Below the pieces are notes generated by a model. It worked only from the letters and a program-made list of their open reading frames with translations, was not told where the DNA came from and made no database searches. DNA of 64,000 nucleotides from positions 68-64,067 of the forward strand of contig DAOPMC010000001.1 in the NCBI GenBank assembly GCA_035392025.1, given 5' to 3'. Made by a program: the position numbers and the translations under genes. Source of the DNA: Bacilli bacterium. GTDB lineage: Bacteria > Bacillota_I > Bacilli_A > RF39 > UBA660. The stretch's first letter is position 1; every line of letters begins with the position of its first letter. Positions 1 through 64,000 of this stretch are shown in pieces.

Positions 1-13
1 GTCTACTATCAAA

Positions 14-42
14 TTGACAAGTTTGTTTAATTCTAATATACT
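14..42 (+). promoter_or_regulatory. Sigma-A type promoter for the rubrerythrin gene
   Basis: TTGACA at 14-19, 17-nt spacer, TATACT at 37-42; RBS AGGAGTG about 8 nt before the ATG at 64. The AT-rich palindromic-ish TAATATACTAATTAT over the -10 could be a PerR-type box, but that is speculative. Confidence 0.5.
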
Positions 43-63
43 AATTATGAAGGAGTGATATAA

Positions 64-603
64 ATGAAATTAAGTGGATCAAAAACGTGGGAAAATTTAC
101 TAACGGCATTTGCTGGAGAGTCGCAGGCACGAAATAAATATGATTATTATGCATCACAAGCCAAAAAAGATGGTTATGAGCAGATAGCAGGTATTTTTGA
201 AGAAACCGCCAGAAATGAAAAGGAACATGCAAAAATTTGGTTTAAAATATTACACAATAATAGTATGCCAAATACAAAAGATAACTTACTTGATGCTGCT
301 AAAGGGGAAAACTATGAGTGGACAGAAATGTATAAAGAGTTTGCTGAAGTTGCCAAAAGTGAGGGATTTGATGATATAGCAAAATTATTTAGTGAAGTTG
401 CTAACATTGAAAAAGAGCATGAAGAAAGATATTTAAAATTACTTGATAATGTCGATAAAGGCACAGTATTTGATAAAAATGAAGAAATAGTTTGGGTTTG
501 CAGGAATTGTGGATATGTCCATAGAGGAGCTGAAGCGCCAACTGTTTGCCCAGTTTGTTCTCACCCACAATCTTTCTTTGAACAAAAGAATAATAATTAC
601 TAA
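64..603 (+). CDS. rbr: Rubrerythrin (ferritin-like diiron domain plus C-terminal rubredoxin-like CxxC...CxxC)
   Basis: Translation has the E..EH diiron motifs twice and a C-terminal CRNCGY...CPVCSHP rubredoxin fold; length 179 aa is typical. Confidence 0.9.
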
Positions 604-628
604 AAAAATCGCTTAGCGATTTTTTTTA
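603..628. terminator. Bidirectional Rho-independent terminator between rbr (+) and truA (-)
   Basis: Perfect hairpin AAAAATCGC-TTA-GCGATTTTT flanked by A-run and T-run. Confidence 0.6.
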
Positions 629-1362
629 TTAAAATATATTTTATTTAAATATAATCCTTCACCAAGTACACTTTTTGAATTTCTTTTTTCACTTCCCAAA
701 AATATATTTGTTATATAATCTATTTCTTTTCTACCAATGCCAATATCTATTAATACCCCTACTATATTTCTAACCATATGACTTAAGAACCCATCTCCAA
801 CAAATGTCATTTTTATAGTGTCACCTTTTTTGTATATCGTGCACTTCAAAATTGTCCGAACACAATTGCTTTTTTCAATCTGATTGGTTGTAAAATTTCT
901 AAAATCATGTTTGCCTAATAACAATTTACTGGCTTTTCTCATTCTAATAATATTGATAGGTTTATTAAACTGATAAATATATTTATTTTTAAAAGGGTTA
1001 TATTCACCAACATTTATTAAATATATATATTCCTTTTTTATGCAATTATATCTAGCATGAAAGCTATTATCAACAATACTAACATTTTTAATACTAATAT
1101 CTTTATCAATCAGATTATTAATAATATATTTAAATTTGTCTGGATCATATTTTTGATTAATATCAAAATGAGCATATTGATTTATTGCATGAACTTTAAC
1201 GTCGGTTCTACTAGTAGCATGAATCATTATTTTTTCTTTTGCAATTATGGTTAAAACTTTTTCTAATTCACCTTGTACTGTTTTTCCCGCTTTTTGTCTT
1301 TGATATCCTAAAAAAGTAGATCCATCATAGGAAAAATTAATTAAATACCTCATATCACTCAA
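613..1362 (-). CDS. truA: tRNA pseudouridine(38-40) synthase TruA
   Basis: N-terminal YDGS.F.GYQRQ and TSRTD.KVHA motifs characteristic of TruA; 249 aa. Confidence 0.85.
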   Translation of the reverse strand: MSDMRYLINFSYDGSTFLGYQRQKAGKTVQGELEKVLTIIAKEKIMIHATSRTDVKVHAINQYAHFDINQKYDPDKFKYIINNLIDKDISIKNVSIVDNSFHARYNCIKKEYIYLINVGEYNPFKNKYIYQFNKPINIIRMRKASKLLLGKHDFRNFTTNQIEKSNCVRTILKCTIYKKGDTIKMTFVGDGFLSHMVRNIVGVLIDIGIGRKEIDYITNIFLGSEKRNSKSVLGEGLYLNKIYFNKKNR

Positions 1363-2128
1363 TACTCCTATATATATCTTTTATTAAATCTTTTACATTG
1401 TCTCTGGCATGAAATTTTATTCCTTTTTTACTATAAACCAATCTGCTAAATTTTACTATTTGTGGGCCATCTATCCCATTTTCTTCCAATTTTTCATAAT
1501 TATCATTAAAGATATCTTTACTACCTTGTAATAATAATTCGCCTTTTTTAATTACAATATATTTATCACCAAATGTATATGAAAAATCAGTATCATTTAA
1601 TAATATTACTATTGTTTTACCATACTTAGTTTTTAACATCATAACAACATTCTTAACCATTTCTTTGGCATCATCATCTAAATATCCAAATATATCATCC
1701 AAAATTAATAGCTTAAAATGCCTAGATATTGCCATTGCAAATTTTAACAATATCTGTTCACCAAATGATAAATCACCTATAAACTTACTTCTTTTATCTT
1801 CTAAACCTACTATTTTTAAAGATTCTTTAATTCTTTTTAATATGGTATCTTTATCATAACCAGCCTGTTCTAAAAATGATACGAATTCTGCATTTATGGT
1901 TTTATATCTAAATGTATCTTTACTTGAAATATGTGTTATTTCACAAATTTGAAAATTTAAATTTCCATTTATATAAATGGAACCATCATAATTAGTATCA
2001 CATGTTAAAAGTTTATAAACATCATATTTAGATTCATCGCCAATAATACAATTAATTTTATTGCCAAATATTTTAAAAGACAAATTTTTAAGTTTATTGT
2101 AATTAATATTTTTAAATTCTATTTCCAT
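1355..2128 (-). CDS. ABC-type ATPase, EcfA2-like, with degenerate Walker A
   Basis: LSFGEQ signature-like and LLILDD Walker B. Position upstream of truA matches the ecfA-ecfA'-ecfT-truA arrangement in Firmicutes, but the Walker A is degenerate (IGDESKYD) and there is no ecfT. Confidence 0.5.
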   Translation of the reverse strand: MEIEFKNINYNKLKNLSFKIFGNKINCIIGDESKYDVYKLLTCDTNYDGSIYINGNLNFQICEITHISSKDTFRYKTINAEFVSFLEQAGYDKDTILKRIKESLKIVGLEDKRSKFIGDLSFGEQILLKFAMAISRHFKLLILDDIFGYLDDDAKEMVKNVVMMLKTKYGKTIVILLNDTDFSYTFGDKYIVIKKGELLLQGSKDIFNDNYEKLEENGIDGPQIVKFSRLVYSKKGIKFHARDNVKDLIKDIYRSIE

Positions 2129-2826
2129 ATATAATAGACCATCCTATCCATATCAGTAACTATTTTATTTACCAAGCCGTATGACCTAAGTTTTAAAGAT
2201 AAATCTACCATAAAGGGCAATCTCAAACCAATACTATTTATTATTTTTTCATTTTTAAAAACTTCCATAGTTTTATCAAAAAATAAAATATTATAATTAT
2301 TCATCACAAGTACATAATCACTAAAAAGACAATAATCTAACTTATAAGTAGAAAATAAAACTGTCATACCTTTGGCACATTGCTTTTTCAAATATTTCAA
2401 GATTTCTTCCGTTTCACTTCTTGAAAATTCTGCAAATAGATTGTCAATTATTAAAACATCTGGATTGGTAACTAAAGCATTTGCTAACAAAAACCTTTTA
2501 AAATCAATATCACTTAAAGTTTTCACATCAGTATAAATATAATCGTAAATATTAAACTGCTTTAAAACTCTTTTTATTCGTGATTTAGTCTCCTTATTAG
2601 TAACACCATAAGAATATAAAGTATTATATAATTCTTCTTTAATAGAACTATTAAATTTTTTTTTATCATTGACACAGCTTAGTATAAATTTATTATCAAT
2701 ATTTTTTGATATTTCATCTAGTAAAAAAGTCTTTCCACAACCAATAGGACCAATTATAGATATAAATGATCCTTTTTCAATACTTATCTTAAAATTATTT
2801 AAAACTTTACTGTCAAAAATAGTCAT
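2119..2826 (-). CDS. ABC-type ATPase, EcfA1-like
   Basis: Walker A GPIGCGKTFL, Walker B LIIDN; short (235 aa); overlaps the downstream ATPase by 10 nt as in ecfA pairs. Confidence 0.55.
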   Translation of the reverse strand: MTIFDSKVLNNFKISIEKGSFISIIGPIGCGKTFLLDEISKNIDNKFILSCVNDKKKFNSSIKEELYNTLYSYGVTNKETKSRIKRVLKQFNIYDYIYTDVKTLSDIDFKRFLLANALVTNPDVLIIDNLFAEFSRSETEEILKYLKKQCAKGMTVLFSTYKLDYCLFSDYVLVMNNYNILFFDKTMEVFKNEKIINSIGLRLPFMVDLSLKLRSYGLVNKIVTDMDRMVYYIWK

Positions 2827-2879
2827 GCTTTTCTCCTAAATACGTTATATTATAACAAACTATAATTAAAAAAGATAGA

Positions 2880-3641
2880 TTATTTTCTATCCTTTCTCTT
2901 CTGTGAATTATATGTTATTTTCAATAACTGCTTCCGTGATAAAAATTTACTCATGAATGCCACTATCTTTATATCAAAACCCGGAATAATCATAAATTTA
3001 TTTTTATCAAGTGCCATATCAATAGCATATTTTGCTACTTTTTTGCTAGAAATTTGATTTAGGCTAAATTTTACTCCAGCAACATTGTCAAAGTTCGTTG
3101 CAACTGGTCCTGGACAAACAACTGATATTTTTACATTTGATTTATTTCTACGCAATTCCTCATAAATTGCAGAAGAAAAACTTACAACGTAACTTTTGGT
3201 TGCGTAATATGTTGACATCAAAGGCCCTCCAGGTAATAATCCCGCAACAGATGCAATATTAATTATATGCCCACTGCCTTTTTCTTCAAAATCCTTTAAA
3301 AACATTTTAGTTAAAATATGGACTGCTCGAATATTGACATTAATCATATCAGTTTCTTTGAATACATCTGTAGACCTATAATCGCCAAGCGATCCAAAAC
3401 CAGCACAATTAATCAAAACATCTATATTCTCTTTTTGAGTCACCAAATATAAATCTTTAATGGATTTTTCTACCGATAAATCCATTATTGCTAATTGTAT
3501 ATTTGTTTTTAACTCCCCTTGTAATTCCTCTAGTTTTTGCTTATCTCTTGCGACAAGAATTAAATCATAGCCTAGATTGCTTAAATATCTCGCCATATCT
3601 CTGCCTATCCCAGAAGATGCACCCGTGACTAAAGCTTTCAT
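2880..3641 (-). CDS. Short-chain dehydrogenase/reductase (SDR) family oxidoreductase
   Basis: N-terminal TGASSGIGR Rossmann motif and the SDR catalytic Y..K region. Confidence 0.8.
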   Translation of the reverse strand: MKALVTGASSGIGRDMARYLSNLGYDLILVARDKQKLEELQGELKTNIQLAIMDLSVEKSIKDLYLVTQKENIDVLINCAGFGSLGDYRSTDVFKETDMINVNIRAVHILTKMFLKDFEEKGSGHIINIASVAGLLPGGPLMSTYYATKSYVVSFSSAIYEELRRNKSNVKISVVCPGPVATNFDNVAGVKFSLNQISSKKVAKYAIDMALDKNKFMIIPGFDIKIVAFMSKFLSRKQLLKITYNSQKRKDRK

Positions 3642-3656
3642 AAAAACCTCCTATTT

Positions 3657-4925
3657 TTATATTATTTCATTTAGGCAAAAAACAGCGTAGAAAGGAATAT
3701 ATTTAATGCCATTCTTTACCATAAAATTATCTTCACCAACTCTAATTGCCTCTTTCAATTCATATTTATTCATCACAAGTTTCAAGCTTTTTGACTTTGC
3801 CATATTTTTTCTAACAATTTCAATTGGAATAATCTTTCCCGATCTAGCTTGAATTAAAAAATCAATTTCTGACTTGCCGCCAGATTGATGATAATATAAA
3901 TTAAAACCGCTATTTTTAAGTGTCGTTGCTAAATCATTTTCATATAATAAATATAATGTGTGCGAATCCGTAAGCAACTTATTATAACTTATTCCCAATT
4001 TTTTAAATAAAATCCCTGAATTAGTATAATATAGCTTAAAGCTATCATCATCTCTATGCTTACTAAGTGGGGGGGTTATATCCTCAACCTTATAACTTCT
4101 TAAGACTATATCATTATTTATCATATAATTAATGGCATTATCATATTCCTTGGATCTTCCACCTTGCTTCAACAAACCATATTGAAACTTTTTATTATCT
4201 TTTGACAGTTGTAAAAAGATATTATCATACACTTCTATACCACGCTTTATATCGATTAAATTATCTAATAATAATAACATCCCTTTTTGTAAATTTGAAT
4301 TATTTTGATGATGTGCATTTGTTATGTTTATATCTTTGCATTCTGCGTTTGTAATTATCTCTGGATATCCTCCTGTTAATATATAATCATTATATATTTC
4401 AAATGCCATTGTATGAAAGGGCATTTGTACATTTGTTTTAAATGAATCAACAATAAAATCTATTAGTTGCTCTTTGCCCATATATTTTAGATATTCGCTA
4501 AAGCTTACTAATTGCATATTTTTGATTACTATATCATCAAATTTTTTATCAATGAAAATATTTTTCTGATTTGTAATCATAATTATGTGATATAAACTAT
4601 TTCCTAAAAATAATTTTTTTATTTTTTCCAAAACATTTACAGTCACATTATCAAATATAATTAAACTTTCCTCTTGCAAAATAGTTTCTAGTGAAATAGC
4701 AGATAAACCTCTAATAACTTTATCCACCGTATTATTTTTTTCTAGGACATAATTAAGTTCAATATTTTCTATACATTCAAAATATATAGTATTCTTATAC
4801 TCTTTTTTGCCGAAATCCAGCACGCTATATGTCTTCCCACAACTATTTGGGCCATATAATAACATTGGTTTTTTAATTTTATCTTTCTTCCACTGTAAAA
4901 GAGTATTGAATATTTTTCGTTCCAT
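3657..4925 (-). CDS. Predicted AAA-superfamily ATPase (AAA_14 / DUF4143-like)
   Basis: P-loop LLYGPNSCGKTY near the N-terminus; about 420 aa, typical of the 'ATPase (AAA+ superfamily)' DUF4143 proteins in Firmicutes. Confidence 0.5.
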   Translation of the reverse strand: MERKIFNTLLQWKKDKIKKPMLLYGPNSCGKTYSVLDFGKKEYKNTIYFECIENIELNYVLEKNNTVDKVIRGLSAISLETILQEESLIIFDNVTVNVLEKIKKLFLGNSLYHIIMITNQKNIFIDKKFDDIVIKNMQLVSFSEYLKYMGKEQLIDFIVDSFKTNVQMPFHTMAFEIYNDYILTGGYPEIITNAECKDINITNAHHQNNSNLQKGMLLLLDNLIDIKRGIEVYDNIFLQLSKDNKKFQYGLLKQGGRSKEYDNAINYMINNDIVLRSYKVEDITPPLSKHRDDDSFKLYYTNSGILFKKLGISYNKLLTDSHTLYLLYENDLATTLKNSGFNLYYHQSGGKSEIDFLIQARSGKIIPIEIVRKNMAKSKSLKLVMNKYELKEAIRVGEDNFMVKNGIKYIPFYAVFCLNEII

Positions 4926-5038
4926 AAAAAGTAATCACCTCACATTTATTAATAATTTAATTATAAATTATTAATAATAATAAGTCAACAAGGTGTAAAT
5001 GAATAATTATACAAAATAAAAAAGACCTATACAAGCGT

Positions 5039-5812
5039 CTATTTACTTCCTACTTTATGAAACTCCAATCGTAATTTATCTGCTACTGTTACTATAAATT
5101 CTGAGTTAGTTGGCTTTGCTTTATCAATATCAACACTATGGCCAAATATCTCTTCCATTAGATCCCAATTACCGCGATTCCAACTAACCTCTATTGCATG
5201 TCTAATAGCTCTTTCAACTCTAGAAACAGTTGTATCAAATTTGGTAGCAATTTCAGGATATAATTCCTTAGTTATTCCACCAACAACTTCAGGCCTACTA
5301 TAAATAATTGATATGCCTTCCCGTATATATTGATATCCTTTAATGTGCGATGGTAATCCTAACTCATGTAATATCTTTGTAATTGATATCTGCAAATTGT
5401 TATGATAAAGATTGATAGATTTGTTATCATAATTTTTATCATCTACTGCCTCTAGAATTCTTCTTTCAAGTTCTGCAAGTTCAAACGGTTTTAGTAGAAA
5501 ATAATCTACTCCCATCTCCGAAACCTTTCTAATAATATCTGGTGAATTATAAGAAGTCAGTACAATAACTTTCTTATCAATGTTAAACCGCTTCATTTGC
5601 TCCAATACATACATACCATCTCTTTTAGGCATAACCAAATCTAAAATAATAACATCATAGTCATCTACCCTAGATTTAATCATTTCAAAACCCTCTTCCC
5701 CATCTTTAGCATCTAATACGACCTCAATGCTTTTGTGACTGCTAAAATATTCTTTAACCATTGTTACTAGTTGAATATTGTCATCAATCATCAGTACATT
5801 CGCATTTTTCAT
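5039..5812 (-). CDS. spo0A: Stage 0 sporulation master regulator Spo0A
   Basis: Receiver domain (IDDN...D...K) plus the Spo0A-specific C-terminal domain ([42 protein letters not shown]). The ORF-track start at 5944 is read-through; the likely start ATG at 5812-5810 is preceded by GGGAGAG. Confidence 0.9.
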
Positions 5813-6016
5813 ATTCTCTCCCTTCAGTACTGCCGTATAATCATATTCTACTACACATTTAAAAAAGAGTATAGAGCAAAAAAACACTAATTTTGTCGAA
5901 CAAATTAATTTATACTTTGTTATCTCTAAATTTTTGTATTTCACATTTAAATAAATTATCTTTTATGGTTACGTTTTCTGTCGTTATTTCATTTGCTTTA
6001 GTACATGGATATTCAC

Positions 6017-6439
6017 CTACTTTATATAATACATAATTATATATATCCCATCTTTTTTATTTATTTTTACAACTATAGTATCTTGATTATTTTCTTTTTC
6101 TAGACTTTTGCTAAATTCGTTATCTTCAACAATAATATACTTTTCTGCCAATAAACTAAGCATATAATTATCTATATCTTTACTAGTTACATATTTATAT
6201 ATAATAGTTACATTCTTATTATACTTATTGTCTATGCTTTCAATTTTTCTAATTCCAACTACATTATATATTGATATAACATCATTTCCAGCAATTGATA
6301 TCCATAATTTTTCTTCATACTTTCTAACCATAATATATGTTATTGTAATATAAGTAATTATTGTAATCGCTGTTAAACTTAATAATAGTGATGCAACTTG
6401 ACATATTATATTTGACCTTTTACTAATCATAATTACCAC
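6017..6439 (-). CDS. Hypothetical membrane-anchored protein
   Basis: N-terminal hydrophobic segment, then a 100-aa extremely AT-rich Lys/Ile/Asn-rich domain; no motif recognised. Confidence 0.35.
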   Translation of the reverse strand: MVIMISKRSNIICQVASLLLSLTAITIITYITITYIMVRKYEEKLWISIAGNDVISIYNVVGIRKIESIDNKYNKNVTIIYKYVTSKDIDNYMLSLLAEKYIIVEDNEFSKSLEKENNQDTIVVKINKKDGIYIIMYYIK

Positions 6440-6450
6440 CTTTATTGTAA

Positions 6451-7164
6451 CTATATAACTTTAAATATTTGTTGTACTTTTTTATAATCTGTACTAGCAC
6501 TGCCGACTAAAACTCCATCCACGCATTGCAAATTAAATATCTGTTCAATATTTGTTTCATTAACACTACCGCCATATAATACCTTTATGTTAACATTATA
6601 TAATTTTAGCACTATCTCTTTTATAGTATCAATAGTCTCTGCTATCTCTTTAACACTAGCTGCATTCTTGCCTATTGCCCATATCGGCTCATAGGCTATT
6701 GTTATAGCCGAATCTATTACTACTTCTTTAAAACATTCTTTTATTTGTTTTAAAAGTACTATGTCAGTTTTCCTTAGCAATCTCTCTTCTTTAGTTTCCC
6801 CAACACAAACTATTGGGTTTATTCCAAAGTTTAATGCACTTTTAATTTTTAAGTTTATGTCACTCGTAGTCTCATTAAATAACTCTTTTCTTTCGCTATG
6901 CCCAATTATTGCATATGATACCCCCAGAGACTTTAACTGTTTCGCACAAACTTCTCCAGTTACTGCACCCATATCTTTGTAAAATAAATTTTGTACGCCT
7001 AACTTAAAATCATATCTGCCATCAAAATATGGTAAATATATATTACTTGGGCATACAACGACATTAATATCTTGAGGAATTCTATCTTTTATTTCAATAA
7101 TATATTTATTTATTTCCTCTTTTGTTAAAAACATTTTATGGTTTAAAACTAACATCTTTTTCAT
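6451..7164 (-). CDS. tpiA: Triosephosphate isomerase
   Basis: NHKM (NWKM-like), GHSERK and AYEPIWAIG motifs. Confidence 0.85.
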   Translation of the reverse strand: MKKMLVLNHKMFLTKEEINKYIIEIKDRIPQDINVVVCPSNIYLPYFDGRYDFKLGVQNLFYKDMGAVTGEVCAKQLKSLGVSYAIIGHSERKELFNETTSDINLKIKSALNFGINPIVCVGETKEERLLRKTDIVLLKQIKECFKEVVIDSAITIAYEPIWAIGKNAASVKEIAETIDTIKEIVLKLYNVNIKVLYGGSVNETNIEQIFNLQCVDGVLVGSASTDYKKVQQIFKVI

Positions 7165-7171
7165 AAAATCA

Positions 7172-8344
7172 CTACTTTTCCCTAATATTCTTTAGACCAG
7201 GCAAATCTTTAGACCCGATATATTCTAATGCAGCTCCACCACCAGTAGATAAAAATGACAATTTATCTGCAAAACCAAATTGGTTGGCACAAGTAACAAT
7301 ATCTCCCCCACCAATTATGCTATACGTTCTTGAATTTGCAACAAACTCCAATATCTTTATTGTTCCCTCTTGATAATTTTTAAATTCATATACGCCTAAA
7401 GGCCCGTTCCAAAATAAAGTTTTGGCATCTGCTAATTCTTTTTTGAAAAATTCAACTGTTTTTGGACCAATATCAAGTCCCATTTGATATTTTTTTATTT
7501 GATCAGTCATAAGTGCTGGAGAATCAACAAATTCATTGCCTACTTTAAAATCAATTGGCAAAATAATTTTATCGTTATAATTATCTAAAATATTTTTACA
7601 AAATTCAATTTGATCATATTCTACTATTGATTTTCCAATTTCAATACCTTTTGCTTTTAAAAAAGTAAATGCCATTCCTCCACCTATTAATATTTTATCT
7701 GCCTTTACAACTAAATTTTCTATTACTTTAAGTTTGTCTGATACTTTAGATCCACCCATAATAACCATAAATGGTCTCTCTGGATTATCTAGTTTGTCTA
7801 ACTCATGCAATTCTTTTTCTACTAAAAATCCTATTGCACTTGATAAAAATGAAGATATCCCAACATTTGATGCATGTTCCCTATGTAGTGTGCCAAAAGC
7901 ATCATTAATAAATAATTCACCAAGACTAGCCCAATATTTAGCCAGTTCTTGATTATTTTTGCTTTCTTTTGAACCATCAATATCTTCAAACCTAGTATTT
8001 TCTAATAATAATGCTTCACCATATGGTAATGATTTAATAGCATTTTCTACTGCTAATCCTGTTGTTGCATTAACGAAATGTACTTTACCATTAAGAAGTT
8101 CATCCAATCTCTCGGCAACCGGTTTTAAACTATTGCTTTTAGCATCACTATAAGTCTTAACTTTTCCAAGATGTGATAAAATGATTGCTTTGCCACCATT
8201 ATCAAGAACATATTTAATAGTTTCAACACTCGCAATTATCCTACTATCATCAATGATTTTACCATTTTTAAGAGGTACATTCAAATCTGATCTAACTATT
8301 ACTGTTTTACCTTTTACATTAATATCCTTAACATTTACTTTCAT
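7172..8344 (-). CDS. pgk: Phosphoglycerate kinase
   Basis: 390 aa; conserved RSDLNVP N-terminus and the C-terminal GGGA/STGGGA motifs. Confidence 0.9.
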   Translation of the reverse strand: MKVNVKDINVKGKTVIVRSDLNVPLKNGKIIDDSRIIASVETIKYVLDNGGKAIILSHLGKVKTYSDAKSNSLKPVAERLDELLNGKVHFVNATTGLAVENAIKSLPYGEALLLENTRFEDIDGSKESKNNQELAKYWASLGELFINDAFGTLHREHASNVGISSFLSSAIGFLVEKELHELDKLDNPERPFMVIMGGSKVSDKLKVIENLVVKADKILIGGGMAFTFLKAKGIEIGKSIVEYDQIEFCKNILDNYNDKIILPIDFKVGNEFVDSPALMTDQIKKYQMGLDIGPKTVEFFKKELADAKTLFWNGPLGVYEFKNYQEGTIKILEFVANSRTYSIIGGGDIVTCANQFGFADKLSFLSTGGGAALEYIGSKDLPGLKNIREK

Positions 8345-8420
8345 TTAGTATCACCAATTATATTTTATCATATATTTTATTAAATAAAAGTGTTAAAATA
8401 TATTTAAGTGAGTTGATATT

Positions 8421-9599
8421 ATGAGAATTGGTTTGTTTTCTGAAGTATATTATCCATCAATTGGCGGTGTTGCAACTGCGATTACGACTTTAAAAAGAGG
8501 TTTAGAAGAGTTAGGACACGAAGTATACATCATAACAACTTCATACAATGATTTTAGATATTGTATAGAAGATAATGGTCATTTGATCAGGCTTTCTGGA
8601 ATGAAAAGCAATTTGTATGATTTTAGAATTACTGGCCCTATGCATCATAAAGCCTTTACATACTTAAAAAGTTTAAATCTAGATGTTATTCATATTCAGA
8701 CAGAATTTGGCGTTGGCATGTTTGGTAAGTCCGTTGCAAAATCTCTTAAGATTCCTCTAATTCATACCTTTCACACCTTATATACAGATGATGCATACTT
8801 AAACTATGTTCTCGGTGGTAATTTTAAACCACTTACTAAAAAAGCAATAGAAAAATACATCAAACTTTTTTGTAGCAAAAGCATAAATGCAATAACTGTT
8901 CCTTCAGAAAAAACCAAAGAAATTCTGGAAAACAAATATAAAATTAAAAGAAATATTTATGTCATATCAAACGGCATAGATTTAGAAAAATTTAATAAAT
9001 CTAACTTTTTAGAATCAGATATTAATAGTTTAAAGAAAATTTACGGCATTAGTAAAAATGATTTTATTCTTCTTTTTGCAGGTAGAGTTGCAGATGAAAA
9101 GAATATTGACTTTCTTATTAAGAATCATACTTCGATAATAAAAAAGAATAAACATGTAAAACTTTTAATTGCAGGCGGTGGTCCTGCACTTGATAAGTTA
9201 AAAGATTTAGTTAAAACCTTAAAATTAGAAAAAAATGTTATTTTTACAGATCGTATTGATCCTAAAAATATGAATAGATATTATCAATTAGGGAATGTCT
9301 TTGTCACTGCATCAACCAGTGAAACACAAGGATTGACAACAGTCGAGGCATTAGCTTCATCACTACCTGCTTTTTGTATTAATGACGATAGTTTTAAGAC
9401 AACAGTTATCCCTAACTACAATGGAGATTTGTTTATTGATAATATGGATTATATAGAAAAAATCATTAATATTGTAAATAACAAAAAATTGTTGCGACAA
9501 ATGGTGCTAAATTCAAGGATGAGCGTTGATAACTATAGTGCTAAAGGTTTTGCTAGCAATATGATAAAAGTATATGAATCATGCAAGAAAAAAAGATAG
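8421..9599 (+). CDS. GT4-family glycosyltransferase (diacylglycerol glucosyltransferase-like)
   Basis: YYPSIGGV N-terminal motif and the C-terminal E..G...EA GT-B motif; 392 aa; sits on the opposite strand between pgk and gap. Confidence 0.7.
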   Translation: MRIGLFSEVYYPSIGGVATAITTLKRGLEELGHEVYIITTSYNDFRYCIEDNGHLIRLSGMKSNLYDFRITGPMHHKAFTYLKSLNLDVIHIQTEFGVGMFGKSVAKSLKIPLIHTFHTLYTDDAYLNYVLGGNFKPLTKKAIEKYIKLFCSKSINAITVPSEKTKEILENKYKIKRNIYVISNGIDLEKFNKSNFLESDINSLKKIYGISKNDFILLFAGRVADEKNIDFLIKNHTSIIKKNKHVKLLIAGGGPALDKLKDLVKTLKLEKNVIFTDRIDPKNMNRYYQLGNVFVTASTSETQGLTTVEALASSLPAFCINDDSFKTTVIPNYNGDLFIDNMDYIEKIINIVNNKKLLRQMVLNSRMSVDNYSAKGFASNMIKVYESCKKKR

Positions 9600-9611
9600 T
9601 TGTCTATCTTT

Positions 9612-10631
9612 TTAAATTGTGTCTATTTCTTTTAAATTGCACCAATATTTGGCTGTTCTTACCATTTGTGCACTATAACCCATTTCGTTATCATACCAAG
9701 CCACCACTTTGGCCATCTGTTTTCCATCAACATCAAGAACTGAAGTACATTTTAAATCAACAACTGCACCATACAATTCACCAATAACATCACTCGATAC
9801 TATCGGATCATTAGTGTAAGTAATTGTGTTGTTTACATTTTCTTTATATAAATTATTTATTTCTTCTACTGTTGCATTCTTTGATAATTCTAATACCAAA
9901 TCAACAACAGAACCCGTTGTTACCGGAACTCTAAGCGCAGTCCCAGATAACTTATTATCTAATTTAGGAATTACCTTACCAATTGCTTTAGCAGCCCCTG
10001 TTGAGGTTGGTACTATATTTGCAGCTGATGCTCTACCTCTTCTAGATTCTATTCCCTTTTTATGAGCAACATCTAAGTTTGCTTGATCATTGGTATACGC
10101 ATGCACCGTGGTCATATATCCTTTTACTATACCAATATTGTCATCCAGTACTTTAAGTACTGGCGCTAAACAATTTGTAGTACAACTTGCTGCCGAAATT
10201 ATTTTTTCATCACCATTTAAAATATTTTCATTAACATTATAAACGATAGTTTTAGCATCACCTTTTGCAGGTGCTGATATTATTACTTTCTTAGCACCAG
10301 CAGAAATATGTGCTCTTGCTTTTTCAACATCAGTGAATGCTCCTGTACATTCAAATACAACATCTACGCCTAATTCTCGCCATGGTAAATTTAATGGATC
10401 TTTTTCTGCAAATATTTTTATTTCCTTATTCCCTACTATCAACAAGTTTTCCTTAAAATCAATATCTTCCTTACGATATGAGCGATAATTAGTATCATAC
10501 TTTAATAAATATGCTAATTGTTCTGCATCAGTTAAATCATTAATCGCTACAACATTTATATCGTTATCTTGATCCATTAACCTAAAAACTAATCTTCCTA
10601 TTCTTCCAAAACCATTTATTGCTACTTTCAT
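9612..10631 (-). CDS. gap: Glyceraldehyde-3-phosphate dehydrogenase
   Basis: INGFGRIGR NAD-binding N-terminus and the catalytic SCTTNCLAP motif. Confidence 0.9.
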   Translation of the reverse strand: MKVAINGFGRIGRLVFRLMDQDNDINVVAINDLTDAEQLAYLLKYDTNYRSYRKEDIDFKENLLIVGNKEIKIFAEKDPLNLPWRELGVDVVFECTGAFTDVEKARAHISAGAKKVIISAPAKGDAKTIVYNVNENILNGDEKIISAASCTTNCLAPVLKVLDDNIGIVKGYMTTVHAYTNDQANLDVAHKKGIESRRGRASAANIVPTSTGAAKAIGKVIPKLDNKLSGTALRVPVTTGSVVDLVLELSKNATVEEINNLYKENVNNTITYTNDPIVSSDVIGELYGAVVDLKCTSVLDVDGKQMAKVVAWYDNEMGYSAQMVRTAKYWCNLKEIDTI

Positions 10632-10649
10632 ATATTTCTCTCCTTCTAT

Positions 10650-12302
10650 TTAATTGTGGAAAAATCCACCACCAATAAATTCCTTTAATATTGCATCATC
10701 TGGTACATATCTATCCGGTATTACTAAAAATATTTTTAATAAATTCATAAGCCTTTTGGCATCATCATAATGTTTTGAATCAGGTGACACAGTATATAAG
10801 AGTGATTCTGCAAACATCTTTAATACACCCATTTCGTATAACATTGCAGTATTTAATACATAATCTGCCTCATCCTGATATGGAAAAACATATTCCTCTT
10901 CTCCTGCTCTTACCTCCCCCCACATATCAAATACTTGATCAACACTATATCCTCTAGTTCTATGATCTCTAACCATCCTTCTCAAAAATCTATTATCAGA
11001 AGATGATAATCTATTATATTTATCAATATTCAAATTTGTTAAAGGACACACATATATCTTAAATTTTTTATTTCGAGGAATAGATTTAGTAAGTTCTTCA
11101 TTGAGACAATGTAACCCTTCTATAATCATTACATCATTTTCATGAAGTTTTAAATTTTTCTCAAATGATTTTGTTCCAGTTACAAAATTAAATGTTGGCA
11201 CTGTAACTTCTTCTCCAGCAAGCAACTGATTCATCTGCTTATTAAATAATTCCAAATCTACCGCTCTTAATGCCTCAAAATCATATTTACCGTTTTCTTT
11301 TTTAGGTGTTTCTTCTCTTTCAACAAAATAATCATCAAGAGAAATCACAACTGGATTTACACCAAACGTTTTAAGATAAAGTGACAGTTTTCTTGCAGAT
11401 GTTGTTTTCCCTGATGATGATGGTCCTGCTATTAAAATCATTTTAATCTTATCTTTTTCACGATTAATTTTTTTGGCTAAACCTAATAGTTTACTGTCAT
11501 AAGTAAGTTCATTCATACGAATTACATCTTGTATCTTGTCATCCATAATAAGTTTATTGACATCTGCAACATATCTAATGTTGAGCATATTACCCCATTC
11601 TTTTAGGTCATCAAATGCTTCAAACATCTTCTCATGATGAACATACTCAGGTACTTTACCATCTAAATAACTTACCGGCGTTTGCAAAATAAATACTCTA
11701 TCTCGCATTAATTGCAATCTAAATTTTGTAAATACACTAGTATTTATAGGCATTTTGCTGTAAAAATATTCATTTAATCCGCCAAGTTTATATATATTTA
11801 TATATGTGTTCGTATTATATAAAAGAGAATCAGCTTTAACTTCGTTGCCTTTTGATTTATAATATTCGATTGCTTCTTTTCGCTTGACAACTATTTTATC
11901 TATTGGTAGGTTAGCTTTGACTACTTCATTCATTTTATCAGTTATTTTTTTTAATCCTTCTTCATCAACATCAAAATTAGTCTCAACATATAATCCTTTA
12001 TCAATTGCATGACTAATCTCTATATCCTTGTCTTCCCCAAAACACTCTTTAATAGCATATACTAAAAGATAGATAAGCCCCTTTTGATAAACTCTATTAC
12101 CTATCCGTCCAGAGCAATCATAAAATTCAACAATACTATCTTTTTCTATCTTATTATTTAATTCCATTAAATCATTATTAACTCTTGCAACTAAAATTGG
12201 ATATTTAAAATCTCCTTTAAAATCTTGTGCAATATCAATAAGCCTAATACCACTATCGTAGGCATATTTTTTACCATTATATTCAATATTTATTTTTGCC
12301 AT
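10650..12302 (-). CDS. Fusion protein: ThrRS-like N-terminal (TGS/second-additional-domain-like) region plus uridine-kinase/PRK-family P-loop nucleoside kinase domain
   Basis: The N-terminal about 250 aa resemble the threonyl-tRNA synthetase N-terminal region; the C-terminal domain has IAGPSSSGKTT Walker A and a DDYF-type uridine kinase family signature. Confidence 0.55.
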   Translation of the reverse strand: MAKINIEYNGKKYAYDSGIRLIDIAQDFKGDFKYPILVARVNNDLMELNNKIEKDSIVEFYDCSGRIGNRVYQKGLIYLLVYAIKECFGEDKDIEISHAIDKGLYVETNFDVDEEGLKKITDKMNEVVKANLPIDKIVVKRKEAIEYYKSKGNEVKADSLLYNTNTYINIYKLGGLNEYFYSKMPINTSVFTKFRLQLMRDRVFILQTPVSYLDGKVPEYVHHEKMFEAFDDLKEWGNMLNIRYVADVNKLIMDDKIQDVIRMNELTYDSKLLGLAKKINREKDKIKMILIAGPSSSGKTTSARKLSLYLKTFGVNPVVISLDDYFVEREETPKKENGKYDFEALRAVDLELFNKQMNQLLAGEEVTVPTFNFVTGTKSFEKNLKLHENDVMIIEGLHCLNEELTKSIPRNKKFKIYVCPLTNLNIDKYNRLSSSDNRFLRRMVRDHRTRGYSVDQVFDMWGEVRAGEEEYVFPYQDEADYVLNTAMLYEMGVLKMFAESLLYTVSPDSKHYDDAKRLMNLLKIFLVIPDRYVPDDAILKEFIGGGFFHN

Positions 12303-12408
12303 AATACCACACCTTTATTCTCTTACTATTTATATAATATCATATTTTGGGGATTTTTAATATGAATATTTATTGTTTTTTTATCTAATATAATTATAGG
12401 TGATAACA

Positions 12409-12978
12409 ATGAATTTAGTACCAGTAGTTGTCGAAAAAGAAACAGATTTTGAAAGAACTTATGATATATATTCCAGATTATTAAAAGATAGAATCATTAT
12501 TTTAAGTGGTGAAATAACAGATAATAGTGCCAATTGCATAGTAGCACAGCTTTTATATTTAGATTCTTTAGATCATAATGATATTAATCTATATATCAAT
12601 TCCCCTGGAGGATCAATTACCGCAGGCATGGCAATATATGACACTATGAATTTTATTAAAAGCGATGTGTCAACAACTTGCATTGGTATGTCTGCCTCTA
12701 TGGCAGCATTTCTATTATCAAGTGGTCAAAAAGACAAAAGATATATTCTTCCTAATGCTGAAGTTATGATTCATCAACCATTAGGCGGCGCAACAGGTCA
12801 GGCTACTGAAATAAAAATAGCAGCCGAACGAATTATAAAATTAAAAGAAAAAATTAATAATATTCTTTCAAATAATACTAATCAAACACTAGAAAAAATA
12901 GAGAGTGATACCGAAAGAGATTATTTTTTAGATGCAAAAGAAGCAAAAGAATATGGTATTATTGATAAAATATTATAA
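12409..12978 (+). CDS. clpP: ATP-dependent Clp protease proteolytic subunit
   Basis: Near-identical conserved core ([18 protein letters not shown], catalytic S/H/D). Start set at ATG 12409 (MNLVP...) with an AGGTGA RBS; the GTG at 12400 given by the ORF track is probably read-through. Confidence 0.9.
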
Positions 12979-13004
12979 TTTGTTATAATATAGTTGGTGA
13001 TTTT

Positions 13005-13922
13005 ATGAAAAAATGTGCAATTATATGCAATTTGCATAGTGGCCGAGGTATAAAACAAGAAACTATCAGTAAATTAATTGTAATTTTAAATAACTCAGGA
13101 TATGAAGCAACTACTTATATTACTCAAAAAGAGCAAGATGCTATTCACATGGTAGAAAACTTACCACATGTAGACTTGGTTATATCTATGGGTGGAGATG
13201 GTACATTTAGTGAAGTTATTACCGGTAATTTTAAACGGGAAGATCAGTTAACACTCACTCACATACCAATTGGTACCGCTAATGATATAGGTGCTATGTT
13301 TGGGTTAAGAAAAAATAATCCTGTTAACAATTTAAATGAAATTTTAGCAGGTGAAATTAAAAATTTAGATATTTGTTTCATTAACGGCCAACCCTTTGCA
13401 TATGTTGCTGGATTTGGTAAATATATTCAAATATCATGTGATACACCCAAAAAATATAAAAAAATATTTGGCTATCTTGCATACGCAGCACAAGGAGTAA
13501 TAGAATTTTTTAAACCAACCAAATTATATGAATTAGAATATACCGTTAACGGAGAAACATATAAAGGTTTATTTTCTATAATATTAGTATCAAATGCTAA
13601 CAGTATTGCAGGATTTAATAATATCTATAAAAATATTAAGCTCGATGATAAAAAGTTTGAAGTAATGTTTTGCTCAATTAATAAGAGAAAAAATATAATA
13701 AGAAGTTTTTATTTTTTAAAAACAACTGATATTCATAATGTACCAGGAATATATTTCCATCAAACAAATAAATTAGAAATTAAATTTAAAGAAAAGCCTA
13801 AAAAATATTGGACCATTGATGGAGAGAAGTTTAAACCAAATAGTAAGATAATTACATTTGATACTAAATACAGTATTAAAATGTTAGTTCCAACTAAAAA
13901 TATTAAAAATTTATTCAAATAA
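13005..13922 (+). CDS. Diacylglycerol kinase / YegS-like lipid kinase
   Basis: DAGK_cat motif MGGDGTFSEV and typical length of about 300 aa. Confidence 0.75.
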   Translation: MKKCAIICNLHSGRGIKQETISKLIVILNNSGYEATTYITQKEQDAIHMVENLPHVDLVISMGGDGTFSEVITGNFKREDQLTLTHIPIGTANDIGAMFGLRKNNPVNNLNEILAGEIKNLDICFINGQPFAYVAGFGKYIQISCDTPKKYKKIFGYLAYAAQGVIEFFKPTKLYELEYTVNGETYKGLFSIILVSNANSIAGFNNIYKNIKLDDKKFEVMFCSINKRKNIIRSFYFLKTTDIHNVPGIYFHQTNKLEIKFKEKPKKYWTIDGEKFKPNSKIITFDTKYSIKMLVPTKNIKNLFK

Positions 13923-13925
13923 ACA

Positions 13926-13958
13926 AAAAATCTAGGAATTTCCTAGATTTATTTTTAT
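13926..13958. terminator. Bidirectional Rho-independent terminator
   Basis: Hairpin AAATCTAGG-AATT-CCTAGATTT with A-run upstream and T-run downstream. Confidence 0.6.
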
Positions 13959-14572
13959 CTTGTTGGGCCTTCTTGAGATTGATTACGTACTTGCTCAACT
14001 GCATCTACAAGAAGAGATGGATTTTTAAAAATTTCATTCACCTGTTCCAAAGGTGACTTTCCTGGATCTAATTCAACAGTAGCTGTCACATCGGGTGCTA
14101 TGGCAAGCGCCTGAAATGTAGGTTTAACACCTTCGTGTGCCTGTTTATATTTGTCTAAATATTCACATGCTTCTTGATCATAAAAGCAAACTTGTATTTT
14201 ACCACTTTCATCAACTCTTGGCATATAGATCCCATCTGCTGTTTTTATTTTCCCATAAACTCTAGACGGCGTAACGCTATCATCAACTGTCTTACCAAGC
14301 AAATTAAACACGACTGATATTACAGCATTATCTGGGGCTCCTGATTTTACAACAATGTTGATGTCGTCGTGAAAAAACCAAATTGAATATATTCTTTCAC
14401 CGTCATTATATTCGAAAAAAGTTTTACTTGGACGTTCTAAATTACCCGGTTTTGCAGGTAAATCCTTAAACAATTCTCTTATTGATCTACTATATAATTC
14501 TTTTTGATCTTTAAAATACAAAGAACAGTTATCCGTTCGTTGCAAAAAATCTTCAGCTATATCATACTTCAT
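13955..14572 (-). CDS. Hypothetical protein (compositionally atypical, GC-richer)
   Basis: 205-aa ORF downstream of tuf; no recognised motif; visibly higher GC than neighbouring accessory genes. Confidence 0.45.
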   Translation of the reverse strand: MKYDIAEDFLQRTDNCSLYFKDQKELYSRSIRELFKDLPAKPGNLERPSKTFFEYNDGERIYSIWFFHDDINIVVKSGAPDNAVISVVFNLLGKTVDDSVTPSRVYGKIKTADGIYMPRVDESGKIQVCFYDQEACEYLDKYKQAHEGVKPTFQALAIAPDVTATVELDPGKSPLEQVNEIFKNPSLLVDAVEQVRNQSQEGPTR

Positions 14573-14643
14573 ATATATACCTCCTTTCTACCGTCATTAT
14601 ATATATATGTCAAGTATATCAAGCAAAGTTTACATTACTTGAC

Positions 14644-14672
14644 ACAAAAAAAGATCTCAGTGAGATCTAATT
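14644..14672 (-). terminator. Rho-independent terminator downstream of tuf
   Basis: Perfect 8-bp hairpin AGATCTCA-G-TGAGATCT followed on the minus strand by an 8-T run. Confidence 0.55.
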
Positions 14673-14676
14673 TTAA

Positions 14677-15861
14677 TTATTTAATAATTTCTGAAACTAC
14701 ACCAGCACCAACTGTTCTTCCACCTTCACGGATTGAGAACTTAGTACCTTGTTCAATTGCAATTGGGTGAATTAATTCAACAGTCATTGCAACATCATCA
14801 CCTGGCATAACCATTTCAACACCTTGAGGTAACTCAATAATACCAGTTACATCAGTAGTTCTGAAATAGAATTGTGGACGATAGTTTGCAAAGAATGGAG
14901 TATGTCTTCCGCCTTCTTCTTTTGATAGAACATATACTTGTGCTTTAAACTTATTATGTGGTGTAACAGATCCTGGTTTAGCAAGAACTTGTCCTCTTTC
15001 AACCTCTTCACGAGAAATACCACGTAATAATACACCAGCATTATCTCCTGCTTCAGCATAATCAAGTGACTTCTTGAACATTTCAATACCTGTAACAACA
15101 GTTTTCTTAGTTGGTTTAATACCAATAATTTCAACTTCGTCATTAAGTTTTAATTGTCCTCTTTCAACACGACCTGTAACAACTGTTCCACGTCCAGTGA
15201 TTGTAAATACATCCTCAATACTCATTAAGAATGGTTTAGCATTGTCTCTTTCTGGAGTTGGAATCCATTCATCAACAGCATCCATTAATTCATTAATTTT
15301 TTCAACATAAGCAGCATCTCCTTCAAGAGCCTTTAATGCTGAACCACGAATAATTGGAGTATCATTGCCTTCAAATCCATATTCGTTTAACAAATCACGA
15401 ACTTCCATTTCTACTAAGTCTAATAACTCTTCATCATCAACCATATCACATTTATTTAGGAATACTACCATTCTTGGTACTCCAACTTGACGTGATAATA
15501 GAATATGTTCACGAGTTTGTGCCATAGGCCCGTCAGTTGCTGCAATAACTAAGATTGCTCCATCCATTTGAGCTGCACCTGTAATCATATTTTTTACATA
15601 GTCAGCATGTCCTGGACAGTCAACGTGAGCATAATGACGCTTATCTGTTTCATATTCAACGTGTGATGTATTAATAGTAATCCCACGTTCCCTTTCTTCT
15701 GGAGCCTTGTCAATATTTGCATAATCAGTAAATTGTGCATGTCCTTTTTCTGATAATACTTTTGTAATAGCTGCTGTTAAAGTTGTTTTACCATGGTCTA
15801 CGTGACCAATTGTACCAACATTAACATGTGGCTTATTACGATTAAATTTTTCTTTAGCCAT
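14677..15861 (-). CDS. tuf: Elongation factor Tu
   Basis: [22 protein letters not shown] GTPase motifs; 394 aa. Confidence 0.95.
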
Positions 15862-15939
15862 TTTATTTCCTCCTTTTTTTATTTACTATATTATTTTATC
15901 TAACAATTGAAGATTTTTCAACTGTTTAGGCTAATTTTC

Positions 15940-18009
15940 TTAATTGCCGCTTCTTTTAATAATTTCTTCAGCAATTGATTTTGGAACTTCTTCATAATGA
16001 TCTGGTACCATTTGGAATGTTCCTCTTCCTTGAGTATTTGATCTAATGCATGTTGCATAACCAAACATCTCTGATAATGGAACCATTGCTGCAAATGCAA
16101 TTGCATTGCCACGTGATTCTTGTGATAGTGGTCTACCACGTCTTCCAGTAATATCTCCCATAACTGTTCCAAAGTTTTCTTCAGGAACAACTATGTCAAC
16201 TTTCATAATTGGTTCAAGTAATACTGGTTGACATTTATTTTTAGCTTCCTTCAAAGCCATAGATGCTGCAATTTTAAATGCCATTTCTGATGAGTCAACA
16301 TCATGATATGATCCATCAAATAATGTTGCTTTTACATCTATCATTGGGTATCCTGCTAAGACACCGGTTTGTAATGCTTCTTGCAATCCTTTATCGACTA
16401 CCGGAATATACTCTCTTGGTACTATTCCACCTACAATTGCATCTACAAACTCATAACCCTTATCAGGATTTGGTTCAAATTTAACCCATACGTGACCATA
16501 TTGTCCGCGGCCACCAGACTGTTTAATATATTTACCTTCACAATCTGCTGAACCTTTAATAGTTTCACGATATGCAACCTGTGGCTTACCAACATTAGCA
16601 TCTACACTAAACTCTCTTCTCATTCTATCAACTAAGACATCTAAGTGTAATTCTCCAATACCTGCAATAATTGTTTGTCCTGTTTCAGTATCAGTATGTA
16701 CTTTAAATGTTGGATCTTCTTCTGCAAGTTTTTGAAGTGCAATTGCCATCTTATCTTGATCTGCTTTTGATTTTGGTTCAATTGCAAGTTCAATAACTGG
16801 TTCTGGTACAACAATTGTCTCAAGGACAATTGGCTTTTTCTCATCACATAATGTATCTCCAGTACCAGTATTTTTAAGTCCTACTGCTGCTGCAATATCG
16901 CCAGTCCATACCTCAGATATTTCAGTACGATCATTAGCATGCATTTGAAGAATACGACCAATTCTCTCTTTAACATCTTTTGTAGAGTTTAGAACATAAC
17001 TACCAGCTGATAGATGCCCTGAATATACTCTAAAGAATGTAAGTCTTCCAACAAATGGATCAGTCATAACTTTAAACGCTAATGCACTAAATGGTTCATT
17101 ATCTGATACATCTCTTACATCTTCATCACCATTTAACTTTGTTCCTTTTACTGATGGAACATCAATTGGCGATGGTAAATAATCTATGACCGCATCAAGT
17201 AATGCCCTGACACCTTTATTGCTAAGTGCATCTCCACACATTACTGGGAAAAATTTAGCTTGAAGAACTCCATTTCTAATTGCCTTTTTAATAAGTTCAA
17301 CTGAAACTTCTTCTCCCTCAAGATATTTTTCCATTAATTCATCATCAAATTCTGCTATTGCTTCTAATAAATCATTATGCTTTTCCTCACAAAGATCTTT
17401 TAAATCTGATGGAACTTCAATTTCAGTAAGATTCTCTTGCTCAGTTGCATCAAATTCATAAGCTTTCTTAGTAACAATATCAACATATCCTGTAAAATTA
17501 TTTTCTGCTCCTATTGGCCACTCTATTGGTTTTGCATTAACTGCAAATCTTGAATCAATAGATTTTAAACTATATTGGAAATCTGCTCCCATTTTAGTCA
17601 TTTTGTTTGCAAAAATAATTCTTGGAACATGATATTCACTAGCTTGTCTCCAAACTGTTTCAGTCTGTGGTTCTACACCAGCTTGTACATCTATTAATGT
17701 TACAGCTCCATCTAGAACTCTTAAACTTCTTTGAACTTCAACAGTAAAATCTACGTGCCCTGGGGTATCAATTATATTATAACGATATCCTTTCCAAAAA
17801 GCTGTTGTTGCTGCCGAAGTAATGGTAATACCTCTTTCTTTTTCCTGCTCCATCCAATCCATTTGGGAAGCTCCATCATGAGTTTCACCAATTTTATGAA
17901 TTTTCTTAGTTAAGAATAAAATACGTTCAGTACAAGTAGTCTTACCGGCATCAATATGTGCCATAATACCAAAATTTCTAGTTTTGTCTAGTGATGTTTC
18001 TCTTGCCAT
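15940..18009 (-). CDS. fusA: Elongation factor G
   Basis: [17 protein letters not shown] motifs; 689 aa; str-operon position. Confidence 0.95.
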
Positions 18010-18025
18010 ATTATTTTACTCCCTT

Positions 18026-18493
18026 CTACCATCTATAATGTGCAAATGCTTTATTAGCCTCTGCCATTCTATGAGTTTCTTCTCTTTTCTTAACTGCTGC
18101 TCCTGTATTATTTGAAGCATCAATTATCTCATTTGCAAGATTCTCTGCCATACCACGGCCACCTCTTAATCTTGCATAGTTTATTAACCATCTAAGTGCC
18201 AATGCTTGACTTCTATCGTCATTAATTTCAATTGGTACTGGATAGTTAGCTCCACCAACACGACGAGTTTTAACTTCAAGCGCTGGTTTAATATTTTCAA
18301 GTGCTTTGTCGAAAACTTCCATTGGATTTTGTTCAGTTTTCTTCTTTATTAGTTCAAAAGCATCATAAAGTATGGTTTGTGATTTACCACGTTTGCCATC
18401 TAACATCATGCTATTAACTAATTTAGTAATGATTTTTGAATTATATATTGGATCTGGTAAAACATCTCTTTTTACCGCACGTCTTTTACGCAT
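18026..18493 (-). CDS. rpsG: 30S ribosomal protein S7
   Basis: 155 aa; conserved S7 sequence; operon position. Confidence 0.95.
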
Positions 18494-18520
18494 ATTTATC
18501 CTCCTTCCGTTATTTTATTA

Positions 18521-18931
18521 TTATTTAGCTCTTTTACTTCCGTATTTTGAACGCCCTTGTTTTCTGTCCTTAACTCCTTGTGTGTCCATAGTTCCACGAA
18601 CTATATGATAACGAACACCAATTAAGTCTTTAACACGTCCTCCACGTAATAATACTACACTATGTTCTTGTAGATTATGTCCTTCACCAGGAATATATGC
18701 ATCTACTTCTTTTCCGTTGCTTAGACGAACACGTGCATATTTTCTTAATGCAGAGTTTGGTTTTTTGGGATTTTTAGTTCCTACACGCACACACACTCCA
18801 CGTTTTTGTGGTGAAGAATGATCAACATTAACTCTTTTAATAGTGTTTAGACGAGTTTGTAAAACTGGTGCTTTACTCTTTCTAACTTTGTTAGTTCTTT
18901 TCTTTCTTACAAGTTGATTTATTGTTGGCAT
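18521..18931 (-). CDS. rpsL: 30S ribosomal protein S12
   Basis: 136 aa; PTINQLVRK...KKPNSALRK hallmark. Confidence 0.95.
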
Positions 18932-19026
18932 AATTGCTCCTTTCTATACACATACCCAGGTGTATCTTTTTTGTAATTTTATTAAGGTCTCTAAAAAGAA
19001 ACCTTTCAATAAAAACAAACATTGAT

Positions 19027-19055
19027 AATATAACATCATATTATATGATTGTCAA
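19027..19055 (-). promoter_or_regulatory. Candidate sigma-A promoter of the str operon
   Basis: Minus-strand TTGACA (19055-19050), 17-nt spacer, TATATT (19032-19027), about 95 nt upstream of the rpsL start. Confidence 0.35.
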
Positions 19056-19186
19056 TAATTTTAATGCTTAAAATATTAATTTTGACTGCCAATAGACAAA
19101 TAAAAGCATGAGTACTAAAACTCCTAAAAGTATTAAAAATACATTTAATCCCCAACCACGATTATTTAACTTCATAAAACCACCTA

Positions 19187-20095
19187 TTATTTTAAACTTC
19201 TCATGCACGATATTGCCGCAAGTGCTCCATCAGATGCTGCTGTTACAATTTGAAATGCATCTTTATAAACTATATCGCCTGCTGCATATATTCCTTTTAT
19301 GTTTGTTTGCATGCCTTTATCTACTATAATATACCCTTTTTCATCTAAAATATCAAAGTTTTTTACTAATTCGTTTGCTGGTTTGTAGCCAATGAAGGTA
19401 AAGCATCCAGAAACAACAATATTTCTGATACTGCCTTCTTCATCTATATCAATTGATGATAGTCTGTCATTTTCTTCATTAAATTTGATTATTTGGGCAT
19501 TATATATTACTTCAATGTTATCTTTTTCTTTAATTTTTGATACTAACATCTTTTCACCACGAAGAACATCTCTTCTATGAATTATATAAACTTTCCTACA
19601 TAAGTTTGCTAAATAAAGTGATTCTTCTAAAGCACTATTCCCCCCACCTACTACGCAAACATCTTTATCTTTATATAACGCTCCATCGCAAACAGCGCAA
19701 TAGCTGATTCCTCTTCCAGTTAATCTATCAACATTATCTAGTTCAAGTTTAATTGGGCCTCTTCCCATACATAATATAATAGATTGGCAAGTTATTTCAC
19801 CATCAGTTGTAACCAATACTTTTTTATCTTCTAAACTTTTTATTTCTTTAATTTCTGTACTTCTAAATGGAATATTTAAACTCATTACTTGTTCATACAT
19901 ACTAAATGCCAAATCAACACCTGCTGTTTTTTTTATACCAGGATAATTTTCAATATCAGATGATAAATTAATTAGTCCTCCTGGCGTACCTTTTTCGGCA
20001 ATACAAACATTGGCATTCCCTCTTTTTAAATATATAGCCGCTGTCATTCCCGCAACGCCTGCACCAACTACTACTACATCAAAATCTAATTTCAT
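19187..20095 (-). CDS. trxB: Thioredoxin-disulfide reductase
   Basis: FAD-binding GAGVAG N-terminus and CAVCDG redox-active disulfide. Confidence 0.85.
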   Translation of the reverse strand: MKLDFDVVVVGAGVAGMTAAIYLKRGNANVCIAEKGTPGGLINLSSDIENYPGIKKTAGVDLAFSMYEQVMSLNIPFRSTEIKEIKSLEDKKVLVTTDGEITCQSIILCMGRGPIKLELDNVDRLTGRGISYCAVCDGALYKDKDVCVVGGGNSALEESLYLANLCRKVYIIHRRDVLRGEKMLVSKIKEKDNIEVIYNAQIIKFNEENDRLSSIDIDEEGSIRNIVVSGCFTFIGYKPANELVKNFDILDEKGYIIVDKGMQTNIKGIYAAGDIVYKDAFQIVTAASDGALAAISCMRSLK

Positions 20096-20891
20096 CTTTT
20101 TCTACCTCATTGTACAAGCGATCAAATCTTGAACCTTTCCTTAATAATATGAACATTAATAATCCAACTATAAATAATATAATAGATATTAGCATAGCAA
20201 CTTTTATGCTTCCCAACATCAAACTATCCGTTCGAAGCATTTCTATAAAAAATCTACCAAATGAATACCACATCAGATAAAATCCTGTTATTTGTCCTGT
20301 TTTGCGATATTTATTTCTTTTTAAAATTAAAATTATTATAAATCCTATGATATTCCAAACAGATTCATATAAAAATGTTGGATGATAATAAACTCCATTA
20401 ATATACATTCCATCTATTATAAATTGTGGTATAGGAAGCTTTTGTAAAAATTCAAGAGACACTATACCCCCATGAGCTTCTCCATTAAAGAAATTACCCC
20501 ATCTTCCAATTGCTTGTGAAAATAGCATACCGGTTGCGGCAATATCAAGAATCTTCAAAGTTTTAACTTTATACTTTCTAGTATAGTACCAAATCCATAA
20601 GACTCCTGCAATAACGGCGCCATGAATAGCAAGTCCACCATTCCAAATTTTAAGTATTTCTACTGGATTCTTTAAATAATACTCTAGATTAAATAGTACA
20701 TAATATAATCTTGCACCAATTATTCCAAAAATAATTGTCCAAAACAACATATTTATAAAAAAATCCATTGAAATATTTTGTTTCTTTACTTCAATATATG
20801 CGATTGTTGCACCCGCTATTATTGCCAGTAACATACATATAGAATACCAATATATTTGAATAAATCCTAAATCAAGTGCTATGCCATCCAT
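20079..20891 (-). CDS. lgt: Prolipoprotein diacylglyceryl transferase
   Basis: Polytopic membrane protein with the Lgt signature GRWGNFFNGEAHG. Confidence 0.85.
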   Translation of the reverse strand: MDGIALDLGFIQIYWYSICMLLAIIAGATIAYIEVKKQNISMDFFINMLFWTIIFGIIGARLYYVLFNLEYYLKNPVEILKIWNGGLAIHGAVIAGVLWIWYYTRKYKVKTLKILDIAATGMLFSQAIGRWGNFFNGEAHGGIVSLEFLQKLPIPQFIIDGMYINGVYYHPTFLYESVWNIIGFIIILILKRNKYRKTGQITGFYLMWYSFGRFFIEMLRTDSLMLGSIKVAMLISIILFIVGLLMFILLRKGSRFDRLYNEVEKDEIRF

Positions 20892-20902
20892 TTAATCATC
20901 TC

Positions 20903-23710
20903 CTACAATACTTTTTTTAAATACTCTCCAGTATATGATTTTTTGCAATTTGATACTTCTTCCGGAGTTCCTACACAAATTACTTCTCCGCCACGATCTC
21001 CACCATCTGGTCCTAAATCAATTATGTAATCTGCAACTTTTATTATATCTAAGTTGTGTTCAATTACTATTACACTATCTTTATTATCTACTATTTTATT
21101 CAAGATTGCAATAAGCTTCTTTACATCTGCTGAATGTAATCCAGTAGTTGGCTCATCTAAAATAAACATAGTTTTGCCTGTTGGCTTTTTCTGAAGTTCC
21201 TTTGCAAGTTTTACCCTAGCAGCTTCTCCACCAGATAATGTTACTGCATTTTGGCCTAGTTTAATATATCCTAGCCCTACTTCATCTAATACCTTAAGTT
21301 TGTTTTTTATTTTAGGCACATTTTCAAAAAATGTTAAAGCTTCAGTAACTCTCATTTCAAGTACATCATATATACTTTTACCCTTAAATTTTATTTTTAA
21401 TATTTCAGTATTATACCTTGTACCATGACATACTTCGCATGGAACATAAACATCTGGTAGGAAATGCATTTCAATTTTCTTAACACCATCTCCACGACAA
21501 GCTTCACATCTGCCACCTTTTACATTAAATGAAAATCTTCCTTTGTCATAACCCAATATTTTTGATTCTTTAGTGGTTGCAAATAAATCTCTAATATCAT
21601 CAAACACTCCAGTATAAGTTGCTGGGTTACTTCTAGGAGTTCTTCCAATTGGAGATTGAGATATATAAACAACTTTATCAATATTGTCTAATCCAATCAT
21701 TTTTTTATGTGGTCCTGGTTTAACTTTGCTATGATAAATACTTGATGCTAAAGCTTTATAAAGAGTCTCATTTACTAGTGTTGATTTACCACTTCCAGAC
21801 ACCCCAGTTACGCAAACAAACTTGCCCAAAGGAAATTTGACGTCAATATTTTTTAAATTATTAGCGTTTGCACCCCTTATTTCTACGTACTTGCCAGTTC
21901 CTTTCCTCCTGATTTTGGGCACTTCAATACATTCTTTCCCACTTAAGTATCTGCCAGTAATACTCTTATCACATTTCATTACCTCTTCCGGTGTTCCTGC
22001 TGATACTACATATCCACCTGCATCTCCAGCACCTGGGCCTATATCAATTAAGTAATCTGCCCTTCTCATTGTATCTAAATCGTGTTCAACAACAATTAAG
22101 GTATTACCTAAATCTCTCATTTTTATAAGAGCATCAATTAGTTTGTCATTATCTTTTTGGTGAAGACCAATACTAGGTTCATCAAGGACATATAAGACAC
22201 CTGTTAGTTCACTGCCAATTTGAGTCGCCAACCTAATTCTTTGCAATTCCCCGCCAGATAATGTCTCTGCTGAACGCGCAAGTGTCAAATAATCAAGACC
22301 AACGTTAATTAAAAATGTCAAACGCTCTTTAATGTTTTTTATGAGCAAACATGCTATCTGTTCTTTCTCTTTTCCTAATTTTAAATTATCTAAAAATCTA
22401 TACAAATTACCTATACTCATCTGTGTCATTTCATAAATATTTTTATCATCAATTAAGACTGATAAGACATCTTCATTTAATCTTGCACCATGACAAGTTG
22501 GACATTCATATTCAACCATAAAACGTTCTAGCCATTCTCTAACCCAAGTACTTGTTGTTTCCATATATCTTCTTTGAATATTATTTATTATTCCTTCATA
22601 ATAATCTACTTTGTTTGATATATTCCCACTTTTACTCGTTATACTAAATTTTATAGATTTTTTAGATCCATATAAAATAATATCCATCTGATCAGATTTT
22701 AACTTATTAACAGGCTTGTTCATATCTATTTTATAATATTTGCAAACCGTCTCTAACCTTTTATAATCTAAACTCTCTTGATCATCGCTTAAAACTGTAA
22801 TTGCACCTTCATTTAAACTGAGTTCTTTATCAGGTATAACTAAATCAGGATCCATTACCATTTTTACACCGAGACCCTTACAATCAGGACATGCACCATA
22901 TGGTGCATTAAAACTAAAAAGTCTAGGCTCCAATTCCGGAAGTGAGAAGTTACATTGTGGACACGCAAAAGCTTCAGAAAAAACTATTTCTTCTTTTCCA
23001 ATAACATCAATAACAACTTTACCATTTGCAAGTTTTGTGGCAGTCTCAATTGATTCATATAATCTACTTCTAATGTCTTCTTGAATCACTAATCTATCAA
23101 TAACAACTAATACAGAATGTTTTTTATTTTTATCTAAAATAATGTCTTGGTCTAAATCATAATTTTCTTTATCAATAATAACACGAACATAGCCATCTTT
23201 TCGAAGAGATTCAAATAAATCTTTGTGCGTCCCCTTCTCCCCATAGATGATTGGACTAAGGACCATTATCTTTGCACCCGATTCGAGTTCTAAAACTTTG
23301 TTAGTCATTTCCTCAATACTTTGTCTTGATATTGGAGTATGATGAATTTTACAATATGGGATACCAATTCGCGCATATAATAATCTTAAATAATCATATA
23401 TTTCAGTAACTGTCCCTACCGTTGATCTTGGATTTTTGCTAGTTGTTTTTTGATCAATACTTATGGCAGGTGAAAGACCGTCTATTGAATCTACATCTGG
23501 TTTTTCTGTCCCACCTAAAAATTGTCTAGCATATGAAGATAGACTTTCAAGATATCTTCTTTCCCCTTCTTTATAAATAGTATCAAACGCTAAACTACTT
23601 TTCCCAGAACCTGACACTCCAGTCATTACAACAAGTTTATTCTTGGGAATTTCTATATTAATATTTTTAAGATTATTTTCACGTGCTCCTTTTATAATTA
23701 TTTTATCCAT
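20903..23710 (-). CDS. uvrA: Excinuclease ABC subunit A
   Basis: 935 aa, duplicated ABC ATPase (two GVSGSGKS Walker A) and zinc-finger CxxC motifs. Confidence 0.95.
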
Positions 23711-23798
23711 AATATCACCTAATTTCTGCTAGATATTGTATCATAAAAATTTAAATTAATACACCTAAATATGTTATAATTGTTAAAAGAGGTGTAAC

Positions 23799-24257
23799 AT
23801 GACTAAAGATGATATATTAAATGAATTCCCAAATTTTGAAGAAAACATTAGAAACCTAACTAGTTTAGATGGAGTTAGATATTTTTATCATATAACTCCT
23901 AATAATGCCGAAGACATTATTAATGAAGGCTTATTTTTAAAAGAAAATAGGTTATCTTCTACAACAATTGAGTTACCAGATGAATTCTATGATGACCCTA
24001 TTTCATATTGTTTAGGTGAAAGAGGCCATGGTTATAGAGAAAATGCTAGTATTGTTCTTTTGGGTATACCAGAAGACGAGGTAGATTATGCAATTGAGCA
24101 AAACTACTCTGAGAGAGGTCACTGGAATGAATTTGACGATCCTAATTTTGTCATACCAAGCCAGTATATAATTGGTTACATTGACACTAATGATTTTAGC
24201 ATTAATTTAAATAGTGATTATATTCTAGCAAATGAGTATGATGACTTAAAATTATAA
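23799..24257 (+). CDS. Hypothetical protein
   Basis: 152-aa ORF with an upstream AGAGG RBS; acidic; no recognised motif. Confidence 0.4.
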   Translation: MTKDDILNEFPNFEENIRNLTSLDGVRYFYHITPNNAEDIINEGLFLKENRLSSTTIELPDEFYDDPISYCLGERGHGYRENASIVLLGIPEDEVDYAIEQNYSERGHWNEFDDPNFVIPSQYIIGYIDTNDFSINLNSDYILANEYDDLKL

Positions 24258-24263
24258 AAATAA

Positions 24264-24296
24264 AAACGAGTTGTATAAACAATTCGTTTTTTTTCT
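24264..24296 (+). terminator. Rho-independent terminator of the 23799 gene, abutting the ssrA 3' end
   Basis: AACGAGTTG-TATAAA-CAATTCGTT stem (one G-U pair) followed by an 8-T run. Confidence 0.45.
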
Positions 24297-24298
24297 TT

Positions 24299-24642
24299 TG
24301 GTGGAGCTGAGGGGAATTGAACCCCTGTCCAAAAATACAAATATTTAACTATCTACAAGTTTAGTTAATTAGTTAAATTCGCCATATAACTAATAATTAA
24401 CAAATATCATATGACTAGCTTATGGTTAATTTCTCTACTTCTTATAAGCACAAAAGTAGTATAGTTCACTTTAATTAGCCCTTAATATCTCTCGTGAACT
24501 AAGAGATAAGAAGAGCTTGCCTCTATATTAAATTAGGCAAATGCTAAATTTCTGTTTCCAGTTATTTAATTTGTTTGCATATAACGAGTGCCCCCGACTT
24601 GCAAATTAAACTTAATATCTCTGTCGAAACCAAATCAGCCCC
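24299..24642 (-). ncRNA. ssrA: tmRNA (transfer-messenger RNA, SsrA)
   Basis: Minus strand starts GGGGCTGATTTGGTTTCGACAG and ends ...GGGGTTCAATTCCCCTCAGCTCCACCA (tRNA-Ala-like T-arm plus acceptor/CCA); 5' GGGGCUG pairs with 3' CAGCUCC. An internal reading frame ends ...AAT TTA GCA TTT GCC TAA (tag ...NLAFA-stop). Confidence 0.85.
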
Positions 24643-24650
24643 GTTAGCAA

Positions 24651-24679
24651 ATTATAGCATATTTTTGCTAATTTGTCTA
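24651..24679 (-). promoter_or_regulatory. ssrA promoter embedded in the 3' end of the upstream TasA-like gene
   Basis: Minus strand TAGACA(-35)-17 nt-TATAAT(-10), then 8 nt to the tmRNA 5' G at 24642; the -35 overlaps the last codons and stop of CDS 24683-25288. Confidence 0.5.
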
Positions 24680-24682
24680 TGT

Positions 24683-25288
24683 TTAATGGTCCTGTGTCCC
24701 CGTTGCCTCTAACTTAGCACAATATACTTTACCAACATTATTCGTATAAACATCACTATTTATTGCAGTATCTGCTATCCAAATATATAGTTGATAGCTA
24801 TCAGTATCATTTAACCCACCATCTGCTGTTAATGTCTTATCAGATGCCAGCATATTAGCATTAGGATTAACGCTTATCGTATTAGTAGAATTATCAACAT
24901 CTACTAATTTATATCTTAATATGTCTGAACTTAGTGTATCGTCAGTACAAACTCCATCAACAAGCGCTGTGCAGCAGACAGAGGTCATTTTAAAGTTATA
25001 ATCTACTGCAATGCCAGATGTATTTTTTATAGTAAAAGAATAAGGTGTCCCAGATGATCCGTCGGTATCTGTCGTGGGTAGTGCACTTGTTAGAGATAAT
25101 ACATTACTTTCCCCAGAAAAAGTCAAAGTTAGTACACCTGATGTAACAGTATATGTCTTTGTTCCTGTAAAAGATCCTGCATAAAATGCATATGTAGTAT
25201 ATGATAATACCATTATAATTGCTACTATCCATAAGATAATACCTAATTTAGTAAACTTTAATTTACTTTCCTTTTTCTTTTTTACCAT
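24683..25288 (-). CDS. TasA/camelysin-like secreted protein, paralog P1 (SipW-cognate-type signal anchor)
   Basis: N-terminal Lys-rich segment plus TM, then YAFYAGSFTGT...VTSGVLTLTF...LTSALPTTD motif block shared with the other paralogs and resembling the TasA N-terminal domain; C-terminal Y.LYIWIAD motif shared with P4/P5. Confidence 0.55.
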   Translation of the reverse strand: MVKKKKESKLKFTKLGIILWIVAIIMVLSYTTYAFYAGSFTGTKTYTVTSGVLTLTFSGESNVLSLTSALPTTDTDGSSGTPYSFTIKNTSGIAVDYNFKMTSVCCTALVDGVCTDDTLSSDILRYKLVDVDNSTNTISVNPNANMLASDKTLTADGGLNDTDSYQLYIWIADTAINSDVYTNNVGKVYCAKLEATGTQDH

Positions 25289-25296
25289 ATTTCCTC

Positions 25297-25737
25297 CTAA
25301 TTATTTCCTTTAATTTGTCTTTTGATATCTATTTTTATATCTCGCTCTTTCATAGTTTCTCTCTTATCAAAATTCTTCTTGCCCTTACATAATCCTAATA
25401 ATATTTTAACCTTATTTTTGTTTAAATATACCTTAAGTGGTATTAGGGTATATCCTTCTAATTCCAGTTTAATATTTAATTTCTTTATTTCTTTTTTATG
25501 CATCAAGAGTTTTCTAGTTCTTGTTTCTATATGATTAAATGTTCCTGCTTCTTGATATTTTTTTATATACATATTAAGAATAAATAATTCATTATTTTTT
25601 ATAATTGCATAACTATCTTTAATATCACAAGATCCTTCTCTTACTGATTTAATCTCTGTTCCTTCAAGAACTATTCCACACTCATATTCTTCTTCTATGA
25701 AATAATTAAATTTAGCCTTTCTATTTAATATTTCCAT
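25297..25737 (-). CDS. smpB: SsrA-binding protein
   Basis: 146 aa; conserved SmpB core (GIVL.GTEIKS...) and basic C-terminal tail. Confidence 0.9.
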   Translation of the reverse strand: MEILNRKAKFNYFIEEEYECGIVLEGTEIKSVREGSCDIKDSYAIIKNNELFILNMYIKKYQEAGTFNHIETRTRKLLMHKKEIKKLNIKLELEGYTLIPLKVYLNKNKVKILLGLCKGKKNFDKRETMKERDIKIDIKRQIKGNN

Positions 25738-25738
25738 A

Positions 25739-27841
25739 TTAAACTACTCTCTTTCTTTCTAGTACCGGTTCAAAATCAATAAGCCTTTCTTCTTTATTAG
25801 CATTTACTAGTTTTACTTTTATATCATCACCTAAGTAATAAATTTTCTTATTATTTTTACCTTGAATTGTTTGATTTTCTTCATTTAATGTATAGAAGTC
25901 ATCCATCGTACTAAAATCCGCTCTACCTTCTATTGCATTATCTAAAGCTACAAACATTCCATTCTTAGTAAATCCTGAAATCATTCCTTCATACTCTTCG
26001 CCTATAAAGTTTTCCATATATTCTGCCATTTTCATTTTGTCAACTTCTCTTTCACAGTCAACTGCATCACGCTCTTTTAATGATGATTGAATAGCGATTA
26101 TTCTTAATTTTTGTAAATATTCTTTGCTAGTTACTTTAGCAATGTTGCCATCTAATATCTCATGGATTATTCTATGAAGTGATGTATCAGGATACCTTCT
26201 AATTGGAGATGTAAAATGAGAATAGCCTTCTTTTCGTTCAGCATTAACTGCAATACCATAGTGTCCATAATTGACAACATCATATTTAGCTTTTTTCATA
26301 CATCTCAAAAGATAACTTGATAGAATTGAAAACTTTTTAGAATCTTTCATCTTATTTAGTATACTTTGAATACATTTTGGCTTAACAGAAATATTTCCAT
26401 CTGGTGCAAACCCTTGGGCCCTCATAACGGTAATACCTTCGGTTAGTTTTTCTAAATCAGGTTCCTCATGTACACGATATATGTTGTGTGCTCCTAAATT
26501 AGTTACAAAGTTTGCGACTGCTTCATTAGCGGCAATCATAAAGTCTTCAATTAAGTTTTCTCCAGTTCCTTGAACTCTATTTTCAACGCCAAGAACTTTG
26601 CCATCTCTATCAACTAATATTTTAGGTTCATTTGTTTGAAACTCCAGCATGCCTCTTTTTCTTTTCATTTCTCTTAATATTATTGCAAGATCATTCATTT
26701 TCTTTAAGATATCTGCAAACTGTCCATAGCCTTCTGGAACTTCATTATTATCTAATATTTTATTAACATTTTTATATGTCATCTGCTTTTTAGAGTGAAT
26801 TACGCTTTTAAATACCTCTGTATTTATTGTTTTCCCATTTGGTGTTATTTCCATACGACAAGTAAGTGCCAATCTATCAGCTTCTGGATTAAGCGAACAT
26901 ATCCCATTTGATAGTTCTCTAGGATACATTGGCGATACTCTATCTGCTAGATAAACACTTGTTCCTCTTTCATATGCTTCTTTGTCTAAAGCAGAACCTT
27001 CTTTAACATAATGGGTAACATCTGCAATATGAACACTAAGAAGGAAATTACCATTATCAAGTTTTTTCATAGAAATAGCATCATCTATATCTTTAGTATC
27101 GTCTCCATCAATTGTAAATATTTCTTCGTTTCTTAAATCAACTCTACCCTTCATGTCAGATGCATCTACTGTTTGTTTTATATACTTTATTTCTTCTAGT
27201 ACTTCATCTGGAAATACATCATCGAAATTGTATTTATACATTACTTGTAGTATGTCATTACCTGGTTTTGTTTTATGTCCTAGGTCTTTCTCTATTTCTA
27301 AACTAAAACCATGTTTTTCTCTTCTAGTACCAAGTTTAACTAACAATAGTTCACCATCTACCATATTTAGCGGTGCATCACATTTTATCTTATTAAACTC
27401 ATCAAACTTAAAATATCTAATATTATTTTCCGTTATAATTTCTGCAATGTGATTAGATCTTTCAAGTACTTCCTTAATACCTGCCTCTGTTGGATTATTT
27501 CTATCTAGTTTGACAACAACACTATCTCCTAGAAGTGCCCCATTAATCTTAGTTGCAGGAATATATACATCTTCTTCACCCGGAATCCTTACAAAACCAA
27601 ATCCATTTTTAACAGAAATTAATTTGCCTTCTTTAAATGGACTAAGTTGAAAAGCTCCTGCCTTAGAGTTTGTGCAATAAATAACTTTATCATATAATAA
27701 CTCTCTTATTGCTTCCTCTACTTCTGCCTGCTTTTCAGGACTATTTTTAAATCCCATTTTCTTGACAATATCTATTACTCTAATAGAATTTGTACCAATT
27801 TTTTTAAATATTTCTAATATCTGTTCCTTCACAATTACCAC
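25739..27841 (-). CDS. rnr: Ribonuclease R
   Basis: 700 aa; RNB catalytic domain (DIDDAIS...) plus C-terminal S1 domain; secG-rnr-smpB synteny. Confidence 0.9.
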   Translation of the reverse strand: MVIVKEQILEIFKKIGTNSIRVIDIVKKMGFKNSPEKQAEVEEAIRELLYDKVIYCTNSKAGAFQLSPFKEGKLISVKNGFGFVRIPGEEDVYIPATKINGALLGDSVVVKLDRNNPTEAGIKEVLERSNHIAEIITENNIRYFKFDEFNKIKCDAPLNMVDGELLLVKLGTRREKHGFSLEIEKDLGHKTKPGNDILQVMYKYNFDDVFPDEVLEEIKYIKQTVDASDMKGRVDLRNEEIFTIDGDDTKDIDDAISMKKLDNGNFLLSVHIADVTHYVKEGSALDKEAYERGTSVYLADRVSPMYPRELSNGICSLNPEADRLALTCRMEITPNGKTINTEVFKSVIHSKKQMTYKNVNKILDNNEVPEGYGQFADILKKMNDLAIILREMKRKRGMLEFQTNEPKILVDRDGKVLGVENRVQGTGENLIEDFMIAANEAVANFVTNLGAHNIYRVHEEPDLEKLTEGITVMRAQGFAPDGNISVKPKCIQSILNKMKDSKKFSILSSYLLRCMKKAKYDVVNYGHYGIAVNAERKEGYSHFTSPIRRYPDTSLHRIIHEILDGNIAKVTSKEYLQKLRIIAIQSSLKERDAVDCEREVDKMKMAEYMENFIGEEYEGMISGFTKNGMFVALDNAIEGRADFSTMDDFYTLNEENQTIQGKNNKKIYYLGDDIKVKLVNANKEERLIDFEPVLERKRVV

Positions 27842-27885
27842 CTACAAAAATTATATCATAAAAAAAAGTTTCTTACGAAACTATT

Positions 27886-28101
27886 TTATAAAAATGACAT
27901 CACTACACAAATAATAAAGAAAGATAATCCTAAAACTAATGTTACTCTAGATATGAATAATTCACTACCTCTTTCTTTTCTATTACTAAACAAATCATCA
28001 TTGCCACCTGTAATTACTTTTGATGCTCCTTCTGCTTTACCACTTTGTAATAATACAATAGTGATTAATAAACATGATATAACTATTAATACTGTTTGCA
28101 T
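27886..28101 (-). CDS. secG: Preprotein translocase subunit SecG
   Basis: 71 aa, two TM segments; LLQSGK motif. Confidence 0.8.
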   Translation of the reverse strand: MQTVLIVISCLLITIVLLQSGKAEGASKVITGGNDDLFSNRKERGSELFISRVTLVLGLSFFIICVVMSFL

Positions 28102-28159
28102 AAAGTCCTCCTTGTTACTACATGTATTTTAATACATTTAAATAAAAATTGCAATATTA

Positions 28160-29104
28160 TTATTTAACGACTCCTATAATCCAAAAATAAATGTATACCC
28201 CCACTATTAAAACTGATGGGATTATATAAAATAATTTATATTTTGTTTGTTTCTTTAAACTTTGAATGAAACTAAGTGAAGTTATAACAAGGGCTATTTT
28301 TATTAAAAATAAGCTATCACTATCCATAAATATATATATTGGATTGTTTTTTATTAAGAGATCACTTATGCCAAGTACAAACAAATTAAATATGTTACTA
28401 CCTAATATATCAGTTAATGCCATATTATAATTTTTAAGTTTTATAAGCGTAATAAATGTTATTACTTCTGGTAGTGATGTTGTTATTCCTAGAAGTATTG
28501 CTCCAATAATACTTCCCGATACTCTAGGATATTCAAGTGATATTACATTAACTATCTTAGTTAAAAAAATACTACTTGCTATTAATAATATGGCGCATAT
28601 TATCATTTTAGTAATTATACCTTTTTTAGGTTTTTCATCTTGTACTATTGTGTTTTTGGTTTTTGATATTTTAGCTATATAGAAAGCATAGGATAAAAAC
28701 AATAAAATTGTTGGAATTCCAATACTTCCAAAAGATGAGTTGTCACTTAAAAAAAAGATTGATAAATAGCATACAATCATTGCTAAATATTCGTAAAAAT
28801 AATTCTTTGATACTTTTGAAAATATAAACTCTTTGATAATAAATATATCAATTACTGCCATCATAAATAAATTAAATATGTTACTACCTAAAACATCCCC
28901 TATTGCTAAATGTGGATTATTCATCTTTACTGCCGTTAACGTGGTAACCAGTTCGGGCAAACTGGTTATTGCTGCTAGTAACAGCCCCGATATGATAAAT
29001 CCCATTTTTTTACTACTTTTGCTCAAACTATCAGCATAATGAGATATTTTAATGCTAAGTATCACAGTTATTGCTGCTAGCAAGAAAAAAAATATAACAT
29101 TCAC
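28160..29104 (-). CDS. Ca2+:cation antiporter (CaCA / YrbG family) membrane protein
   Basis: Two internal alpha-repeats: GDVLGSNIFNL... and TDILGSNIFNL... Confidence 0.75.
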   Translation of the reverse strand: MNVIFFFLLAAITVILSIKISHYADSLSKSSKKMGFIISGLLLAAITSLPELVTTLTAVKMNNPHLAIGDVLGSNIFNLFMMAVIDIFIIKEFIFSKVSKNYFYEYLAMIVCYLSIFFLSDNSSFGSIGIPTILLFLSYAFYIAKISKTKNTIVQDEKPKKGIITKMIICAILLIASSIFLTKIVNVISLEYPRVSGSIIGAILLGITTSLPEVITFITLIKLKNYNMALTDILGSNIFNLFVLGISDLLIKNNPIYIFMDSDSLFLIKIALVITSLSFIQSLKKQTKYKLFYIIPSVLIVGVYIYFWIIGVVK

Positions 29105-29140
29105 AGTATCACCTATCTAACTATATTCTTTCTAATTTTT

Positions 29141-29635
29141 TTATTGCCTTATTCTTACATAAGGAGTATATCTATAATCTTCTTCTTCATATGTTTGTAA
29201 AAGATCATAATCTATTTCATAGCCTGCGTTTGTTGCACTTTTTATTGATGCAATATTATCCCATTTGATGTCTAATCCTATTTTTTGATAGTCATAGTTT
29301 TCAAATATATAATCAGATATGCTAGTTAGAACATATGTGCCTATTCCTTTTTTATGTTCTTTAAAATCTGATCTATATGGTTTGGTCAATCCTGCTGATA
29401 ACATTAGTCTATCCTGCCACTTTATCATTTGCGGTAACTCAATCAAATAATAATAACCTGCATATTTATTATCATATTTTAACAAGTATAAAAAGTTTGT
29501 AGCGTATAAATATGGTTCTAGTTCTTCATCTTTACGATATGAAGCAAGAATTAGGCTATAGCTAAAATGTGAATATTTGTGTAATGATAGGTGTGGATTT
29601 ATAATATGCGTATTTTCTTCGCCTATTTTTTTCAT
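29141..29635 (-). CDS. GNAT-family N-acetyltransferase (RimL/RimJ-like), tentative
   Basis: Motif-A-like HKKGIGTYVL and C-terminal ...ATNAGYE; 164 aa. Confidence 0.45.
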   Translation of the reverse strand: MKKIGEENTHIINPHLSLHKYSHFSYSLILASYRKDEELEPYLYATNFLYLLKYDNKYAGYYYLIELPQMIKWQDRLMLSAGLTKPYRSDFKEHKKGIGTYVLTSISDYIFENYDYQKIGLDIKWDNIASIKSATNAGYEIDYDLLQTYEEEDYRYTPYVRIRQ

Positions 29636-30843
29636 AAATCCTCTTCTATTTCCATTAACCTATTATATTTAGCAATTCTCTCTCCTCTAGTTATTGAACC
29701 CGTCTTAATATAATCAGTCATTAATCCTACCGATAAATCACTAATAAATGTATCTAGTGTCTCACCACTTCTATGAGACATTATTGTCTTGTATCCTTTT
29801 TCTTTTGCAAGTTTAATAGTCTTAATTGTTTCTGTAACGCTACCTATTTGATTGGCTTTTATTAAAATTGCATTACATACTTTCATGTCTATTCCTTTTT
29901 GTAATAGTTTTTCGTTTGTCACAAAAAGATCATCACCTACAAGTTGAACATCTGCTCCTAGTCTTTCAGTAATTAGTTTAAATCCTTCCCAATCATTTTC
30001 ATCTAGTGGGTCTTCAATTGAAATTATTGGATACTTATTAATCATTTCTTTATAGATTTCAATCATTTGCTCTGTTGTCTTACTACCATAATATTCATAT
30101 GTTTTCTTTTCCTTGTTATAAAAACTGCTGGCTGCTACATCAAGTGCTAGTTTTACATTTTCTTCATCATAACCAGATTCTTTGATAGCCTGTATTATAA
30201 CATCGAGCGCTGCACAATCATTTTCTAGATTAGGGGCAAATCCTCCCTCATCTCCAACATTAGTTGCCATATTTTTGATCTTTAATATTTTTTTTAATGT
30301 ATGAAATATTTCCGATGCCATTCTAACTGATTCTTTAATGCTATCACCTAGAGGTATTATCATAAATTCTTGACACAAGATATTATTATCAGCATGCATT
30401 CCACCATTTAAAATGTTTAACATAAGACGTGGCAATCTAGGGTTTTTCCCAACATATTGATATAGTTCTTGATTATTTTCTTTAGCACATGCCTTTAAAA
30501 ATGCTAATGATACCGCTAGTATGCTATTAGCACCAAGTTTTGATTTATTCTCAGTACCATCAAGTTCTATTAAAAATTTATCTAATTCTTCTTGAGTAAA
30601 ATCTTTATTAAGAATTTCAGGGGCAATAACTTTTTCTACATTATATACTGCTTTTAATACACCTTTACCATGATATCTTAGATCATTATCTCTAAGTTCT
30701 AGTGCTTCGTGCTCTCCTGTAGATGCTCCGCTTGGTACACTTGCCCTGCCTAACGATTTATGGTTTATCTCCAATTGGACTTCAATTGTCGGATTTCCCC
30801 TTGAATCTAATATTTCTCTTGCTAAAATTTTGGTTATTCTCAT
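29632..30843 (-). CDS. eno: Enolase
   Basis: N-terminal REILDSRGNPT...PSGASTGEHEALELRD motif; 403 aa. Confidence 0.9.
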   Translation of the reverse strand: MRITKILAREILDSRGNPTIEVQLEINHKSLGRASVPSGASTGEHEALELRDNDLRYHGKGVLKAVYNVEKVIAPEILNKDFTQEELDKFLIELDGTENKSKLGANSILAVSLAFLKACAKENNQELYQYVGKNPRLPRLMLNILNGGMHADNNILCQEFMIIPLGDSIKESVRMASEIFHTLKKILKIKNMATNVGDEGGFAPNLENDCAALDVIIQAIKESGYDEENVKLALDVAASSFYNKEKKTYEYYGSKTTEQMIEIYKEMINKYPIISIEDPLDENDWEGFKLITERLGADVQLVGDDLFVTNEKLLQKGIDMKVCNAILIKANQIGSVTETIKTIKLAKEKGYKTIMSHRSGETLDTFISDLSVGLMTDYIKTGSITRGERIAKYNRLMEIEEDL

Positions 30844-30844
30844 A

Positions 30845-32182
30845 TTATAACTCCTTTACAATATTTTTAAATTCTTCTCCACGCACTTCATAACTTTCAT
30901 ATTGATCCCATGATGCTGCCGCTGGTGATAATAATATTATATCACCAGATATACTATTTTCATTTGCTAAAATGGTTGCTTCTCTTAATGTATTGACACT
31001 TAGAACTGGAATATTTAGATTGCTTATAATATCAACAATCCTACTTTTACATTCGCCATATGCAATTACTAATTTAGTGTAACCTAAATAATCCTTTAAT
31101 TCGTTAAAATCTTGCATTCTCTCAAGCCCTCCAAGTAGTAAAACCACCGGTTTCTTAAATGCTGATAGGGCTATTTGAGTAGATGTTATATTAGTTGCTT
31201 TAGAATCATTATAAAAATCTTTACCATCAATGGTTTTTACATACTCAATTCTATGTTCTACACCATTAAAATCCTTCAAAACTCCCACAATTACATCTGT
31301 TGGAATGTTAAACTCTTTAGAGATCATAATTGCGCACATAATATTTTCATAGTTGTGAATACCTTGTAATTTTATATCTTTAGTATCTATTATTTTTTCA
31401 TTATAGTAATAAATTGCATCGTTTGAGAGATAGCATCCATTAACTTTTTCCTTACTAGAAAATATCTTTAAAGTAGAATTAATACCTTCTGCTACTTTCA
31501 CAGCATCGCTATTCCCAGCATTAACAATTGCCACATCATCTTTTGTCTGATGATTAAATATTCTTTTTTTATTTTCATTATAGTACTCTCTAGTTTTAAA
31601 CATATCTAAATGCGCTTCAAATATATTTGTTAATACTGCAATATTAAATTTAAAATCGTACATATCATGTAACTGAGGAACTCCAATTTCCATAACAATA
31701 ATATCGCCCTCTTTTACATCATCAATTACACTACATAATGGAAATCCAATGTTTCCTGCTAGATGAACTTTTTTAGGACAATAATTTTTAAATATTTCAT
31801 AAGTTAGTGTTGTTGTTGTTGTCTTACCATTAGTACCCGTGATACCAATTAATTTGACATCTTTAGGTAATAGGTGATATGCCATCTCTACTTCATTAAT
31901 TATTGGAATATTATTTTTTTCTGCATATTCTAAATATTTATGATCAAAATGAACACCAGGATTTTTAATTAAATAATCAAAACTACCATCTAGCAGGTCA
32001 TCAGGATGACTGCCTAAAACTACATCTACTCCTAAACCTTCTAATTCTTTAACTTTAGTTATATCTTGTTTATCATTTTTATCATTCACAACAATATAAT
32101 TATCTCTTTTAGCTAATATTTTGGCACACTCATAACCACTTCTTGCCATTCCTAGTATAAATATTTTTTTATTTTCAAACAT
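30845..32182 (-). CDS. murD: UDP-N-acetylmuramoylalanine--D-glutamate ligase
   Basis: Mur ligase P-loop GITGTNGKTTTT; 445 aa. Confidence 0.9.
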   Translation of the reverse strand: MFENKKIFILGMARSGYECAKILAKRDNYIVVNDKNDKQDITKVKELEGLGVDVVLGSHPDDLLDGSFDYLIKNPGVHFDHKYLEYAEKNNIPIINEVEMAYHLLPKDVKLIGITGTNGKTTTTTLTYEIFKNYCPKKVHLAGNIGFPLCSVIDDVKEGDIIVMEIGVPQLHDMYDFKFNIAVLTNIFEAHLDMFKTREYYNENKKRIFNHQTKDDVAIVNAGNSDAVKVAEGINSTLKIFSSKEKVNGCYLSNDAIYYYNEKIIDTKDIKLQGIHNYENIMCAIMISKEFNIPTDVIVGVLKDFNGVEHRIEYVKTIDGKDFYNDSKATNITSTQIALSAFKKPVVLLLGGLERMQDFNELKDYLGYTKLVIAYGECKSRIVDIISNLNIPVLSVNTLREATILANENSISGDIILLSPAAASWDQYESYEVRGEEFKNIVKEL

Positions 32183-32286
32183 TATTTCACCTTCATATTT
32201 ATTATACTATGTTATTTTGATAATTTGAACTTTTTATTGATTTTTTGCTATATAAAAGTTATCATTATTATAGAGAGTTGATTAAG

Positions 32287-32628
32287 ATGTATGTAAAGAA
32301 ATCTACAATTGATTTATATATTTCTCTTTTTTCTATAGGAGTTGTTTTGTGTGCATGCTATCTTCTAGTCACAAAGGTTTTAGTGCATGAAAAAGAGGAG
32401 ACAACTTTAAAAGAAAGACAGTCACTACTGCTTAGTGGAAAAAAGTATATAATCAATAATTCTACTAATTATGTGAATTTGGAAACATTATATAATAGTG
32501 GTTATATTAGTAATGATATTCCAAATGTATGTGATAAAAAAAACTCTACTATAGAATATAAAGATAAGAAATTAATAATTAATCTTGTTTGTAATAATAA
32601 AATTGAAAAGCTGACAATTGCTAAGTGA
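32287..32628 (+). CDS. Small membrane-anchored hypothetical protein
   Basis: ORF (frame open from 32245) with one N-terminal TM segment; start uncertain; 4-nt overlap-style coupling with the downstream femAB-like gene region. Confidence 0.3.
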   Translation: MYVKKSTIDLYISLFSIGVVLCACYLLVTKVLVHEKEETTLKERQSLLLSGKKYIINNSTNYVNLETLYNSGYISNDIPNVCDKKNSTIEYKDKKLIINLVCNNKIEKLTIAK

Positions 32629-32638
32629 AGGTGAAACT

Positions 32639-33877
32639 ATGAAAATAATTAATTTAACTGATGTACAATTTGATGAGTATTCTAAGAACCATCCATTACA
32701 TACATATTTTCAAACATCTGCGTATGCTAAGGTTATGAATAAATGCGGTTACGGAATCAAATTTTGGGGATTCATGGAAAAAGACAATATGATAGGTGCT
32801 GCCATGATTTTATGTGGTAAACTATTTGCAAATTACAAATATGCCTATTCTCCAAGAGGAATGCTTATTAATTATGTAAATGAAGAAGAAGTAAGAATAA
32901 TAACAAGCGCTGTTAAAAACTCTTTAGCACATGAAGGATTTGTGTTTTTAAAAATAGATCCTCCCATTATGGATTATAAACACGATCAAGATGGCAATGT
33001 TATCGCTAAAGCGAATGTATCTTCACATCAAATTTTATTAAAGAATAATTATACCCATTTTGGCAATAATCTTTTCTTTGAAACATTAAAACCTAGATGG
33101 AACGCCATCATCAATTTGAGTGAAGAAAAGCCAACCGTATTAGATAGTTTTAATAAATCAACGAGAAATAAAATTAAAAAGGCAACTTCAAGGGGAATAG
33201 ATGTAACTAAGTTAGATGTAAATAGTCTGCCAAGATTTTATAACTTCGTTGCTAAAAAGCATTATCGACGAATCAACTATTATTCTGATATGTGTGCTTT
33301 TTTTGGAGATAATTTTGAGATGTATGTAGCGCAACTTGATACAAATTCTTATTTGAAAAGTGTTCAGAAAATCTATGACAAGGGTCAGGCAAAAAATGAA
33401 GAACTAAATTATAAAATCCAAACTATTCCAAATAATAGTGATTTAATTACTAGGAAAATGGAATCAGATAAAATTATTAATGCCAATAAAGAAGAACTAA
33501 AGAAAGCGACCGATTTATTGGCAAAATTTCCTGATATGCTAGATATAGGAGCTATTGCAATAATTAAAACTCCTAAAGTAATTTATCTATTAATCGATGG
33601 CTTTGATAAATCATATTCTTTAATATATCCATCATTTTACTTAAAGTGGTTTATTATTGATAAATATGTAAGCCTAGGATATAAAGTATTTAACTTAAAT
33701 GGTATCTCAGGAGAATTTAATAAAATTAATAAATTCAGTGGATTAACAGACATGAAATTAGGTTTTAATGCTGAAGTTTGCGAATATATTGGTGAATATG
33801 ACTTAATAATTAACCCCACTATATATAAGCTCCATGCTAAAACGGGAAATGCTATAATGAAAAAAAATTATAAGTAA
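32639..33877 (+). CDS. FemAB-family peptidoglycan interpeptide-bridge aminoacyltransferase
   Basis: About 410 aa with FemX-like N-terminus (...HP.H.F.QT..WA...) and conserved C-terminal block (G.S...KFG......EYIGE.DL). Start taken at ATG 32639 with an AAGGTGA RBS. Confidence 0.7.
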   Translation: MKIINLTDVQFDEYSKNHPLHTYFQTSAYAKVMNKCGYGIKFWGFMEKDNMIGAAMILCGKLFANYKYAYSPRGMLINYVNEEEVRIITSAVKNSLAHEGFVFLKIDPPIMDYKHDQDGNVIAKANVSSHQILLKNNYTHFGNNLFFETLKPRWNAIINLSEEKPTVLDSFNKSTRNKIKKATSRGIDVTKLDVNSLPRFYNFVAKKHYRRINYYSDMCAFFGDNFEMYVAQLDTNSYLKSVQKIYDKGQAKNEELNYKIQTIPNNSDLITRKMESDKIINANKEELKKATDLLAKFPDMLDIGAIAIIKTPKVIYLLIDGFDKSYSLIYPSFYLKWFIIDKYVSLGYKVFNLNGISGEFNKINKFSGLTDMKLGFNAEVCEYIGEYDLIINPTIYKLHAKTGNAIMKKNYK

Positions 33878-33883
33878 ATTATA

Positions 33884-33912
33884 AAAGATGCAAAATTTGC
33901 ATCTTTTATTTT
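33884..33912. terminator. Bidirectional Rho-independent terminator between the femAB-like gene and whiA
   Basis: AAAAGATGCAAA-T-TTTGCATCTTTT perfect hairpin with flanking T/A runs. Confidence 0.55.
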
Positions 33913-34823
33913 TATAGCATTCCTTTTATTTTTCTAAAACGATGATTAAGCCCAGATTTCGTTATTTCTTTTCCCGTTTCAAAAGACATAATTTTACTAA
34001 GTTCCATAAGGGAAGCCTCTGGATATTTTTTCCTATAATCTATTATCTCTTTTATTTTTTCATCTAATGCATCATATTCATATTTTTCAAGTAATTTATC
34101 TATATCATCTATCTGTTTATTAGCACTTTCTATCACTTTATCAATATTAGCTTGTTCACAATTGTTTAATCTATTAGTCATATTTTTATGATCTCTATAT
34201 ATCCTTATATCTTCAAAATATAATACCGCTCTATTAGCTTCAATAATTCTAAGAAAATCAGCAATTTTTTCAGCTTTTTTGACATAGACCATATATCCAT
34301 TTTCACGATATAGAGCCTTTGATTTAATATTAAAATAGTTCAATAATTCAATAACATATTCCGCTTCTTCTTTTTTATCAATCATAAGTTCTAAATGATA
34401 TCTAGCCGTTTTAGGATCATTAATACTTCCTGTTTTTAAAAATACGCCTCTTAAATAAGCTCGTTTTTCTTCTTCTGTTTCCACAAAATAATCTTTTGGT
34501 TTAACTAAATATGCATCATTTTCAACTATATTTAGACTCGATAAAATATCAGACACATTATCTGTTATGGTTAACGTATAATATCTTCTTTTTAACAATC
34601 TATGGCTAATATCATTATCCATGATACATGTTACATCATATAATGACTTAAACAATAAATATATTCTTTTAGCCACTTTAGGATTTTCTGTTAATAATTC
34701 TATCTTATTTGATGTTACTTTGGAATAATCATTTCTAATAAAAGCTGATAATTCTACTAATGATTCCATTCTGTTCTTATCCAACTGGCATATTTCATTT
34801 TTTATTTCTGTTGTAAATGGCAT
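33912..34823 (-). CDS. whiA: Sporulation/cell-division transcription regulator WhiA
   Basis: 303 aa; degenerate LAGLIDADG-like middle domain and C-terminal HTH (...SGLNHRFRKI); downstream of yvcK as in Firmicutes. Confidence 0.85.
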   Translation of the reverse strand: MPFTTEIKNEICQLDKNRMESLVELSAFIRNDYSKVTSNKIELLTENPKVAKRIYLLFKSLYDVTCIMDNDISHRLLKRRYYTLTITDNVSDILSSLNIVENDAYLVKPKDYFVETEEEKRAYLRGVFLKTGSINDPKTARYHLELMIDKKEEAEYVIELLNYFNIKSKALYRENGYMVYVKKAEKIADFLRIIEANRAVLYFEDIRIYRDHKNMTNRLNNCEQANIDKVIESANKQIDDIDKLLEKYEYDALDEKIKEIIDYRKKYPEASLMELSKIMSFETGKEITKSGLNHRFRKIKGML

Positions 34824-34824
34824 A

Positions 34825-35772
34825 TTACCACCTCATTAGATAAGAGAAAAATACAGTTGCAAGTTTCAAACTATCATGCCTAATCATATCATCTTCAAGT
34901 GTTAATATATCTCCTAAAATAAGTTTGCAGTCTAATCTTGCTATTTCTTCTTTATCTATTTTTACTAATCCTTTTTGTTCTTCATTGCTATATTTTGCTA
35001 GTATTTTATCAGATATTTTAGTATTTGCTGCAAGTACTGTATCAACTTTCCTTTTCTTTAAATATTTATTTAATATTTTTAAATGATCCGATACAGAAAA
35101 GTCTTCTGTTTCACCAAATTGGGTCACTGCATTACACAAATATATTATTTTAGCTTTTGACTTAGATATTTCATCTATTAAGTCTTTGCACAATAAGTGA
35201 GGTATTGTACTGGTATATAAACTACCCATACTAAATACTATGGCATCTGCGCATTTAACGGCATCAAGCACTTCCTTTAATACTTTAGGCTTTTCTTTAT
35301 AAAATATTTTTTTATATTTTTTACCTGACAGTGGAATGTTGCTTTCTCCTTCAACAATTTCACCATCTATAGTTTCTCCCATAAGTGTTAAATAATCTTC
35401 TGACAATGGTAATACTCGTGCATCAACATCCAAAAGTTTAGAACACATATCAATGCTTTCTTTTAAACTGCCTGTCATATTATACATTCCTGTGATTAAC
35501 AAATTACCAATAGGATGACCATTTAAATCACTATATGTGTTAAAACGATATTGCATAACATCTTTAATTGACGAATCTATTTTAGCAAGAGATACTATAA
35601 CATTTCTAAGATCTCCTACTGCCGGCATATTAAATTCTTCACGAAGTTTTCCCGTTGACTTACCATTATCGCAAACAGAAATTACTGCTGTTATTTCAAC
35701 TGGAAATAATTTAATTCCTTGAAGGAAATAATTCATACCATGTCCTCCACCAAAAACAACAATCTTTTTCAT
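34825..35772 (-). CDS. yvcK: Gluconeogenesis factor YvcK (UPF0052/CofD-like)
   Basis: N-terminal VVFGGGHG motif; 315 aa; yvcK-whiA synteny. Confidence 0.85.
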   Translation of the reverse strand: MKKIVVFGGGHGMNYFLQGIKLFPVEITAVISVCDNGKSTGKLREEFNMPAVGDLRNVIVSLAKIDSSIKDVMQYRFNTYSDLNGHPIGNLLITGMYNMTGSLKESIDMCSKLLDVDARVLPLSEDYLTLMGETIDGEIVEGESNIPLSGKKYKKIFYKEKPKVLKEVLDAVKCADAIVFSMGSLYTSTIPHLLCKDLIDEISKSKAKIIYLCNAVTQFGETEDFSVSDHLKILNKYLKKRKVDTVLAANTKISDKILAKYSNEEQKGLVKIDKEEIARLDCKLILGDILTLEDDMIRHDSLKLATVFFSYLMRW

Positions 35773-35834
35773 TAAATCACCTACTTAATTATATTGTACT
35801 ATATTTGAAATATAAAAAAAAGACTAAAACTAGT

Positions 35835-36257
35835 CTACTTAACTATTGGAAAAATCATCACACATACCATTGCAACAACTGCAATCAGTGCAATTATGGC
35901 AAGGAGAGTCACTATATTAATAAATGCATTTTCGCGGTATTGATTCGTTTCCATATTTGCGCCACCATAAGTCATTGGTGCTGGTGATTGATAGTCTTCA
36001 TAACCATTACCTGCTGATATACCTGGTTTTGTTAGGGTCCTGGCAAGTCCAACTCCTAGTGATTGTTGATTAGACTGTGTGTTAGAATTATTAGATAAAG
36101 AATTTATTTCATCAGCAATAACTCCATCTACTTTCCCCAGAACAGCATCAGCAGTATCTAGTACCTGTTGCTCTAAATTTCCTTTGTTTGATCCTGCAGT
36201 AGCCTCTTGGAAATAACGAGTGAATAAATTAACATATCCTTTTTCTATATTATTCAT
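35835..36257 (-). CDS. Hypothetical C-terminally membrane-anchored (tail-anchored) protein
   Basis: 140 aa, Gln/Asn/Ser-rich with a single C-terminal TM segment; terminator hairpin AGACTA-AAAC-TAGTCT overlaps its stop. Confidence 0.4.
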   Translation of the reverse strand: MNNIEKGYVNLFTRYFQEATAGSNKGNLEQQVLDTADAVLGKVDGVIADEINSLSNNSNTQSNQQSLGVGLARTLTKPGISAGNGYEDYQSPAPMTYGGANMETNQYRENAFINIVTLLAIIALIAVVAMVCVMIFPIVK

Positions 36258-36796
36258 TAAGCGATCATCTCTTTCAACTTATTTATATGCATATCTATTT
36301 TTTTATTAAGTTCACCAATAAAGTAAACATCATAAAAATCATGAAAATTTATGTCACTATTCATTTTTCTAAATATTTCATTAAAATATGGTCTTATCCA
36401 AATAGGAACTTTTTCAATATATAAATTATAATTTTCATTAACTTCTAAATCACTTTTAATAGCAGACTGATCCTCATTTACATACCATCCCATTATCATT
36501 AATGCAAATGATATCTTGTTATGCTCTCTTGATGACTTTCTATCTGCAAGAACACTTACACCAGTCATAGAACTAGCAATTGTTTTCTCAAGAGGATCAT
36601 ATAAATTATGTATTGGAAAGCCTATTTCTTTAGTGTCGGTATCAATGTTTATCTGATTTAAGTTAATGTCTATTAATACTAAGCCTTCTTTGTATTTTTT
36701 ATCCATTGCAATATCAACTTTTTTCATAATATGTAAAAAGCTATCATTTTTAACATTATCAATATACTCTTTTAATGATACTATTGCCATAAACAA
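36257..36796 (-). CDS. Hypothetical protein
   Basis: 179-aa ORF translationally coupled (1-nt overlap) to the downstream gene; no motif recognised. Confidence 0.4.
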   Translation of the reverse strand: MFMAIVSLKEYIDNVKNDSFLHIMKKVDIAMDKKYKEGLVLIDINLNQINIDTDTKEIGFPIHNLYDPLEKTIASSMTGVSVLADRKSSREHNKISFALMIMGWYVNEDQSAIKSDLEVNENYNLYIEKVPIWIRPYFNEIFRKMNSDINFHDFYDVYFIGELNKKIDMHINKLKEMIA

Positions 36797-36824
36797 TCCC
36801 TCTACTTTAACTTAATTATATCAT

Positions 36825-37427
36825 TTATTTTAAGGCTTTCAAATAGTTTTTAAGTAATTTTCTAATACTTAACAGTGCGTTGTCTACTTGCTTTTCACTA
36901 ATTTCTAATATCGCTGCTATGTCTTTGTAACTAAAAAAATTGTATCTAAGTTCAAATATATATGATTTTGATAGATCTAGGGAATGTTTGAACATTATTA
37001 TTTCTCTTTCAAACAAACTGTCTTCTACAGTTTCAACAGATGAATTCTTTTTGTTACTAACAGCATTGTATATCATTTCTTCATTAAATCCTTCATCTCC
37101 TAGTGTAGCATTGTTTAAAACATCATTTTTCTTACTACTTGCTTTTTTCAAAGATTTAAGAATTTGTTTTTCTATACAAATATTGGCAAATGTATAAAAC
37201 ATTGATCTATCTCCATTAAATCCTTCTATTGCTTTTGAAAGACCAATTCTGCCTTCTTGAACCATATCTTGATATTCTAATCCTTTTTGATATCCATAAG
37301 AAAAGTATTTAGTTGCATACTTATAGATTATTGGCTGATACTTTTTATATATAGTACTACTCGCCTCTTCATCATTTTCAGAAACTAAATACATTAATTC
37401 ATAATCATTATATTCTTCATATTTCAT
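36825..37427 (-). CDS. sigH: RNA polymerase sigma factor SigH (sigma-30) family
   Basis: Sigma-70 region 2 (DMVQEGRIGLSKAI) and region 4; sits downstream of cysS-mrnC-rlmB exactly as sigH does in Bacillus/Clostridia. Confidence 0.7.
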   Translation of the reverse strand: MKYEEYNDYELMYLVSENDEEASSTIYKKYQPIIYKYATKYFSYGYQKGLEYQDMVQEGRIGLSKAIEGFNGDRSMFYTFANICIEKQILKSLKKASSKKNDVLNNATLGDEGFNEEMIYNAVSNKKNSSVETVEDSLFEREIIMFKHSLDLSKSYIFELRYNFFSYKDIAAILEISEKQVDNALLSIRKLLKNYLKALK

Positions 37428-37437
37428 GTATCCTCCA

Positions 37438-38133
37438 TCAGTTGCTTCTTTGTTTTATCACCTCATATATTAATATTCCTGCGGCAACAGAAGCATTTAG
37501 ACTATTTATTTTTCCTGCCATAGGAATTGATACAACGAAATCTGATTTTTCTTTTACTAGTCTACTTATGCCAAGACCTTCACTTCCAATTACTAAACAT
37601 GTGCTCATATTATAATCACATTTAGAAAAGTCGGTGCCATCCATATCAGAAGATACTATCCAGTAATCTTTCTTTTTCAAATACTCGATAGTACTGCATA
37701 AATTAGCCACTTTAGCAATTTTTACATTCTCTAAAGCTCCAGCTGAAGTTTTCATAACAGTCCCAGTAATGTCCACACTTCTATCTTTAGGAATAATTAT
37801 TCCATCAACTCCAGCAGCTTCACATGTTCTTAAAATTGCACCAAAGTTATGTGGATCTTCTAAATGATCTAGCATGACTATTAAACCATTTTCTTTAATC
37901 ATATCGTCAACTTGACAGTACTCATAATCTCTTATATCGATGATTATACCCTGATGATTCTCATTTGCAAGTTGATCTAATCTCCTTTTGTCTACATTTT
38001 CAACTGCTAATTTGTGCTTTTGTATAGCACAAATTACATCTTTATCATTAAAATTGTCCCATAAATATATTTTTTTGACACTTTTTGGATTTTTTAATAT
38101 TTCTTTCGCCACATTTTTACCTGATACTAGCAT
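37438..38133 (-). CDS. rlmB: 23S rRNA (guanosine-2'-O)-methyltransferase RlmB (SpoU/TrmH family)
   Basis: SpoU methylase motifs (NFGAILRT, ...LVIGSEG.G, S.N.S.AA). Confidence 0.8.
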   Translation of the reverse strand: MLVSGKNVAKEILKNPKSVKKIYLWDNFNDKDVICAIQKHKLAVENVDKRRLDQLANENHQGIIIDIRDYEYCQVDDMIKENGLIVMLDHLEDPHNFGAILRTCEAAGVDGIIIPKDRSVDITGTVMKTSAGALENVKIAKVANLCSTIEYLKKKDYWIVSSDMDGTDFSKCDYNMSTCLVIGSEGLGISRLVKEKSDFVVSIPMAGKINSLNASVAAGILIYEVIKQRSN

Positions 38134-38504
38134 TTTACTTCCTCCTTTATAAAATTAAATATTTCTTCTATCCTATCTTTTTTATTTTTTAAGTATAAAT
38201 AACCAAACAAAGTTTCAAACGCTGTTGCATGTTTATATGTTAAAATATCGCAAGACTTTGGTTTGGAATTTATTTTAGCATTTCTTCCTCGTTTAATTAT
38301 TTCTTGTTCTTCTAACGTTAGTTTACTAATTATCTTATTTAGGATATCTGACTGACTCTTAGCGGTTACAAATTTTAAAGACTCTTTTTGTAAAAGATTA
38401 ACATTGTTTATCCCTTTTGATATTAAATAATTTCTTACCAATAATTCATATACGCCGTCTCCCAAATAAGCTAGTGCAATCGTATTAACCAAATCTGTAT
38501 TCAT
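38127..38504 (-). CDS. mrnC: Mini-ribonuclease 3
   Basis: 125 aa with the RNase III signature ALAYLGDGVYEL.VR. Confidence 0.8.
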   Translation of the reverse strand: MNTDLVNTIALAYLGDGVYELLVRNYLISKGINNVNLLQKESLKFVTAKSQSDILNKIISKLTLEEQEIIKRGRNAKINSKPKSCDILTYKHATAFETLFGYLYLKNKKDRIEEIFNFIKEEVKC

Positions 38505-38558
38505 AATTTATACCTCTAATTCATTATATCATCTATTTTGCAACTAAAAAAGAGACTT

Positions 38559-39230
38559 TTAGTCTCTTCTCCCTCTTGCCATTAAAAGTAATCTTAAAAT
38601 TTGTAAAATTGTTGTCAACACTGATGCTACATAAGTAAATGCTGCGGCATTTAAAACTTTTTTAGAAAATTTTTGCTCTGAATTAGTAAGTATTCCTAAC
38701 TTTCCTAAGTTTTCACCCGCTATTTTAGATGCCCCAAACTCTACTGGAAGAGTTGCGATTTGAAATAGTAAGACGAAGCAAAGTAAAATTACACCAAAAT
38801 ATAGCATATCCAACCATCCTAAGACTAGCCCAATAATAACAGCAATATATCCTAATTTTGATCCCAAACTTGCAAGTGGTAATATGAATGATCTAAATCT
38901 CATAGATCCATCTTTATTTTTATCTTGGATTGCATGTCCTACCTCATGAGCTGCAACTGCGGCTGATGCAATTGATTCTCCATTATATATATCAGTCGAC
39001 AATCTTACTACCTTTGTCCTAGGATCATAATGATCTGTTAAATTACCACTAGTTTCAACTACATATATATTATTAATACCATTTGCTTTCAATATTGTTC
39101 TTGCTACTTCTCCACCATTTATTAATTTCTTGTTTTTTACTTGTTTATATTTGTTAAATATAGATTGAACATATATTTGGGCTATAAGTGTTATAACAAA
39201 ACCAATAATTGCTAAATAATAATAGTACAT
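38559..39230 (-). CDS. Membrane zinc metallopeptidase (YpfJ / Zn-peptidase-2-like)
   Basis: HEVGH zinc-binding motif flanked by TM segments; terminator hairpin AAGAGACT-TTT-AGTCTCTT overlaps the stop. Confidence 0.7.
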   Translation of the reverse strand: MYYYYLAIIGFVITLIAQIYVQSIFNKYKQVKNKKLINGGEVARTILKANGINNIYVVETSGNLTDHYDPRTKVVRLSTDIYNGESIASAAVAAHEVGHAIQDKNKDGSMRFRSFILPLASLGSKLGYIAVIIGLVLGWLDMLYFGVILLCFVLLFQIATLPVEFGASKIAGENLGKLGILTNSEQKFSKKVLNAAAFTYVASVLTTILQILRLLLMARGRRD

Positions 39231-39233
39231 ATA

Positions 39234-40622
39234 TTACCCTCTTTCGTATTTGGTACCTTCGTTAGTATCAATTAATTTAATTCCTTTTTGTAAAAGCTCA
39301 TCTCTTATCTCATCTGCTTTTTTATAATCTTTATTTGCTTTTGCTATGTCACGTTCTTTTATTTTGTTAAGTATCTCTTCATCTACATTAAATTCTTCTT
39401 CTTTTGTTAGATCAAGTCCTAAAACTTTATCAAAATCTTCAATAACCGTTAATTTTGTGCATTCATTTAATTCATCATCTTTTAACAAATCATATATTGT
39501 AGTAAGCATCATCGCTGTATTTAAGTCATTTGCTATGGCATTCTCAAACTTAATAAAATATTTCTTTGCTAGTGCATCATCATACTCTCCAACATTCTTA
39601 TTAAGTGATAAAATTCTTTTTTTAAGTTTAAAGTATGTATTTTGTGCTATATCCAAAGACTCATATGAAAATACTAAATTATTTCTATAATGAGAGTTTA
39701 AACACATATATTTATAACTTAATGGATTATAATCTTTAGCCTTTAATAAATCAAGTGTTAAAAAATCTCCTTTTGATTTGCTCATTTTACCTGATTTATC
39801 ATTTAAATGATTAGAATGAACCCAATAATTACACCACTTGTGTCCAAATAAAGCTTCCGATTGTGCTATTTCGTTAGTATGATGTGGAAATATATTATCA
39901 ACACCACCACAGTGAATATCTAAATATTCTCCTAAATACTTAGATGCTATTATGGAACACTCTATGTGCCATCCAGGATATCCTATTCCCCAAGGAGAAT
40001 TCCATTTTTGTTCTTGATCATCAAACTTTGATTTAGTAAACCAAAGCCCAAAATCAAATGGATTTTTCTTTAATTCATCTTTTGTGACACTATCTCTAAC
40101 TCCAACAATCAAATCTTCTGCTTTTTTGCCCGATAATTTGAAGTATTCATTAGCTCTCGTTATATCAAAATAAATGTTACCGCCAGATTGATATGCATAT
40201 CCTTTATCAAGCAAAACTTTAATAGCTTCTATATAATCATTAATATGATCTGTTGCTTTTTCAACTATCTCAGGCCATTTTAAATTCAAATTATTAAAAT
40301 CTTCCCTAAAACATTTTGTATAAAAGGAAGCAATCTCTTGTGCGCTCTTATGCTCTCTTTTAGCACCTTCTACCATTTTATCAAGTCCAATATCAGCATC
40401 CCCAGCATTATGCCCAACATCAGTAATGTTCATAACTCTTTTTACTTTATATCCTAAATAGTTTAATCCTTTTTCAAATATATCTTCAAAAATATAACAT
40501 CTAAGATTACCTATATGAGCATAATGATAGACTGTAGGCCCACATGTATACATTGAAACCTCCCCATCATTATGTGGAATAAACTCTTCTTCTTTTTTCG
40601 TAAGTGTATTGTATATTTCCAT
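39234..40622 (-). CDS. cysS: Cysteine--tRNA ligase
   Basis: Class I HIGN and KMSKS motifs; 462 aa. Confidence 0.9.
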   Translation of the reverse strand: MEIYNTLTKKEEEFIPHNDGEVSMYTCGPTVYHYAHIGNLRCYIFEDIFEKGLNYLGYKVKRVMNITDVGHNAGDADIGLDKMVEGAKREHKSAQEIASFYTKCFREDFNNLNLKWPEIVEKATDHINDYIEAIKVLLDKGYAYQSGGNIYFDITRANEYFKLSGKKAEDLIVGVRDSVTKDELKKNPFDFGLWFTKSKFDDQEQKWNSPWGIGYPGWHIECSIIASKYLGEYLDIHCGGVDNIFPHHTNEIAQSEALFGHKWCNYWVHSNHLNDKSGKMSKSKGDFLTLDLLKAKDYNPLSYKYMCLNSHYRNNLVFSYESLDIAQNTYFKLKKRILSLNKNVGEYDDALAKKYFIKFENAIANDLNTAMMLTTIYDLLKDDELNECTKLTVIEDFDKVLGLDLTKEEEFNVDEEILNKIKERDIAKANKDYKKADEIRDELLQKGIKLIDTNEGTKYERG

Positions 40623-40675
40623 ATTGCCTCCTTAACCTAGTTATATTATATTCTAATAATATATAAAAATCAAAC

Positions 40676-40703
40676 CAAGAAAAAAGATAGATTTTTCTAT
40701 CTT
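40676..40703 (-). terminator. Rho-independent terminator of the large TasA-like fusion gene
   Basis: AAGATAGA-TTTT-TCTATCTT hairpin followed (minus strand) by a T-run. Confidence 0.55.
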
Positions 40704-40721
40704 TAAAAACATAATTTATAT

Positions 40722-43133
40722 TTAATAATTTAAGTATAAATTAGTGCTGCCATCAAAATAATCTAAATTTGCATCGCACCAAGTCTGTGTAGGCTCATTA
40801 CCAGCACCAAATGTTTTCGTTAAGTCTACTAGCAGAGCCCCATCGGCGTATGCTAGAAAACTTCCTTCCATCCCGTCGGACGCTGCCGATTGCCACCTGC
40901 CATGTGTCATTTCAAAATAAGTCATATCGCTATAATCATCAGTATCAACAACCACACTCTTTTTGACCCAACCACTACTTAATTCTGTTGATGTTAGCGA
41001 TGTAGGAAGATTCTGTGTGCTTGCCGTCCTTACTTTGAATTCCAGCGTATACGTGCCAGTTGTATTTGTAACTAATTTGTGATCTATTTTATAATAATAA
41101 ATATGCCCCGCCTCAAATGTATATGTTTGGTAGATATATGAAGAATATAAATTACTAGCCATATTCGTACAAATAGAATTACTTCCAAATCTTGAATATG
41201 AAGAAGACGTTGCTGTGTAACTTCCAACAATACTCCATCCTGTCGTACTGTCTTCAAAGCTACCATTTGTAACTATATTAGCAACCGTATATTGGATTCC
41301 ATCATCCCAGGCAGTCACTCTCTGCCCAAGAGATGTTTCGGGTCCCTCAGTGTGTATTACAGTTACATATGTACTTCCATTACTTGAAACACTTGTTACA
41401 TTATTATAATACGTTCTGCCATCTGCCCAATAATGCCATACCGCTATTTCATCTAAATTGTATGAAGATCCTAAATCGATAACTACACATTGATTACCCG
41501 TTGTGCCCTTTGCATAATTTGCACTTGTTATATCACCGTCTGTTATATTTGATATTGGATATGTTGCATCGTTTGTTATCCCTGTTGCTGTTAGTCCTTT
41601 TGCTATATTTTCTCCTTGATATATTGCCTGAAATTCTACCCACTGATTATATGTACTAGTGCTGTTACCGTTTATACAATTCTTAATATATCTAACATTA
41701 TTTAACCTTGTGTTTAATCTAGTTGGGGATGTTGTTCCTACATATGTGATTGTTGCTTTGCCATTACCAGTATTTGATTCTGAAACCATCTCAGTATCTA
41801 TAAAATATTTATTACTATAATGAATGATATCATCCGATGCCACAGTTGATGTTGAGGAAGTTATTGCATTTGCTCCTGCATATCCACTTATGAATGACGA
41901 TCCGCCAGCTGCTGAACCTACCACTGAACTTGATACATTTCCAGAAGCGCCTCCATAATATCCACCGCCTCCGCCAGCAATATACATCCATTCAGCTGTA
42001 AAGGTTGGATAATATCCACCTATTCCAAACGAACCATTATATCCAGTACCATCAGCGATAACACCTCCTAGAGTTTGAGTACCTCCGCCTGATGGCGTCA
42101 AGGTAGTTGAACCAAGTTGGGTAACGTTTCCAGAACCGCCGTAAAGGCCCCCAGCGATACCACCATTATTGAAATAAGTATTTCCATCGGATATATTGGC
42201 TCCTCCTCCTCCTCCAGCCACCATTATTCTTGAATTAAGCCCTAATTCTGAATTCCACGCTAATTGATCTGACGTTGGAGTAGTTACCCCAAAATATCTT
42301 ATATCTGTCGCTCCACCACCATTTGAATTAGTCGAAACAGTCGCTCCACTTCTAACTGCTAGTGTCCCTCTTCCGCCACCATTAAAACTTAGCGCATCTT
42401 TCGCACCAGTATAATTTTCGCCAATATATATGTATAATATTTCACCAGCATCTAGAAAAATTTTACCATTGGTATATCCACCCAGACCTCCAGTTTTTGT
42501 TAAATCACCATATGTGCTATTTCCACCTTGTGCTCCCCATGCTTCTATATTATAATATCCAGTTTTTGGCACTATAAATTGATTATAACTTCCAGTATAT
42601 GCATATTCTATATTTGAACTACTTGTTGATACGGCATAAGTATTAGCTCCTAGACTTGGAAATGAATAATCTGTTGGCAATGCTTCAACGCTAAATGTAA
42701 CCGTCGTTGATGAATCTCCCGTATTTTTTAATATTATTACTACTTGTTTTTCAGTTGTTGCCCCAATATTTCCTGATGCTATATCAAAATTAGTTAGATA
42801 TTTAGCTGTTACTGTGCCTGTTGTTGTATATATAGTCCTATATTTTAATTCCCATGGTGCATTGTTTTCAACATCTAGGCTTAAAACAATAGTTTCTCCT
42901 GCTGCAATCGTAAGACCGGTTGTTGCAGATGAAATATTTGATGTTAACGTTATTGGATTAGAAGAAATTAAGATTGCAACAGCAGCGTTTTTTTGTGTCT
43001 GCACCTCTAAAATAGCATAAGAAAAACTTGAAATTATTATTAATAATCCCAATATTATTGTCATATACATATATAAACTTTTAACTTCTTTGGTTAAAAA
43101 TTTGGCAATTTTTTTCTTCATATTTATAGCCAC
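40722..43133 (-). CDS. Large secreted/surface protein P2: TasA-like N-terminal module plus glycine-rich domain plus discoidin (F5/8 type C)-like plus CBM4/9-like domains
   Basis: N-terminal basic segment and TM (SipW-cognate-like); then a TasA-like block (ITLTSNISS...LTIAAGETIVLSLDVEN...); the 190-620 region is rich in GGGG/GGxGG runs; then a W..F.....QCVVIDLG..Y.LDEIAVWHYW segment (discoidin-like); then NGSFEDS..GW (CBM_4_9-like start). Confidence 0.55.
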   Translation of the reverse strand: MAINMKKKIAKFLTKEVKSLYMYMTIILGLLIIISSFSYAILEVQTQKNAAVAILISSNPITLTSNISSATTGLTIAAGETIVLSLDVENNAPWELKYRTIYTTTGTVTAKYLTNFDIASGNIGATTEKQVVIILKNTGDSSTTVTFSVEALPTDYSFPSLGANTYAVSTSSSNIEYAYTGSYNQFIVPKTGYYNIEAWGAQGGNSTYGDLTKTGGLGGYTNGKIFLDAGEILYIYIGENYTGAKDALSFNGGGRGTLAVRSGATVSTNSNGGGATDIRYFGVTTPTSDQLAWNSELGLNSRIMVAGGGGGANISDGNTYFNNGGIAGGLYGGSGNVTQLGSTTLTPSGGGTQTLGGVIADGTGYNGSFGIGGYYPTFTAEWMYIAGGGGGYYGGASGNVSSSVVGSAAGGSSFISGYAGANAITSSTSTVASDDIIHYSNKYFIDTEMVSESNTGNGKATITYVGTTSPTRLNTRLNNVRYIKNCINGNSTSTYNQWVEFQAIYQGENIAKGLTATGITNDATYPISNITDGDITSANYAKGTTGNQCVVIDLGSSYNLDEIAVWHYWADGRTYYNNVTSVSSNGSTYVTVIHTEGPETSLGQRVTAWDDGIQYTVANIVTNGSFEDSTTGWSIVGSYTATSSSYSRFGSNSICTNMASNLYSSYIYQTYTFEAGHIYYYKIDHKLVTNTTGTYTLEFKVRTASTQNLPTSLTSTELSSGWVKKSVVVDTDDYSDMTYFEMTHGRWQSAASDGMEGSFLAYADGALLVDLTKTFGAGNEPTQTWCDANLDYFDGSTNLYLNY

Positions 43134-43183
43134 ACATTCTACTATTCTAAAATAATCTTATCACGATATTAACCTTTTGGCAA

Positions 43184-45427
43184 TTACTTAATCACCTTTA
43201 ATTCATCAATTTTAATGTCTTTTTCTCCATCTAATAATTTCCCAAGAATGACAGAATCAATATAGTTGTCAATTATTTTATTTATCTTTCTAGCCCCATA
43301 GATGTTATATTCTGACAATCTAATTATTTCACCAACTAGTTTATTATTAAATTTAATGTTTAATTCTTCGCCCTTATAACTGTTTATTAGTAAGTTTAAA
43401 CTGTCTTTTACTATATCACTTATTATATCTTCAGTCATGTTATTAAAATATGATATATAATCCAGTCTGTTCAATATTTCAATACCTATTTTATTTTTTA
43501 AAATTTCATAATATTTTTCTTCATTAGTACTATTAAATCCTACTTTATTAATATTATTTTTAATATTAAATGTCATAATTATTATATTATTATCAAACCT
43601 TATCTCTTCCCCTTTGGAATTTTTAATTTTGCCATCATCAAGAATTTGCAAAAAAAGCTCTATAACATTTCTATGTGCCTTATCTATTTCATCCAAAAGT
43701 ATTACTGAATGTGGTTTCTCTTTTATCTCTTCTAATATATTTTTATTATCGCTATATCCAATATATCCTGGAGGAGATCCTATTATTTTGCTAATACTGT
43801 GTGCCTCTTTATATTCGCTCATATCAATTTTAATAAAATTATTTATGCCTAAAAATTCTTTAGTATATTCCTTAGCTAAAAATGTCTTGCCTGTTCCGGT
43901 TGAACCAGCAAATAAAATTGAAATTGGTTTGTTTTTTGTTCTAATATTTAAACATACTTTTTTACTTATATTTATAAGTTTATCTATTGTTGCTTCTTGC
44001 CCCTTGACCTTATCTAATAAATGTCTTCTAAGTTTAGTGGTATCATATATCATTTCATATACCGGGATCTTTGACTTGGCTTTTATCACATCCATTATAT
44101 CTTGTTTAGTAACTTCTTTAATAGTTTTATTATTGACCATTAAAATTTCTAAATTATTTATTTCATCTTCTATTTTTATTTCTTGCTCTTTATACATTGT
44201 TGCTTCTTGAAAATTATTATTAATAATCGCTTTGTTTTTCTTGTCTTTAACTAGGGCATGTTCTAAATTTAATTCTCTTATCTTGTTATTGTCTTCATTA
44301 TTTGATAATGCTACTTTTGACGATGCCTCATCCATAACATCTATTGCTTTGTCAGGCATTTTCCGATCATACAAAAATTTATCTGATAAGTAAATAATAT
44401 CGTTAATTGTATCATTACTTATTCTTACTTGGTGGAAGTTTTCATATATTGGTTTTATTTTAAGTAAAATGTCTTTCGTTTCTTCTATAGTTGGTTCACA
44501 TATATCAATTATTTGAAACCTTCTATCAAGTGCTTTATCTTCCATTATAGTTTTTTTATATTCTTCTTTAGTCGTAGCTCCGATCACTTTTATTTTGCCT
44601 CTGGCTAGTGCTGGTTTAAATATATTAGAAGCATCTATTGCGCCCTCTGCTCCTCCAGCTCCAACTAATGTATGGATTTCATCTATGAAAATGATAATAT
44701 TATTATTATTTTCTAGTTCTTTTATAATTTTGCTTACTCTATCTTCAAATTCACCTCTATACTTGGTTCCCGCTACTAAATTTGACATTGAGATCGAAAT
44801 AATTTTCTTGTTCTTTAAATTTGCGCCTACCCTATCTTCTACAATTCTTCTTGCAAGTTCTTCTACTATTGCAGTTTTCCCTACCCCTGCTTCTCCTAAT
44901 AATAGTGGATTATTTTTAGTTCTTCTGCCTAATATTTCCATTATTCTATCTATTTCTTTTTCCCTGCCTACAACAGGATCTATTTCCTTATTTATAACCT
45001 TTTTATTCAAATCAACGCCAAAAGTTTCTACATATAATTTATTATGTGTTTTAGGTTTATTAAAATCACTAACAAATTCATTATATATATCATTAATTTT
45101 AATATTCATTCCCAACATAAGTCTAATAGCGATTCCTTCTCCTTCATCAAATAATGCCAGCAAAAGATCATCAACTTCAACATAATCTTTATTTTTATCT
45201 TCACTATCACATATTGCATTATATATTATATTTTTTAGAAGAGGAGTATACAAAAAGAATTCACTTTTGATTTTTCCTAACCCAATAACTTTGATTAATT
45301 CGTTTTTAAACGTTGTATATGTAACTCCATATTTCTTAAGTTTTACTACATATTCATTGTCTTTATTCTTCAATATTGCTAGCATCAAATGCTCACTTCC
45401 AACATACGGATGGCATAATGCTTGCAT
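43184..45427 (-). CDS. clpC: ATP-dependent Clp protease ATP-binding subunit ClpC/ClpE-like (N-terminus disrupted by a frameshift; the true start is probably ATG at 45483)
   Basis: Two AAA modules (GEAGVGKTA; GSTGTGKTF) and a Clp_N repeat. The ATG at 45483-45481 with an AGGAGG RBS gives MFRNLVKKQKRF-stop, but a +1 shift at the AGAAATTT homopolymer gives MFRKFSEEAKKILINAKKEMQALCHPYVGSEHLMLAIL, which is collinear with the ClpC N-terminus. Confidence 0.8.
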   Translation of the reverse strand: MQALCHPYVGSEHLMLAILKNKDNEYVVKLKKYGVTYTTFKNELIKVIGLGKIKSEFFLYTPLLKNIIYNAICDSEDKNKDYVEVDDLLLALFDEGEGIAIRLMLGMNIKINDIYNEFVSDFNKPKTHNKLYVETFGVDLNKKVINKEIDPVVGREKEIDRIMEILGRRTKNNPLLLGEAGVGKTAIVEELARRIVEDRVGANLKNKKIISISMSNLVAGTKYRGEFEDRVSKIIKELENNNNIIIFIDEIHTLVGAGGAEGAIDASNIFKPALARGKIKVIGATTKEEYKKTIMEDKALDRRFQIIDICEPTIEETKDILLKIKPIYENFHQVRISNDTINDIIYLSDKFLYDRKMPDKAIDVMDEASSKVALSNNEDNNKIRELNLEHALVKDKKNKAIINNNFQEATMYKEQEIKIEDEINNLEILMVNNKTIKEVTKQDIMDVIKAKSKIPVYEMIYDTTKLRRHLLDKVKGQEATIDKLINISKKVCLNIRTKNKPISILFAGSTGTGKTFLAKEYTKEFLGINNFIKIDMSEYKEAHSISKIIGSPPGYIGYSDNKNILEEIKEKPHSVILLDEIDKAHRNVIELFLQILDDGKIKNSKGEEIRFDNNIIIMTFNIKNNINKVGFNSTNEEKYYEILKNKIGIEILNRLDYISYFNNMTEDIISDIVKDSLNLLINSYKGEELNIKFNNKLVGEIIRLSEYNIYGARKINKIIDNYIDSVILGKLLDGEKDIKIDELKVIK

Positions 45428-45602
45428 TTCTTTTTTGGCATTAATTAGAATCTTTTTTGCTTCTTCACTAAATTTCTAAACATAAACTAATTCCTCCTAT
45501 TATATAGTTTATGTTTATTATGAGTTTTTTATAGAATATTGATTCAACAAAAAAAGAGTTTTTAAATGAACTTGTCAACAAAAAGTGGACACTAAAAAAA
45601 TA

Positions 45603-46424
45603 TTATTTAAACCCTAGTTGAGTTCTATACTCGACTGGGGTTTTATAATTTAATGCAAAACTTGGGCGATAATTGTTATTATCCCAAACAATATTATCAA
45701 TAAATTCCTGAACTGTGTTATAATTATTCTTGTCAAAATCAATATGCATTTCTTTCTTCATCCAGCCATTTTTTGATTCGATGACTGGATTATCAGTAGG
45801 AGTTCCAGCTCGCGACATAGACCTGGTTATTTTATAAGAATTAAATATATTGTTGAATGACACTGAGGAATATACGGCTCCTTGATCTGTGTGGACAATA
45901 GTCTCAAGGTTTTCATATCCTCTTTTTATTTTACTATCTAGCATATTATTTAATGATTTCTTATGATTTAAAATGCCGTTTCCATGCATTGATTCTCTTA
46001 CGTCATAACCAACAATTTCATTATTAAAAACATCCAAATAAAAAGTCCAATCGTATGGTTTACCCTTAAAACCTATTGTTGTTGTATCAGATACAATTAT
46101 TTCGAATGGCCTTGACGTAGACCAATTACCTAAAATTATATTCTTAAATTTAATGGATTCATCTCCTGCAGGTTTATATTTATAATGTTTAGCTTTTGAT
46201 TTTATTTTTAATATTTTACATAATTTATGAACTAAATTGTTTGATACATACCATCCTGTTTCCCTTCTTATTATTGCATTAATTCTTTTATAACCATAAC
46301 TAGGTTTCCTCTTATGAATTTCTTTTATTAATTCTCCTAAATCTTTTCTGTTAATTTCATAATTGTTTAATATATCTTTATTCTTCATCCATTTATAATA
46401 TCCTGATCTTGAAACTTTTAACAT
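45603..46424 (-). CDS. IS3-family transposase OrfB (integrase catalytic core); the frame continues upstream to the frameshift site at about 46540
   Basis: rve-domain motifs (HTDQGAVYSS; D...E spacing). Upstream in the same frame reads ...EVTQIKYEIIELLSKEYNIKSLCIMLKVSRSGYYKWM, the typical OrfAB junction. Confidence 0.85.
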   Translation of the reverse strand: MLKVSRSGYYKWMKNKDILNNYEINRKDLGELIKEIHKRKPSYGYKRINAIIRRETGWYVSNNLVHKLCKILKIKSKAKHYKYKPAGDESIKFKNIILGNWSTSRPFEIIVSDTTTIGFKGKPYDWTFYLDVFNNEIVGYDVRESMHGNGILNHKKSLNNMLDSKIKRGYENLETIVHTDQGAVYSSVSFNNIFNSYKITRSMSRAGTPTDNPVIESKNGWMKKEMHIDFDKNNYNTVQEFIDNIVWDNNNYRPSFALNYKTPVEYRTQLGFK

Positions 46425-46489
46425 TATACATAAAGATTTAATATTATACTCTTTACTTAGTAATTCAATTATTTCATACTTTATCTGTG

Positions 46490-46837
46490 TTACTTCATGA
46501 ATTTTACAATTGAACCATCTCCTTTCGTTAGGTATCCTTTTTTTAATAATTCATTTTCGATTCTTAATTTCATATTTTCATATTCTAATTGTTCTTCCTT
46601 CGTTAACTCTTTTTTTCTAGAATATTTCATCAAAGGATTACCAGGCTTAGTTTTATTTTTTAAGCCTTCAATGCCAGATTCATTATACTTTTTTACCCAA
46701 TTGAAAATTAATCCAATATTAATGCCTGTTTCTCTAGAAACCTGTGATTGACTCTTTTCATTATTAATAATTGGTTTAATTATTTCATACTTTTCGTTTT
46801 CCGTTCTAATCATTTGTTTTTGACCTTTTTTAGCCAT
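46490..46837 (-). CDS. IS3-family transposase OrfA (HTH plus leucine zipper)
   Basis: 115 aa; N-terminal HTH (SQVSRETGIN), C-terminal heptad Leu repeats; ends just past the AAAAAAAG slippery site. Confidence 0.85.
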   Translation of the reverse strand: MAKKGQKQMIRTENEKYEIIKPIINNEKSQSQVSRETGINIGLIFNWVKKYNESGIEGLKNKTKPGNPLMKYSRKKELTKEEQLEYENMKLRIENELLKKGYLTKGDGSIVKFMK

Positions 46838-46932
46838 TTCATCATCTCCTTTATTAAATTATATCAAATAAAAAGTGGAAACACTTTTTTGTGTGTCCAC
46901 TTTTATATTACTACTTCATTTTTAAACTCTTT

Positions 46933-48471
46933 TTAAATTAAATACATTAATGTAAATAATATCAAGCAAACTACCAATATGCCAACAAATACTTTCCAAA
47001 TATATTTGATCCAATCTAGATATGAAGTATCTGTATATGATAATGTTGCAATTAATAATAATCCTGTAGGCATTATTAATGACATTAAACTAAATAAGCT
47101 TGTAAACATCATACCTATAAGTGGATAAATGGTAGAATCTGCAAATATTCCAGAAATGAATGTTAATTCATTTTGTGCAAAATAACCAATTTCAACATTA
47201 AATATACTATTAATCATAATTGCAAAACTTGTTGTTAATACATTAAATTTTTCAGTAATAGTTAAGAAGAAATTAGAGATATTTAAAAATACTGGATTAT
47301 AAACTGTAATAATTAGAATTGCATAAGCTACCGCAATTAATAATGCTGGTAATAATGCCTTTTTAGCACCATCTAACATTGATTTTAAATAATCACTAAA
47401 TTTGACTTTATAAATTATTGCAATAAGTATTGATGCAAGAGCGATAAGAATTGCATAGGCATCAAAACTTGCATAGCCATATGAATCAATTCCCCATGTT
47501 CCAAATGCTGGAAAATTTCCAAAAATTTTACTAAATATAGCAAAACCGCCTATTTTTACATTCATGATCTTAGTATATATGTCTTGAAACCATGTTATGC
47601 CAGCAGCTCCAGACCAATCAAATGATCCAATAATCATTATTACTAAAACTAAACTAAATACTACAATTAGTGGCCAAAGCGGAGTTTTCTTATTTTTGTC
47701 TTTCTTTTCTTTAACTCCATCATTAATAATTTTAATTCCACAATGAGGACATATCTTTGACTTGTCATCAATCTTTTTGCCACATTCTTTGCACTTAATT
47801 AGTTCTGCCTTTTTACTTGAATCTTCTTTTACTAATGCAGGTGAAGACTGTTTCTTTGCTTTTTTACCTTTTCTTACATATAGCATAGTAAATAACACTA
47901 ATAATCCTATGCCAAGTATTAATAAAATACATTTCATCAATGTTTCTGTTGCATAATTTAATGAAAGTGTAGAATTTACATTTGAGAACATACTTGCTGA
48001 ATATAATGAACCAATCATACCAACAATTGTTCCACCTAATGTTGCACCTACTGCTACGATTTTATCATAACCCATTGCCATAATTAAAGATATTAAGAAT
48101 GGGAAGAATGCAAACATCGCAAACTCTAATCCAACAAAAGATGATAAAATTGCTAATATTGCAATTATTGCAACCAAAACTAATTCTTTTCTCTTTTTAA
48201 ATTTGTTGGCAATTGCTTCAATAAACCTTTCATATACTCCTGTTGCTCCTAATACTCCATATAATGCTCCTGTTAATAAAACAAAAACCATTATGCCAGA
48301 GAAAAATCTAAATGAATAGAATACATATTGAATCATGTCATATAGCCCAAGCTGTGCTCTATCTCCTAATGATATCTCTCCAGAGTAACTAGCAGTTTTA
48401 AATACCCAGGTTAGGATAACTGCTACCAAAAATGTGATACCTAAAATTTTGAATAAACTGTTTTTCTTCAT
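46933..48471 (-). CDS. YfcC/DcuC-like family membrane transporter with an inserted cytoplasmic zinc-ribbon
   Basis: About 12 TM segments with YfcC-like blocks (...LTWV..; ...LISLIMAMGYDKI...); a central loop carries CKECGKK...CPHCG (4-Cys zinc ribbon). Confidence 0.6.
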   Translation of the reverse strand: MKKNSLFKILGITFLVAVILTWVFKTASYSGEISLGDRAQLGLYDMIQYVFYSFRFFSGIMVFVLLTGALYGVLGATGVYERFIEAIANKFKKRKELVLVAIIAILAILSSFVGLEFAMFAFFPFLISLIMAMGYDKIVAVGATLGGTIVGMIGSLYSASMFSNVNSTLSLNYATETLMKCILLILGIGLLVLFTMLYVRKGKKAKKQSSPALVKEDSSKKAELIKCKECGKKIDDKSKICPHCGIKIINDGVKEKKDKNKKTPLWPLIVVFSLVLVIMIIGSFDWSGAAGITWFQDIYTKIMNVKIGGFAIFSKIFGNFPAFGTWGIDSYGYASFDAYAILIALASILIAIIYKVKFSDYLKSMLDGAKKALLPALLIAVAYAILIITVYNPVFLNISNFFLTITEKFNVLTTSFAIMINSIFNVEIGYFAQNELTFISGIFADSTIYPLIGMMFTSLFSLMSLIMPTGLLLIATLSYTDTSYLDWIKYIWKVFVGILVVCLILFTLMYLI

Positions 48472-48539
48472 AGAAAAAACCTCCTTGTAATTTAATTATG
48501 ACACTTTTTAGATATAAAATAAAGTGAAAGTTGTGTAAA

Positions 48540-48567
48540 AAGAAAAAAAGATACAAAAAATGTATCT
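48540..48567 (-). terminator. Rho-independent terminator of lysS
   Basis: AGATACA-AAAAA-TGTATCT hairpin overlapping the lysS stop, followed on the minus strand by TTTTTTTCTTTTT. Confidence 0.5.
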
Positions 48568-50044
48568 ATTTTAGTTTCATTGTTGGAAATAAGATAACCT
48601 CTCTTATAGTTTCAGAACCAGTTAACATCATAACTAACCTATCAATTCCAATACCCATACCACCTGCTGGAGGCATGCCATACTCTAGTGCTTCTACATA
48701 ATCAAGATCCATCTCATTAGCTTCTTCATTGCCTAATTCTTTTTCTTTTATTTGAGATTCAAATCTTTCATATTGATCAATTGGATCATTTAATTCAGTA
48801 AATGCATTAGCATATTCTCCTCCAACAATAAACAACTCAAATCTTTGAGTAAATCTTTCATCTTTTGGATTTTTCTTAGCTAGTGGACTAATCTCAATTG
48901 GATAATCATATACAAATGTTGGCTCAATTAAAGTTTCCTCTACATATTTTTCAAAGAAAGCACTAATTATATGTCCCCATTCAAAGTGATCTTCTATTTC
49001 AACATTATGCTCTGCTGCTAATTTCTTGGCCTCTTCTGTATCTTTAACTTTTAGAAAATCAATGCCAGTTTGTTCTTTAATTGAATCTACCATTGAAATC
49101 CTTTTAAAACCTTTAGCAAGAGATATATTATGCCCTCTCCAAGATATTTCAGTTGTACCTAATAGTTCCATTGCTGTTGTTGAAAGAAGCCCTTCAGCAA
49201 CATCCATCATGCCCTCTAAATCACTATATGCTTTATATAACTCAATTGTAGTGAATTCTGGATTATGATTTTTATCCATTCCTTCATTTCTAAATAATCT
49301 TCCTATTTCGTAAACTGCATCCATTCCACCAACTAATAATCTTTTAAGTGGTAATTCTGTTGCAATTCTCAAATACATATCAATATCAAGTGTATTGTGA
49401 TGAGTAACAAATGGTCTAGCATTAGCCCCTCCTAGTATTGTACCAAGTACTGGAGTTTCTACTTCAACATATCCTAAGTCATCTAAATACTTTTGAATTA
49501 ATCTAATAATCTTTGGTCTCATAAAAGCGACTCTTCTGGCATCATCATTAACTATTAAATCAACATATCTTCTTCTAAATCTTTCTTCTGTATCAACTAA
49601 ACCATGATATTTTTCCGGAAGTGGTCTTAAAGCTTTAGATAGATGAGTATACTCTGTTGCTCTAATACTTAATTCTCCCATATGTGTTCTCATAACTGTT
49701 CCTTTGATACCTACTATATCACCAAGATCACCTTTATCAAACACTTCATATGCATCTTCACCAATATTGTCTATTTTCACATATATTTGAATTTGGCCAT
49801 ATTTGTCTTGAATATTAATAAATCCTGCTTTACCTTTACCTCTTTTAGTCATAATTCTTCCTGCGATAGAGACTTCGATACTTGCTTCATTTAATGCTTC
49901 TGCATCCATATCTTGATACTTTTCTTGTAGTTCTTTTGTTGTTACATCAACATTAAAACTATGACCAAATGGATCAACCCCTTTTTCTTTTAGAAAATCT
50001 AACTTTTCTCTTCTAATCAGTTCTTGTTCTGAAAAATTTCTCAT
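48566..50044 (-). CDS. lysS: Lysine--tRNA ligase (class II)
   Basis: Class II LysRS motifs ([15 protein letters not shown]). Start set at ATG 50044 (MRNFSEQE...) preceded by GAAGGAGG; the ORF-track extension MIEGGKI is a read-through of the RBS. Confidence 0.9.
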
Positions 50045-50045
50045 A

Positions 50046-50300
50046 ATTTTTCCTCCTTCTATCAATAAAAAAACAACTCTTCCAAAGGACGAATTGTTCG
50101 TGGTACCACCTTAATTATATATTTAAAAATATATATCTCATATCTTTAACGGAGACTCCCGAAATATCTTATATACAATATTTAGCTCCAAGTCTTTATT
50201 CAGATAATTATCACTGTTATTTTTCACCCACCAATAACTCTCTACTAGCTAAAACTATCTTACTTGTCTCTTCTTTGCTTTTGCATGTATAGATAATAGC
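50046..50300 (-). promoter_or_regulatory. T-box riboswitch leader (Lys specifier) controlling lysS, with a candidate promoter at its 5' end
   Basis: Minus strand carries the T-box sequence AATTAAGGTGGTACCACG (plus 50100-50117) followed by a T-run terminator before the RBS; upstream stem I has an AGAGAG K-turn motif and a loop ...GGTGGGTGAAAAATAAC exposing AAA-A (Lys codon plus purine). TTGCAA-17-TATTAT promoter at about 50284-50312. Confidence 0.6.
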
Positions 50301-50325
50301 ACAAAAGATTTAATTTTGCAAGAGT

Positions 50326-51306
50326 TTAATTATCATATAATTCTTCTTCTTTAAATTCTTCTAATATTTTTTTTATTTCTTCTAAATCTCTTGTTTTAAA
50401 AATTTTATTTTTAATTTCATTGGATCCAGTTATCCCTTTTAAATACCAACCTATATGACTTCTTATTTCAAGCGATGTTTCTTTATCAGATTTAAAATCT
50501 TTTAGATATGATAAATGTTTTAATGCCATATTTACTTTATCTATATCTGTTGATTTATCTATTATTTTGTTATTTTCTAAATATTCATTTATTTCTTTAA
50601 ATATCCAAGGATTCCCAAGAGAAGCTCGTCCTATCATAATAAGATCACATTTAGTTTCAGCAAGCATTTTTTTAGCATCATAAATGGTCTTAATATCACC
50701 ATTACCTATCACTGGAATATTTACACTTTCCTTAACTTCTTTAATTATATTCCAATCAGAGTGTCCACTATATCCTTGTGATCTTGTTCTTGGGTGAATT
50801 GTTATGGCGCTGGCGCCAGCTTCTTCACAAGCAATCGCTACCTCTTTAGCATTTATACTTTTTTCATCCCAACCACTTCTTATTTTAACCGTTACAGGGC
50901 ATGGTACAGATGCCACTACTGCAGAAACTATCTCTTTTATTTTGGAAATATCTTTTAATAATGCTGATCCCGCTTGGGCTCTCACTGCAACTTTTGGCAC
51001 AGGGCAACCCATATTTATATCAATAATATCTGGTTTCATAGTTTTATAAATATATTCTGCTGCTATAACAAAAGATTCTTTGTCGCTCCCAAATATCTGT
51101 TGCGCAATGGGTCTTTCCATTTCTGTCATATATAGCATATCTATTGTTTTTTTATTACCATAAAATATTGCTTTGTCACTGACCATCTCTGAATATATCA
51201 AAGAACATCCCATTTCTTTAACAATCCTACGAAATGCGCTGTTAGATATTCCTGCCATAGGTGCTAAAACTGTTTTACCATTAATTTCTATATTACCTAT
51301 TCTCAT
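50326..51306 (-). CDS. dusB: tRNA-dihydrouridine synthase (DusB-like)
   Basis: LAPMAG..N..FR N-terminal FMN-binding motif and catalytic Cys region (MGCP). Confidence 0.85.
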   Translation of the reverse strand: MRIGNIEINGKTVLAPMAGISNSAFRRIVKEMGCSLIYSEMVSDKAIFYGNKKTIDMLYMTEMERPIAQQIFGSDKESFVIAAEYIYKTMKPDIIDINMGCPVPKVAVRAQAGSALLKDISKIKEIVSAVVASVPCPVTVKIRSGWDEKSINAKEVAIACEEAGASAITIHPRTRSQGYSGHSDWNIIKEVKESVNIPVIGNGDIKTIYDAKKMLAETKCDLIMIGRASLGNPWIFKEINEYLENNKIIDKSTDIDKVNMALKHLSYLKDFKSDKETSLEIRSHIGWYLKGITGSNEIKNKIFKTRDLEEIKKILEEFKEEELYDN

Positions 51307-51489
51307 AATTTCACCAATTTAATTGTATCAAACCATTACTAAAAAATCTATGTCTTATATACGAACATTAATGATTTGTAGTGTATACTATTATATTCTT
51401 TGCATATAATAGTATTGATAATATATTGAAAATGTATTGACATCAATGTGTTAGTATGATATTTTAATTTTATTAGAAGAGGTGATGTT

Positions 51490-51774
51490 ATGTCTAATAT
51501 ATCAAATGCCATTAATATGAGTTTCAGGGTTGACAAAAATTTAAAAAAGCAAGCCGATGAATTGTTTAAAAACCTAGGAATGAATACAAGTGTTGCTTTA
51601 AACATGTTTCTAACGCAAAGCGTTAGAGAACAAAGTATACCTTTTATTTCTACAATGGATATTCCCAATAGAAGATTGCTTAACGCTTTAGAAGAAGTTG
51701 AAGCTATTGAAAGCGGGAAAATCAAAGCAAAACATTACGCAAGTTTTGATGAAGTACTAAAGGATGTTGATTAG
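51490..51774 (+). CDS. dinJ: Type II antitoxin, RelB/DinJ family
   Basis: 94 aa; N-terminal RHH-like SFRVDKNLKKQADELFKNLGMNTSVALNMFL typical of DinJ; stop overlaps the start of the downstream toxin gene. Confidence 0.7.
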   Translation: MSNISNAINMSFRVDKNLKKQADELFKNLGMNTSVALNMFLTQSVREQSIPFISTMDIPNRRLLNALEEVEAIESGKIKAKHYASFDEVLKDVD

Positions 51775-52055
51775 TGAAATATAAGATAATCATAACTGGT
51801 TCTTTTAAAAAACAATTGAAATTGATCAAAAAGAGAAAAAAGGATTTGGAAAAATTAACTATAGTAATTAATAGTTTGGCAAGCAATAAAAAACTAGACA
51901 AAAAATATAGAGATCACGCACTAACTAATAATATACAATTTAAAGATTGTAGAGAATGTCATATAGAACCGGATTGGCTCCTTGTTTATAAAAAGAATGA
52001 TAATGATTTAATTTTATTTCTAATTGAAACAGGCACCCATAGTGATTTATTCTAA
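51774..52055 (+). CDS. yafQ: Type II toxin, YafQ/RelE family mRNA interferase
   Basis: 93 aa; conserved ...KKY.DH.LTNN...CRECHI.PDWLLVYK...L.L..TGTHSDLF pattern of YafQ; GTG/ATG start coupled to the dinJ stop. Confidence 0.7.
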   Translation: MKYKIIITGSFKKQLKLIKKRKKDLEKLTIVINSLASNKKLDKKYRDHALTNNIQFKDCRECHIEPDWLLVYKKNDNDLILFLIETGTHSDLF

Positions 52056-52087
52056 ATGAAAAGACGCTTTAAAAAGCATCTTTTCAT

Positions 52088-54046
52088 TTATTTTAATTTT
52101 GCTATTATTTCTTCTTTTGTTAGAGTACTATATCCTTTAATTCCTTGTTGCTTTGCTAAATCTTTTAACTCAGTCAGGGTCATATTATCAACTTTCTCTT
52201 CTTCAGGCATTTCTCCATGCTCTAATAGATAGTCAATCTGTTCTTTTGTCAGAGTTTCATACTTAAGCAAGTTTTCTGCTATCAAGTCTACATCTTTCAT
52301 ATTTTTATTAATTATCTTTTCTGACTTATCATAGCACTCATCAATTATTTTTCTCATCTCATTATCTATTTCAAACGCTACTTTATCAGAGAAGTTTCTT
52401 GACTTATTATAATCTCTTCCTAAGAAAATACTTGATTCAGGTTGTTCTAATTGCATTGGTCCTAAATCACTCATACCATACTCAGTAACCATTGCTCTTG
52501 CTATTTTTGTAGCTCGTTCTATATCATTAGAAGCCCCTGTTGTTATTTCATTAAATACTATCTTTTCAGTCACCCTACCGGCAAGAAGTGTTGAAATCGT
52601 TTCTATAAGCTCAGTTTTCGTAACATGAGCTTTCTCTTCTTCACTTTGAATATTAGTATATCCTCCTGCCATGCCGCGAGGTATGATAGTTACTTTTTGA
52701 ACTATATTAGAATTTTCTAATTTGATTCCTACTATTACATGACCTGCTTCATGATATGCAGTGATTTTTTTATCATCATCACTAATTTGTCTTGATACTT
52801 TAGCTGGACCCATAAGGACACGATCGTGTGCTTCGTCAAGTTCACTCATAGTAATCATTTGTTTGTTTCTTCTTACTGCAAGAAGTGCTGCTTCGTTTAA
52901 TAGATTCTCTAAATCAGCTCCTGAAAAGCCTACTGTTCTTTTTGCTAAATTATGTAGTTTAACGTTTGGTGATAAAATTTTATTTTTAGCATGCACTCCA
53001 AGAATTTCTTCTCTTCCTTTAACATCTGGTAAATTAACAGTAATTTGCCTATCGAATCTACCTGGTCGAAGAAGTGCTGGGTCTAAAACATCTGGTCTAT
53101 TAGTTGCTGCAATAATAATTATTCCTTCATTTACTCCAAAACCATCCATTTCAGTTAACAGCTGATTAAGAGTTTGTTCTCTTTCATCATGGCCTCCACC
53201 TAGACCTGTTCCACGTTGTCTACCAACAGCATCTATTTCATCAATAAATATTAAACATGGTGCTGTTTTTTTAGCCTCTTTAAACATATCTCTAACACGA
53301 GATGCCCCAATACCTACAAATAATTCTACAAAGTCAGAGCCACTAATATAATAAAATGGTACATTAGCTTCTCCTGCAACAGCTCTTGCAAGAAGAGTCT
53401 TACCTGTTCCTGGAGGCCCTACTAATAATACGCCCTTAGGAATTCTAGCACCTAATTTTTGAAACTTCTTAGGATTTTGTAAGAAATCAATAAGTTCGCT
53501 TACTTCTTCTTTTTCTTCATCTAATCCAGCTACATCCTTAAATGTTACTTTATCTTTATCATTTCCATTACTTAGTTTTGCCTTGCTTTTGCCAAAATCA
53601 AATGATTTCCCAGCACCACCAACTTGTTTATTTAAAAATACGATAACAAGTATTCCTAATAGTAAGAAAGGTACAACATTAATTAAGATAGTTAAAAATG
53701 AAGAAGATGATGGATCTTTTTCAACATTTACTTCAATATCATCTGTATTAGAATAAGAAAGTATTTCATCAAGTGCTATCTCGGAATATGGAATTTTAAC
53801 TAAATATGTTTCATTTTCTTCATATCCTACAAGTTTTCCTTTAATCTCATATATTTGCGAACCGTATTTAGGAGTAATCTCCATAGTAGTTACTTCTTTT
53901 TTATCTAAATATCCCACAAATTCATTATATGTGAATGTATTTACTTTTTTATTTAATATATTCACTGCGAAATATATTCCTGCAAATAAGCAAAAAATTA
54001 TTATATATGGCAGTATTCCTTTTATAATTGAGTTTCTTTTTTTCAT
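52088..54046 (-). CDS. ftsH: ATP-dependent zinc metalloprotease FtsH
   Basis: N-terminal TM, AAA module (GPPGTGKT), HEAGH zinc site; 652 aa. Confidence 0.95.
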
Positions 54047-54061
54047 TGTTTTTCTCCTTCT

Positions 54062-55393
54062 TTAGTAATATTTTAGTATTATATCACACTTATCTGTTTT
54101 TGAAACATCTAAATTAGATTTTTTTAGTCCCGGTAGCCATACTATTGTTTCGTTAGAGTCAACGACTACTGGCCACATATCTCTCTCATGCATTGGTATT
54201 TTAGAATTAATAAAGATATCATTTAATTTCTTATGTCCCATCATACCTTTAACAATCATTTTATCACCATTTTTTCTAGTTCTAACATGAAGTGGAATAG
54301 ATACATCCTTACTATTTAATCTACATATAAAGTTATCATTAATTTTACTTTCTTCAATAAACTTAATAAATTTGCCATTAGGAAGCGCAACATATTCATC
54401 TATTTCAATATCATAATTAATTGATTCTTCTGTCTCCTTTATAACATTTAGGGTATCATAGCTTTTAATTATTTTAATATTATTAGGTAAATAAATATAG
54501 CTATTGGCCTTTCTAGAATTAATAAGTTTTAAAATTAAATCTACATGAACATCAGAAATTAAGAATAAATCATCTTGATATATATCCTCTAACATTAAAT
54601 AAATGACTTTATTTTGAAAAATCTTTTCTAATTTTAAAAATTCTTCTATATTTAAACACTTTTGACTATAAACCTTCTTTATTATCTTACTCATTTCTTT
54701 ATCAATGTAGTCATTATATTCTAATAATGTATTGCTAAACTTTAAAAATTTTTGATGAACTAGAGGATCTTCACTTTTTAAAAATGGTAATGCTACTTTA
54801 CGATATCTATTTCTAGTATATTTATCTTTTACATTAGACGAATCAATAACATATGGTATTTTTTCCTTTTTATCATACTCTGCTATCTCTTCTTTTGTAA
54901 CGTTGATTAGTGGTCTAACAATTGAATAATTTTTCATTTTAACTATCTTACTAAATCCACTATATCCTTTCAAGGTAGATCCACGAACTATTCTCATTAG
55001 TATAGTTTCCATCAAATCATCACCATGATGTGCTGTCATTAAATATTTAGCATTATATTTTTTAACTATATCATTAAAAAATGTATATCTAATTGTTCTA
55101 GCCTCGTTATGAAAATTATCATCACCATAGTTTTTAATAGTCATCGCTTCAAATTCTACACCATGATTAAGACAATATTTTCTTAAAAACTCCATCTCGG
55201 TAATACTTTCTTTTCTAACATTGTGATTAACATGACAACATATAATAGCGATATCCATCTCTTTTTTAATCTTTAAAAGTAGATGCAACAGTGCCATAGA
55301 ATCTGGTCCCCCAGAGCATCCAACAACGACTGTGTCTCCATATCTAAGAATTTCTTTTGTTAAAAAATTATAACTATCGATCATAAAAATCAC
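54062..55393 (-). CDS. tilS: tRNA(Ile)-lysidine synthetase
   Basis: PP-loop GCSGGPDS N-terminus; 443 aa; directly upstream of ftsH (no hprT between). Confidence 0.85.
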   Translation of the reverse strand: MIFMIDSYNFLTKEILRYGDTVVVGCSGGPDSMALLHLLLKIKKEMDIAIICCHVNHNVRKESITEMEFLRKYCLNHGVEFEAMTIKNYGDDNFHNEARTIRYTFFNDIVKKYNAKYLMTAHHGDDLMETILMRIVRGSTLKGYSGFSKIVKMKNYSIVRPLINVTKEEIAEYDKKEKIPYVIDSSNVKDKYTRNRYRKVALPFLKSEDPLVHQKFLKFSNTLLEYNDYIDKEMSKIIKKVYSQKCLNIEEFLKLEKIFQNKVIYLMLEDIYQDDLFLISDVHVDLILKLINSRKANSYIYLPNNIKIIKSYDTLNVIKETEESINYDIEIDEYVALPNGKFIKFIEESKINDNFICRLNSKDVSIPLHVRTRKNGDKMIVKGMMGHKKLNDIFINSKIPMHERDMWPVVVDSNETIVWLPGLKKSNLDVSKTDKCDIILKYY

Positions 55394-55456
55394 CTATTAC
55401 AATTATATCAACTAAATACTTAATAACAAGTGAAAAATTCATAAAAAAAGAATTAA

Positions 55457-55750
55457 TTACTTAATTCTAATTATATATTCATTCTTTCCACTATATAATC
55501 TTTTCTCCCTAGCATACTTTGCCATATACTCAGGATCGTTTAGTTTTTCAACTGTTGTCTTTAAGTCTTTTTTATCTTCCTTTAAAGTTTCAAGCTGTTG
55601 TGTTAACACACTACTTTCTTTCTTTTTGGCATAAATTTGTCCCCAGGTACTAGCATAAGCGTAGATAATGGCACAATCAATAAGTACAAATATTGTTCCA
55701 AATAGTAAAATTCTTTTTAGTCTTTTTTTTCTATTTTTAGAATTTGCCAT
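55457..55750 (-). CDS. divIC: Septum formation initiator DivIC/FtsB-like
   Basis: 97 aa: basic N-terminus, one TM, then a coiled-coil (LTQQLETLKEDKKDLKTTVEKL); position after yabP-yabQ. Confidence 0.6.
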   Translation of the reverse strand: MANSKNRKKRLKRILLFGTIFVLIDCAIIYAYASTWGQIYAKKKESSVLTQQLETLKEDKKDLKTTVEKLNDPEYMAKYAREKRLYSGKNEYIIRIK

Positions 55751-55819
55751 ATCACACCTACTCTCCTACGATAAGTATATCTCACACCTTAAAATGAAGT
55801 CAATCGTAAAGTTTATACT

Positions 55820-56077
55820 TTACGTCAATTTTTTAGAAAATATATAACCAAGAAGAAAAAAAATTAAAAAATAAGTATGAATCATTCCACTATTAATAAA
55901 ATAGTTAACTATTAAAAAGAAAAATATAAAAAAGAAATAAAAAAGCAAATTATTTATTATTATGAATATTCTTTTTCCCAAAAATAATTTGTCTTTAAAT
56001 ATATTTTTAAATATTCTAAATAGCATCCCATAAAAAAAGCAAAAGAATATAGATAGTATTTGTTCTAATAAACTCAC
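55820..56077 (-). CDS. yabQ: Spore cortex biosynthesis protein YabQ-like (small polytopic membrane protein)
   Basis: 85-aa hydrophobic protein overlapping the yabP stop by 4 nt; assignment rests on synteny yabP-yabQ-divIC. Confidence 0.45.
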   Translation of the reverse strand: MSLLEQILSIFFCFFYGMLFRIFKNIFKDKLFLGKRIFIIINNLLFYFFFIFFFLIVNYFINSGMIHTYFLIFFLLGYIFSKKLT

Positions 56078-56385
56078 TTAAACATCTTAGAAAAAATGCT
56101 TCCTTCTTTAGCATTCTTTTTTATTTTATCTACATAACACATACTAATAATTAATCCTTTTAAACAGACTACCCCTTCTTTGGTATCAAGTTTCACTATT
56201 TCTAATCCTTCTCCTTTTACTACTAAATATCCCATAGTTGTTTCCATAAAAAATTCTTCATCATCAAAACTTTCTATTTTATTAACACCAGTAACATTAA
56301 GTGTTTTTCTCTCTAAAATAGATATTCCATGATTTATGTTATTAAGACTAATATTATCATTTTTTTCCATATTTCCTCCTAACAA
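56074..56385 (-). CDS. yabP: Sporulation protein YabP
   Basis: 103 aa with the YabP pattern ...LTGV..V.SFDDEE...ETT.G.L.V.GE.L.I..L... Confidence 0.6.
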   Translation of the reverse strand: MLGGNMEKNDNISLNNINHGISILERKTLNVTGVNKIESFDDEEFFMETTMGYLVVKGEGLEIVKLDTKEGVVCLKGLIISMCYVDKIKKNAKEGSIFSKMFK

Positions 56386-56420
56386 ACGATATGCTAGAAA
56401 GATTATATTTATACTAAAAA

Positions 56421-56446
56421 AATCCCTTAAGGGATTTCTTAAACTA
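56421..56446 (-). terminator. Rho-independent terminator of spoVG
   Basis: Perfect palindrome AAATCCCTTAAGGGATTT followed on the minus strand by TTTTTTT. Confidence 0.55.
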
Positions 56447-56448
56447 AA

Positions 56449-56706
56449 TTATTCAGCAGTCTTGTATGCTTCTAAGATAGCTTCTTCAAACATTGTACGT
56501 GTTTCTGGATTAATTGGATGTGCTATATCACGATATCCTCCAGTTGCTGTTTTTCTACTTGGCATTGCGATAAACAACCCATTGTCTCCTTCAATAATTC
56601 TAATGTCATGAACTGCAAAGCAATCATCAATAAGTACTGATGCAATTCCTTTCATACGAGAAGATTCTTTTTCAATCTTACGTACATTAACTGATGTTAT
56701 TTTCAT
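56449..56706 (-). CDS. spoVG: Septation protein SpoVG
   Basis: 85 aa; strong identity to the SpoVG consensus (...[46 protein letters not shown]...). Confidence 0.9.
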
Positions 56707-56788
56707 CTTATGTCCTCCTTTAAAGCAAACCGCTTCTACTTAAATAATATACCAATAATTAACAAAAATCAATTGTTTTTATATATAT

Positions 56789-58366
56789 TTACATCTCAGT
56801 TACAACATATGGATCAGCACTAGTTCCAGTACCTGTCACTTTAACTGTTGGTGCTAAATTTATTACAGGATATACATCCATAGAAGTGCTAGTAGATGTG
56901 CTGATAACTTCACCAATACTATTTGTCGATAACATATATGAAACACTGTTACTATATCCATAGGCAGACATGGTAAAATATGATGAAGTTTGTCTTAATA
57001 TATTAAATTTATTGATAACTCCAAGTTTTAATCCTGCGTATATTAGTTCATCACTTGATAACAATCCTATTTTTACATCATATAGATATGAATTAGAACA
57101 GGCATATGATGGAGAACCACTATTTGCCCTAGTATATGCTGAAGATGTATCATTACAGAAACTAGCTGATGATACAAATTTATCATAGTTTGATAAAGTA
57201 GAATCATACCATGATTCTAAACTCGTTTTAATCGCTGAATCCTCTGTTCCACTTCCACCATCATAAGTATACCCCAAATACGTAGATGCATTTGATAGAG
57301 CGTTATATGTACTTGCAGTTCCTGTTGCTGTTGTTTTAACTAATCTTATAGTATCATCTTCATTAACCCTAACAATTCGCCAATTTGAACCTGCAAATAA
57401 AACATAATTATTTATAATGTTTCCTCGATAAAAATATGTATCCTTACTATCTTGCCCAGTTACTTTATATACCCCGTTTTCCACAGTATATAATGATTGT
57501 GCACCATTATTATTATAATAACTCGTACATGTCGTTAAATTATAGTTTGCATTGTTTGAATCACAATATTGGCAATAATCACTGACATAATAATTACCCA
57601 TTGTGTCACACACTTTAGTTTGATAGTCTGAAACTGATGTTGGGGCATTATCATAATATGTTGAACTTGCAGCAGCTTTGGTAGTTGTAATTGCAGTTGT
57701 AATAACATTTTCTTCATCTTCTCCAATTATCAAATCTTTTAATAATAATGGTGTCTCCTGAGAAGAAGATACTATTAACTTTTTATGAAAATGTCTTCCT
57801 ACTATGCTACTTGGTGCATCTGATTTTATCCAAGTATTTAGTGAATATGTAACAGATGCTCCTACATTTAATGATACTCTTAATATTTGTCCTCCTGTAG
57901 TTAGTTCCATAGGTTCATAAGTAATTGAGTTTGTCTCATCTATTAACTGATATCTAACATTATTATTATCAAGCAGATTAGAATTACATCCACAAGTCGT
58001 AATTGCATCCGTATCGTTTTCTAAAGTTAAAGTTACGATTGCTTTTACATTGCCACTATTTGTTACTCTAAATTTATATGGTGTTTGTAATATTCCTTCC
58101 GCATCACTTTTAGGAAGTGCATTGGTAAGTGATATTGTGCCGCCTAGACCAGTTGCTGTATCATCAAAAGTAACACTAAGAGAACCAACAGTTACCGTAT
58201 TATGCCCAGTTCCTTCATCTAAATCAGTAAATATGGCAAAACTAGAACCCGCAATTAAAAATACTAACACAAAAATTGATATGAAACTTATAATTGCTTC
58301 CTTACCATATTTTTGTATTAATCTTTCTTTTTTTAATTTTAAGTATCCTAGTCTTTCTTTTTCCAT
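56789..58366 (-). CDS. TasA/camelysin-like secreted protein, paralog P3 (525 aa, extended C-terminal region)
   Basis: Basic N-terminus plus TM, then AGSSFAIFTDLDEGTGHNTVTVGSLSVTF...ISLTNALPKSD...YKFRVTNSGNVKAIVTL, which aligns with the SipW-cognate signal region and N-terminal domain of B. subtilis TasA (AFND...TFASGTLDL...NLSNLKPGD...FQFENNGSLAIK). Confidence 0.65.
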   Translation of the reverse strand: MEKERLGYLKLKKERLIQKYGKEAIISFISIFVLVFLIAGSSFAIFTDLDEGTGHNTVTVGSLSVTFDDTATGLGGTISLTNALPKSDAEGILQTPYKFRVTNSGNVKAIVTLTLENDTDAITTCGCNSNLLDNNNVRYQLIDETNSITYEPMELTTGGQILRVSLNVGASVTYSLNTWIKSDAPSSIVGRHFHKKLIVSSSQETPLLLKDLIIGEDEENVITTAITTTKAAASSTYYDNAPTSVSDYQTKVCDTMGNYYVSDYCQYCDSNNANYNLTTCTSYYNNNGAQSLYTVENGVYKVTGQDSKDTYFYRGNIINNYVLFAGSNWRIVRVNEDDTIRLVKTTATGTASTYNALSNASTYLGYTYDGGSGTEDSAIKTSLESWYDSTLSNYDKFVSSASFCNDTSSAYTRANSGSPSYACSNSYLYDVKIGLLSSDELIYAGLKLGVINKFNILRQTSSYFTMSAYGYSNSVSYMLSTNSIGEVISTSTSTSMDVYPVINLAPTVKVTGTGTSADPYVVTEM

Positions 58367-58419
58367 GATACACCTACTATATATTATACCATTTTTATTA
58401 TAACATATTTTTTATAGAT

Positions 58420-58638
58420 TTAAACCCCTTTTATAACCAAATTTTTGATTAGAACATCGTTATAAGAAAAAGATTTAATTGATCTTGTATTTATTTCTTT
58501 AACCAAAAAAACTCTATTGTAAGTCTCTACTATAACCCCTTCAAACTCTTCTATTTGATTTCTGCTACCATTTATCCTAAAAGATAGACTTTTCCCAACA
58601 TTAGATTTTATATATTCTTTTATATGTTCTAAACTCAT
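58420..58638 (-). CDS. veg: Veg family protein (DUF1021, biofilm-stimulating)
   Basis: 72 aa; matches Veg (...IK..L..NLGK.L.....GGR......G.L.ETY.SVF...). Confidence 0.7.
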   Translation of the reverse strand: MSLEHIKEYIKSNVGKSLSFRINGSRNQIEEFEGVIVETYNRVFLVKEINTRSIKSFSYNDVLIKNLVIKGV

Positions 58639-59420
58639 CTAGGATACCCCGTATACATCATTCCCTCTGTTATTATTCCACCCATGCCATTTGCACCATA
58701 CTTAGTTTTATTTAATATTTTTAATAATTCTATATCTCTTCCTTTTTGAGATAAACTTACACTCGATGCAATTATCGCTGGATCTAAGGCGTGAATATTT
58801 ATTCTTTTAGGACTAGATGCAAAATTTGATCCTGACTTTATTAATTCTTCATAATTTGATTGACATGCACCTGCTATAATAACTAACTTTTCGTGAGACT
58901 TTTCATATTTCCTAGCTTCTCTTACTGCCTTTATAAAATTATCGCTATTTTTATAATTGGTAGAATCATTTATATCATCTTGTCTTTTATAATAGGCATC
59001 ATGTCCTGTTATTACAACAATATCTGGATTTATATCTTCTAATTGTTTTCTTATATTTAGATGAACTACATTTTCTTTTAGTAATATCCCATATGCTAAA
59101 ATATCCATCTTTTTATAAAAATCCATACATCTTTTTAAATAGTCTTCGTCAGCATCAATATGAAGAATCTTCCCGGGTAAATAAAAATATTCACTACGAT
59201 CTAATTCATCGCTTTTGATTCTATCATACGCTTCTTCATCATCTAAGATATCATCATAGCAATTATCGCACTTTTTTAAATCATCGATCTTACTATCTGC
59301 AACAAGTCTGACATTAACACCCTTTAATATGACCATCTCATCTTTTAAATCAATAATTTTAAATACAATATCATTATTATAAGAATTTCTAGTAACCAAA
59401 TCCCCTATATTAAAAAGCAT
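58635..59420 (-). CDS. yabG: Sporulation-specific protease YabG (peptidase U57)
   Basis: Collinear with B. subtilis YabG: MLFNIGD.V.R.SY..D..F.II..., VITGHDAY, AGACQS..E.L...G.NFASSP.R.NIHALDP. Confidence 0.8.
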   Translation of the reverse strand: MLFNIGDLVTRNSYNNDIVFKIIDLKDEMVILKGVNVRLVADSKIDDLKKCDNCYDDILDDEEAYDRIKSDELDRSEYFYLPGKILHIDADEDYLKRCMDFYKKMDILAYGILLKENVVHLNIRKQLEDINPDIVVITGHDAYYKRQDDINDSTNYKNSDNFIKAVREARKYEKSHEKLVIIAGACQSNYEELIKSGSNFASSPKRINIHALDPAIIASSVSLSQKGRDIELLKILNKTKYGANGMGGIITEGMMYTGYPR

Positions 59421-59593
59421 ATAATCATCTCCAAATAATTATATGCTCTATTCTAATAAAATATTATTTATTTAAATATATCCATGAATACATTTAAACC
59501 AATCATATATATCAATAATTTCAAATAGTCAAGTTTTGAAAATATTTTTTCAAAACTTTGCTCTTTGTCTACTTTAGGAAAAATATTTCCAAA

Positions 59594-60394
59594 TTAAGAC
59601 AATTTATTTGCAATATCACAAAATATATTGACACTTAATACTTCACTTCTAGTATTTAAATCATATCCATGTTCTTTTAATACTTCTTCAATTCTATTTA
59701 AATCATACTCTTTTAAATTATTTCTAATAGTTTTTCTTTTATATCTAAAGCTATCTCTAACTAATTTAAAAAACAAGTCTTCATTCTTAACAAATATTCT
59801 ATCCTTGCTCTCTAATTTGATGATTACACTGTCAACATTAGGCTTAGGTATAAAACACGTTCTATTTACAACAAATAGCTTCTTAATGTCATAAAAATAA
59901 TTTAAAAATACTGTAATAGATCCATAATCTTTAGTACTTGGTTTAGCACAGAATCTATCTCCTACTTCTTTTTGAACCATTAAGACAACGCTTGTAGTAT
60001 TAATACCGCTGTTTATAATATGTTCTATTATTGGGGTTGTTATGTAATAAGGAACATTGGCAATTACATAAATATTTTTATAATTATACTTATCAACATC
60101 CCTGTTAATATCTCTTTTTAGAAAATCATCATAGATTATTTCATAATTAGCATAGGATTTTAAATTTTTGTTTATGTGTTTTTCTAGAAATTTATCTATC
60201 TCATATCCAATAACAAAAGATGAACTTTTACATAAATATTTAGTTAAATTAGCAGAACCCACTCCTATTTCAATAACTAACGACTCATCCATAATATTAC
60301 TTTCTCTAACTATTTTTTCTATTACATTATTATCTACTAAAAAGTTTTGACCAAATTTCTTTTTAAATTTAAAATCCATATTATCACCACTCAT
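59594..60394 (-). CDS. rsmA: 16S rRNA (adenine1518/1519-N6) dimethyltransferase
   Basis: KsgA motifs (FGQNFL.D, EIG.G.G.LT, NLPY); ksgA-yabG-veg order as in Bacillus. Confidence 0.9.
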   Translation of the reverse strand: MSGDNMDFKFKKKFGQNFLVDNNVIEKIVRESNIMDESLVIEIGVGSANLTKYLCKSSSFVIGYEIDKFLEKHINKNLKSYANYEIIYDDFLKRDINRDVDKYNYKNIYVIANVPYYITTPIIEHIINSGINTTSVVLMVQKEVGDRFCAKPSTKDYGSITVFLNYFYDIKKLFVVNRTCFIPKPNVDSVIIKLESKDRIFVKNEDLFFKLVRDSFRYKRKTIRNNLKEYDLNRIEEVLKEHGYDLNTRSEVLSVNIFCDIANKLS

Positions 60395-60415
60395 ATAATA
60401 TCATAAAAAAAACTG

Positions 60416-60940
60416 TTATGCATTAACAGTTTCTTCAGTTTCTATCTTTTCTACAACTTCTTCTTTAGGCAATTCTTCAACTACTTCTATAACTTTCTCT
60501 TTTACTACTTTTTTTTCTCTAAAGATTCTATAATTTATTACAAGCACAAGATCTGATATAAACAATAAATAAATAAGTAATTTAATAGTACCTAAGTTAT
60601 CAGATAAATAAGATGGACTATAATTAATACCATACTTGTAATATAGCATCATATTAGTATCAAATTTAGCACGATAACCAATATATACTATTGCACCAAG
60701 TACAATTACTGCTGTTATGTTATAGAAGAAATTACGATTAATTATTTTTTGGCGTCCCATAAGATTAATAATATACATAATTAGTAAAAGTACAAATGGT
60801 AACATAATAGGGATTGAATCTGTTACTGATTTATCAAGTCTTGTATAAGTCAGCAGTAATCCATAAAATATTAAACCCATAGCTACAAGTAATAAAAGTA
60901 TTCTTAAAACTACAAATAAGCCATTTATTAACTGCTTCAT
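60416..60940 (-). CDS. Hypothetical polytopic membrane protein (last gene of the SipW locus)
   Basis: 174 aa, about 4 TM segments, acidic/Lys-rich C-terminal tail; 4-nt overlap with the upstream gene. Confidence 0.4.
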   Translation of the reverse strand: MKQLINGLFVVLRILLLLVAMGLIFYGLLLTYTRLDKSVTDSIPIMLPFVLLLIMYIINLMGRQKIINRNFFYNITAVIVLGAIVYIGYRAKFDTNMMLYYKYGINYSPSYLSDNLGTIKLLIYLLFISDLVLVINYRIFREKKVVKEKVIEVVEELPKEEVVEKIETEETVNA

Positions 60941-61668
60941 TGTGTCACCTCCCCAGTTGTTGCTGTTGCTCTTACTTCTTCTAAATAATCAACAATTTCA
61001 TCAAGTATATTTGCTGATTGTTCATAATTATCTAAAAGTCTTTCATAAATAACTTTTGTTGGATTATATATGGTATTTCTAGTATCAACTGTAGTATAGC
61101 TGTAGGAACTATTTCCCATTAGCCAATTTTCTAACACTGTATTACTAGCTGTTATTTGATAAATAACCGGTTGATGCATTGCTAGCGTGCTAACCATTTT
61201 TTCATCTTCATATAAGTCAGATGATGCCGTTGTTCTTATTACTCCCATTTGATAAGCTAAACATTCTCCTCTAAATGAATTGAAATCTTTATAATAAGTG
61301 TAATTAGTAAAAGCATCTGCTGTTTCGATAGGTGTCTTGTAAAGTTCCATTTTTTTAAATTCATCAGTACATATTTTTAGTCCTAATCTAATTTTTTCAT
61401 AATATATAGCTTTATTATTAACACCAAATACAGTAAAACTAATTGTTGAAAGTCTATTATCAGCATCATCTATTTTTTTTACAATGTTTTCTCTTTTTGT
61501 TTTTCCTTCGTCATTAATATAATAATCATATTGCAGTTCTTGTGCATGATAGACATTAGCAAATATTAAATACCCTGCCATAAGCAAAGAGATAATTAAA
61601 ATTGCACCAACTAATAAATTAATTAATTCCCCAAAAGTCTTCTTCAGCATCTTCTTCCCTCTTTTCAA
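60937..61668 (-). CDS. Hypothetical membrane-anchored protein with a large extracytoplasmic domain (SipW-locus associated)
   Basis: 243 aa; basic N-terminus and a single TM, then a Tyr/Thr/Asn-rich domain; the start overlaps the sipW 3' end, so the true start may be an internal Met. Confidence 0.4.
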   Translation of the reverse strand: MKRGKKMLKKTFGELINLLVGAILIISLLMAGYLIFANVYHAQELQYDYYINDEGKTKRENIVKKIDDADNRLSTISFTVFGVNNKAIYYEKIRLGLKICTDEFKKMELYKTPIETADAFTNYTYYKDFNSFRGECLAYQMGVIRTTASSDLYEDEKMVSTLAMHQPVIYQITASNTVLENWLMGNSSYSYTTVDTRNTIYNPTKVIYERLLDNYEQSANILDEIVDYLEEVRATATTGEVTQ

Positions 61669-62341
61669 TTCTTTTTTCTTCTATTATAACTTTTTTCTCA
61701 GGTTCTTTATGTTCTACTTCTACAGGAGTGGTAATTGTTTTAACATTATCTATATTAGTAGTTTCTTGTAGATTTCTTTTTCTTTCTAGTAATTTCTTTC
61801 TCCTGGTAAATATTTTTACGAAGTCAAATATAATTATACCCATACACGGAACTACTATCGCAACTAGCCAACCAAATTTGGTCGCTAAGAATTGTTGAAT
61901 ATATCCTATCTTTGGTATTTTTAAAATAACTTTACCCATTATATTTTTAGTAAGTACTGCTGGAGAATCTTCGGTATTATTAGCATCACCTTTTGTAACA
62001 TAAGCTGTCTCTCCATCACGAAGTGTTATTTTGACAATTCTGTGAGTAACAGTAATACCTTGTGTATATGTTCCATCCGATATATATGTTACAACATCAC
62101 CTATTGCATATACATCATCTTTCGTTTTAAAAGTTATTATCATATCCCCAGCTTTAATCTTAGGGGACATGCTTTGGGTTAGGATAACATACATATTAAA
62201 AGGAACTTTATCTAATTTATCTTGTTTTTGCATTACTTTGATATATACTACATACGCTGCAAGAAGTACTATTAAGATAAGCAAAAGCGTAAGAATAGTT
62301 TTAGATATTATTCTTAAAATTAATGCTATTTTTTTCTTCAT
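61619..62341 (-). CDS. sipW: Signal peptidase I, SipW / Sec11-type (Ser-His, S26B)
   Basis: N-terminal TM, ER/archaeal-type SPase boxes: TQSMSP (catalytic Ser), GDVVTY, THRIV (catalytic His), KGDANNTEDS; C-terminal TM plus charged tail. Confidence 0.7.
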   Translation of the reverse strand: MKKKIALILRIISKTILTLLLILIVLLAAYVVYIKVMQKQDKLDKVPFNMYVILTQSMSPKIKAGDMIITFKTKDDVYAIGDVVTYISDGTYTQGITVTHRIVKITLRDGETAYVTKGDANNTEDSPAVLTKNIMGKVILKIPKIGYIQQFLATKFGWLVAIVVPCMGIIIFDFVKIFTRRKKLLERKRNLQETTNIDNVKTITTPVEVEHKEPEKKVIIEEKRIEKREEDAEEDFWGIN

Positions 62342-62353
62342 AATTTCACCCTT

Positions 62354-63127
62354 TTATTCTACATATCCTATAACATTTACAATACATTTAAAAGTTCTAG
62401 TTGTATTATCTAATTCATAATTATTGGCAACCCAAAGTCTAAGACGATATGAATTTGTTTGAGTTGTGGTAAGTTCTTTTGTATATAATTTTTTAGCATT
62501 TGAGGCATGAGTGCTATTATCTAAATTTGTATATGTTGGAATTACTCCCGTAAAACCAGATGCTGCTGCTCCATTTTCCTCTAAATAAACTTTAATATAT
62601 GCTGGATCTAATTTTAAACCACTTATTAATGCTTCTGTAAGATATATTTCATATGTTACTTTTTTAACTTTAGGATTATTATTTAAGTTAAAAGTAATTT
62701 GAAAATCAAAGTATTCGTTTGTCCCAGATAACGCTTTACCAAGTTCATCAGTCATAGGATAAGCATTTACTATATCAATAGCTGAATCAGCTTCGCTATA
62801 AGAAAATAGTACCATTCCAACATCAATATTGTTAGAGCCTCCCGTTGAACCACCATTATTAACATAATCTGTTATAGAAAAGGTGATAAATGATGCTCCT
62901 GCAATTAATGCTACTAACATAACAATTAGTAACCAAATGGGTACTATTCCTCTATTTGGTTTTATATATAACTGTTGTCCTACTACTATATTAGTATCTT
63001 CAAGTTCATTAATTTTTATGATAGACTTTTCAGTTACATCATATTTATCTGCAATAGATGCTAAAGTATCATTTTCTTTTACTATATATATAATATATCT
63101 TAAATTGTCATTCTTATCTTTTACCAT
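62354..63127 (-). CDS. LysM-domain pro-region plus TasA/camelysin-like secreted protein, paralog P4
   Basis: Residues about 12-56 form a LysM motif (DTLASIADKY.V....I...N.L....I..GQ.L.IP). A TM follows with ALIAGASFITFSITD, nearly identical to the P3 cleavage region LIAGSSFAIFTDLDE. C-terminal SYRLRLWVANNYELD motif shared with P5 and P1. Confidence 0.6.
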   Translation of the reverse strand: MVKDKNDNLRYIIYIVKENDTLASIADKYDVTEKSIIKINELEDTNIVVGQQLYIKPNRGIVPIWLLIVMLVALIAGASFITFSITDYVNNGGSTGGSNNIDVGMVLFSYSEADSAIDIVNAYPMTDELGKALSGTNEYFDFQITFNLNNNPKVKKVTYEIYLTEALISGLKLDPAYIKVYLEENGAAASGFTGVIPTYTNLDNSTHASNAKKLYTKELTTTQTNSYRLRLWVANNYELDNTTRTFKCIVNVIGYVE

Positions 63128-63194
63128 AAAATACTAGCATCCTCTCTTACACTATCTCTATTATTGATAATAACATAAATTTTAATAAAAATAA

Positions 63195-63223
63195 ATAAAA
63201 AAGACTTATTTTTCATAAGTCTA
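63195..63223 (-). terminator. Rho-independent terminator between P5 and P4
   Basis: AGACTTAT-TTTTCA-ATAAGTCT hairpin followed on the minus strand by a T-run. Confidence 0.5.
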
Positions 63224-63238
63224 ATCATATTAAATAAA

Positions 63239-63904
63239 TTATGCTGTTGCTTGAACATTTACTTTGAATGTATATGTTGCTGCTGTTGTTGTATTTGAAA
63301 TTGTATCATTTGATGTAGTATTATCATTTGTTGTTAAATCATATTCATCATCTACCCAAAATTGAATACGGAATGTTTCATTTGCTGCTGTTGTAATTTG
63401 CCTTGAAGCAAAATAGTTAGTTGCTGACATATAACTACCAAGTACTTTTGGTGCTAATGTCCATGTTCCTGATGCAGCAAGGCACGCTGCCTCTGTGTCT
63501 CCGGTTCCTGAGCAACTTCCATATCCTTCAACTGCTTTACCATTAGCATCTACTTCAACAAAGTTAATTTTAGTTTCATCTAAATCACCTGTTTGAGATA
63601 CTTCAGTAAAGTATAGTACATATGTAAAAGTAACTCCAGATGCAAGTGTTGGTACTACAGTAAATGTATAATAATTAGTGTTAGTACTGTGGCCTTTATC
63701 ATATGTCATTGGATATTGATTTGTTAAAGTTGCTACAGTTTCATCACTAAATGCTATAGATAACTGTGAAGTAGAGATAGATGATGTTCTTGTACCAGTA
63801 GCACTAAAGCTATACATTGCATAAGATACTCCAACTACTGCAATAACTAGTACTAAAACAGCTACAATAGAAAGTATTATTTGCTTTGAATTATTTTTTT
63901 CCAT
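63239..63904 (-). CDS. TasA/camelysin-like secreted protein, paralog P5 (221 aa, TasA-sized)
   Basis: Basic N-terminus, TM, YAMYSFSATGTRTSSISTSQLSIAF... block; C-terminal FRIQFWVDDEYDL motif. Size and position (first gene, own terminator) resemble a major fibre subunit like tasA. Confidence 0.6.
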   Translation of the reverse strand: MEKNNSKQIILSIVAVLVLVIAVVGVSYAMYSFSATGTRTSSISTSQLSIAFSDETVATLTNQYPMTYDKGHSTNTNYYTFTVVPTLASGVTFTYVLYFTEVSQTGDLDETKINFVEVDANGKAVEGYGSCSGTGDTEAACLAASGTWTLAPKVLGSYMSATNYFASRQITTAANETFRIQFWVDDEYDLTTNDNTTSNDTISNTTTAATYTFKVNVQATA

Positions 63905-63951
63905 TTGTTCCTCCTTTATATATTTTTAATAGCTAATTAAATTAAGCTGGG

Positions 63952-64000
63952 TCATGGTTTATTGATAAAAGTGCCAAGTGGACTTGCTACTGCTTGAACA
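63952..64000 (-). CDS. 3' end of a partial ORF running off the window
   Basis: The minus strand reads ...VQAVASPLGTFINKP-stop, with stop at 63954-63952. The tail resembles the P5 C-terminus (...VNVQATA), so it could be another TasA-like paralog. Confidence 0.2.
   Translation of the reverse strand, partial: VQAVASPLGTFINKP

Follow-up and report, generated by a model that had tools for sequence, protein, structure and literature searches.

Among the closest known systems to the protein described here are TasA in Bacillus subtilis and CalY/camelysin in B. cereus, which fall in PF12389 ('Peptidase_M73') and for which a fibre structure is available (PDB 8AUR). BsaA and BsaB of Clostridium perfringens, encoded as sipW-bsaA-bsaB-bsaC, are remote TasA homologs that are processed by SipW (PMC11580942), and iterative HMM searches in the same preprint indicate that the TasA/BsaA superfamily reaches far beyond PF12389. 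Donor-strand exchange is also used by the archaeal bundling pilin AbpA (PDB 7UEG; PMC9245690), which is encoded in a different operon and has no dedicated SipW. The genomic setting has its own precedents. In S. pneumoniae, secG-rnr-smpB is co-transcribed from PsecG (PMC3534368), and secG-rnr-smpB-ssrA clusters with yvaK/fphH as passengers have been described (PMC10644348).

We analysed a 64,000-nucleotide stretch of DNA from an uncultured Bacilli bacterium (the window), in which a 201-aa ORF lies between smpB and ssrA (24683..25288, reverse strand; HPE14230.1, deposited as 'hypothetical protein'). The tmRNA gene ssrA (24299..24642, reverse strand) was identified by ARAGORN and matches Rfam RF00023 over its full length (169.9 bits), with the tag peptide GNRNLAFA. 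Upstream of the ORF and on the same strand are smpB (25297..25737; PF01668, E 2.6e-56; HPE14231.1, SsrA-binding protein SmpB), rnr, a 700-aa ORF for RNase R with 44–48% identity to rnr of relatives (25739..27841), and secG, taken from the ORF list, with 54–81% identity to secG of relatives (27886..28101). In the relative L001 the counterparts of the latter two genes match PF03840 (secG) and RNB/S1 domains (rnr). The conserved secG-rnr-smpB array begins with secG. Downstream of smpB, its stop codon (TAG, 25299-25297) is separated from the ORF start codon (ATG, 25288) by 8 nt, and the ORF stop codon (TAA, 24685-24683) from the 5' G of the tmRNA (24642) by 40 nt, a layout that agrees with the coordinates of the initial annotation. 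Beyond ssrA, a bidirectional hairpin (24262..24291; −11.5 kcal/mol as RNA, z −4.5) is shared with a convergent 152-aa ORF and is the sole terminator-like site within 23600-28400. Taken as a whole, we consider it likely that the 201-aa ORF encodes a secreted protein of the TasA superfamily, that it represents a clade-specific insertion between smpB and ssrA, and that it is expressed on the smpB operon transcript.

The 201-aa ORF is a genuine, conserved gene. Its orthologs in two other lineages (198 and 206 aa, 54% and 52% identity) both lie directly after smpB, as does a strain variant that is 99% identical, so that all three known orthologous lineages (49–54% identity) keep the gene in this position. 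The dN/dS ratio is ~0.15–0.19 and the gene has evolved about five times faster than smpB; fast evolution is common in surface proteins. The nearest outgroups with linked smpB and ssrA have gaps of 77 nt (L019), 121 nt (L005) and 50 nt (L008) and no homolog of the ORF in them, which bears out the initial claim that the ORF splits a normally contiguous pair. The same pattern, with the gene after smpB in three lineages and absent from the next relatives, makes an old insertion the better of the two explanations that had been offered, and the comparison of synteny that had been proposed finds it to be an old arrangement that is fixed in a narrow clade and not universally. The evidence points to an old insertion of a dispersed paralog restricted to this narrow clade of uncultured Bacilli, and we envisage that in the clade ancestor the paralog landed precisely in the interval bounded by the stop codon of smpB and the ssrA −35 element. 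No ortholog outside the three known lineages turned up in a scan of metagenome contigs, so that both the age and the spread of the insertion are judged from few genomes. Other extra genes in relatives sit between rnr and smpB, and the window and L001 differ on either side of ssrA. Programmed +1 frameshifting in an L001 ORF with a Flg_new module was rejected as a candidate, since its site, AAC-UAA-G, would offer the P-site tRNA no re-pairing.

The ssrA promoter (24651..24679, reverse strand) consists of a −35 element TAGACA (24679-24674) and a −10 element TATAAT (24656-24651) separated by a 17-nt spacer, which ends in TGC and provides an extended −10 (TG at 24659-24658); the −10 is followed by 8 nt to the tmRNA G. 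This is the best promoter match of the region, with 11/12 positions plus the TG, and the pattern TTGACA-N14-TGN-TATAAT occurs with at most one mismatch at two sites in the 64-kb window vs 0.16 expected. The identical TAGACA-17-TATAAT is present in L001, L003 and L004, and TATAAT is invariant 8–9 nt before the tmRNA 5' end in seven relatives. The promoter that the initial annotation had placed 8 nt from the +1 G is therefore present, and relatives conserve both it and its distance to the tmRNA 5' end. Its supposed overlap with the last codons of the ORF is not found: the −35 hexamer begins 3 nt past the stop codon, which places the entire core promoter within the 40-nt spacer and leaves only the zone upstream of the −35 in coding sequence. 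In L001, where ssrA sits another 2 kb downstream, past a hairpin and a convergent gene, the same promoter is retained, which indicates that it is the promoter of ssrA itself and is sufficient alone. The 40-nt spacer also contains a hairpin, formed by TTAGCAAA/TTTGCTAA around the −10 (−10.5 kcal/mol, z −4.0); it was rejected as a terminator, as it has no U-tract and is not conserved in L001 or L003.

On the upstream side, the Shine-Dalgarno sequence of the ORF (AGGAGG, 25293..25298, reverse strand, as read from the sequence) overlaps the smpB stop TAG. In all three orthologous lineages 8–11 nt separate smpB from the ORF and a GGAGG is conserved, which in L001 and L003 lies 4 nt upstream of the ortholog ATG. 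No terminator is predicted between smpB and the ORF, or anywhere before ssrA (23600-28400). Since the ribosome-binding site overlaps the smpB stop, the ORF most likely rides on the secG-rnr-smpB transcript, and since no terminator intervenes, read-through of the operon probably enters ssrA too. The gene order, strand and spacing are those of the secG-rnr-smpB(-ssrA) operon, and the ssrA promoter is conserved. From these features we infer that the ORF is probably co-transcribed with secG-rnr-smpB, and its coupling to smpB looks both translational and transcriptional. We propose that the ORF lacks its own promoter and would be expressed from the secG-rnr-smpB transcript, that ssrA would be transcribed from its own strong, conserved sigma-A-type promoter right behind the ORF stop codon, and that RNase P, by cutting at the 5' end of the tmRNA, would split it from the read-through RNA. 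Such coupling had been called unusual in the initial annotation; however, the yvaK/fphH clusters provide a precedent (PMC10644348), sharing the gene order, the strand, an unrelated embedded passenger and the position of ssrA after smpB. They differ in that the passenger there is an esterase and lies between secG and rnr, whereas here a putative secreted structural protein lies between smpB and ssrA in an arrangement limited to a small clade.

The ORF had no match at E ≤ 1 in Pfam or NCBIfam, including PF12389 (gathering score 22.5 bits) and TIGR04088. The family profile recovered 6,315 clusters at E ≤ 1e-3, and the ORF belongs to a large unannotated family of at least 6,300 clusters for which neither Pfam nor NCBIfam has a model. 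Adhesin-type modules such as LRR_5/BspA and Big are found at the C-terminus of many members. PF12389 matches at E ≤ 0.1 in 25 of the 105 family representatives, with a best E of 4.4e-6, and one member, P0120, reaches 23.0 bits. Comparison of the family alignment A4 with the TasA alignment A5 by hhalign gave 92.7% probability (E 4.3e-7), rising to 94.6% (E 6.5e-8) when trimmed to the shared domain; the mature parts alone gave 65% (E 6e-5), and reversed controls E 0.33–0.69. The match spans only ~82 columns, and the sequence homology extends no further than the signal peptide plus roughly 60 residues at the mature N-terminus. The link is clear only with this more diverse alignment, as the shallower A2 gave 9.8% against a single TasA sequence and 24.6% against the TasA alignment. 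A search of PDB sequences with the family profile did not return TasA; its only matches were an artefact due to a transmembrane helix and two archaeal pilin-like ones that were not significant (E 1.6). At the level of fold, the best Foldseek matches are donor-strand pilins, TasA and AbpA. In the AF2 model, residues 9-40 form one continuous helix, and residues 41-52 are of low confidence and unpacked, a hint of a donor strand that stands beside the donor-strand pilin fold matches. The family is, by these profile comparisons, remotely homologous to TasA/camelysin. The earlier description of the ORF as TasA-like thus fails as a direct family match but is supported as a remote relationship by profile- and fold-level evidence.

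The N-terminus carries a predicted SipW-type signal peptide (residues 1-34; 25187..25288, reverse strand) with a KKKK n-region, a hydrophobic core and T32-Y33-A34, for which the predicted cleavage is after Ala34 and before F35; no NCBIfam signal-peptide model matched the ORF. The family cleavage motif is G-x-[ST]-[YF]-A/x-[FY] (slash, cleavage site), with Ala at −1 in 101 of the 105 members and S/T/A at −3 in all 105, and hhalign aligns it to G-T-W-A/A-F-N-D of TasA. A SipW-like (archaeal/ER-type) signal peptidase I is encoded elsewhere in the window (61619..62341, reverse strand; TIGR02228 96.3 bits, cutoff 51.85). It scores 98 bits against the SipW model NF046067, under its cutoff of 190, and shares 34–45% identity with the peptidase that relatives encode in this same operon. 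Beside it, blastp and phmmer searches within the window (alignment A1) revealed two paralogs of the ORF (62354..63904, reverse strand), one of 221 aa (63239-63904) and one of 257 aa that contains LysM (62354-63127). The sipW operon with paralogs is also found in the relatives L043, L045 and L047. A third paralog of 525 aa, found by blastp, is inserted between veg, which is located in the 58367-58635 gap, and spoVG (56789..58366, reverse strand), and its N-terminal domain is the closest relative of the ORF in the window (27.7% identity over 206 aa, E 8e-14). The 201-aa ORF, 36 kb away from sipW, is thus a dispersed paralog of the genes of a conserved multi-paralog sipW operon. We infer that its signal peptide is cut after Ala34, and the likely enzyme would be the SipW-like peptidase encoded beside the other paralogs.

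Several features can be set directly beside TasA. In both, small-aromatic-Ala forms the end of the Sec signal peptide (T-Y-A in the ORF product, T-W-A in TasA), the first ~60 mature residues contain N-x-[IF]-x-x-G-T-L and F-x-[IL]-x-N-x-G blocks, and a SipW-type peptidase is encoded together with paralogs. In contrast, the mature product would be ~167 aa instead of 234 aa and is without the helical insertions and C-terminal tail of TasA, four Cys are conserved in the ORF orthologs, no tapA is recognised, and this copy lies in the smpB-ssrA gap and not with sipW; it falls outside the reach of the Pfam model, and its fibre formation is putative. As in C. perfringens there are several paralogs per genome, and the donor-strand polymerisation described for BsaA would be shared. 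BsaA, as described, differs in forming an intermolecular Asn-Lys isopeptide bond. At family position 46, Asn is found in 76 of the 105 members and might be the equivalent of the BsaA isopeptide Asn; in the ORF and both of its orthologs this position is Tyr. We conclude that the ORF probably encodes a secreted TasA-superfamily beta-sandwich protein that probably forms fibres, and propose that the mature protein would form or join cell-surface or matrix fibres via N-terminal donor-strand exchange, as TasA, BsaA and AbpA do.

The protein could instead be a generic surface beta-sandwich held on an uncleaved N-terminal membrane helix and not a TasA-type fibre subunit; longer members of the family have stalk or anchor modules ahead of their adhesin domains, and it might be a comparable one. 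The continuous helix over residues 9-40 of the AF2 model, the missing PF12389 match, the hhalign probability of just 24.6% with A2, and the large C-terminal LRR/Big/Flg_new modules of many members, as expected of a cell-proximal module, would all fit. However, a nearly invariant small-residue −3/−1 motif follows the hydrophobic core and aligns to the cleavage site established by experiment for TasA, the core operon of the family has a conserved, dedicated SipW-type peptidase, and the best fold matches are donor-strand polymers, so that we regard an uncleaved anchor as unlikely, if still credible. Transcription of the ORF could also be independent, from a promoter inside smpB, in which case its position would imply no coupling to trans-translation. 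A weak 9/12 promoter-like site does occur within smpB (25426-25398), and weak promoters are plentiful in AT-rich genomes, but 9/12 sites are about as frequent as chance predicts (27 found vs 29.6 expected), no terminator is predicted after smpB, and three diverged lineages keep the 8–11 nt gap and a Shine-Dalgarno sequence that overlaps or abuts the smpB stop. We think such independent transcription rather improbable.

ssrA is a known integration hotspot, and the initial annotation had linked the ORF to this property. If the ORF were left over from a mobile element or genomic island with this locus as its target, the differences in both ssrA flanks between the window and L001 would be explained, and islands and prophages that target tmRNA genes likewise place foreign or variable DNA beside ssrA. 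These elements, however, integrate at the ssrA 3' end, with a duplicated att and an integrase, and none of these is present at this locus. The ORF lies 5' of ssrA, between smpB and the promoter, with no integrase or other mobile gene nearby; the tmRNA 3' end is single copy in the window (allowing up to three mismatches), there are no meaningful flanking repeats, and the GC content of 33–35% is inside the local range. PADLOC gave no match and PHROGs nothing significant, the one family of unknown function at E 0.006 being matched through the signal peptide only. With paralogs in the same genome and a stable position across lineages whose orthologs are ~50% identical, we find a mobile origin very unlikely, and the hotspot link is not upheld. 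Even less plausible, and extremely unlikely in our view, is that the protein has an accessory function in trans-translation and that its location reflects a shared pathway. The sole point in its favour is the tight placement between smpB and ssrA in three lineages, against which stand the N-terminal secretion signal and predicted extracellular-type beta-sandwich fold, the paralogs that adjoin a signal peptidase or sit between unrelated genes, and the absence of the gene from nearly all users of SmpB and tmRNA, the nearest outgroups included.

A broader reading, which we offer as speculation and hold to be a long shot, is that the family would be a very large uncharacterised set of SipW-dependent donor-strand fibre or adhesin modules, of which one subunit would in this clade be hard-wired to the constitutive and stress-responsive trans-translation operon. 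The core operon of the family, tatD-[paralogs]-sipW-two membrane proteins-ksgA, adjoins yabG/veg/spoVG/yabP and is conserved in uncultured spore-forming Bacilli. The ORF mRNA would lack its own terminator and would end where RNase P cuts out the tmRNA. If this were true, the supply of fibre subunits and the maturation of tmRNA would be physically linked on one precursor.

Returning to the likely account of a secreted TasA-superfamily protein on the smpB operon transcript, the insertion is a gene-order curiosity and not a new kind of system, and the locus reveals no new mechanism. It does demonstrate that smpB-ssrA, usually treated as inseparable where linked, can take in and keep a passenger gene, placed within about 2–3 nt of the ssrA −35 element, and it supplies, for this group, an ssrA promoter defined by phylogenetic footprinting. 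A plausible, if putative, regulatory consequence would be that a surface protein is expressed constitutively together with ribosome-rescue genes. For annotation, HPE14230.1 gains a well-supported superfamily assignment, and the large unannotated TasA-related family, with its conserved sipW operon in uncultured Bacilli, should be useful for work on Gram-positive surface fibres.

The 201-aa ORF lies between smpB and ssrA on the minus strand, as do all genes of the locus: secG (27886-28101), rnr (25739-27841), smpB (25297-25737; PF01668, E 2.6e-56), the ORF (24683-25288) and the tmRNA gene ssrA (24299-24642; Rfam 169.9 bits, tag GNRNLAFA), in a window of 29% GC. The ORF ATG comes 8 nt after the smpB stop codon TAG (25299-25297), and the ORF Shine-Dalgarno sequence AGGAGG (25298-25293) overlaps this stop codon; the ORF stop TAA (24685-24683) is separated by 40 nt from the tmRNA 5' G. 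These coordinates match both distances in the initial annotation, which was largely correct in layout and spacing, the exception being an overlap of the ssrA promoter with the ORF. One terminator is predicted in the region, downstream of ssrA.

The ORF is a genuine gene. It is deposited as HPE14230.1, a 'hypothetical protein' of a 'Bacilli bacterium' MAG, and when 5.8 billion proteins were searched by word index, only three close relatives emerged (99%, 53% and 49% identity), all three encoded directly after smpB with a gap of 8-11 nt and a conserved GGAGG. Its dN/dS is 0.15-0.19, with dS saturated, and between the two diverged relatives, L001 and L003, the ORF protein is 56% identical and SmpB 88%. 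These sequence comparisons indicate that the gene is under constraint yet fast-evolving.

Read on the minus strand from the ORF stop, the spacer is TAA-ACA-TAGACA-aattagcaaaaataTGc-TATAAT-ttgctaac-GGGG. The ssrA promoter is the top sigma-70-type match within 23600-28400 (11/12 plus an extended -10 TG), and extended-consensus sites with at most one mismatch occur twice in the whole 64-kb window versus 0.16 expected. Rather than overlapping the ORF, the core promoter begins 3 nt past the stop codon and adjoins it. TAGACA-17-(TG)TATAAT also stands 8-9 nt upstream of the tmRNA 5' end in L003, L001 and the strain variant L004, and seven relatives, the outgroups L019, L005 and L008 among them, have an invariant -10 TATAAT at this distance; among the relatives compared, sequence conservation sets in ~2 nt ahead of the -35. 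In L001, ssrA lies 2 kb farther from the ORF ortholog and is set apart from it by a convergent gene as well as a strong hairpin (-15.3 kcal/mol, z -6). Conservation of the promoter in relatives and its retention in L001 despite this separation argue that it is ssrA's own and functions without upstream read-through.

An 8-nt inverted repeat, TTAGCAAA/TTTGCTAA, flanks the ssrA -10 element (24643-24679, minus strand; RNA fold -10.5 kcal/mol, z -4.0). Neither L001 nor L003 preserves this repeat, and it lacks a U-tract; it may have arisen by chance or may be a local operator.

L001 is the closest genome (SmpB 73%, UvrA 78%) and shares with the window the order murD-eno-...-secG-rnr-smpB-ORF...ssrA...uvrA-lgt-trxB. 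In the next relatives with linked genes (SmpB 62-71%), the smpB-ssrA gap is 77 nt (L019), 121 nt (L005) or 50 nt (L008), and these gaps hold no ORF homolog; farther relatives with linked genes have gaps of 149-251 nt, and in other relatives ssrA is located elsewhere. The presence of the ORF after smpB in all three close relatives and its absence from the outgroup gaps support the earlier suggestion of an old insertion, and parsimony favours a single event in the ancestor shared by the lineages of the window, L001 and L003. The layout is compact in the window and L003 (ORF stop 2-3 nt before the -35) and ~2 kb longer in L001, where a Flg_new-repeat ORF and a reverse 185-aa gene separate the ortholog from the ssrA promoter. 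The Flg_new-repeat ORF (L001 10455-11774) follows the ortholog in the +1 frame, with no signal peptide and no start codon past the ortholog's stop, and resembles a C-terminal adhesin extension that has been split off or frameshifted, or else a fragment that was inserted there.

Mobile-element traces were absent from the locus: the tmRNA 3' end has no att-like duplicate, and neither flanking repeats nor a compositional anomaly are present. On the 3' side of ssrA, and convergent to it, is an orphan 152-aa ORF (23799-24257, plus strand) that is unmatched in Pfam, NCBIfam, PHROGs and PADLOC; its place in L001 is taken by two other genes, one collagen-like (268 aa) and one of 90 aa. This flank is therefore variable, though without an att repeat. 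Between rnr and smpB, one to four extra genes each are found in L005 (4791-5996) and the further relatives L007 (4828-6000) and L010 (1760-5939), so the secG-rnr-smpB array is often interrupted in this group. A known passenger of this array in Bacillales is yvaK/fphH (PMC10644348). The secG-rnr-smpB-ssrA array is tolerant of passenger genes.

The ORF has no Pfam or NCBIfam match. Three paralogs lie in the window, of 525 aa (56789-58366), 221 aa (63239-63904) and 257 aa (LysM-containing; 62354-63127), the latter two adjoining a SipW-type signal peptidase gene (61619-62341; TIGR02228, 96.3 bits vs a 51.85 cutoff). A profile built from the ORF, its orthologs and paralogs and searched against 1.84 billion representatives returned 6,315 clusters at E<=1e-3, about half of which carry C-terminal extensions (LRR_5/BspA, Big, DUF6273 or ALK_LTK_GRD, among others). 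PF12389 (camelysin/TasA) is by far the most frequent match to the shared domain, found in 25 of 105 family representatives at E<=0.1 (best E 4.4e-6). Compared by hhalign with a TasA-family alignment, seeded with a TasA sequence checked against PDB 8AUR and 5OF1, the ORF family gave 92.7% probability (E 4.3e-7), 94.6% when trimmed to the shared domain (E 6.5e-8) and 65% for the mature parts only (E 6e-5), with reversed controls at E 0.3-0.7. The match extends over the signal peptide and ~first 60 mature residues, taking in the TasA cleavage site, the donor strand at TasA residues 28-38 (PMC9674648), and both the G-T-L and the N-x-G block. Family-wide conservation of Ala at -1 (101/105) and S/T/A at -3 (105/105) predicts cleavage of the ORF signal peptide after Ala34. 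The AF2 model of the ORF (pLDDT 81) has an N-terminal helix and then a beta-sandwich, and its best Foldseek matches were donor-strand pilins, TasA and AbpA, every score being weak. Taken together, this evidence upholds the initial label 'TasA-like' at the superfamily level. By the criterion of Pfam itself, the ORF falls outside PF12389; we infer fibre formation by its product.

Position 46 of the family is Asn in 76 of 105 members, within a block N-x-I-x-x-G-T-L; the corresponding TasA-family consensus is N-x-F-A-A-G-T-L, and Asn46 may be the counterpart of BsaA's isopeptide-forming Asn35. In contrast, the ORF and its two orthologs carry Tyr at this position. Four invariant Cys (residues 105, 106, 114 and 190 of the ORF, 24683-25288) are common to these three proteins and missing from the wider family.

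Window positions 60416-63904 are the same locus as the tatD-ksgA sipW operon of relatives, conserved in L043, L045 and L047 as tatD-(3-5 paralogs)-sipW-(small ORF)-p243-like-p174-like-ksgA-yabG-veg-spoVG-yabP. Given this conserved, paralog-rich operon, the smpB-ssrA ORF and the 525-aa copy at veg-spoVG are dispersed paralogs in intergenic gaps of conserved housekeeping/sporulation arrays. Two membrane proteins of the operon (243 and 174 aa) are without assignment, and its neighbours include yabG, spoVG, yabP and yabQ, all sporulation genes. Apart from the peptidase, no protein of the operon has a model in Pfam or NCBIfam. The 525-aa paralog is inserted between veg and spoVG (56789-58635), which are adjacent in relatives, and joins a TasA-like N-domain to a ~320-aa C-domain without family assignment; veg is a small unlisted gene within 58367-58635. 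The LysM of the 257-aa paralog (residues 14-56) lies N-terminal to a hydrophobic signal/anchor segment and would face the cytoplasm or belong to a propeptide that is cleaved off, a topology puzzle.

What the sequence establishes directly is the order and spacing of the genes, a ribosome-binding site that overlaps the smpB stop, the lone predicted terminator past ssrA and the conserved ssrA promoter. By analogy with S. pneumoniae, where secG-rnr-smpB co-transcription has been demonstrated (PMC3534368), the ORF would be transcribed together with these genes. Operon read-through would run on into ssrA, with tmRNA freed from this RNA by RNase P cleavage. The ORF protein would be exported, cut by the SipW-like peptidase and then built into TasA-type fibres or added onto them. 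The arrangement is a variant of gene order confined to one clade, and the ORF adds a new member to a known superfamily.

Follow-up and report, generated by a model that had tools for sequence, protein, structure and literature searches.

Four genes dispersed over a 64,000-nucleotide stretch of a Bacilli bacterium genome (the window; contig DAOPMC010000001.1, positions 68 to 64,067), together with a fifth that is cut off by the end of that stretch, are, as judged from their sequences, members of one paralogous family. They share a near-invariant cleavage-type motif, and three of them lie in tandem beside a SipW-type signal peptidase in an operon that is conserved among related genomes. Sequence comparison, structural models and analogy with known systems make it on balance somewhat probable that the family consists of SipW-processed fibre subunits which would polymerise by donor-strand complementation, with dispersed paralogs carrying cargo, although the link to TasA is a remote one at the sequence level.

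The original prediction had placed five TasA-like paralogs at 24683, 40722, 56789, 62354 and 63239, all of which are present on the minus strand (Table 1), and had suspected a further member in the partial ORF at 63952. The dispersal it described was confirmed, since members occur in the core operon, near smpB and near veg, and the gene coordinates agree with the neighbourhoods named for the ORFs outside the operon (smpB/tmRNA, clpC/cysS and veg/spoVG). Paralogy held for four of the five ORFs. All-vs-all BLASTP gave 61 bits for P1 and P3, 39 for P1 and P5, 38 for P4 and P5 and 30 for P3 and P4, and a family HMM trained on database sequences only, with the window sequences excluded, gave 157 bits for P5, 132 for P4, 73 for P3 and 63 for P1, while the next-best of the 160 window ORFs reached 5 bits. 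The partial ORF also belongs to the family: its 133-aa C-terminal fragment, read from another copy of this contig (L042) that is 450 nt longer, matches the HMM at E=4e-10. The shared motifs that had been quoted are genuine and family-wide: at the N-terminus G-x-S-[FY]-A precedes [YF]-[ST]-[FY], after which come T-G-x-[VIL]-x-[VL]-x-[YF] and L-T-N-x-Y-P-x-x-D, and the C-terminus has Y-x-L-x-x-W.

Table 1. Family members and neighbouring genes in the window.
Feature	Coordinates	Strand	Description
tmRNA gene	24299..24642		Flanks P1
Dispersed paralog P1, 201 aa	24683..25288	-	8 nt downstream of smpB, upstream of tmRNA gene
smpB	25297..25737		Flanks P1
P2, 803 aa (on record 799 aa, from ATG at 43121)	40722..43133	-	Glycine-rich ALK/LTK-type domain; not a family member
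spoVG	56449..56706		Flanks P3
Dispersed paralog P3, 525 aa	56789..58366	-	Family domain at about residues 1-205, then a cargo domain (about 320 aa) at the C-terminus
veg	58420..58638		Flanks P3
Accessory protein E, 174 aa	60416..60940	-	Polytopic membrane protein; conserved; no Pfam/NCBIfam match
Accessory protein D, 243 aa	60937..61668	-	Single-pass membrane protein; conserved; no Pfam/NCBIfam match
SipW-type (archaeal/ER-type) signal peptidase I	61619..62341	-	TIGR02228; charged C-terminal tail
Paralog C (P4), 257 aa	62354..63127	-	N-terminal LysM, hydrophobic segment, family domain; N-D-K trio kept
Paralog B (P5), 221 aa	63239..63904	-	Signal peptide, predicted cleavage after Ala29 (VSYA/MYSF), beta-sandwich domain
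Paralog A, 3' end (last 15 codons and stop)	63952..64000	-	First core-operon gene, cut by window end

A full HMMER scan found 7,279 clusters (at 50% identity) with E<=1e-3 and 4,471 with E<=1e-10, whose members are unnamed or called hypothetical protein; a word-indexed search returned 78 clusters, likewise without names or Pfam domains, and no Pfam or NCBIfam model covers the family. That the shared motifs merely reflect chance likeness among unrelated, low-complexity Thr/Ser-rich secreted proteins is thus scarcely credible, and for the four paralogs it is refuted by the gap between their HMM scores and that of the next ORF, by homologs numbering in the thousands and by synteny kept across relatives. 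It is true of ORF 40722 (P2) only, the match of which amounts to a 16-residue hydrophobic segment.

P2, flanked by clpC and cysS, has a score of -17.8 bits with the profile of the other four proteins, is absent from the family HMM search at E<=10 and is aligned by hhalign over just 16 columns, in the hydrophobic/cleavage segment, at a probability of 0.7%. It was consequently removed from the family, with which it has in common the hydrophobic segment and an S-F-S-Y-A-I-L motif only. Its glycine-rich domain is of the ALK/LTK type (Pfam PF12810, 7.5e-36). A similar glycine-rich domain is joined to a true family N-domain in a relative (L027), and P2 is possibly another SipW substrate. The accessory proteins D and E were also considered as hidden family members and were ruled out by hhalign.

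The core operon has the order A-B-C-sipW-(X)-D-E-ksgA-yabG. As had been stated, two complete members sit beside sipW, with the cut-off third member next to them. The peptidase scores 96.3 bits against TIGR02228 (cutoff 51.85) and 98 bits against the Bacillus SipW equivalog model, which is under the cutoff of 190 for that model. A genome scan with a nine-sequence family alignment provided 39 loci for comparison, each with two to five tandem family paralogs and nearly all with an A-type paralog in first position. SipW is encoded in 33 of the 39 loci (three of the six exceptions are cut by contig ends), and in 29 of these it is located within 200 nt of the last family gene. Homologs of D and E occupy the same operon position in 30/39 loci, E directly after D, and ksgA and yabG are found in 29/39. 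All 39 loci come from metagenome-assembled genomes recorded as uncultured 'Bacilli', 'Tenericutes' or 'Mycoplasma sp. CAG', the latter two being older record names, and the hosts form a group of uncultured low-GC (29%) gut Bacillota.

The neighbourhood of the operon also bears on where the proteins might act. They could be components of the spore surface (coat, crust or appendage) that SipW processes in the course of sporulation, instead of parts of a vegetative matrix or pilus, a reading that appears improbable. It draws on the adjacency of the operon to yabG, a coat protease gene (Peptidase_U57, 7e-90), in 29/39 loci, on the presence of spo0A-like, yabP, yabQ and spoVG genes in the window, and on the LysM domain of P4 (Pfam 7.7e-14, residues 14-56), whose best NCBIfam match is the LysM of the spore protein SpoVID (1.4e-9). 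SafA and SpoVID are mother-cell coat proteins, and the P4 LysM recalls them in that it lies cytoplasmically with respect to the hydrophobic segment. The yabG adjacency may, however, mean nothing, since ksgA-yabG-veg is the ancestral Bacillota gene order, going by the B. subtilis map. Moreover, the other paralogs adjoin unrelated housekeeping genes, and a scan of 56300-64000 for sigma-70 consensus promoters and terminators gave signals at background level. The LysM domain also limits the claim that every ORF begins with a basic segment, which does not apply to P4, as its LysM comes first. The cytoplasmic placement of this domain is left unexplained by a fibre model.

The cleavage-type motif is almost invariant. 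Among 73 sequences, G is kept in 71, S/T in 72, F/Y in 72, A in 66 and an aromatic residue at +2 in 68. The site, G-x-S-[FY]-A followed by x-[YF], obeys the -3/-1 rule and aligns with the G-T-W-A and following A-F of TasA, the mature N-terminus of which begins directly after G-T-W-A. The description of the motif as SipW-cognate-like is consistent with the rule and with the TasA alignment, but the NCBIfam SipW-cognate signal model (TIGR04088-type) did not match the isolated N-termini at E<=10. None of the five translations contains an LPXTG sorting signal of the kind found in sortase-dependent pilins, and the NCBIfam LPXTG_anchor model gave a non-significant E=8.6 on a hydrophobic N-terminal segment. 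A class III (type IV pilin) signal is not present either, the conserved motif lying after and not before the hydrophobic segment, and no pilin family in Pfam or NCBIfam matched any of the five proteins.

The part of the family that is most conserved is the segment directly after the predicted cleavage site. It is accompanied in most members by an N-D-K trio (N in 67, D in 65 and K in 56 of the 73 sequences), which is complete in P4 and incomplete in P1, P3 and P5; five of the six sequences without N also lack K (Fisher p=0.002, a value not corrected for phylogeny).

The relation to TasA was assessed at several levels. In none of the five proteins was PF12389 (Peptidase_M73) matched by hmmscan at E<=1, whereas the TasA homologs retrieved for comparison all carry it; the isolated N-termini gave no TasA or camelysin match in Pfam or NCBIfam (E<=10), and the family profile searched with HMMER against PDB sequences returned noise only, leaving the TasA sequences unmatched. 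Profile-profile alignment with hhalign yielded a probability of 69% and P=4.5e-5 against a TasA alignment, compared with P=0.08-0.15 for reversed controls. The match is limited to the first ~66 columns, in which signal peptide, cleavage site, first strands and L-x-N-x-x-P are collinear, and most of it comes from the signal peptide (P=0.003 for the signal alone). The N-terminal resemblance to TasA is borderline and weaker than had been proposed; the mature part alone reaches P=0.022 with a broad profile and P=0.13 with a narrow one.

AlphaFold2 models of P5 (pLDDT 86) and P1 (pLDDT 84) show an N-terminal helix and a beta-sandwich whose best known PDB match is the TasA fibre. Foldseek found nothing in the PDB at E<0.001, with TasA at rank 11 (E=0.2), and the repetition of the TasA match is not fully independent because the two modelled proteins are homologous. 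In both models, the cleavage motif lies within the N-terminal helix and the stretch just past the predicted site has low confidence. Together with the conservation of this segment, the low pLDDT may be taken as an indirect sign of donor-strand complementation.

TasA is processed by SipW and polymerises by means of a donor strand at its N-terminus (PMC9674648). By analogy, the precursors would be exported by Sec via the N-terminal signal segment and cut by SipW after G-x-S-[FY]-A, and the freed N-terminus ([YF]-[ST]-[FY]-...T-G-x3-N-x-I-x-T-G) would serve as a donor strand completing the sandwich of the next subunit. Linked in the manner of TasA and the wider TasA superfamily, the subunits would build a surface fibre or matrix in which A, B and C may be major and minor subunits, while the dispersed and long members (P3 and those with BspA-type leucine-rich repeats) may be cargo- or adhesin-bearing subunits with the same N-terminal module. 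It seems rather unlikely that the proteins instead do not polymerise and form an Ig-like sandwich stalk, either on an uncleaved anchor or released by SipW, which displays variable adhesin or enzyme-like domains at the C-terminus and resembles TasA by convergence on a common sandwich fold. Such a stalk would agree with the weak profile similarity of the mature domain to TasA, with the large adhesin-typical C-terminal domains of many members and with the helical placement of the cleavage motif in the models. However, the near-invariant small residues at -3 and -1 speak for cleavage, a donor strand fits the conservation peak just past the site better than a passive linker does, and three short, cargo-free tandem paralogs next to a peptidase found in 33/39 loci resemble the subunit sets of the TasA superfamily (bioRxiv 10.64898/2026.01.04.697558; PMC11580942).

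Modular architecture is evident in the long members, many of which measure 400-1,150 aa with the family domain at the N-terminus, some followed by BspA-type LRR_5 repeats. The C-terminal cargo domain of P3 has no Pfam or PDB match. In L027, the closest relative, the gene between veg and spoVG encodes a P3-like N-domain (40% identity) with a different cargo, the P2-like glycine-rich domain mentioned above. The original prediction had also pointed to the TasA-like gene next to veg; the adjacency is present, but the functional connection to Veg rested on position, and a family gene between veg and spoVG was seen only in the window and L027, so that the idea of veg and P3 being functionally linked was set aside. 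The neighbourhood itself, yabG-veg...spoVG, is, going by the B. subtilis map, ancestral in Bacillota, and the adjacency is probably incidental.

If the fibre reading is correct, more than 7,000 clusters without a model would represent a surface-fibre or adhesin system of poorly known uncultured gut bacteria. It would provide an annotation for these genes, widen the TasA superfamily by a further branch of bacteria that has accessory proteins of its own, and make the LRR-bearing members candidate adhesins for attachment to host or particles.

The closest known counterpart is TasA/CalY (PF12389) of the B. subtilis tapA-sipW-tasA operon, which likewise encodes exported proteins of ~200-260 aa beside a SipW-type peptidase. 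The likeness extends to a signal peptide ending in G-x-[ST]-aromatic-A with an aromatic residue at +2, and to a collinear N-terminal strand, G-T/S-L/V strand and L-x-N-x-x-P motif. In contrast to TasA, the family is not matched by HMMER with PF12389 or with PDB TasA sequences, many of its members carry large C-terminal cargo domains, and it occurs in uncultured gut Bacillota instead of Bacillus; a TapA homolog was not detected here, and the window operon has three tandem paralogs and different membrane proteins, D and E.

The broad TasA superfamily includes archaeal AbpA bundling pili, AbpX, Tafi, 0406 threads and the cannulae CanA/CanX (bioRxiv 10.64898/2026.01.04.697558; PMC9245690), for none of which the family profile revealed a sequence-level link when compared with the PDB. 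The similarity lies in the logic of the loci, which typically join a dedicated TIGR02228-type signal peptidase with a major subunit, minor subunits paralogous to it, tip proteins whose domains vary, anchors and membrane accessories (bioRxiv 10.64898/2026.01.04.697558). Here, too, there is a dedicated TIGR02228 peptidase (96.3 bits; 33/39 loci), along with paralogous subunits (2-5 per locus) and cargo-bearing variants sharing the N-terminal module, with LRR or other C-termini. D and E, having no Pfam match, differ from DUF5305, the signal-peptidase accessory of TasA-superfamily loci.

The sipW-bsaA-bsaB-bsaC matrix operon of C. perfringens also combines SipW with several remote TasA-like paralogs, more than one BsaA/TasA paralog per operon being common, and the paralogs were proposed as possible heteropolymers (PMC11580942). 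Gene order differs from that operon, and no von Willebrand A protein is present here. The conserved Asn of the N-terminal strand, Lys and acidic residue of most members recall the N-K-E isopeptide lock of BsaA; the trio here is N-D-K, and of the four complete paralogs in the window only P4 has it. A fuller picture can be entertained only tentatively, in which the family would be a very large, unrecognised branch of the TasA superfamily in uncultured low-GC gut Bacillota, forming heteropolymeric A/B/C donor-strand pili with D/E as helpers, interchangeable scattered cargo paralogs as tips or decorations, and isopeptide locks in the N-D-K members. The concept itself is not new, as operons of a SipW-type peptidase and TasA-like paralogs are known in Bacillus, Clostridium and archaea, and the family looks like a new branch of this known type of system rather than a new type.

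The five open reading frames singled out in the original prediction (P1 to P5) are all present at the positions tabulated below, in a window of ~29% GC that is approximately the whole of one ~64.5-kb metagenome contig found in JGI sample 3300010349 and in ENA ERZ27257452. Nearly all genes lie on the minus strand in an order typical of Bacillota housekeeping loci and include a spo0A-like gene, tuf/fusA, uvrA, smpB, rnr, eno, murD, whiA, cysS, clpC, lysS, ftsH, tilS, spoVG, veg, yabG and ksgA. Between clpC and a membrane-protein gene lie two adjacent ORFs (45603-46837) which, judged by sequence, look like a two-ORF IS3-type transposase.

Coordinates of P1 to P5 and other features of the window
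Feature	Coordinates	Strand	Length	Evidence or remark
P1	24683-25288	minus	201 aa	
P2	40722-43133	minus	803 aa	
P3	56789-58366	minus	525 aa	
P3 C-terminal domain	56789-57750		~320 aa	Cys-rich, Ser/Thr/Asn-rich
P4	62354-63127	minus	257 aa	
P5	63239-63904	minus	221 aa	
Signal peptidase gene	61619-62341			NCBIfam TIGR02228 (archaeal/ER-type signal peptidase I), 96 bits vs cutoff 52
D and E genes	60416-61668		243 aa; 174 aa	D single-pass, E polytopic membrane protein
veg	58420-58638			NCBIfam Veg 2e-11; Pfam VEG in public gene calls
tmRNA gene	24299-24642			Rfam 170 bits; tag peptide GNRNLAFA
T-box leader	50082-50284			Rfam 121 bits; upstream of lysS (48566-50065)
ORF pair	45603-46837	minus	273 aa; 115 aa	

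The claim that all five proteins are paralogs holds for P1, P3, P4 and P5, which are connected by all-vs-all BLASTP (P1-P3 61 bits, P1-P5 39, P4-P5 38, P3-P4 30) and by a stricter test using an HMM made from database homologs alone, with the window sequences excluded. Its scores were 157 bits for P5, 132 for P4, 73 for P3 and 63 for P1, with no more than 5 bits for any of the remaining 156 window ORFs. That the shared motifs reflect chance similarity is therefore extremely improbable and is refuted for every ORF except P2. P2 failed every test and was rejected as a family member: its score with the four-protein profile is -17.8 bits, the family HMM does not recover it among window ORFs at E<=10, and hhalign aligns it with the family over just 16 columns, all in the hydrophobic/cleavage segment. 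Behind its hydrophobic stretch P2 carries the motif S-F-S-Y-A-I-L, a pattern that recurs within the window only in P3, P4, P5 and a single antisense ORF. The incomplete ORF at the edge of the window, previously proposed as a possible paralog, is a true member, as a copy of the contig extending 450 nt beyond the window yields 133 C-terminal residues recognized by the family HMM (E=4e-10). In all, the window contains four family members in full length and a fifth that is truncated, plus one non-member whose signal segment is similar.

The family extends far beyond this contig. A profile of the four domains retrieved 78 clusters from a word-indexed protein database, none of them named, in which the only Pfam domains are a single DUF1310 entry and, in P4-like clusters, LysM. 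When 1.84 billion cluster representatives were scanned in full with HMMER, 7,279 clusters passed a threshold of E<=1e-3 and 4,471 one of E<=1e-10; sampled members looked up exactly are unnamed or "hypothetical protein" and originate from metagenomes and MAGs. Scanning one genome per species revealed 39 family loci, nearly all labelled as uncultured "Bacilli", "Tenericutes", "Mycoplasma sp. CAG:611" and similar, while the four labelled otherwise (Bacteroidaceae, Lachnospiraceae, Muribaculaceae) are probably binning errors. Across the translated loci the operon is strikingly constant: paralogs A (~200 aa; the edge ORF in the window), B (~225 aa, P5-like) and C (~230-280 aa, P4-like), SipW, often a fourth paralog X that matches the family weakly, the membrane proteins D and E, then ksgA and yabG. 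The operon of the window follows this layout but lacks X. SipW is encoded in 33 of the 39 loci, in 29 of them at most 200 nt from the last paralog; among the six loci lacking it, three end at a contig edge and three are extra paralog pairs of a single MAG. D and E, which have no match in Pfam or NCBIfam, follow SipW in 30 of the 39 loci. Against the Bacillus SipW equivalog model the window peptidase reaches 98 bits, under that model's cutoff of 190. It has a charged C-terminal tail of ~60 residues past the last hydrophobic segment; a dual function is reported for the B. subtilis enzyme (Terra et al., 2012, as cited in PMC9674648).

The window is not alone in having paralogs outside the core operon, since MAG Lapin-032 bin35 (loci L017, L018 and L035) carries several extra A-B pairs for which no SipW lies within 4-8 kb. 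P1 starts 8 nt past the smpB stop codon, with the tmRNA gene just downstream, and is therefore probably co-transcribed with rnr-smpB. The dispersed copies are conserved in the nearest relative, GCA_964575655.1, where a P1 homolog (53% identity) directly follows smpB and a family gene follows yabG, the position of P3 in the window. The latter gene (13328-14977 of locus L027) joins a P3-like N-domain (40% identity) to a P2-like glycine-rich ALK/LTK-type domain (40% identity), which shows that cargo domains have been shuffled between these genes. Many 400-1,150-aa proteins also begin with the family domain, and some of them bear BspA-type leucine-rich repeats. Because of these long members and the fused gene, P3 looks like a cargo-bearing subunit, as do similar proteins elsewhere, and P2 may be a SipW substrate in its own right with one such cargo domain. 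The C-terminal domain of P3 has no match in Pfam or PDB; its motifs W-R-I-V-R-V..., L-L-S-x-D-E and V-Y-P-V-I-N-L loosely recall DUF6273-type domains, to which another long family member, the database homolog P0165, has a weak match (E=0.037).

In 73 family sequences the predicted cleavage site reads G (71), [VI], S/T (72), F/Y (72), A (66), and the small residues at -3 and -1 fit signal-peptidase cleavage. Past the site the sequences continue with x, Y/F (68), [ST], [FY], [ST], x, T, G (67), x3, N (67), x, I (59), x, T (63) and G (68), and no part of the protein is better conserved than the segment just behind the site. Three polar residues are conserved across the family, namely the Asn at +12 (67/73), a Lys (56/73) and the Asp of L-T-N-x-Y-P-x-x-D (65/73); of the six sequences in which the Asn is missing, five are without this Lys too (Fisher p=0.002, uncorrected for phylogeny). 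P4 alone has the full trio in the window, as against P1, P3 and P5. In sequence, the trio recalls the N-K-E isopeptide lock of BsaA of C. perfringens.

The resemblance to TasA noted earlier finds some support in profile comparison for the N-terminal block but none at the HMMER level, where no member matches Pfam Peptidase_M73, the NCBIfam SipW-cognate signal model or the PDB TasA sequences. The B. subtilis TasA sequence was verified against PDB 8aur, its mature chain starting at Ala28 after G-T-W-A, and the TasA profile was made from a 36-sequence alignment of homologs all bearing PF12389. Against it, a 67-sequence family profile gave a probability of 21% (P=0.0011) and a 218-sequence profile 69% (P=4.5e-5, 66 columns). 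Signal peptides alone gave P=0.003, mature parts alone P=0.022 with the broad and P=0.13 with the narrow profile, and reversed controls P=0.08-0.15. The aligned columns cover the signal peptide, cleavage site, first strands and L-x-N-x-x-P, the same block that the original prediction picked out, and since they stop there the sequence relation is suggestive and confined to the N-terminus. AlphaFold2 models made with family alignments (P5, pLDDT 86, pTM 0.72; P1, pLDDT 84) place a beta-sandwich after a long N-terminal helix, with low confidence exactly across the 10-20 residues past the predicted cleavage site. Foldseek against the PDB returned nothing significant (TasA 11th, E=0.2), and among the matches available TasA would be the best for the modelled fold by a modest margin. 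This weak margin leaves room for non-polymerising surface proteins on a generic sandwich stalk, a reading we consider possible though rather unlikely given the tandem paralogs without cargo and how strongly the segment past the cleavage site is conserved.

A location on the spore surface appears improbable, even though yabG, yabP, yabQ, spoVG and a spo0A-like gene lie nearby and TasA was first found on spores, as ksgA-yabG-veg is an ancestral gene order. The LysM domain of P4 (residues 14-56) precedes the hydrophobic segment, a layout shared by the homologs P0002, P0004, P0005, P0048 and P0049, and would face the cytoplasm if the segment acts as a normal N-in signal; this recalls mother-cell coat proteins, and the fibre model does not account for it. 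A functional link between veg and P3 had also been raised. P3 does follow veg in the window, but a family gene occupies this spot only there and in the closest relative, other loci with enough sequence past yabG having no family member there, and the adjacency is treated as incidental.

Overall, part of the initial observation is confirmed and part of its interpretation supported. The most fitting description of the system is a very large new branch, so far unannotated, that works like the SipW-dependent TasA superfamily and may be remotely related to it; its value lies mainly in annotation for uncultured gut Bacillota and in a pointer to their likely adhesins. TasA polymerises when SipW processing releases its N-terminal strand, which then completes the sandwich of the following subunit (PMC9674648). 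By analogy, Sec would export the precursors and SipW would cleave them behind the invariant Ala, predicted to be Ala29 in P5; a fibre would form from A, B and C via donor-strand exchange, and D and E are candidate assembly or anchoring factors. TasA has been grouped with archaeal AbpA, AbpX, Tafi, threads and cannulae, whose loci typically encode a TIGR02228 signal peptidase, minor subunits, variable-domain tip proteins and membrane accessory proteins (bioRxiv 10.64898/2026.01.04.697558), and operons with multiple BsaA/TasA paralogs are reported to be common, with heteropolymers suggested (PMC11580942). It is from the fit of the window operon to this template that we infer export, cleavage and polymerisation: like TasA-superfamily loci, it combines a peptidase, paralogs and putative membrane accessories. 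Homology to TasA is likewise an inference.

Follow-up and report, generated by a model that had tools for sequence, protein, structure and literature searches.

A predicted exported protein of gut Bacilli joins an Ig-like head to an ALK-type glycine-rich domain and lectin-like modules

Results

The window, by which we mean the whole 64,000-nucleotide stretch of DNA analysed, carries on its minus strand an open reading frame that exactly fills positions 40722..43133 and runs unbroken through 803 codons, the first of them GTG, to a TAA stop at 40724-40722. The plus strand of this interval was rejected as a coding strand, its translation being riddled with stops. An earlier sequence-only reading had placed an 803-residue protein here; the frame was confirmed, but it lies on the minus strand and the likely product has 799 residues, with an ATG at 43121 as the probable start, as in the public gene call. 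An exact database look-up retrieved the ATG form and found no record of the GTG-start form, and three contigs on record carry a protein identical to that of the window. The interval separating the clpC stop from the start of the ORF contains a weak promoter-like site (43155..43183, minus strand; TTGCCA-17-TAAGAT with TG), recognized by consensus match alone. A candidate intrinsic terminator, an AT-rich hairpin with a T run (40680..40704, minus strand; AAAGATAG-AAAAAT-CTATCTTT), was read by eye 18 nt past the stop codon; it had been missed by a pattern scan because the scan requires three G-C pairs.

The gene stands alone between clpC and cysS, with mrnC and rlmB also among its neighbours. An IS3 element lies nearby, and the locus is kept in a related strain that lacks the IS. 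Two homologue loci, L005 and L006, likewise contain the gene alone among housekeeping genes.

The order of domains first proposed (a TasA-like head, a glycine-rich domain or GRD, a discoidin-like domain and a CBM_4_9-like domain) proved correct, and the motifs quoted for them are all present (GGLGGYTNGKIFLDAGEILYIYIG, AGGGGGAN, AGGGGGYYGGASG, QCVVIDLG...IAVWHYW and NGSFEDSTTGW). The last three of these four assignments hold, whereas the TasA-like head is only partly supported.

The N-terminal leader (aa 5-40; 43014..43121, minus strand) consists of a Lys-rich n-region, an 18-residue hydrophobic core and S-Y-A at -3/-1, with signal-peptidase cleavage predicted after A40, which would make Ile41 the first mature residue. 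Comparison and alignment of N-termini revealed the same type of leader in SipW-linked TasA-like proteins. S-Y-A also satisfies the ordinary -3/-1 rule and is compatible with any type I signal peptidase. A prepilin reading of the sequence ...IAK-FLTKE was rejected: the residue at -1 is Lys, where a modular type IV pilin would have Gly, and there is no N_methyl match.

The head module (aa 41-171; 42621..43013, minus strand) comprises about 20 residues predicted to be disordered, followed by an Ig-like β-sandwich of about 110 residues. In the AF2 model the core has pLDDT >90 and the first 21 mature residues are disordered in the monomer. A structure search with this model returned generic Ig/PapD-like folds only; no TasA match was found, and the modelled fold does not fit a TasA-type jelly-roll. 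A word-indexed homologue search with the N-module alone came back empty, despite a protein (P0001) that is 85% identical there, and jackhmmer and an exhaustive profile search were used instead. The head was linked by jackhmmer and hhalign to a large family, for which the exhaustive profile search retrieved 5,628 cluster representatives, with the head N-terminal in every case, in proteins of 168-2,133 aa. Stand-alone heads (<=230 aa) account for 36 of the top 139 members. The cargo fused to heads of this family is adhesin-like: Bact_surface_Ig-like (16), BspA LRR (13), HupY/LrrG (12), GRD (6) and DUF285/PARCEL (4). The head subfamily to which the window protein belongs has lost the G-x-L-x-L motif of the family. 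A tblastn search of the rest of the window with the four parts detected no paralogue; a motif scan then located a second head-bearing protein, of 525 aa, at 56789-58366.

The relationship of this head to TasA was examined at the profile level. Neither the full protein nor its N-module matched the Peptidase_M73 (PF12389) or TasA NCBIfam (NF046066) models. Among 124 head-family relatives, 12 matched PF12389 (best 2.8e-7) and one gave a weak match to the TasA NCBIfam model; neighbours of P0028 reached 21.8 bits against PF12389 (cut-off 22.5), over profile positions 10-74 only. Searched against the PDB, the head-family profile found neither TasA nor AbpA, and an earlier profile reached AbpX at E=0.036. 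After the Pfam, NCBIfam and two PDB profile searches we did not accept the head as a TasA-family member, because the relatives gave weak links confined to the N-terminus.

Genomic context in relatives bears on the same question. A sister subfamily lies in a tasA-like (one to three copies)-sipW-GRD operon that is conserved in four genomes (L004, L012, L036 and L040), and in three of them an ORF of 165-170 aa lies between sipW and the GRD gene. The operon peptidase scores 85 bits against TIGR02228 (cut-off 51.9). In the 64-kb window itself, neither sipW nor any gene for a stand-alone head or a pilus was found. The TasA-like label is supported in a limited sense by the S-Y-A leader, by the contact of the head-family profile with Peptidase_M73 and by the sister-subfamily operon, but not by the modelled fold.

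The central part of the protein is a TNF-like and glycine-rich (TG) supradomain (aa 172-470; 41724..42620, minus strand), with Pfam ALK_LTK_GRD spanning aa 190-464. The match to PF12810 is far above chance (124.8 bits against a cut-off of 24.5; E=7.5e-36; profile positions 6-242 of 243), confirming the ALK-type domain suspected from the letters. Glycine makes up 22.8% of aa 190-470 and 6.9% of the remainder, with 15 runs of two or more. The glycine-rich block had been drawn from about residue 190 to 620; it is present but ends near residue 470, giving way to the discoidin-like (474-612) and CBM-like (613-803) regions. An AF2 model of the glycine-rich and discoidin domains together reached pLDDT 90.2 and pTM 0.90, the latter predicting that the two domains are fixed relative to each other. 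Its glycine-rich stretches have pLDDT >90 with no helix or strand assigned by DSSP, an indirect hint of a possible polyglycine-II lattice. In a Foldseek search with this model, ranks 1-21 were all ALK/LTK TG structures (E 1e-8 to 8e-6, about 340 aligned columns), followed by phage tail-fibre tips, in keeping with a TNF-like β-sandwich into which the glycine-rich region is inserted. TM-scores against ALK are low (0.33-0.45), so that topology is matched without tight superposition, a point that counts against the interpretation given below. The GRD also matches PHROGs 7388, 1589 and 5811 (E 1e-35 to 1e-30).

The discoidin, or F5/8 type C (CBM32-like), domain (aa 474-612; 41298..41714, minus strand) is identified by family profiles and a CBM32 structure. 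The isolated domain is sub-threshold against both PF22633 (24.0 bits, threshold 27.8; E=6e-5) and PF00754 (18.5 bits, threshold 28.2; E=2e-3); among 23 aligned homologues, 22 match PF22633 (best 1.8e-8) and 18 match PF00754. The family profile matches the CBM32 structure 4a3z at E=4.4e-4, and 4a42, 2rv9 and 4zy9/4zxe only at E=0.016-0.018. AF2 predicts eight strands. Foldseek with the two-domain model listed no discoidin match, so the assignment rests on the profiles. The domain also matches phrog_21973, annotated 'tail protein', at E=6.5e-15.

The C-terminal domain (aa 613-764; 40842..41297, minus strand) is a CBM_4_9-superfamily (CBM4/9/16/22-like) jelly-roll opening with NGSFEDSTTGW. A Pfam scan of aa 616-803 alone returned no family at E<=1, CBM_4_9 included. 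Support comes from the family: PF02018 is matched by 7 of 18 aligned members (best 7.4e-8), the family profile matches the CBM16 structure 2zex at E=6.7e-8 over 145 of 147 residues, and the orthologous domain at L036 scores 35 bits against the CBM_4_9 model (cut-off 25.9). At another orthologous locus, L008, the C-terminal lectin module is instead a Laminin_G_3 domain (E=2.8e-17). The protein closes with a conserved tail (aa ~765-803; 40725..40841, minus strand; LVDLTKTFGAGNEPTQTWCDANLDYFDG), identified by alignment and BLAST, whose L, T, F, E, P, W and C are conserved without exception in the family. The tail on its own was matched by BLAST in other homologues.

Homologues of the window protein number >1,600 and are very common in metagenomes, and the GRD-discoidin core is present in 113 of 120 hits. 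The sequence-only reading knew of no description of this architecture; a literature search found no paper on the family or the architecture, but the architecture itself is very common. Homologous fusions of the kind that it had suggested looking for exist: in three homologues of 776-816 aa (P0021, P0028 and P0033) the glycine-rich, discoidin and C-terminal parts follow one another as in the window protein. P0028 and P0033 share the N-terminal module as well, while P0021 begins with a pilin-like leader. About a third of the homologues are pilin-headed, their GRD-discoidin core being preceded by a GFTLIE-type leader that matches Pfam N_methyl, and the prepilin feature recurs in many proteins (for example P0008, P0012, P0017, P0027 and P0072). 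A rough count by motif over 214 unique GRD proteins assigned at least 66 leaders to the ..YA.. type and at least 64 to the type IV pilin-like type, a crude regular-expression classing of N-termini that left about a third as 'other', many of them visibly of either class or fragments. Two small pilins (P0122 and P0124) bear the C-domain of the window protein. Many GRD-family paralogues occur per genome, in metagenome-assembled genomes (MAGs) of uncultured Bacilli from human, rabbit, ruminant and bird guts; MAG organism labels such as 'Muribaculaceae' and 'Pseudomonadales' look unreliable and were kept out of the taxonomy.

Discussion

We propose that the window protein is a Sec-exported, N-terminally tethered, modular and probably fibre-borne adhesin for a glycan or other ligand, belonging to uncultured, low-GC, spore-forming gut Bacilli, and hold this explanation with middling confidence. 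In the proposed pathway, a signal peptidase of type I or of the SipW type would remove the leader (aa 5-40) by cleaving after S-Y-A, exposing a flexible strand of about 20 residues followed by the small Ig-like sandwich. Heads of this family occur either alone (~170-230 aa, sometimes in tandem beside sipW) or on adhesin cargo; here the head would link the protein to an extracellular TasA-like fibre or a polymer of heads, probably by N-terminal strand donation. This would give the protein the place of a minor or tip subunit, comparable to that of modular type IV pilins in their pilus. Its cargo would be a rigid TG plus discoidin/CBM32 unit followed by a swappable C-terminal lectin module, here CBM4/9/16-like, and these modules may attach to host mucus, diet particles or other microbes by way of a glycan or a surface ligand. 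A binding role can be suggested by analogy, since elsewhere the TG module is a binding device, in the ligand-binding ectodomains of ALK/LTK and at the Pam3 fibre tip. No C-terminal sortase, SLH or cell-wall anchor was found in the protein, and any tethering must therefore be N-terminal. The domain identities, the family, the swapping of heads and the operon context in relatives are established by the analysis, whereas cleavage, incorporation into a fibre and the ligand are predictions. The fibre-tip or adhesin variant imagined from the letters is a reasonable proposal, to which the pilin-headed paralogues lend weight.

The same binding modules could belong to a surface or secreted lectin-type adhesin with no fibre role, an alternative to which we give real if minority credence. 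Here the leader would be a signal peptide of the usual kind, or else a signal anchor that stays uncleaved, and the Ig-like N-module a stalk holding the binding modules off the membrane or wall. Such a protein fits the lack of sipW and stand-alone head genes in the window, the generic Ig/PapD-like fold with no TasA match, the conformity of S-Y-A to the ordinary -3/-1 rule and the solitary position of L005 and L006 among housekeeping genes. The fibre model is weighed down by much the same observations, namely the missing sipW, stand-alone head and pilus genes and the unspecific S-Y-A, and also by the loss of G-x-L-x-L from this head subfamily and the failure of the head profile to find TasA or AbpA in the PDB. 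A plain stalk leaves two things unexplained, however: that the same head occurs as stand-alone proteins of 170-230 aa, in tandem beside sipW and directly upstream of GRD genes in four genomes, and that the other head found on this cargo, the type IV pilin, is a module dedicated to incorporation into filaments.

It is very unlikely that the protein is a receptor-binding protein of a phage or tailocin tail-fibre tip left in the chromosome and acting on other bacteria. The receptor-recognising tip of the cyanophage Pam3 fibre combines a TNF-like with a glycine-rich module (PMC9608196), and Foldseek matched both this fibre and the Bxb1 tail tip. The PHROG matches of the GRD and discoidin domains point the same way, as do 43 phage records with a GRD, from the Clostridium/Clostridioides/Bacillus group; at the one locus inspected, in the C. 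difficile phage CDMH1, the GRD protein directly follows baseplate and tail-fibre genes. The nearby IS3 element is a further point in favour. Yet phage similarity covers just 15-18% of the protein at 34-42% identity, tail fibres have no export leader, and the many chromosomal paralogues carry secretion or pilin leaders. No phage structural, lysis or integrase genes surround the gene, whose neighbours are clpC, cysS, mrnC and rlmB, and the related strain keeps the locus without the IS; a prophage origin was rejected on this context.

That two or more genes were fused by faulty assembly or sequencing, or that the ORF is a pseudogene in decay, is scarcely credible: the window derives from a metagenome assembly, an in-frame TAA separates the discoidin and lectin modules at L008 and the C-domain of L036 lies in a separate ORF, but the 803 codons form one unbroken frame, the identical protein is recorded on three contigs, AF2 models of both modelled parts (the head; the glycine-rich and discoidin domains) are of high confidence, and the frameshift fusion of two genes that the sequence-only reading had named as its undoing is excluded because independent full-length homologues exist with the same order of parts, two of them with the same head.

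Taking the adhesin proposal further, we raise a joint reading that is tentative and, as a whole, rather unlikely. The ..YA-leader/Ig-like head would be a second, undescribed class of modular fibre subunit in monoderm gut bacteria, parallel to modular type IV pilins, in which stand-alone heads polymerise into a SipW-processed fibre and cargo-bearing heads load adhesins onto it. The TNF-like/glycine-rich and discoidin cassette would be a portable tip-adhesin unit that has been exchanged among three unrelated kinds of filament (type IV pili, TasA-like fibres and the tail fibres of phages), and would represent the prokaryotic source of the ligand-binding domain of animal ALK/LTK.

The glycine-rich domain of ALK/LTK has been a structural oddity of animal receptors and a few phage fibre tips; it is also the core module of a very large surface-protein family, present in multiple copies per genome. 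Two alternative heads and swappable lectin tails on one core suggest a route to diversified adhesion in small-genome gut bacteria, and the >5,600 clusters with this head, so far overlooked, may be modular fibre subunits. If the adhesin reading is confirmed, it would supply candidate adhesins in bacteria still beyond cultivation and give the origin of ALK's ligand-binding domain a prokaryotic background.

Several known systems resemble parts of this protein. Multi-CBM surface proteins share, at the profile level, the CBM32 and CBM4/9/16/22 modules of its middle and C-terminal domains. Unlike them, the window protein has no attached glycoside hydrolase or other catalytic domain, and it carries the extra invariant tail LxDLTxxFGxGNEPxxWC, before which the CBM16 structure matches stop. 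With the ALK/LTK TG structures (7NX4, 7LS0, 7N00, 7NX1 and 7LIR) it shares a full-length PF12810 match, an alignment spanning essentially the whole target, and N- and C-terminal β-strands around long glycine-rich stretches that lack DSSP assignment. Identity is 15-22%, however, with the low TM-scores given above; the EGF-like, transmembrane and kinase parts are absent, a bacterial export leader and lectin domains after the TG module are present, and binding of a cytokine (ALKAL) is not expected.

In phage tail-fibre tips (Pam3 gp24, 7YPX; Bxb1 tail tip, 9D93; S16 gp38; the 'glycine rich family protein' of C. difficile phages, such as CDMH1 gp30) a TG-type module likewise sits at the distal, receptor-recognising end of the fibre, and proteins of Clostridium, Clostridioides and Bacillus phages, and PHROGs, are similar in sequence. 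This similarity is confined to the GRD, plus the discoidin domain for one PHROG, whereas the window protein has a secretion leader, another N-terminal head and a chromosomal housekeeping context, with no trimerisation helix or chaperone gene seen.

SipW-dependent matrix fibres are encoded by tapA-sipW-tasA in B. subtilis and by sipW-bsaA-bsaB-bsaC in C. perfringens, where BsaC contains a vWA domain (PMC9674648, PMC11580942). Their leader type is that of the window protein, whose N-terminal segment is disordered in the model, as a donor strand would be. In the sister-subfamily operons, too, tasA-like genes and the gene for a SipW-type peptidase stand beside one for a large cargo protein, which is comparable to bsaC. 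The differences are that the window protein has no Peptidase_M73 match, the window no sipW, and that fold and profile do not convincingly find TasA, AbpA or AbpX.

Modular type IV pilins, finally, are exemplified by PilB and PilC of Streptococcus sanguinis, which carry a vWA module and a ConA-like lectin, respectively (PMC8179133, PMC9934059). The window protein differs from them in its head, a ..SYA leader and Ig-like sandwich without a prepilin motif. As in PilB and PilC, a binding module is grafted onto a small N-terminal head that, in the window protein, would be the fibre subunit, and about a third of its homologues are themselves such pilins.

Results

A single uninterrupted ORF occupies 40722-43133 on the minus strand of the window (803 codons counted from GTG); the plus-strand translation of this interval is full of stops. 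In the public annotation of this metagenome contig (ENA ERZ27257452, k141_656773, 64.5 kb), the gene begins with the ATG at 43121 and encodes 799 aa. The ORF is flanked by clpC (43184-45427) and cysS (39234-40622), within a conserved housekeeping block that also contains lysS, a Zn-peptidase gene, mini-RNase III, rlmB and a sigma-factor gene. Since it is preceded by a promoter-like site and its stop is directly followed by an AT-rich hairpin and a run of T, the ORF looks, from these signals, like a separate transcription unit. The host genome (GC ~28%) encodes MurD, FemAB, Spo0A, YabP, YabG and SpoVG, and the host is therefore a walled, spore-forming, low-GC Firmicute.

Three other features of the window were recorded. 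An IS3-family element (45603-46837, minus strand; HTH_Tnp_1/HTH_28 orfA and rve orfB) is inserted between clpC and a DcuC-type transporter gene; L008, the corresponding locus of a related strain, lacks the element and is otherwise collinear (88-98% nucleotide identity to each side of it). The 512-aa DcuC/CitMHS-type transporter (46933-48471, minus strand) contains an inserted zinc-ribbon motif (PF13240/PF13248; aa 224-248), an unusual combination. A RelB antitoxin / YafQ-ParE toxin pair is located between dus and ftsH (approx. 51490-52055, plus strand, converted from the coordinates of locus L001).

The sequence-only reading had described the ORF product as a TasA-like head fused to glycine-rich, discoidin-like and CBM4/9-like domains. 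The motifs it quoted are all present in the translation, and its domain reading proved largely right. The aa 172-470 region matches Pfam ALK_LTK_GRD (PF12810) over the entire profile (124.8 bits, E=7.5e-36), with glycine making up 22.8% of aa 190-470 vs 6.9% of the rest of the ORF. An AlphaFold model of aa 166-620, built with 36 homologues as input (pLDDT 90.2, pTM 0.90), has long, confidently predicted glycine-rich stretches without DSSP assignment, with beta-strands on either side. In a Foldseek search of the PDB with the model containing this glycine-rich domain (GRD), ranks 1-21 were all TG (TNF-like plus glycine-rich) domains of ALK/LTK, at E-values of 1e-8 to 8e-6 over ~340 columns and with low TM-scores of 0.33-0.45. 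Weak matches to two phage structures came next, one to the tail tip of mycobacteriophage Bxb1 (E=4.6e-3) and one to the fibre of cyanophage Pam3 (E=0.03).

The discoidin domain (aa 474-612) falls slightly below Pfam thresholds in the query itself (PF22633, 24.0 bits vs a cut-off of 27.8); among 23 aligned homologues, 22 match PF22633 and 18 match PF00754. Its family profile retrieved the CBM32 structure 4a3z at E=4.4e-4, and the remaining CBM32 entries at just E=0.016-0.018. For the C-terminal domain (aa 613-803), the query alone gave no family match; CBM_4_9 was matched by 7 of 18 family members, and the family profile aligned with CBM16 structures across the whole module (E=7e-8), which is followed by a conserved LxDLTxxFGxGNEPxxWC tail. 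Both domain types, discoidin/CBM32 and CBM4/9/16, have lectin folds.

The supposed rarity of this architecture was reversed by the full-length search: it yielded more than 1,600 homologues, whose most specific name is 'glycine-rich protein [Bacilli bacterium]'. GRD and discoidin form a conserved unit, present in 113 of 120 matches, with discoidin identities of 55-80% among the best matches. The N-termini fall into two classes of about equal size, one with a ..YA.. leader and head, the other with type IV pilin leaders (GFTLIE and degenerate forms, Pfam N_methyl). The C-terminal modules are CBM_4_9-like, Laminin_G_3, Flg_new or Bact_surface_Ig-like. In the orthologous locus L008 (88% nucleotide identity, same flanks), a Laminin_G_3 lectin module (E=2.8e-17) takes the place of the CBM_4_9-like module. 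In this part of L008 (4997-5668), an in-frame TAA ends the orthologue's ORF after the discoidin domain, and Laminin_G_3 resumes in the same frame six codons on. The stop is due to a nonsense mutation or a sequencing error in a GRD-discoidin-LamG gene, unless the gene is truly split. Three metagenome proteins of 262-314 aa (P0122, P0124 and P0123) combine a type IV pilin N-terminus, either canonical or degenerate, with the query's CBM_4_9-like domain and LxDLTxxFGAGNEPxxWCD tail; they are modular pilins bearing the query's lectin. In GTDB representative genomes, at least 483 loci were confirmed by a scan. Many of the 80 loci returned carry unreliable-looking organism labels; the usable labels point to MAGs of uncultured gut 'Bacilli', 'Tenericutes' or the like, and several genomes hold six or more copies.

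The leader is Lys-rich, with an 18-residue hydrophobic stretch, and ends in S-Y-A at aa 38-40. The ~130-aa head behind it is modelled as an Ig-like core (pLDDT >90) after 21 disordered residues. A word-indexed homologue search with the 185-aa N-terminal module found no match, despite the presence in the same database of the related protein P0001, 85% identical there; null results of this search for short, low-complexity-like queries are untrustworthy. An exhaustive profile search retrieved 5,628 cluster representatives, in which the head is invariably N-terminal, in proteins of 168-2,133 aa; 36 of 139 top members are stand-alone heads of 230 aa or less. The query's head subfamily aligns with this far larger family in hhalign (96% probability, E=3.8e-9, 97 columns). 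The cargo fused to such heads elsewhere is adhesin-like and includes BspA-type LRR, HupY/LrrG, Bact_surface_Ig-like, PARCEL/DUF285 and Gli349-like modules. A second window protein (56789-58366, minus strand, 525 aa) has a ..SFA leader and the same head (AGSSFAIFTD...TVTVGSLSVTF; jackhmmer E=3e-19); its Cys-rich C-terminal half matched nothing in Pfam, NCBIfam or PHROG. Cargo proteins with this head in the genome thus number two or more.

The head is not assigned here to the TasA family: the query matched neither Peptidase_M73 nor the TasA NCBIfam, and a cleaned profile of the wider head family did not find TasA in the PDB. AbpX, an archaeal bundling protein, came up with an earlier profile at just E=0.036. 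Indirect links exist. Peptidase_M73 touches 12 of 124 scanned head-family members; in the two neighbours of P0028 whose matched stretch was inspected, it spans the leader plus some 50-60 residues at the mature N-terminus. Directly upstream of P0028, an 803-aa protein of the query's architecture, are encoded three head-only proteins of ~200 aa in tandem and a signal peptidase of the SipW type (TIGR02228, 85 bits vs a cut-off of 51.9). This operon is conserved in four genomes (L004, 6952-12412; L040; L036; L012), in the order of one to three tandem ~200-aa head-only genes, a SipW-type peptidase of 287-367 aa whose C-terminus is extended by a long acidic stretch, a membrane protein of 165-170 aa (at three of the four loci) and the GRD gene; in L004 and L040 an McrBC-like pair (AAA and DUF2357) follows. 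With direct tests failing and these indirect links in place, the label 'TasA-like' is to be softened: head and TasA share leader, N-terminal strand and genetic company, with no demonstrable common fold.

Discussion

We propose that the protein is built, through its head, into or onto a TasA-like fibre, where it would be a minor subunit or the tip, because the same cargo rides either a type IV pilin, a filament-incorporation module, or the head, which is also found next to sipW as stand-alone subunits in tandem. A C-terminal wall anchor is absent, so tethering, if any, would be N-terminal. In every case studied so far, the TG module serves for binding: in ALK/LTK it is the ligand-binding part, and in the cyanophage Pam3 fibre it makes up the receptor-recognising tip (PMC9608196). 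Through PHROGs, the query GRD also matches proteins of this type from C. difficile and Bacillus phages (E 1e-35 to 1e-30); the one in CDMH1 comes immediately after the baseplate and tail-fibre genes. We infer leader cleavage, polymerisation and a ligand for the query protein.

The strongest competing explanation is an identical adhesin that belongs to no fibre, the head serving only as a stalk; sipW and head-only genes are absent from the window and the head fold is generic, both in its favour, and the pilin-borne cargo and sipW-linked heads speak for insertion. A phage origin of the gene is unlikely, given its housekeeping neighbours, the export leader of its product and the conservation of the locus in the related strain. 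An assembly artefact is likewise unlikely, with the reading frame unbroken and the architecture recurring in P0028.

Each single domain of the query is already known, as is the grafting of adhesin modules on fibre subunits in pilins. Database annotation of GRD proteins is generic; no publication on GRD proteins of the bacterial cell surface came to light, a literature search for 'PF12810' gave one, unrelated, paper, and no description of cargo-bearing heads of the ..YA type was found. The proposed fibre head would follow the logic shown for the modular pilins PilB and PilC, in which a module is grafted on a fibre subunit (PMC8179133), and echoes the vWA protein BsaC of the C. perfringens sipW-bsaA-bsaB-bsaC operon (PMC11580942).

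Follow-up and report, generated by a model that had tools for sequence, protein, structure and literature searches.

The window analyzed here is a stretch of 64,000 nucleotides assembled from a metagenome and assigned to an uncultured Bacilli bacterium with 29% GC. Its clpC gene, like every feature given with coordinates below, is on the minus strand and lies between lysS and cysS on the chromosome, which we take to be the neighborhood found in Bacillus subtilis. Upstream of clpC are an insertion sequence (IS), a DcuC/YfcC-like transporter gene, and lysS with its T-box leader. Unlike the ctsR-mcsA-mcsB-clpC operon of Bacillus, Staphylococcus, and Listeria, the locus has no ctsR-mcsA-mcsB genes upstream, as the initial annotation had pointed out. 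The IS has nothing to do with this absence, which is found across the lineage: close relatives, and distant ones with only about 50% ClpC identity, share the order lysS, transporter, clpC and have no IS in it. Location in a ctsR operon is context, not a strict requirement of the ClpC family. Inspection by eye of the 83 nt upstream of clpC revealed no CtsR operator, i.e., no heptad repeat of the GGTCAAA type.

The bulk of the clpC frame, 763 codons plus stop (positions 43184 to 45475), is open and undamaged, as determined by domain searches, PDB matches, and identity to the intact allele P0122. Pfam searches of its translation detected the Clp_N domain (PF02861; E = 1.1e-14) at residues 13 to 65 and two AAA+ modules, PF00004 at residues 191 to 320 and PF07724 at residues 517 to 673, with the Walker motifs GEAGVGKT and FIDEIH in one pair and GSTGTGKT and LLDEID in the other; AAA_lid_9, ClpB_D2-small, and a VGF loop are also present. 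In ClpC, the VGF loop docks ClpP, and the NKVGFN of our query aligns with NKYVGFN of B. subtilis ClpC. No NCBIfam equivalog scored above its cut-off for this translation. ClpC proteins from Staphylococcus aureus or B. subtilis fill the first six places among the PDB matches, each aligned as one stretch over residues 1 to 755, while ClpB, ClpE, and ClpA score lower and match only in part. B. subtilis ClpC aligns through its residues 2 to 784 with query residues 1 to 753 (E of about 1e-153), ahead of ClpB, ClpA, ClpE, and ClpC1. Judged by sequence, then, the product is a ClpC-type class I Clp/Hsp100 ATPase, sharing with ClpC (MecB) of B. subtilis and S. aureus (PDB 3J3S and 6EM8/6EM9) the Clp_N domain, two AAA+ modules, a short middle domain, and the VGF loop. 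It differs from these proteins in being about 45 residues shorter (766 versus 810 to 818 residues) and in that its gene is frameshifted at codon 4.

The frameshift lies close to a strong translation start. The ancestral Shine-Dalgarno (SD) sequence AGGAGG (45493 to 45498) pairs at −10.2 kcal/mol with an assumed Firmicutes anti-SD, is kept in relatives, and precedes the ATG at 45483 to 45481. The initial annotation had named both the motif and this start correctly but gave the spacer as 8 nt; it is 9 nt. It had also reported that the frame opened by this ATG stops after 12 codons, and indeed the remnant (45445 to 45483; MFRNLVKKQKRF) ends with TAA at 45447 to 45445. The clpC frame, at an offset of +2 (equivalent to −1) relative to ATG 45483, reads V*KFSEEAKKILINAKKEMQALCHPYVGSEHLML. 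The two frames part at a run of three A residues (45473 to 45475), which is AAAA in seven of seven intact relatives; the window thus carries AGAAATTT where the relatives carry AGAAAATTT, a 1-bp deletion at clpC codon 4. Adding one A to this run yields MFRKFSEEAKK, the exact N-terminus of the intact proteins in other assemblies, with query residue 1 aligned to residue 2 of B. subtilis ClpC, so the expected restoration of the ClpC N-terminus by a one-base shift was confirmed. The shifted frame likewise runs into the 747-aa open reading frame as proposed, being open from 45475 through ATG 45427 to 43184. Because P0122 is identical to the shifted-frame translation of the window at 763 of 763 residues, the match cannot be ascribed to chance.

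The comparison of clpC across related genomes, suggested in the initial annotation, was carried out with seven assemblies from other samples (ERR13731087, SRR29243443, SRR8925790, SRR8925745, SRR8925823, SRR8925814, and GCA_964401505.1; L001 and L005 to L010) that cover the same locus at 99.9 to 100% identity to the window. All seven carry exactly the predicted AGAAAATTT, encode an intact protein of 766 aa, and lack the IS. Across clpC, a single gap is the sole difference between the window and three of them (L005 to L007), and over about 6.6 kb, the IS-bearing lineage otherwise differs from its relatives at 0 to 3 bases. The N-terminus MF(R/S)(K/N)FSEEA and its SD sequence are conserved down to 49% identity, this N-terminus is collinear with that of ClpC from both B. 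subtilis and S. aureus, and clpC occupies a single frame in all seven close and four more distant relatives. When a plasmid collection was searched by distant blastn, no match to the region was obtained.

A one-base difference in a homopolymer of a metagenome contig raises the question of whether the organism truly carries AAAA and an intact clpC, the missing A being an artefact of metagenome assembly. The three-A allele and the IS occur together in three assemblies, namely, a JGI contig, an ENA MEGAHIT k141 contig, and a Logan contig (SRR5007151), which are 100% identical to one another with zero differences (contigs of 64,404 and 64,507 bp). Since the same sequence was recovered in three assemblies, an assembler artefact is an unlikely source of the allele; the three probably share one read set, so an artefact in the reads themselves is still conceivable. 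AAA was seen in one apparent sample only, with AAAA in every other sample, and a second, independent sample carrying AAA did not come to light. Scans of metagenome contigs with a query for either allele and with a shared downstream 49-mer, in a collection without the window's own contig, returned no hit, yielding neither a further JGI sample nor an intermediate genotype such as the IS without the deletion or the deletion without the IS. Against an error stand the agreement of different pipelines, one of them marked by its k141 contig name as a MEGAHIT short-read assembly, and the general experience that runs of 3 to 4 bases are not error-prone at short-read consensus depth. The allele also occurs together with the IS insertion, a structural difference that independently marks a separate lineage, and no other gene appears frameshifted or split in the 64-kb map of open reading frames, whose larger gaps contain tmRNA, a T-box leader, and small genes. 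Altogether, a sequencing or assembly error, one of the options left by the initial annotation, has lost ground, and we regard it as distinctly unlikely. The option of incipient pseudogenization by a real mutation is favored instead, given AAAA in near-identical relatives: most probably, a single A was really lost (AAAA to AAA) from codon 4 of a clpC orthologue, very recently and in this lineage only, and the deletion should accordingly be present in the reads. As metagenome assemblies represent a consensus, a minority intact allele may exist in the same sample.

The marker of this lineage is an intact IS3-family element of 1,352 bp (45567 to 46918), delimited by its own sequence and by the empty site in the seven relatives. 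Its imperfect terminal inverted repeats, TGAAGTAGT...AAAAGTGGACAC (46893 to 46918) and GTGTCCACTTTTTGTTGACAAGTTCA (45567 to 45592), give the element ends that read TGAAGTAGT... and ...GACAAGTTCA, in agreement with the 5'-TG...CA-3' termini of the family, and IS copies of 82% identity align with it over its exact full length, bases 1 to 1352. Two open reading frames were identified by domain search: orfA (46490 to 46837; 115 aa), with a helix-turn-helix (HTH), and orfB (45603 to 46424; 273 aa from its first ATG), with HTH_21 and the rve DDE integrase core. A run of seven A residues in orfA (46538 to 46544; A_AAA_AAA G) constitutes a −1 frameshift site, the −1 frame being open from 46538 into orfB. 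The transposase scores 176.4 bits against NCBIfam NF033516 (transpos_IS3; cut-off, 160). In all these respects, from the HTH and rve DDE products and the −1 placement of orfB to the A7 slippery run, the inverted repeats with their TG...CA ends, and the transpos_IS3 score above the cut-off, the element resembles IS150/IS911-like members of the IS3 family. Target duplications in this family are usually described as 3 to 5 bp, whereas comparison with the empty site revealed an 8-bp duplication, TTTAAAAA, at both the left (46919 to 46926) and right (45559 to 45566) ends of the element. Duplications of 8 bp were found at four independent sites, one in the window and three occupied by related copies; the target duplication of IS1447 is 3 to 4 bp (PMC6211511). 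A contig search for a second copy of the identical transposase returned the window's own contig only. The IS end at 45567 lies 83 nt before the clpC ATG; the initial annotation had rightly recognized an IS3 element here, although it placed the end about 90 bp from the start.

The insertion point of the IS falls within the hairpin that terminates the upstream transporter gene. In the empty site of L001, the hairpin reads AAAGAGTTT-AA-AAACTCTTT, followed by a T run, and the IS parts its two halves, leaving the 5' half AAAGAGTTT at 46924 to 46932 on one side and the 3' half AAACTCTTT (45553 to 45561) with the T run (45546 to 45552) on the other. The insertion thereby takes away the terminator that separated clpC from transcription coming from upstream. 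Downstream of the IS, a putative clpC −10 box, CATAAT (45517 to 45522), is retained, and the same hexamer occurs at a similar distance to the start in L011 to L014; a simple promoter scan detected no consensus promoter at this position. We also considered a hybrid outward promoter formed by the IS, and rejected it: TTGACA in the right inverted repeat (45572 to 45577) leads, after a 17-nt spacer, to TTTTTT, and nothing of the kind came out of the simple scan of the clpC strand.

We propose that ribosomes loaded at the strong, conserved SD sequence and ATG 45483 would terminate after 12 codons and that full-length ClpC would consequently no longer be made; the allele is presumably null or hypomorphic. 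Residual product could arise in two ways. The first is initiation inside the gene, which would give a protein clipped at its N-terminus; ATG 45385 would be a likelier site for it than ATG 45427. The 747-aa open reading frame annotated by NCBI (HPE14250.1; 43184 to 45427) begins at ATG 45427, which has no SD sequence (−1.5 kcal/mol; the median ATG triplet of the strand pairs more strongly, at −3.2 kcal/mol). Because an SD-like GGAAGTGA (45393 to 45400) precedes ATG 45385 (the pair spanning 45383 to 45400) and none precedes ATG 45427, the former is the more plausible internal initiation site. Its pairing of −8.8 kcal/mol falls between the 5th (−9.4) and 10th (−7.6) percentiles of all ATG triplets on the strand, and the ENA and Logan gene calls begin there (P0126; 733 aa), giving a product without the 33 N-terminal residues. 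The restart at ATG 45427 envisaged in the initial annotation thus finds little support next to ATG 45385.

Whether reinitiation at either ATG provides a working ATPase with altered adaptor or substrate control is a separate matter. The 763 downstream codons are undamaged, ATG 45385 pairs well and is chosen by gene callers, and ATG 45427 lies 17 nt past the stop of the 12-codon remnant, so that reinitiation after termination is conceivable. On the other hand, ATG 45427 is essentially devoid of an SD sequence, an out-of-frame competitor, ATG 45441, lies 3 nt past the same stop, and the intact remainder of the gene is equally explained by a very recent mutation. The frameshift or the internal starts take away the beginning of the Clp_N domain and the helix preceding it, so either clipped product would lose the conserved first helix or helices of this fold. 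The Clp N-domain is an eight-helix fold, and loss of its first helix is expected to destabilize the domain. A functional clipped ClpC is in our view unlikely.

The second possible source is a trace of full-length protein made by spontaneous −1 slippage. The deletion itself created a heptamer, A_AAT_TTA (45469 to 45475), which fits the X_XXY_YYZ pattern when read in the frame set by ATG 45483 and is a possible site of weak spontaneous slippage, as opposed to a programmed one; a −1 slip here would give full-length ClpC beginning MFRNLSEE.... A strong SD sequence lies upstream, and the adjoining IS of the same organism uses the −1 site A_AAA_AAA G. As the heptamer is present in the mutant allele only, with the relatives simply in frame, it is not a conserved programmed site, and the two-frame arrangement of clpC is not conserved in the seven close and four more distant relatives. 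The spacing of stimulatory SD sequences for dnaX-type sites is 10 to 14 nt, but AGGAGG is 17 nt upstream of the heptamer. No stimulatory structure was detected downstream: 79 nt fold at −9.4 kcal/mol versus −9.9 kcal/mol for shuffled sequences (z = 0.20). In Escherichia coli, a heptamer that lacks a stimulator yields no more than about 10 times the background of 0.055%, and motifs whose ZZN codon mixes purine and pyrimidine, UUA for example, are the poor ones (PMC4066793). We therefore rejected programmed −1 frameshifting at clpC on the grounds of an unconserved site, no stimulatory structure, and a poor motif class. The allele resembles cases of savior or adventitious frameshift correction (reviewed in PMC5009743), in which a one-base indel beside a slippery sequence permits in principle a low-level restoration of the frame, but differs in having no stimulator and no conservation, with an expected efficiency far below 1%. 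Nothing suggests that slippage is used here, and a rescue that yields full-length ClpC at a useful level is extremely improbable.

The same lineage acquired both a frameshift in clpC and an IS in the terminator hairpin just upstream, and any causal link between the deletion and the insertion would be conjecture. One could imagine two hits selected on one gene, the lineage being selected either to lose ClpC or to retune it, through IS-driven read-through after terminator loss combined with trace −1 slippage on A_AAT_TTA, or through an N-domain-less, adaptor-independent ClpC from ATG 45385; we consider this scenario very unlikely. Were selection behind both linked lesions, this lineage might be able to dispense with ClpC, or might pay a cost for it, in that habitat. 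As the gene is kept intact in seven near-identical assemblies, the deletion is better read as an ordinary, recent gene-disabling mutation. Neither loss-of-function alleles nor IS insertions near stress-protease genes are unusual, and the case has little significance beyond annotation. For annotation, clpC is a tidy example of how near-identical public assemblies can settle the question of frameshift or error without reads. Under HPE14250.1, a 747-aa "ATP-dependent Clp protease ATP-binding subunit" is listed as though it were intact, the ancestral gene encoding 766 aa, and because the allele is frameshifted at codon 4, this entry should be flagged as disrupted.

The 5' end of clpC, on the minus strand, is divided between two reading frames. 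The true start ATG at 45483-45481 is preceded by an AGGAGG Shine-Dalgarno sequence (45493-45498), and its frame reads MFRNLVKKQKRF before a TAA stop at 45447-45445. A shift of one base gives V-stop-KFSEEAKKILINAKKEMQALCHPYVGSEHLML, and beyond its TAG at 45476-45478 this second frame stays open from 45475 to 43184; a mechanical ORF list gives a 747-aa product from this region, starting at ATG 45427. This two-frame structure, described in the initial annotation, was borne out when both frames were translated on the minus strand. The pairing of AGGAGG with ATG 45483 was likewise correct, with a spacer of 9 nt instead of the 8 nt claimed.

Translation of the open, shifted frame revealed the domains Clp_N, AAA, AAA_lid_9, AAA_2, and ClpB_D2-small. 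The top matches among solved structures were ClpC of S. aureus (6EM8, 6EM9) and B. subtilis (3J3S), aligned in a single stretch from residue 1-2 to about 755 (E about 1e-154), with ClpC1, ClpB, ClpE, and ClpA ranking behind. In the residue-level alignment with B. subtilis ClpC, MFRKFSEEAKKILINAKKE pairs with the 19-residue N-terminal segment of that protein, and the VGF loops of the two proteins align. Because no NCBIfam equivalog scored above its cut-off for the shifted-frame protein, it is labelled a predicted ClpC-type product for its sequence similarity, its domain architecture, and its location between lysS and cysS.

The 747-aa product is deposited as HPE14250.1 ("MAG TPA: Bacilli bacterium"), and the window (GC, 29%) derives from JGI metagenome 3300010349, contig Ga0116240_10000510 (64,404 bp). 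When the repaired protein was used as a query, a 766-aa protein matched at about 100% identity; the cluster comprised five 766-aa variants, one 747-aa call, and one 733-aa call. Three of the 766-aa variants were traced to their contigs, which came from seven assemblies of other samples (Logan ERR13731087, SRR29243443, SRR8925790, SRR8925745, SRR8925823, and SRR8925814, and NCBI MAG GCA_964401505.1). All seven carry four A residues, AGGAGGAATTAGTTTATGTTTAGAAAATTTAGTG, where the window has three, AGAAATTT, in agreement with the earlier reading of a single-base frameshift in the first codons of clpC. Across the gene, three of these assemblies (L005 to L007) differ from the window by one gap and zero substitutions, and an intact 766-aa protein (P0122) matches all 763 residues encoded by the shifted frame. 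Relatives down to 49% identity keep both the Shine-Dalgarno sequence and the N-terminus MF(R/S)(K/N)FSEEA; the ancestral clpC was therefore an in-frame 766-aa gene, from which one A was lost at codon 4 in the window. The deletion is very recent, because the rest of clpC shows no decay. Another of the seven, L001, differs from the window over 6.6 kb by only two substitutions, both in clpC and both protein-changing (K to E in DRKMPDK and S to N in INISKK, between 43184 and 45475 in the window); at both residues the window keeps the ancestral state, as judged from more distant homologues. A further contig (CAYVPJ010000101.1), whose clpC is 90% identical and whose upstream region is the same, is assigned to an "uncultured Oscillospiraceae" MAG; the other relatives are all labelled Bacilli, and a binning or naming error is probable.

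The three-A allele was found in three assemblies, namely the JGI contig, a Logan contig of SRR5007151, and ENA contig k141_656773 (64,507 bp). Each includes the IS and matches the window at 100% identity across 6.9-10.2 kb. Their near-equal contig sizes and fully identical sequences suggest a single read set passed through three pipelines; as all three pipelines gave the same allele, an assembler-specific artefact is unlikely. A consensus error in a run of three to four bases is itself unlikely with short reads. No other split genes were visible in the dense 64-kb ORF map, whose larger gaps hold a tmRNA (24299-24642, minus strand; Rfam 169.9 bits and ARAGORN; tag peptide GNRNLAFA), a T-box leader immediately before lysS (50082-50284, minus strand; Rfam 121.5 bits, gathering score 93), a RelB antitoxin and YafQ/ParE-type toxin pair between dusB and ftsH on the opposite strand (51490-52055, plus strand), SpoVG, and other small ORFs. 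Given the agreement of the pipelines and the otherwise unbroken map, a sequencing or consensus error is very unlikely, and the three-A allele is, with high probability, a real mutation.

Candidate starts were scored by pairing with an assumed Firmicutes anti-Shine-Dalgarno sequence. ATG 45483, which now opens a 12-residue peptide, remains the strongest at -10.2 kcal/mol, and ATG 45441 is out of frame (-1.8 kcal/mol). The restart at ATG 45427 offered by the initial annotation fared poorly: its pairing of -1.5 kcal/mol is weaker than that of the median ATG (-3.2). If internal initiation occurs, the better candidate would be ATG 45385, with an SD-like GGAAGTGA and -8.8 kcal/mol, between the 5th (-9.4) and 10th (-7.6) percentiles; ENA and Logan gene calls start there (733 aa). 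A protein made from this start would be missing 33 residues, among them the first helix of the Clp_N fold, which is conserved. The ClpC N-domain is required for adaptor-dependent activation, and from the loss of this helix we infer that the allele is null or a strong hypomorph. In relatives, a CATAAT hexamer is found about as far from the start as the one at 45517-45522 (minus strand) in the window. As the latter sits downstream of the IS, the clpC core promoter may be retained; a consensus promoter scan found no clear promoter there.

The deletion converts AGA AAA TTT to AGA AAT TTA, creating A_AAT_TTA in the zero frame, where a -1 slip would restore the clpC frame (MFRNLSEE...). A programmed site was rejected, as the heptamer is absent in all relatives, folding of the 79 nt that follow it is no more stable than that of shuffled sequences (z = 0.20), and heterogeneous ZZN codon motifs such as UUA form a weak class in E. 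coli (PMC4066793). In that species, a heptamer lacking a stimulator gives no more than about ten times the 0.055% background (PMC4066793). Slippage on the clpC heptamer may yield a trace of full-length protein.

Alignment of the window to the empty site delimited an IS3-family element of 1352 bp (45567-46918, minus strand) with imperfect terminal inverted repeats, TG...CA ends, and an 8-bp target duplication, TTTAAAAA, at 46919-46926 and 45559-45566. It encodes orfA (HTH) and orfB (HTH_21 and rve) in a -1 arrangement, with a slippery run, A_AAA_AAA G, at 46538-46544 from which the -1 frame is open into orfB, and it matches the NCBIfam IS3 transposase model above cut-off. The element does lie upstream of clpC, ending 83 nt before the ATG instead of the reported 90 or so; in all seven relatives the transporter-clpC gap is only 89 bp and the IS is absent. 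In other metagenomes, copies with 82% identity match the element over precisely bases 1 to 1352, and these shared bounds, together with 8-bp duplications, confirm the ends. Besides TTTAAAAA, the duplications of the group are TATTAAAC, CTTAAATT, and ATATAAAT (flanks of contigs L017, L020, L024, and L025); 8 bp is unusual, as the IS3 family is usually described with 3-5 bp. In three other contigs (L021 to L023; ENA MEGAHIT and scaffold contigs), the left flank belongs to one IS site, after mreD, and the right flank to another; with no matching target duplication at their flanks, these contigs look chimeric, assembled across IS copies.

In the window, the IS has inserted into the loop and upper stem of a terminator hairpin belonging to the upstream gene (AAAGAGTTT-AA-AAACTCTTT, then a T run) and splits it (halves around 46924-46932 and 45546-45561). 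The L020 copy likewise sits in a terminator-like hairpin, AAAATGTGC...GCACATTTT (around 960-1000 and 2350-2390), so that such a loop is the insertion site at two of the four sites of the group; this hints that the group favours AT-rich hairpin loops, and target preference, not selection on clpC, may explain the site. The IS-bearing lineage is separated from L005 to L007 by 0-3 substitutions over about 6.6 kb, yet has undergone two structural changes no more than about 100 bp from the clpC 5' end, which is suggestive of adaptive loss or re-tuning of ClpC. However, they occur in one lineage only, and with a possible IS target preference such a link is very unlikely; no intermediate genotypes were found in protein cluster and metagenome scans. 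The finding is real, and the initial annotation read it essentially right: the allele is an ordinary, very recent, strain-specific frameshift beside a fresh IS3-family insertion, a kind of event already known. In consequence, the gene annotated as 747 aa ought to be marked as disrupted.

As had been noted, ctsR-mcsA-mcsB are absent upstream of clpC. Because close relatives, and also MAGs with only about 50% ClpC identity, share the order lysS, DcuC/YfcC-like transporter, clpC, this absence is a lineage trait and not a consequence of the IS. Elsewhere on the minus strand, an ORF of 525 aa at 56789-58366 is rich in Ser/Thr, carries a hydrophobic segment at its N-terminus, and has no Pfam match, and the gene immediately downstream of clpC (40722-43133) encodes a protein of 803 aa that contains an ALK/LTK glycine-rich domain.
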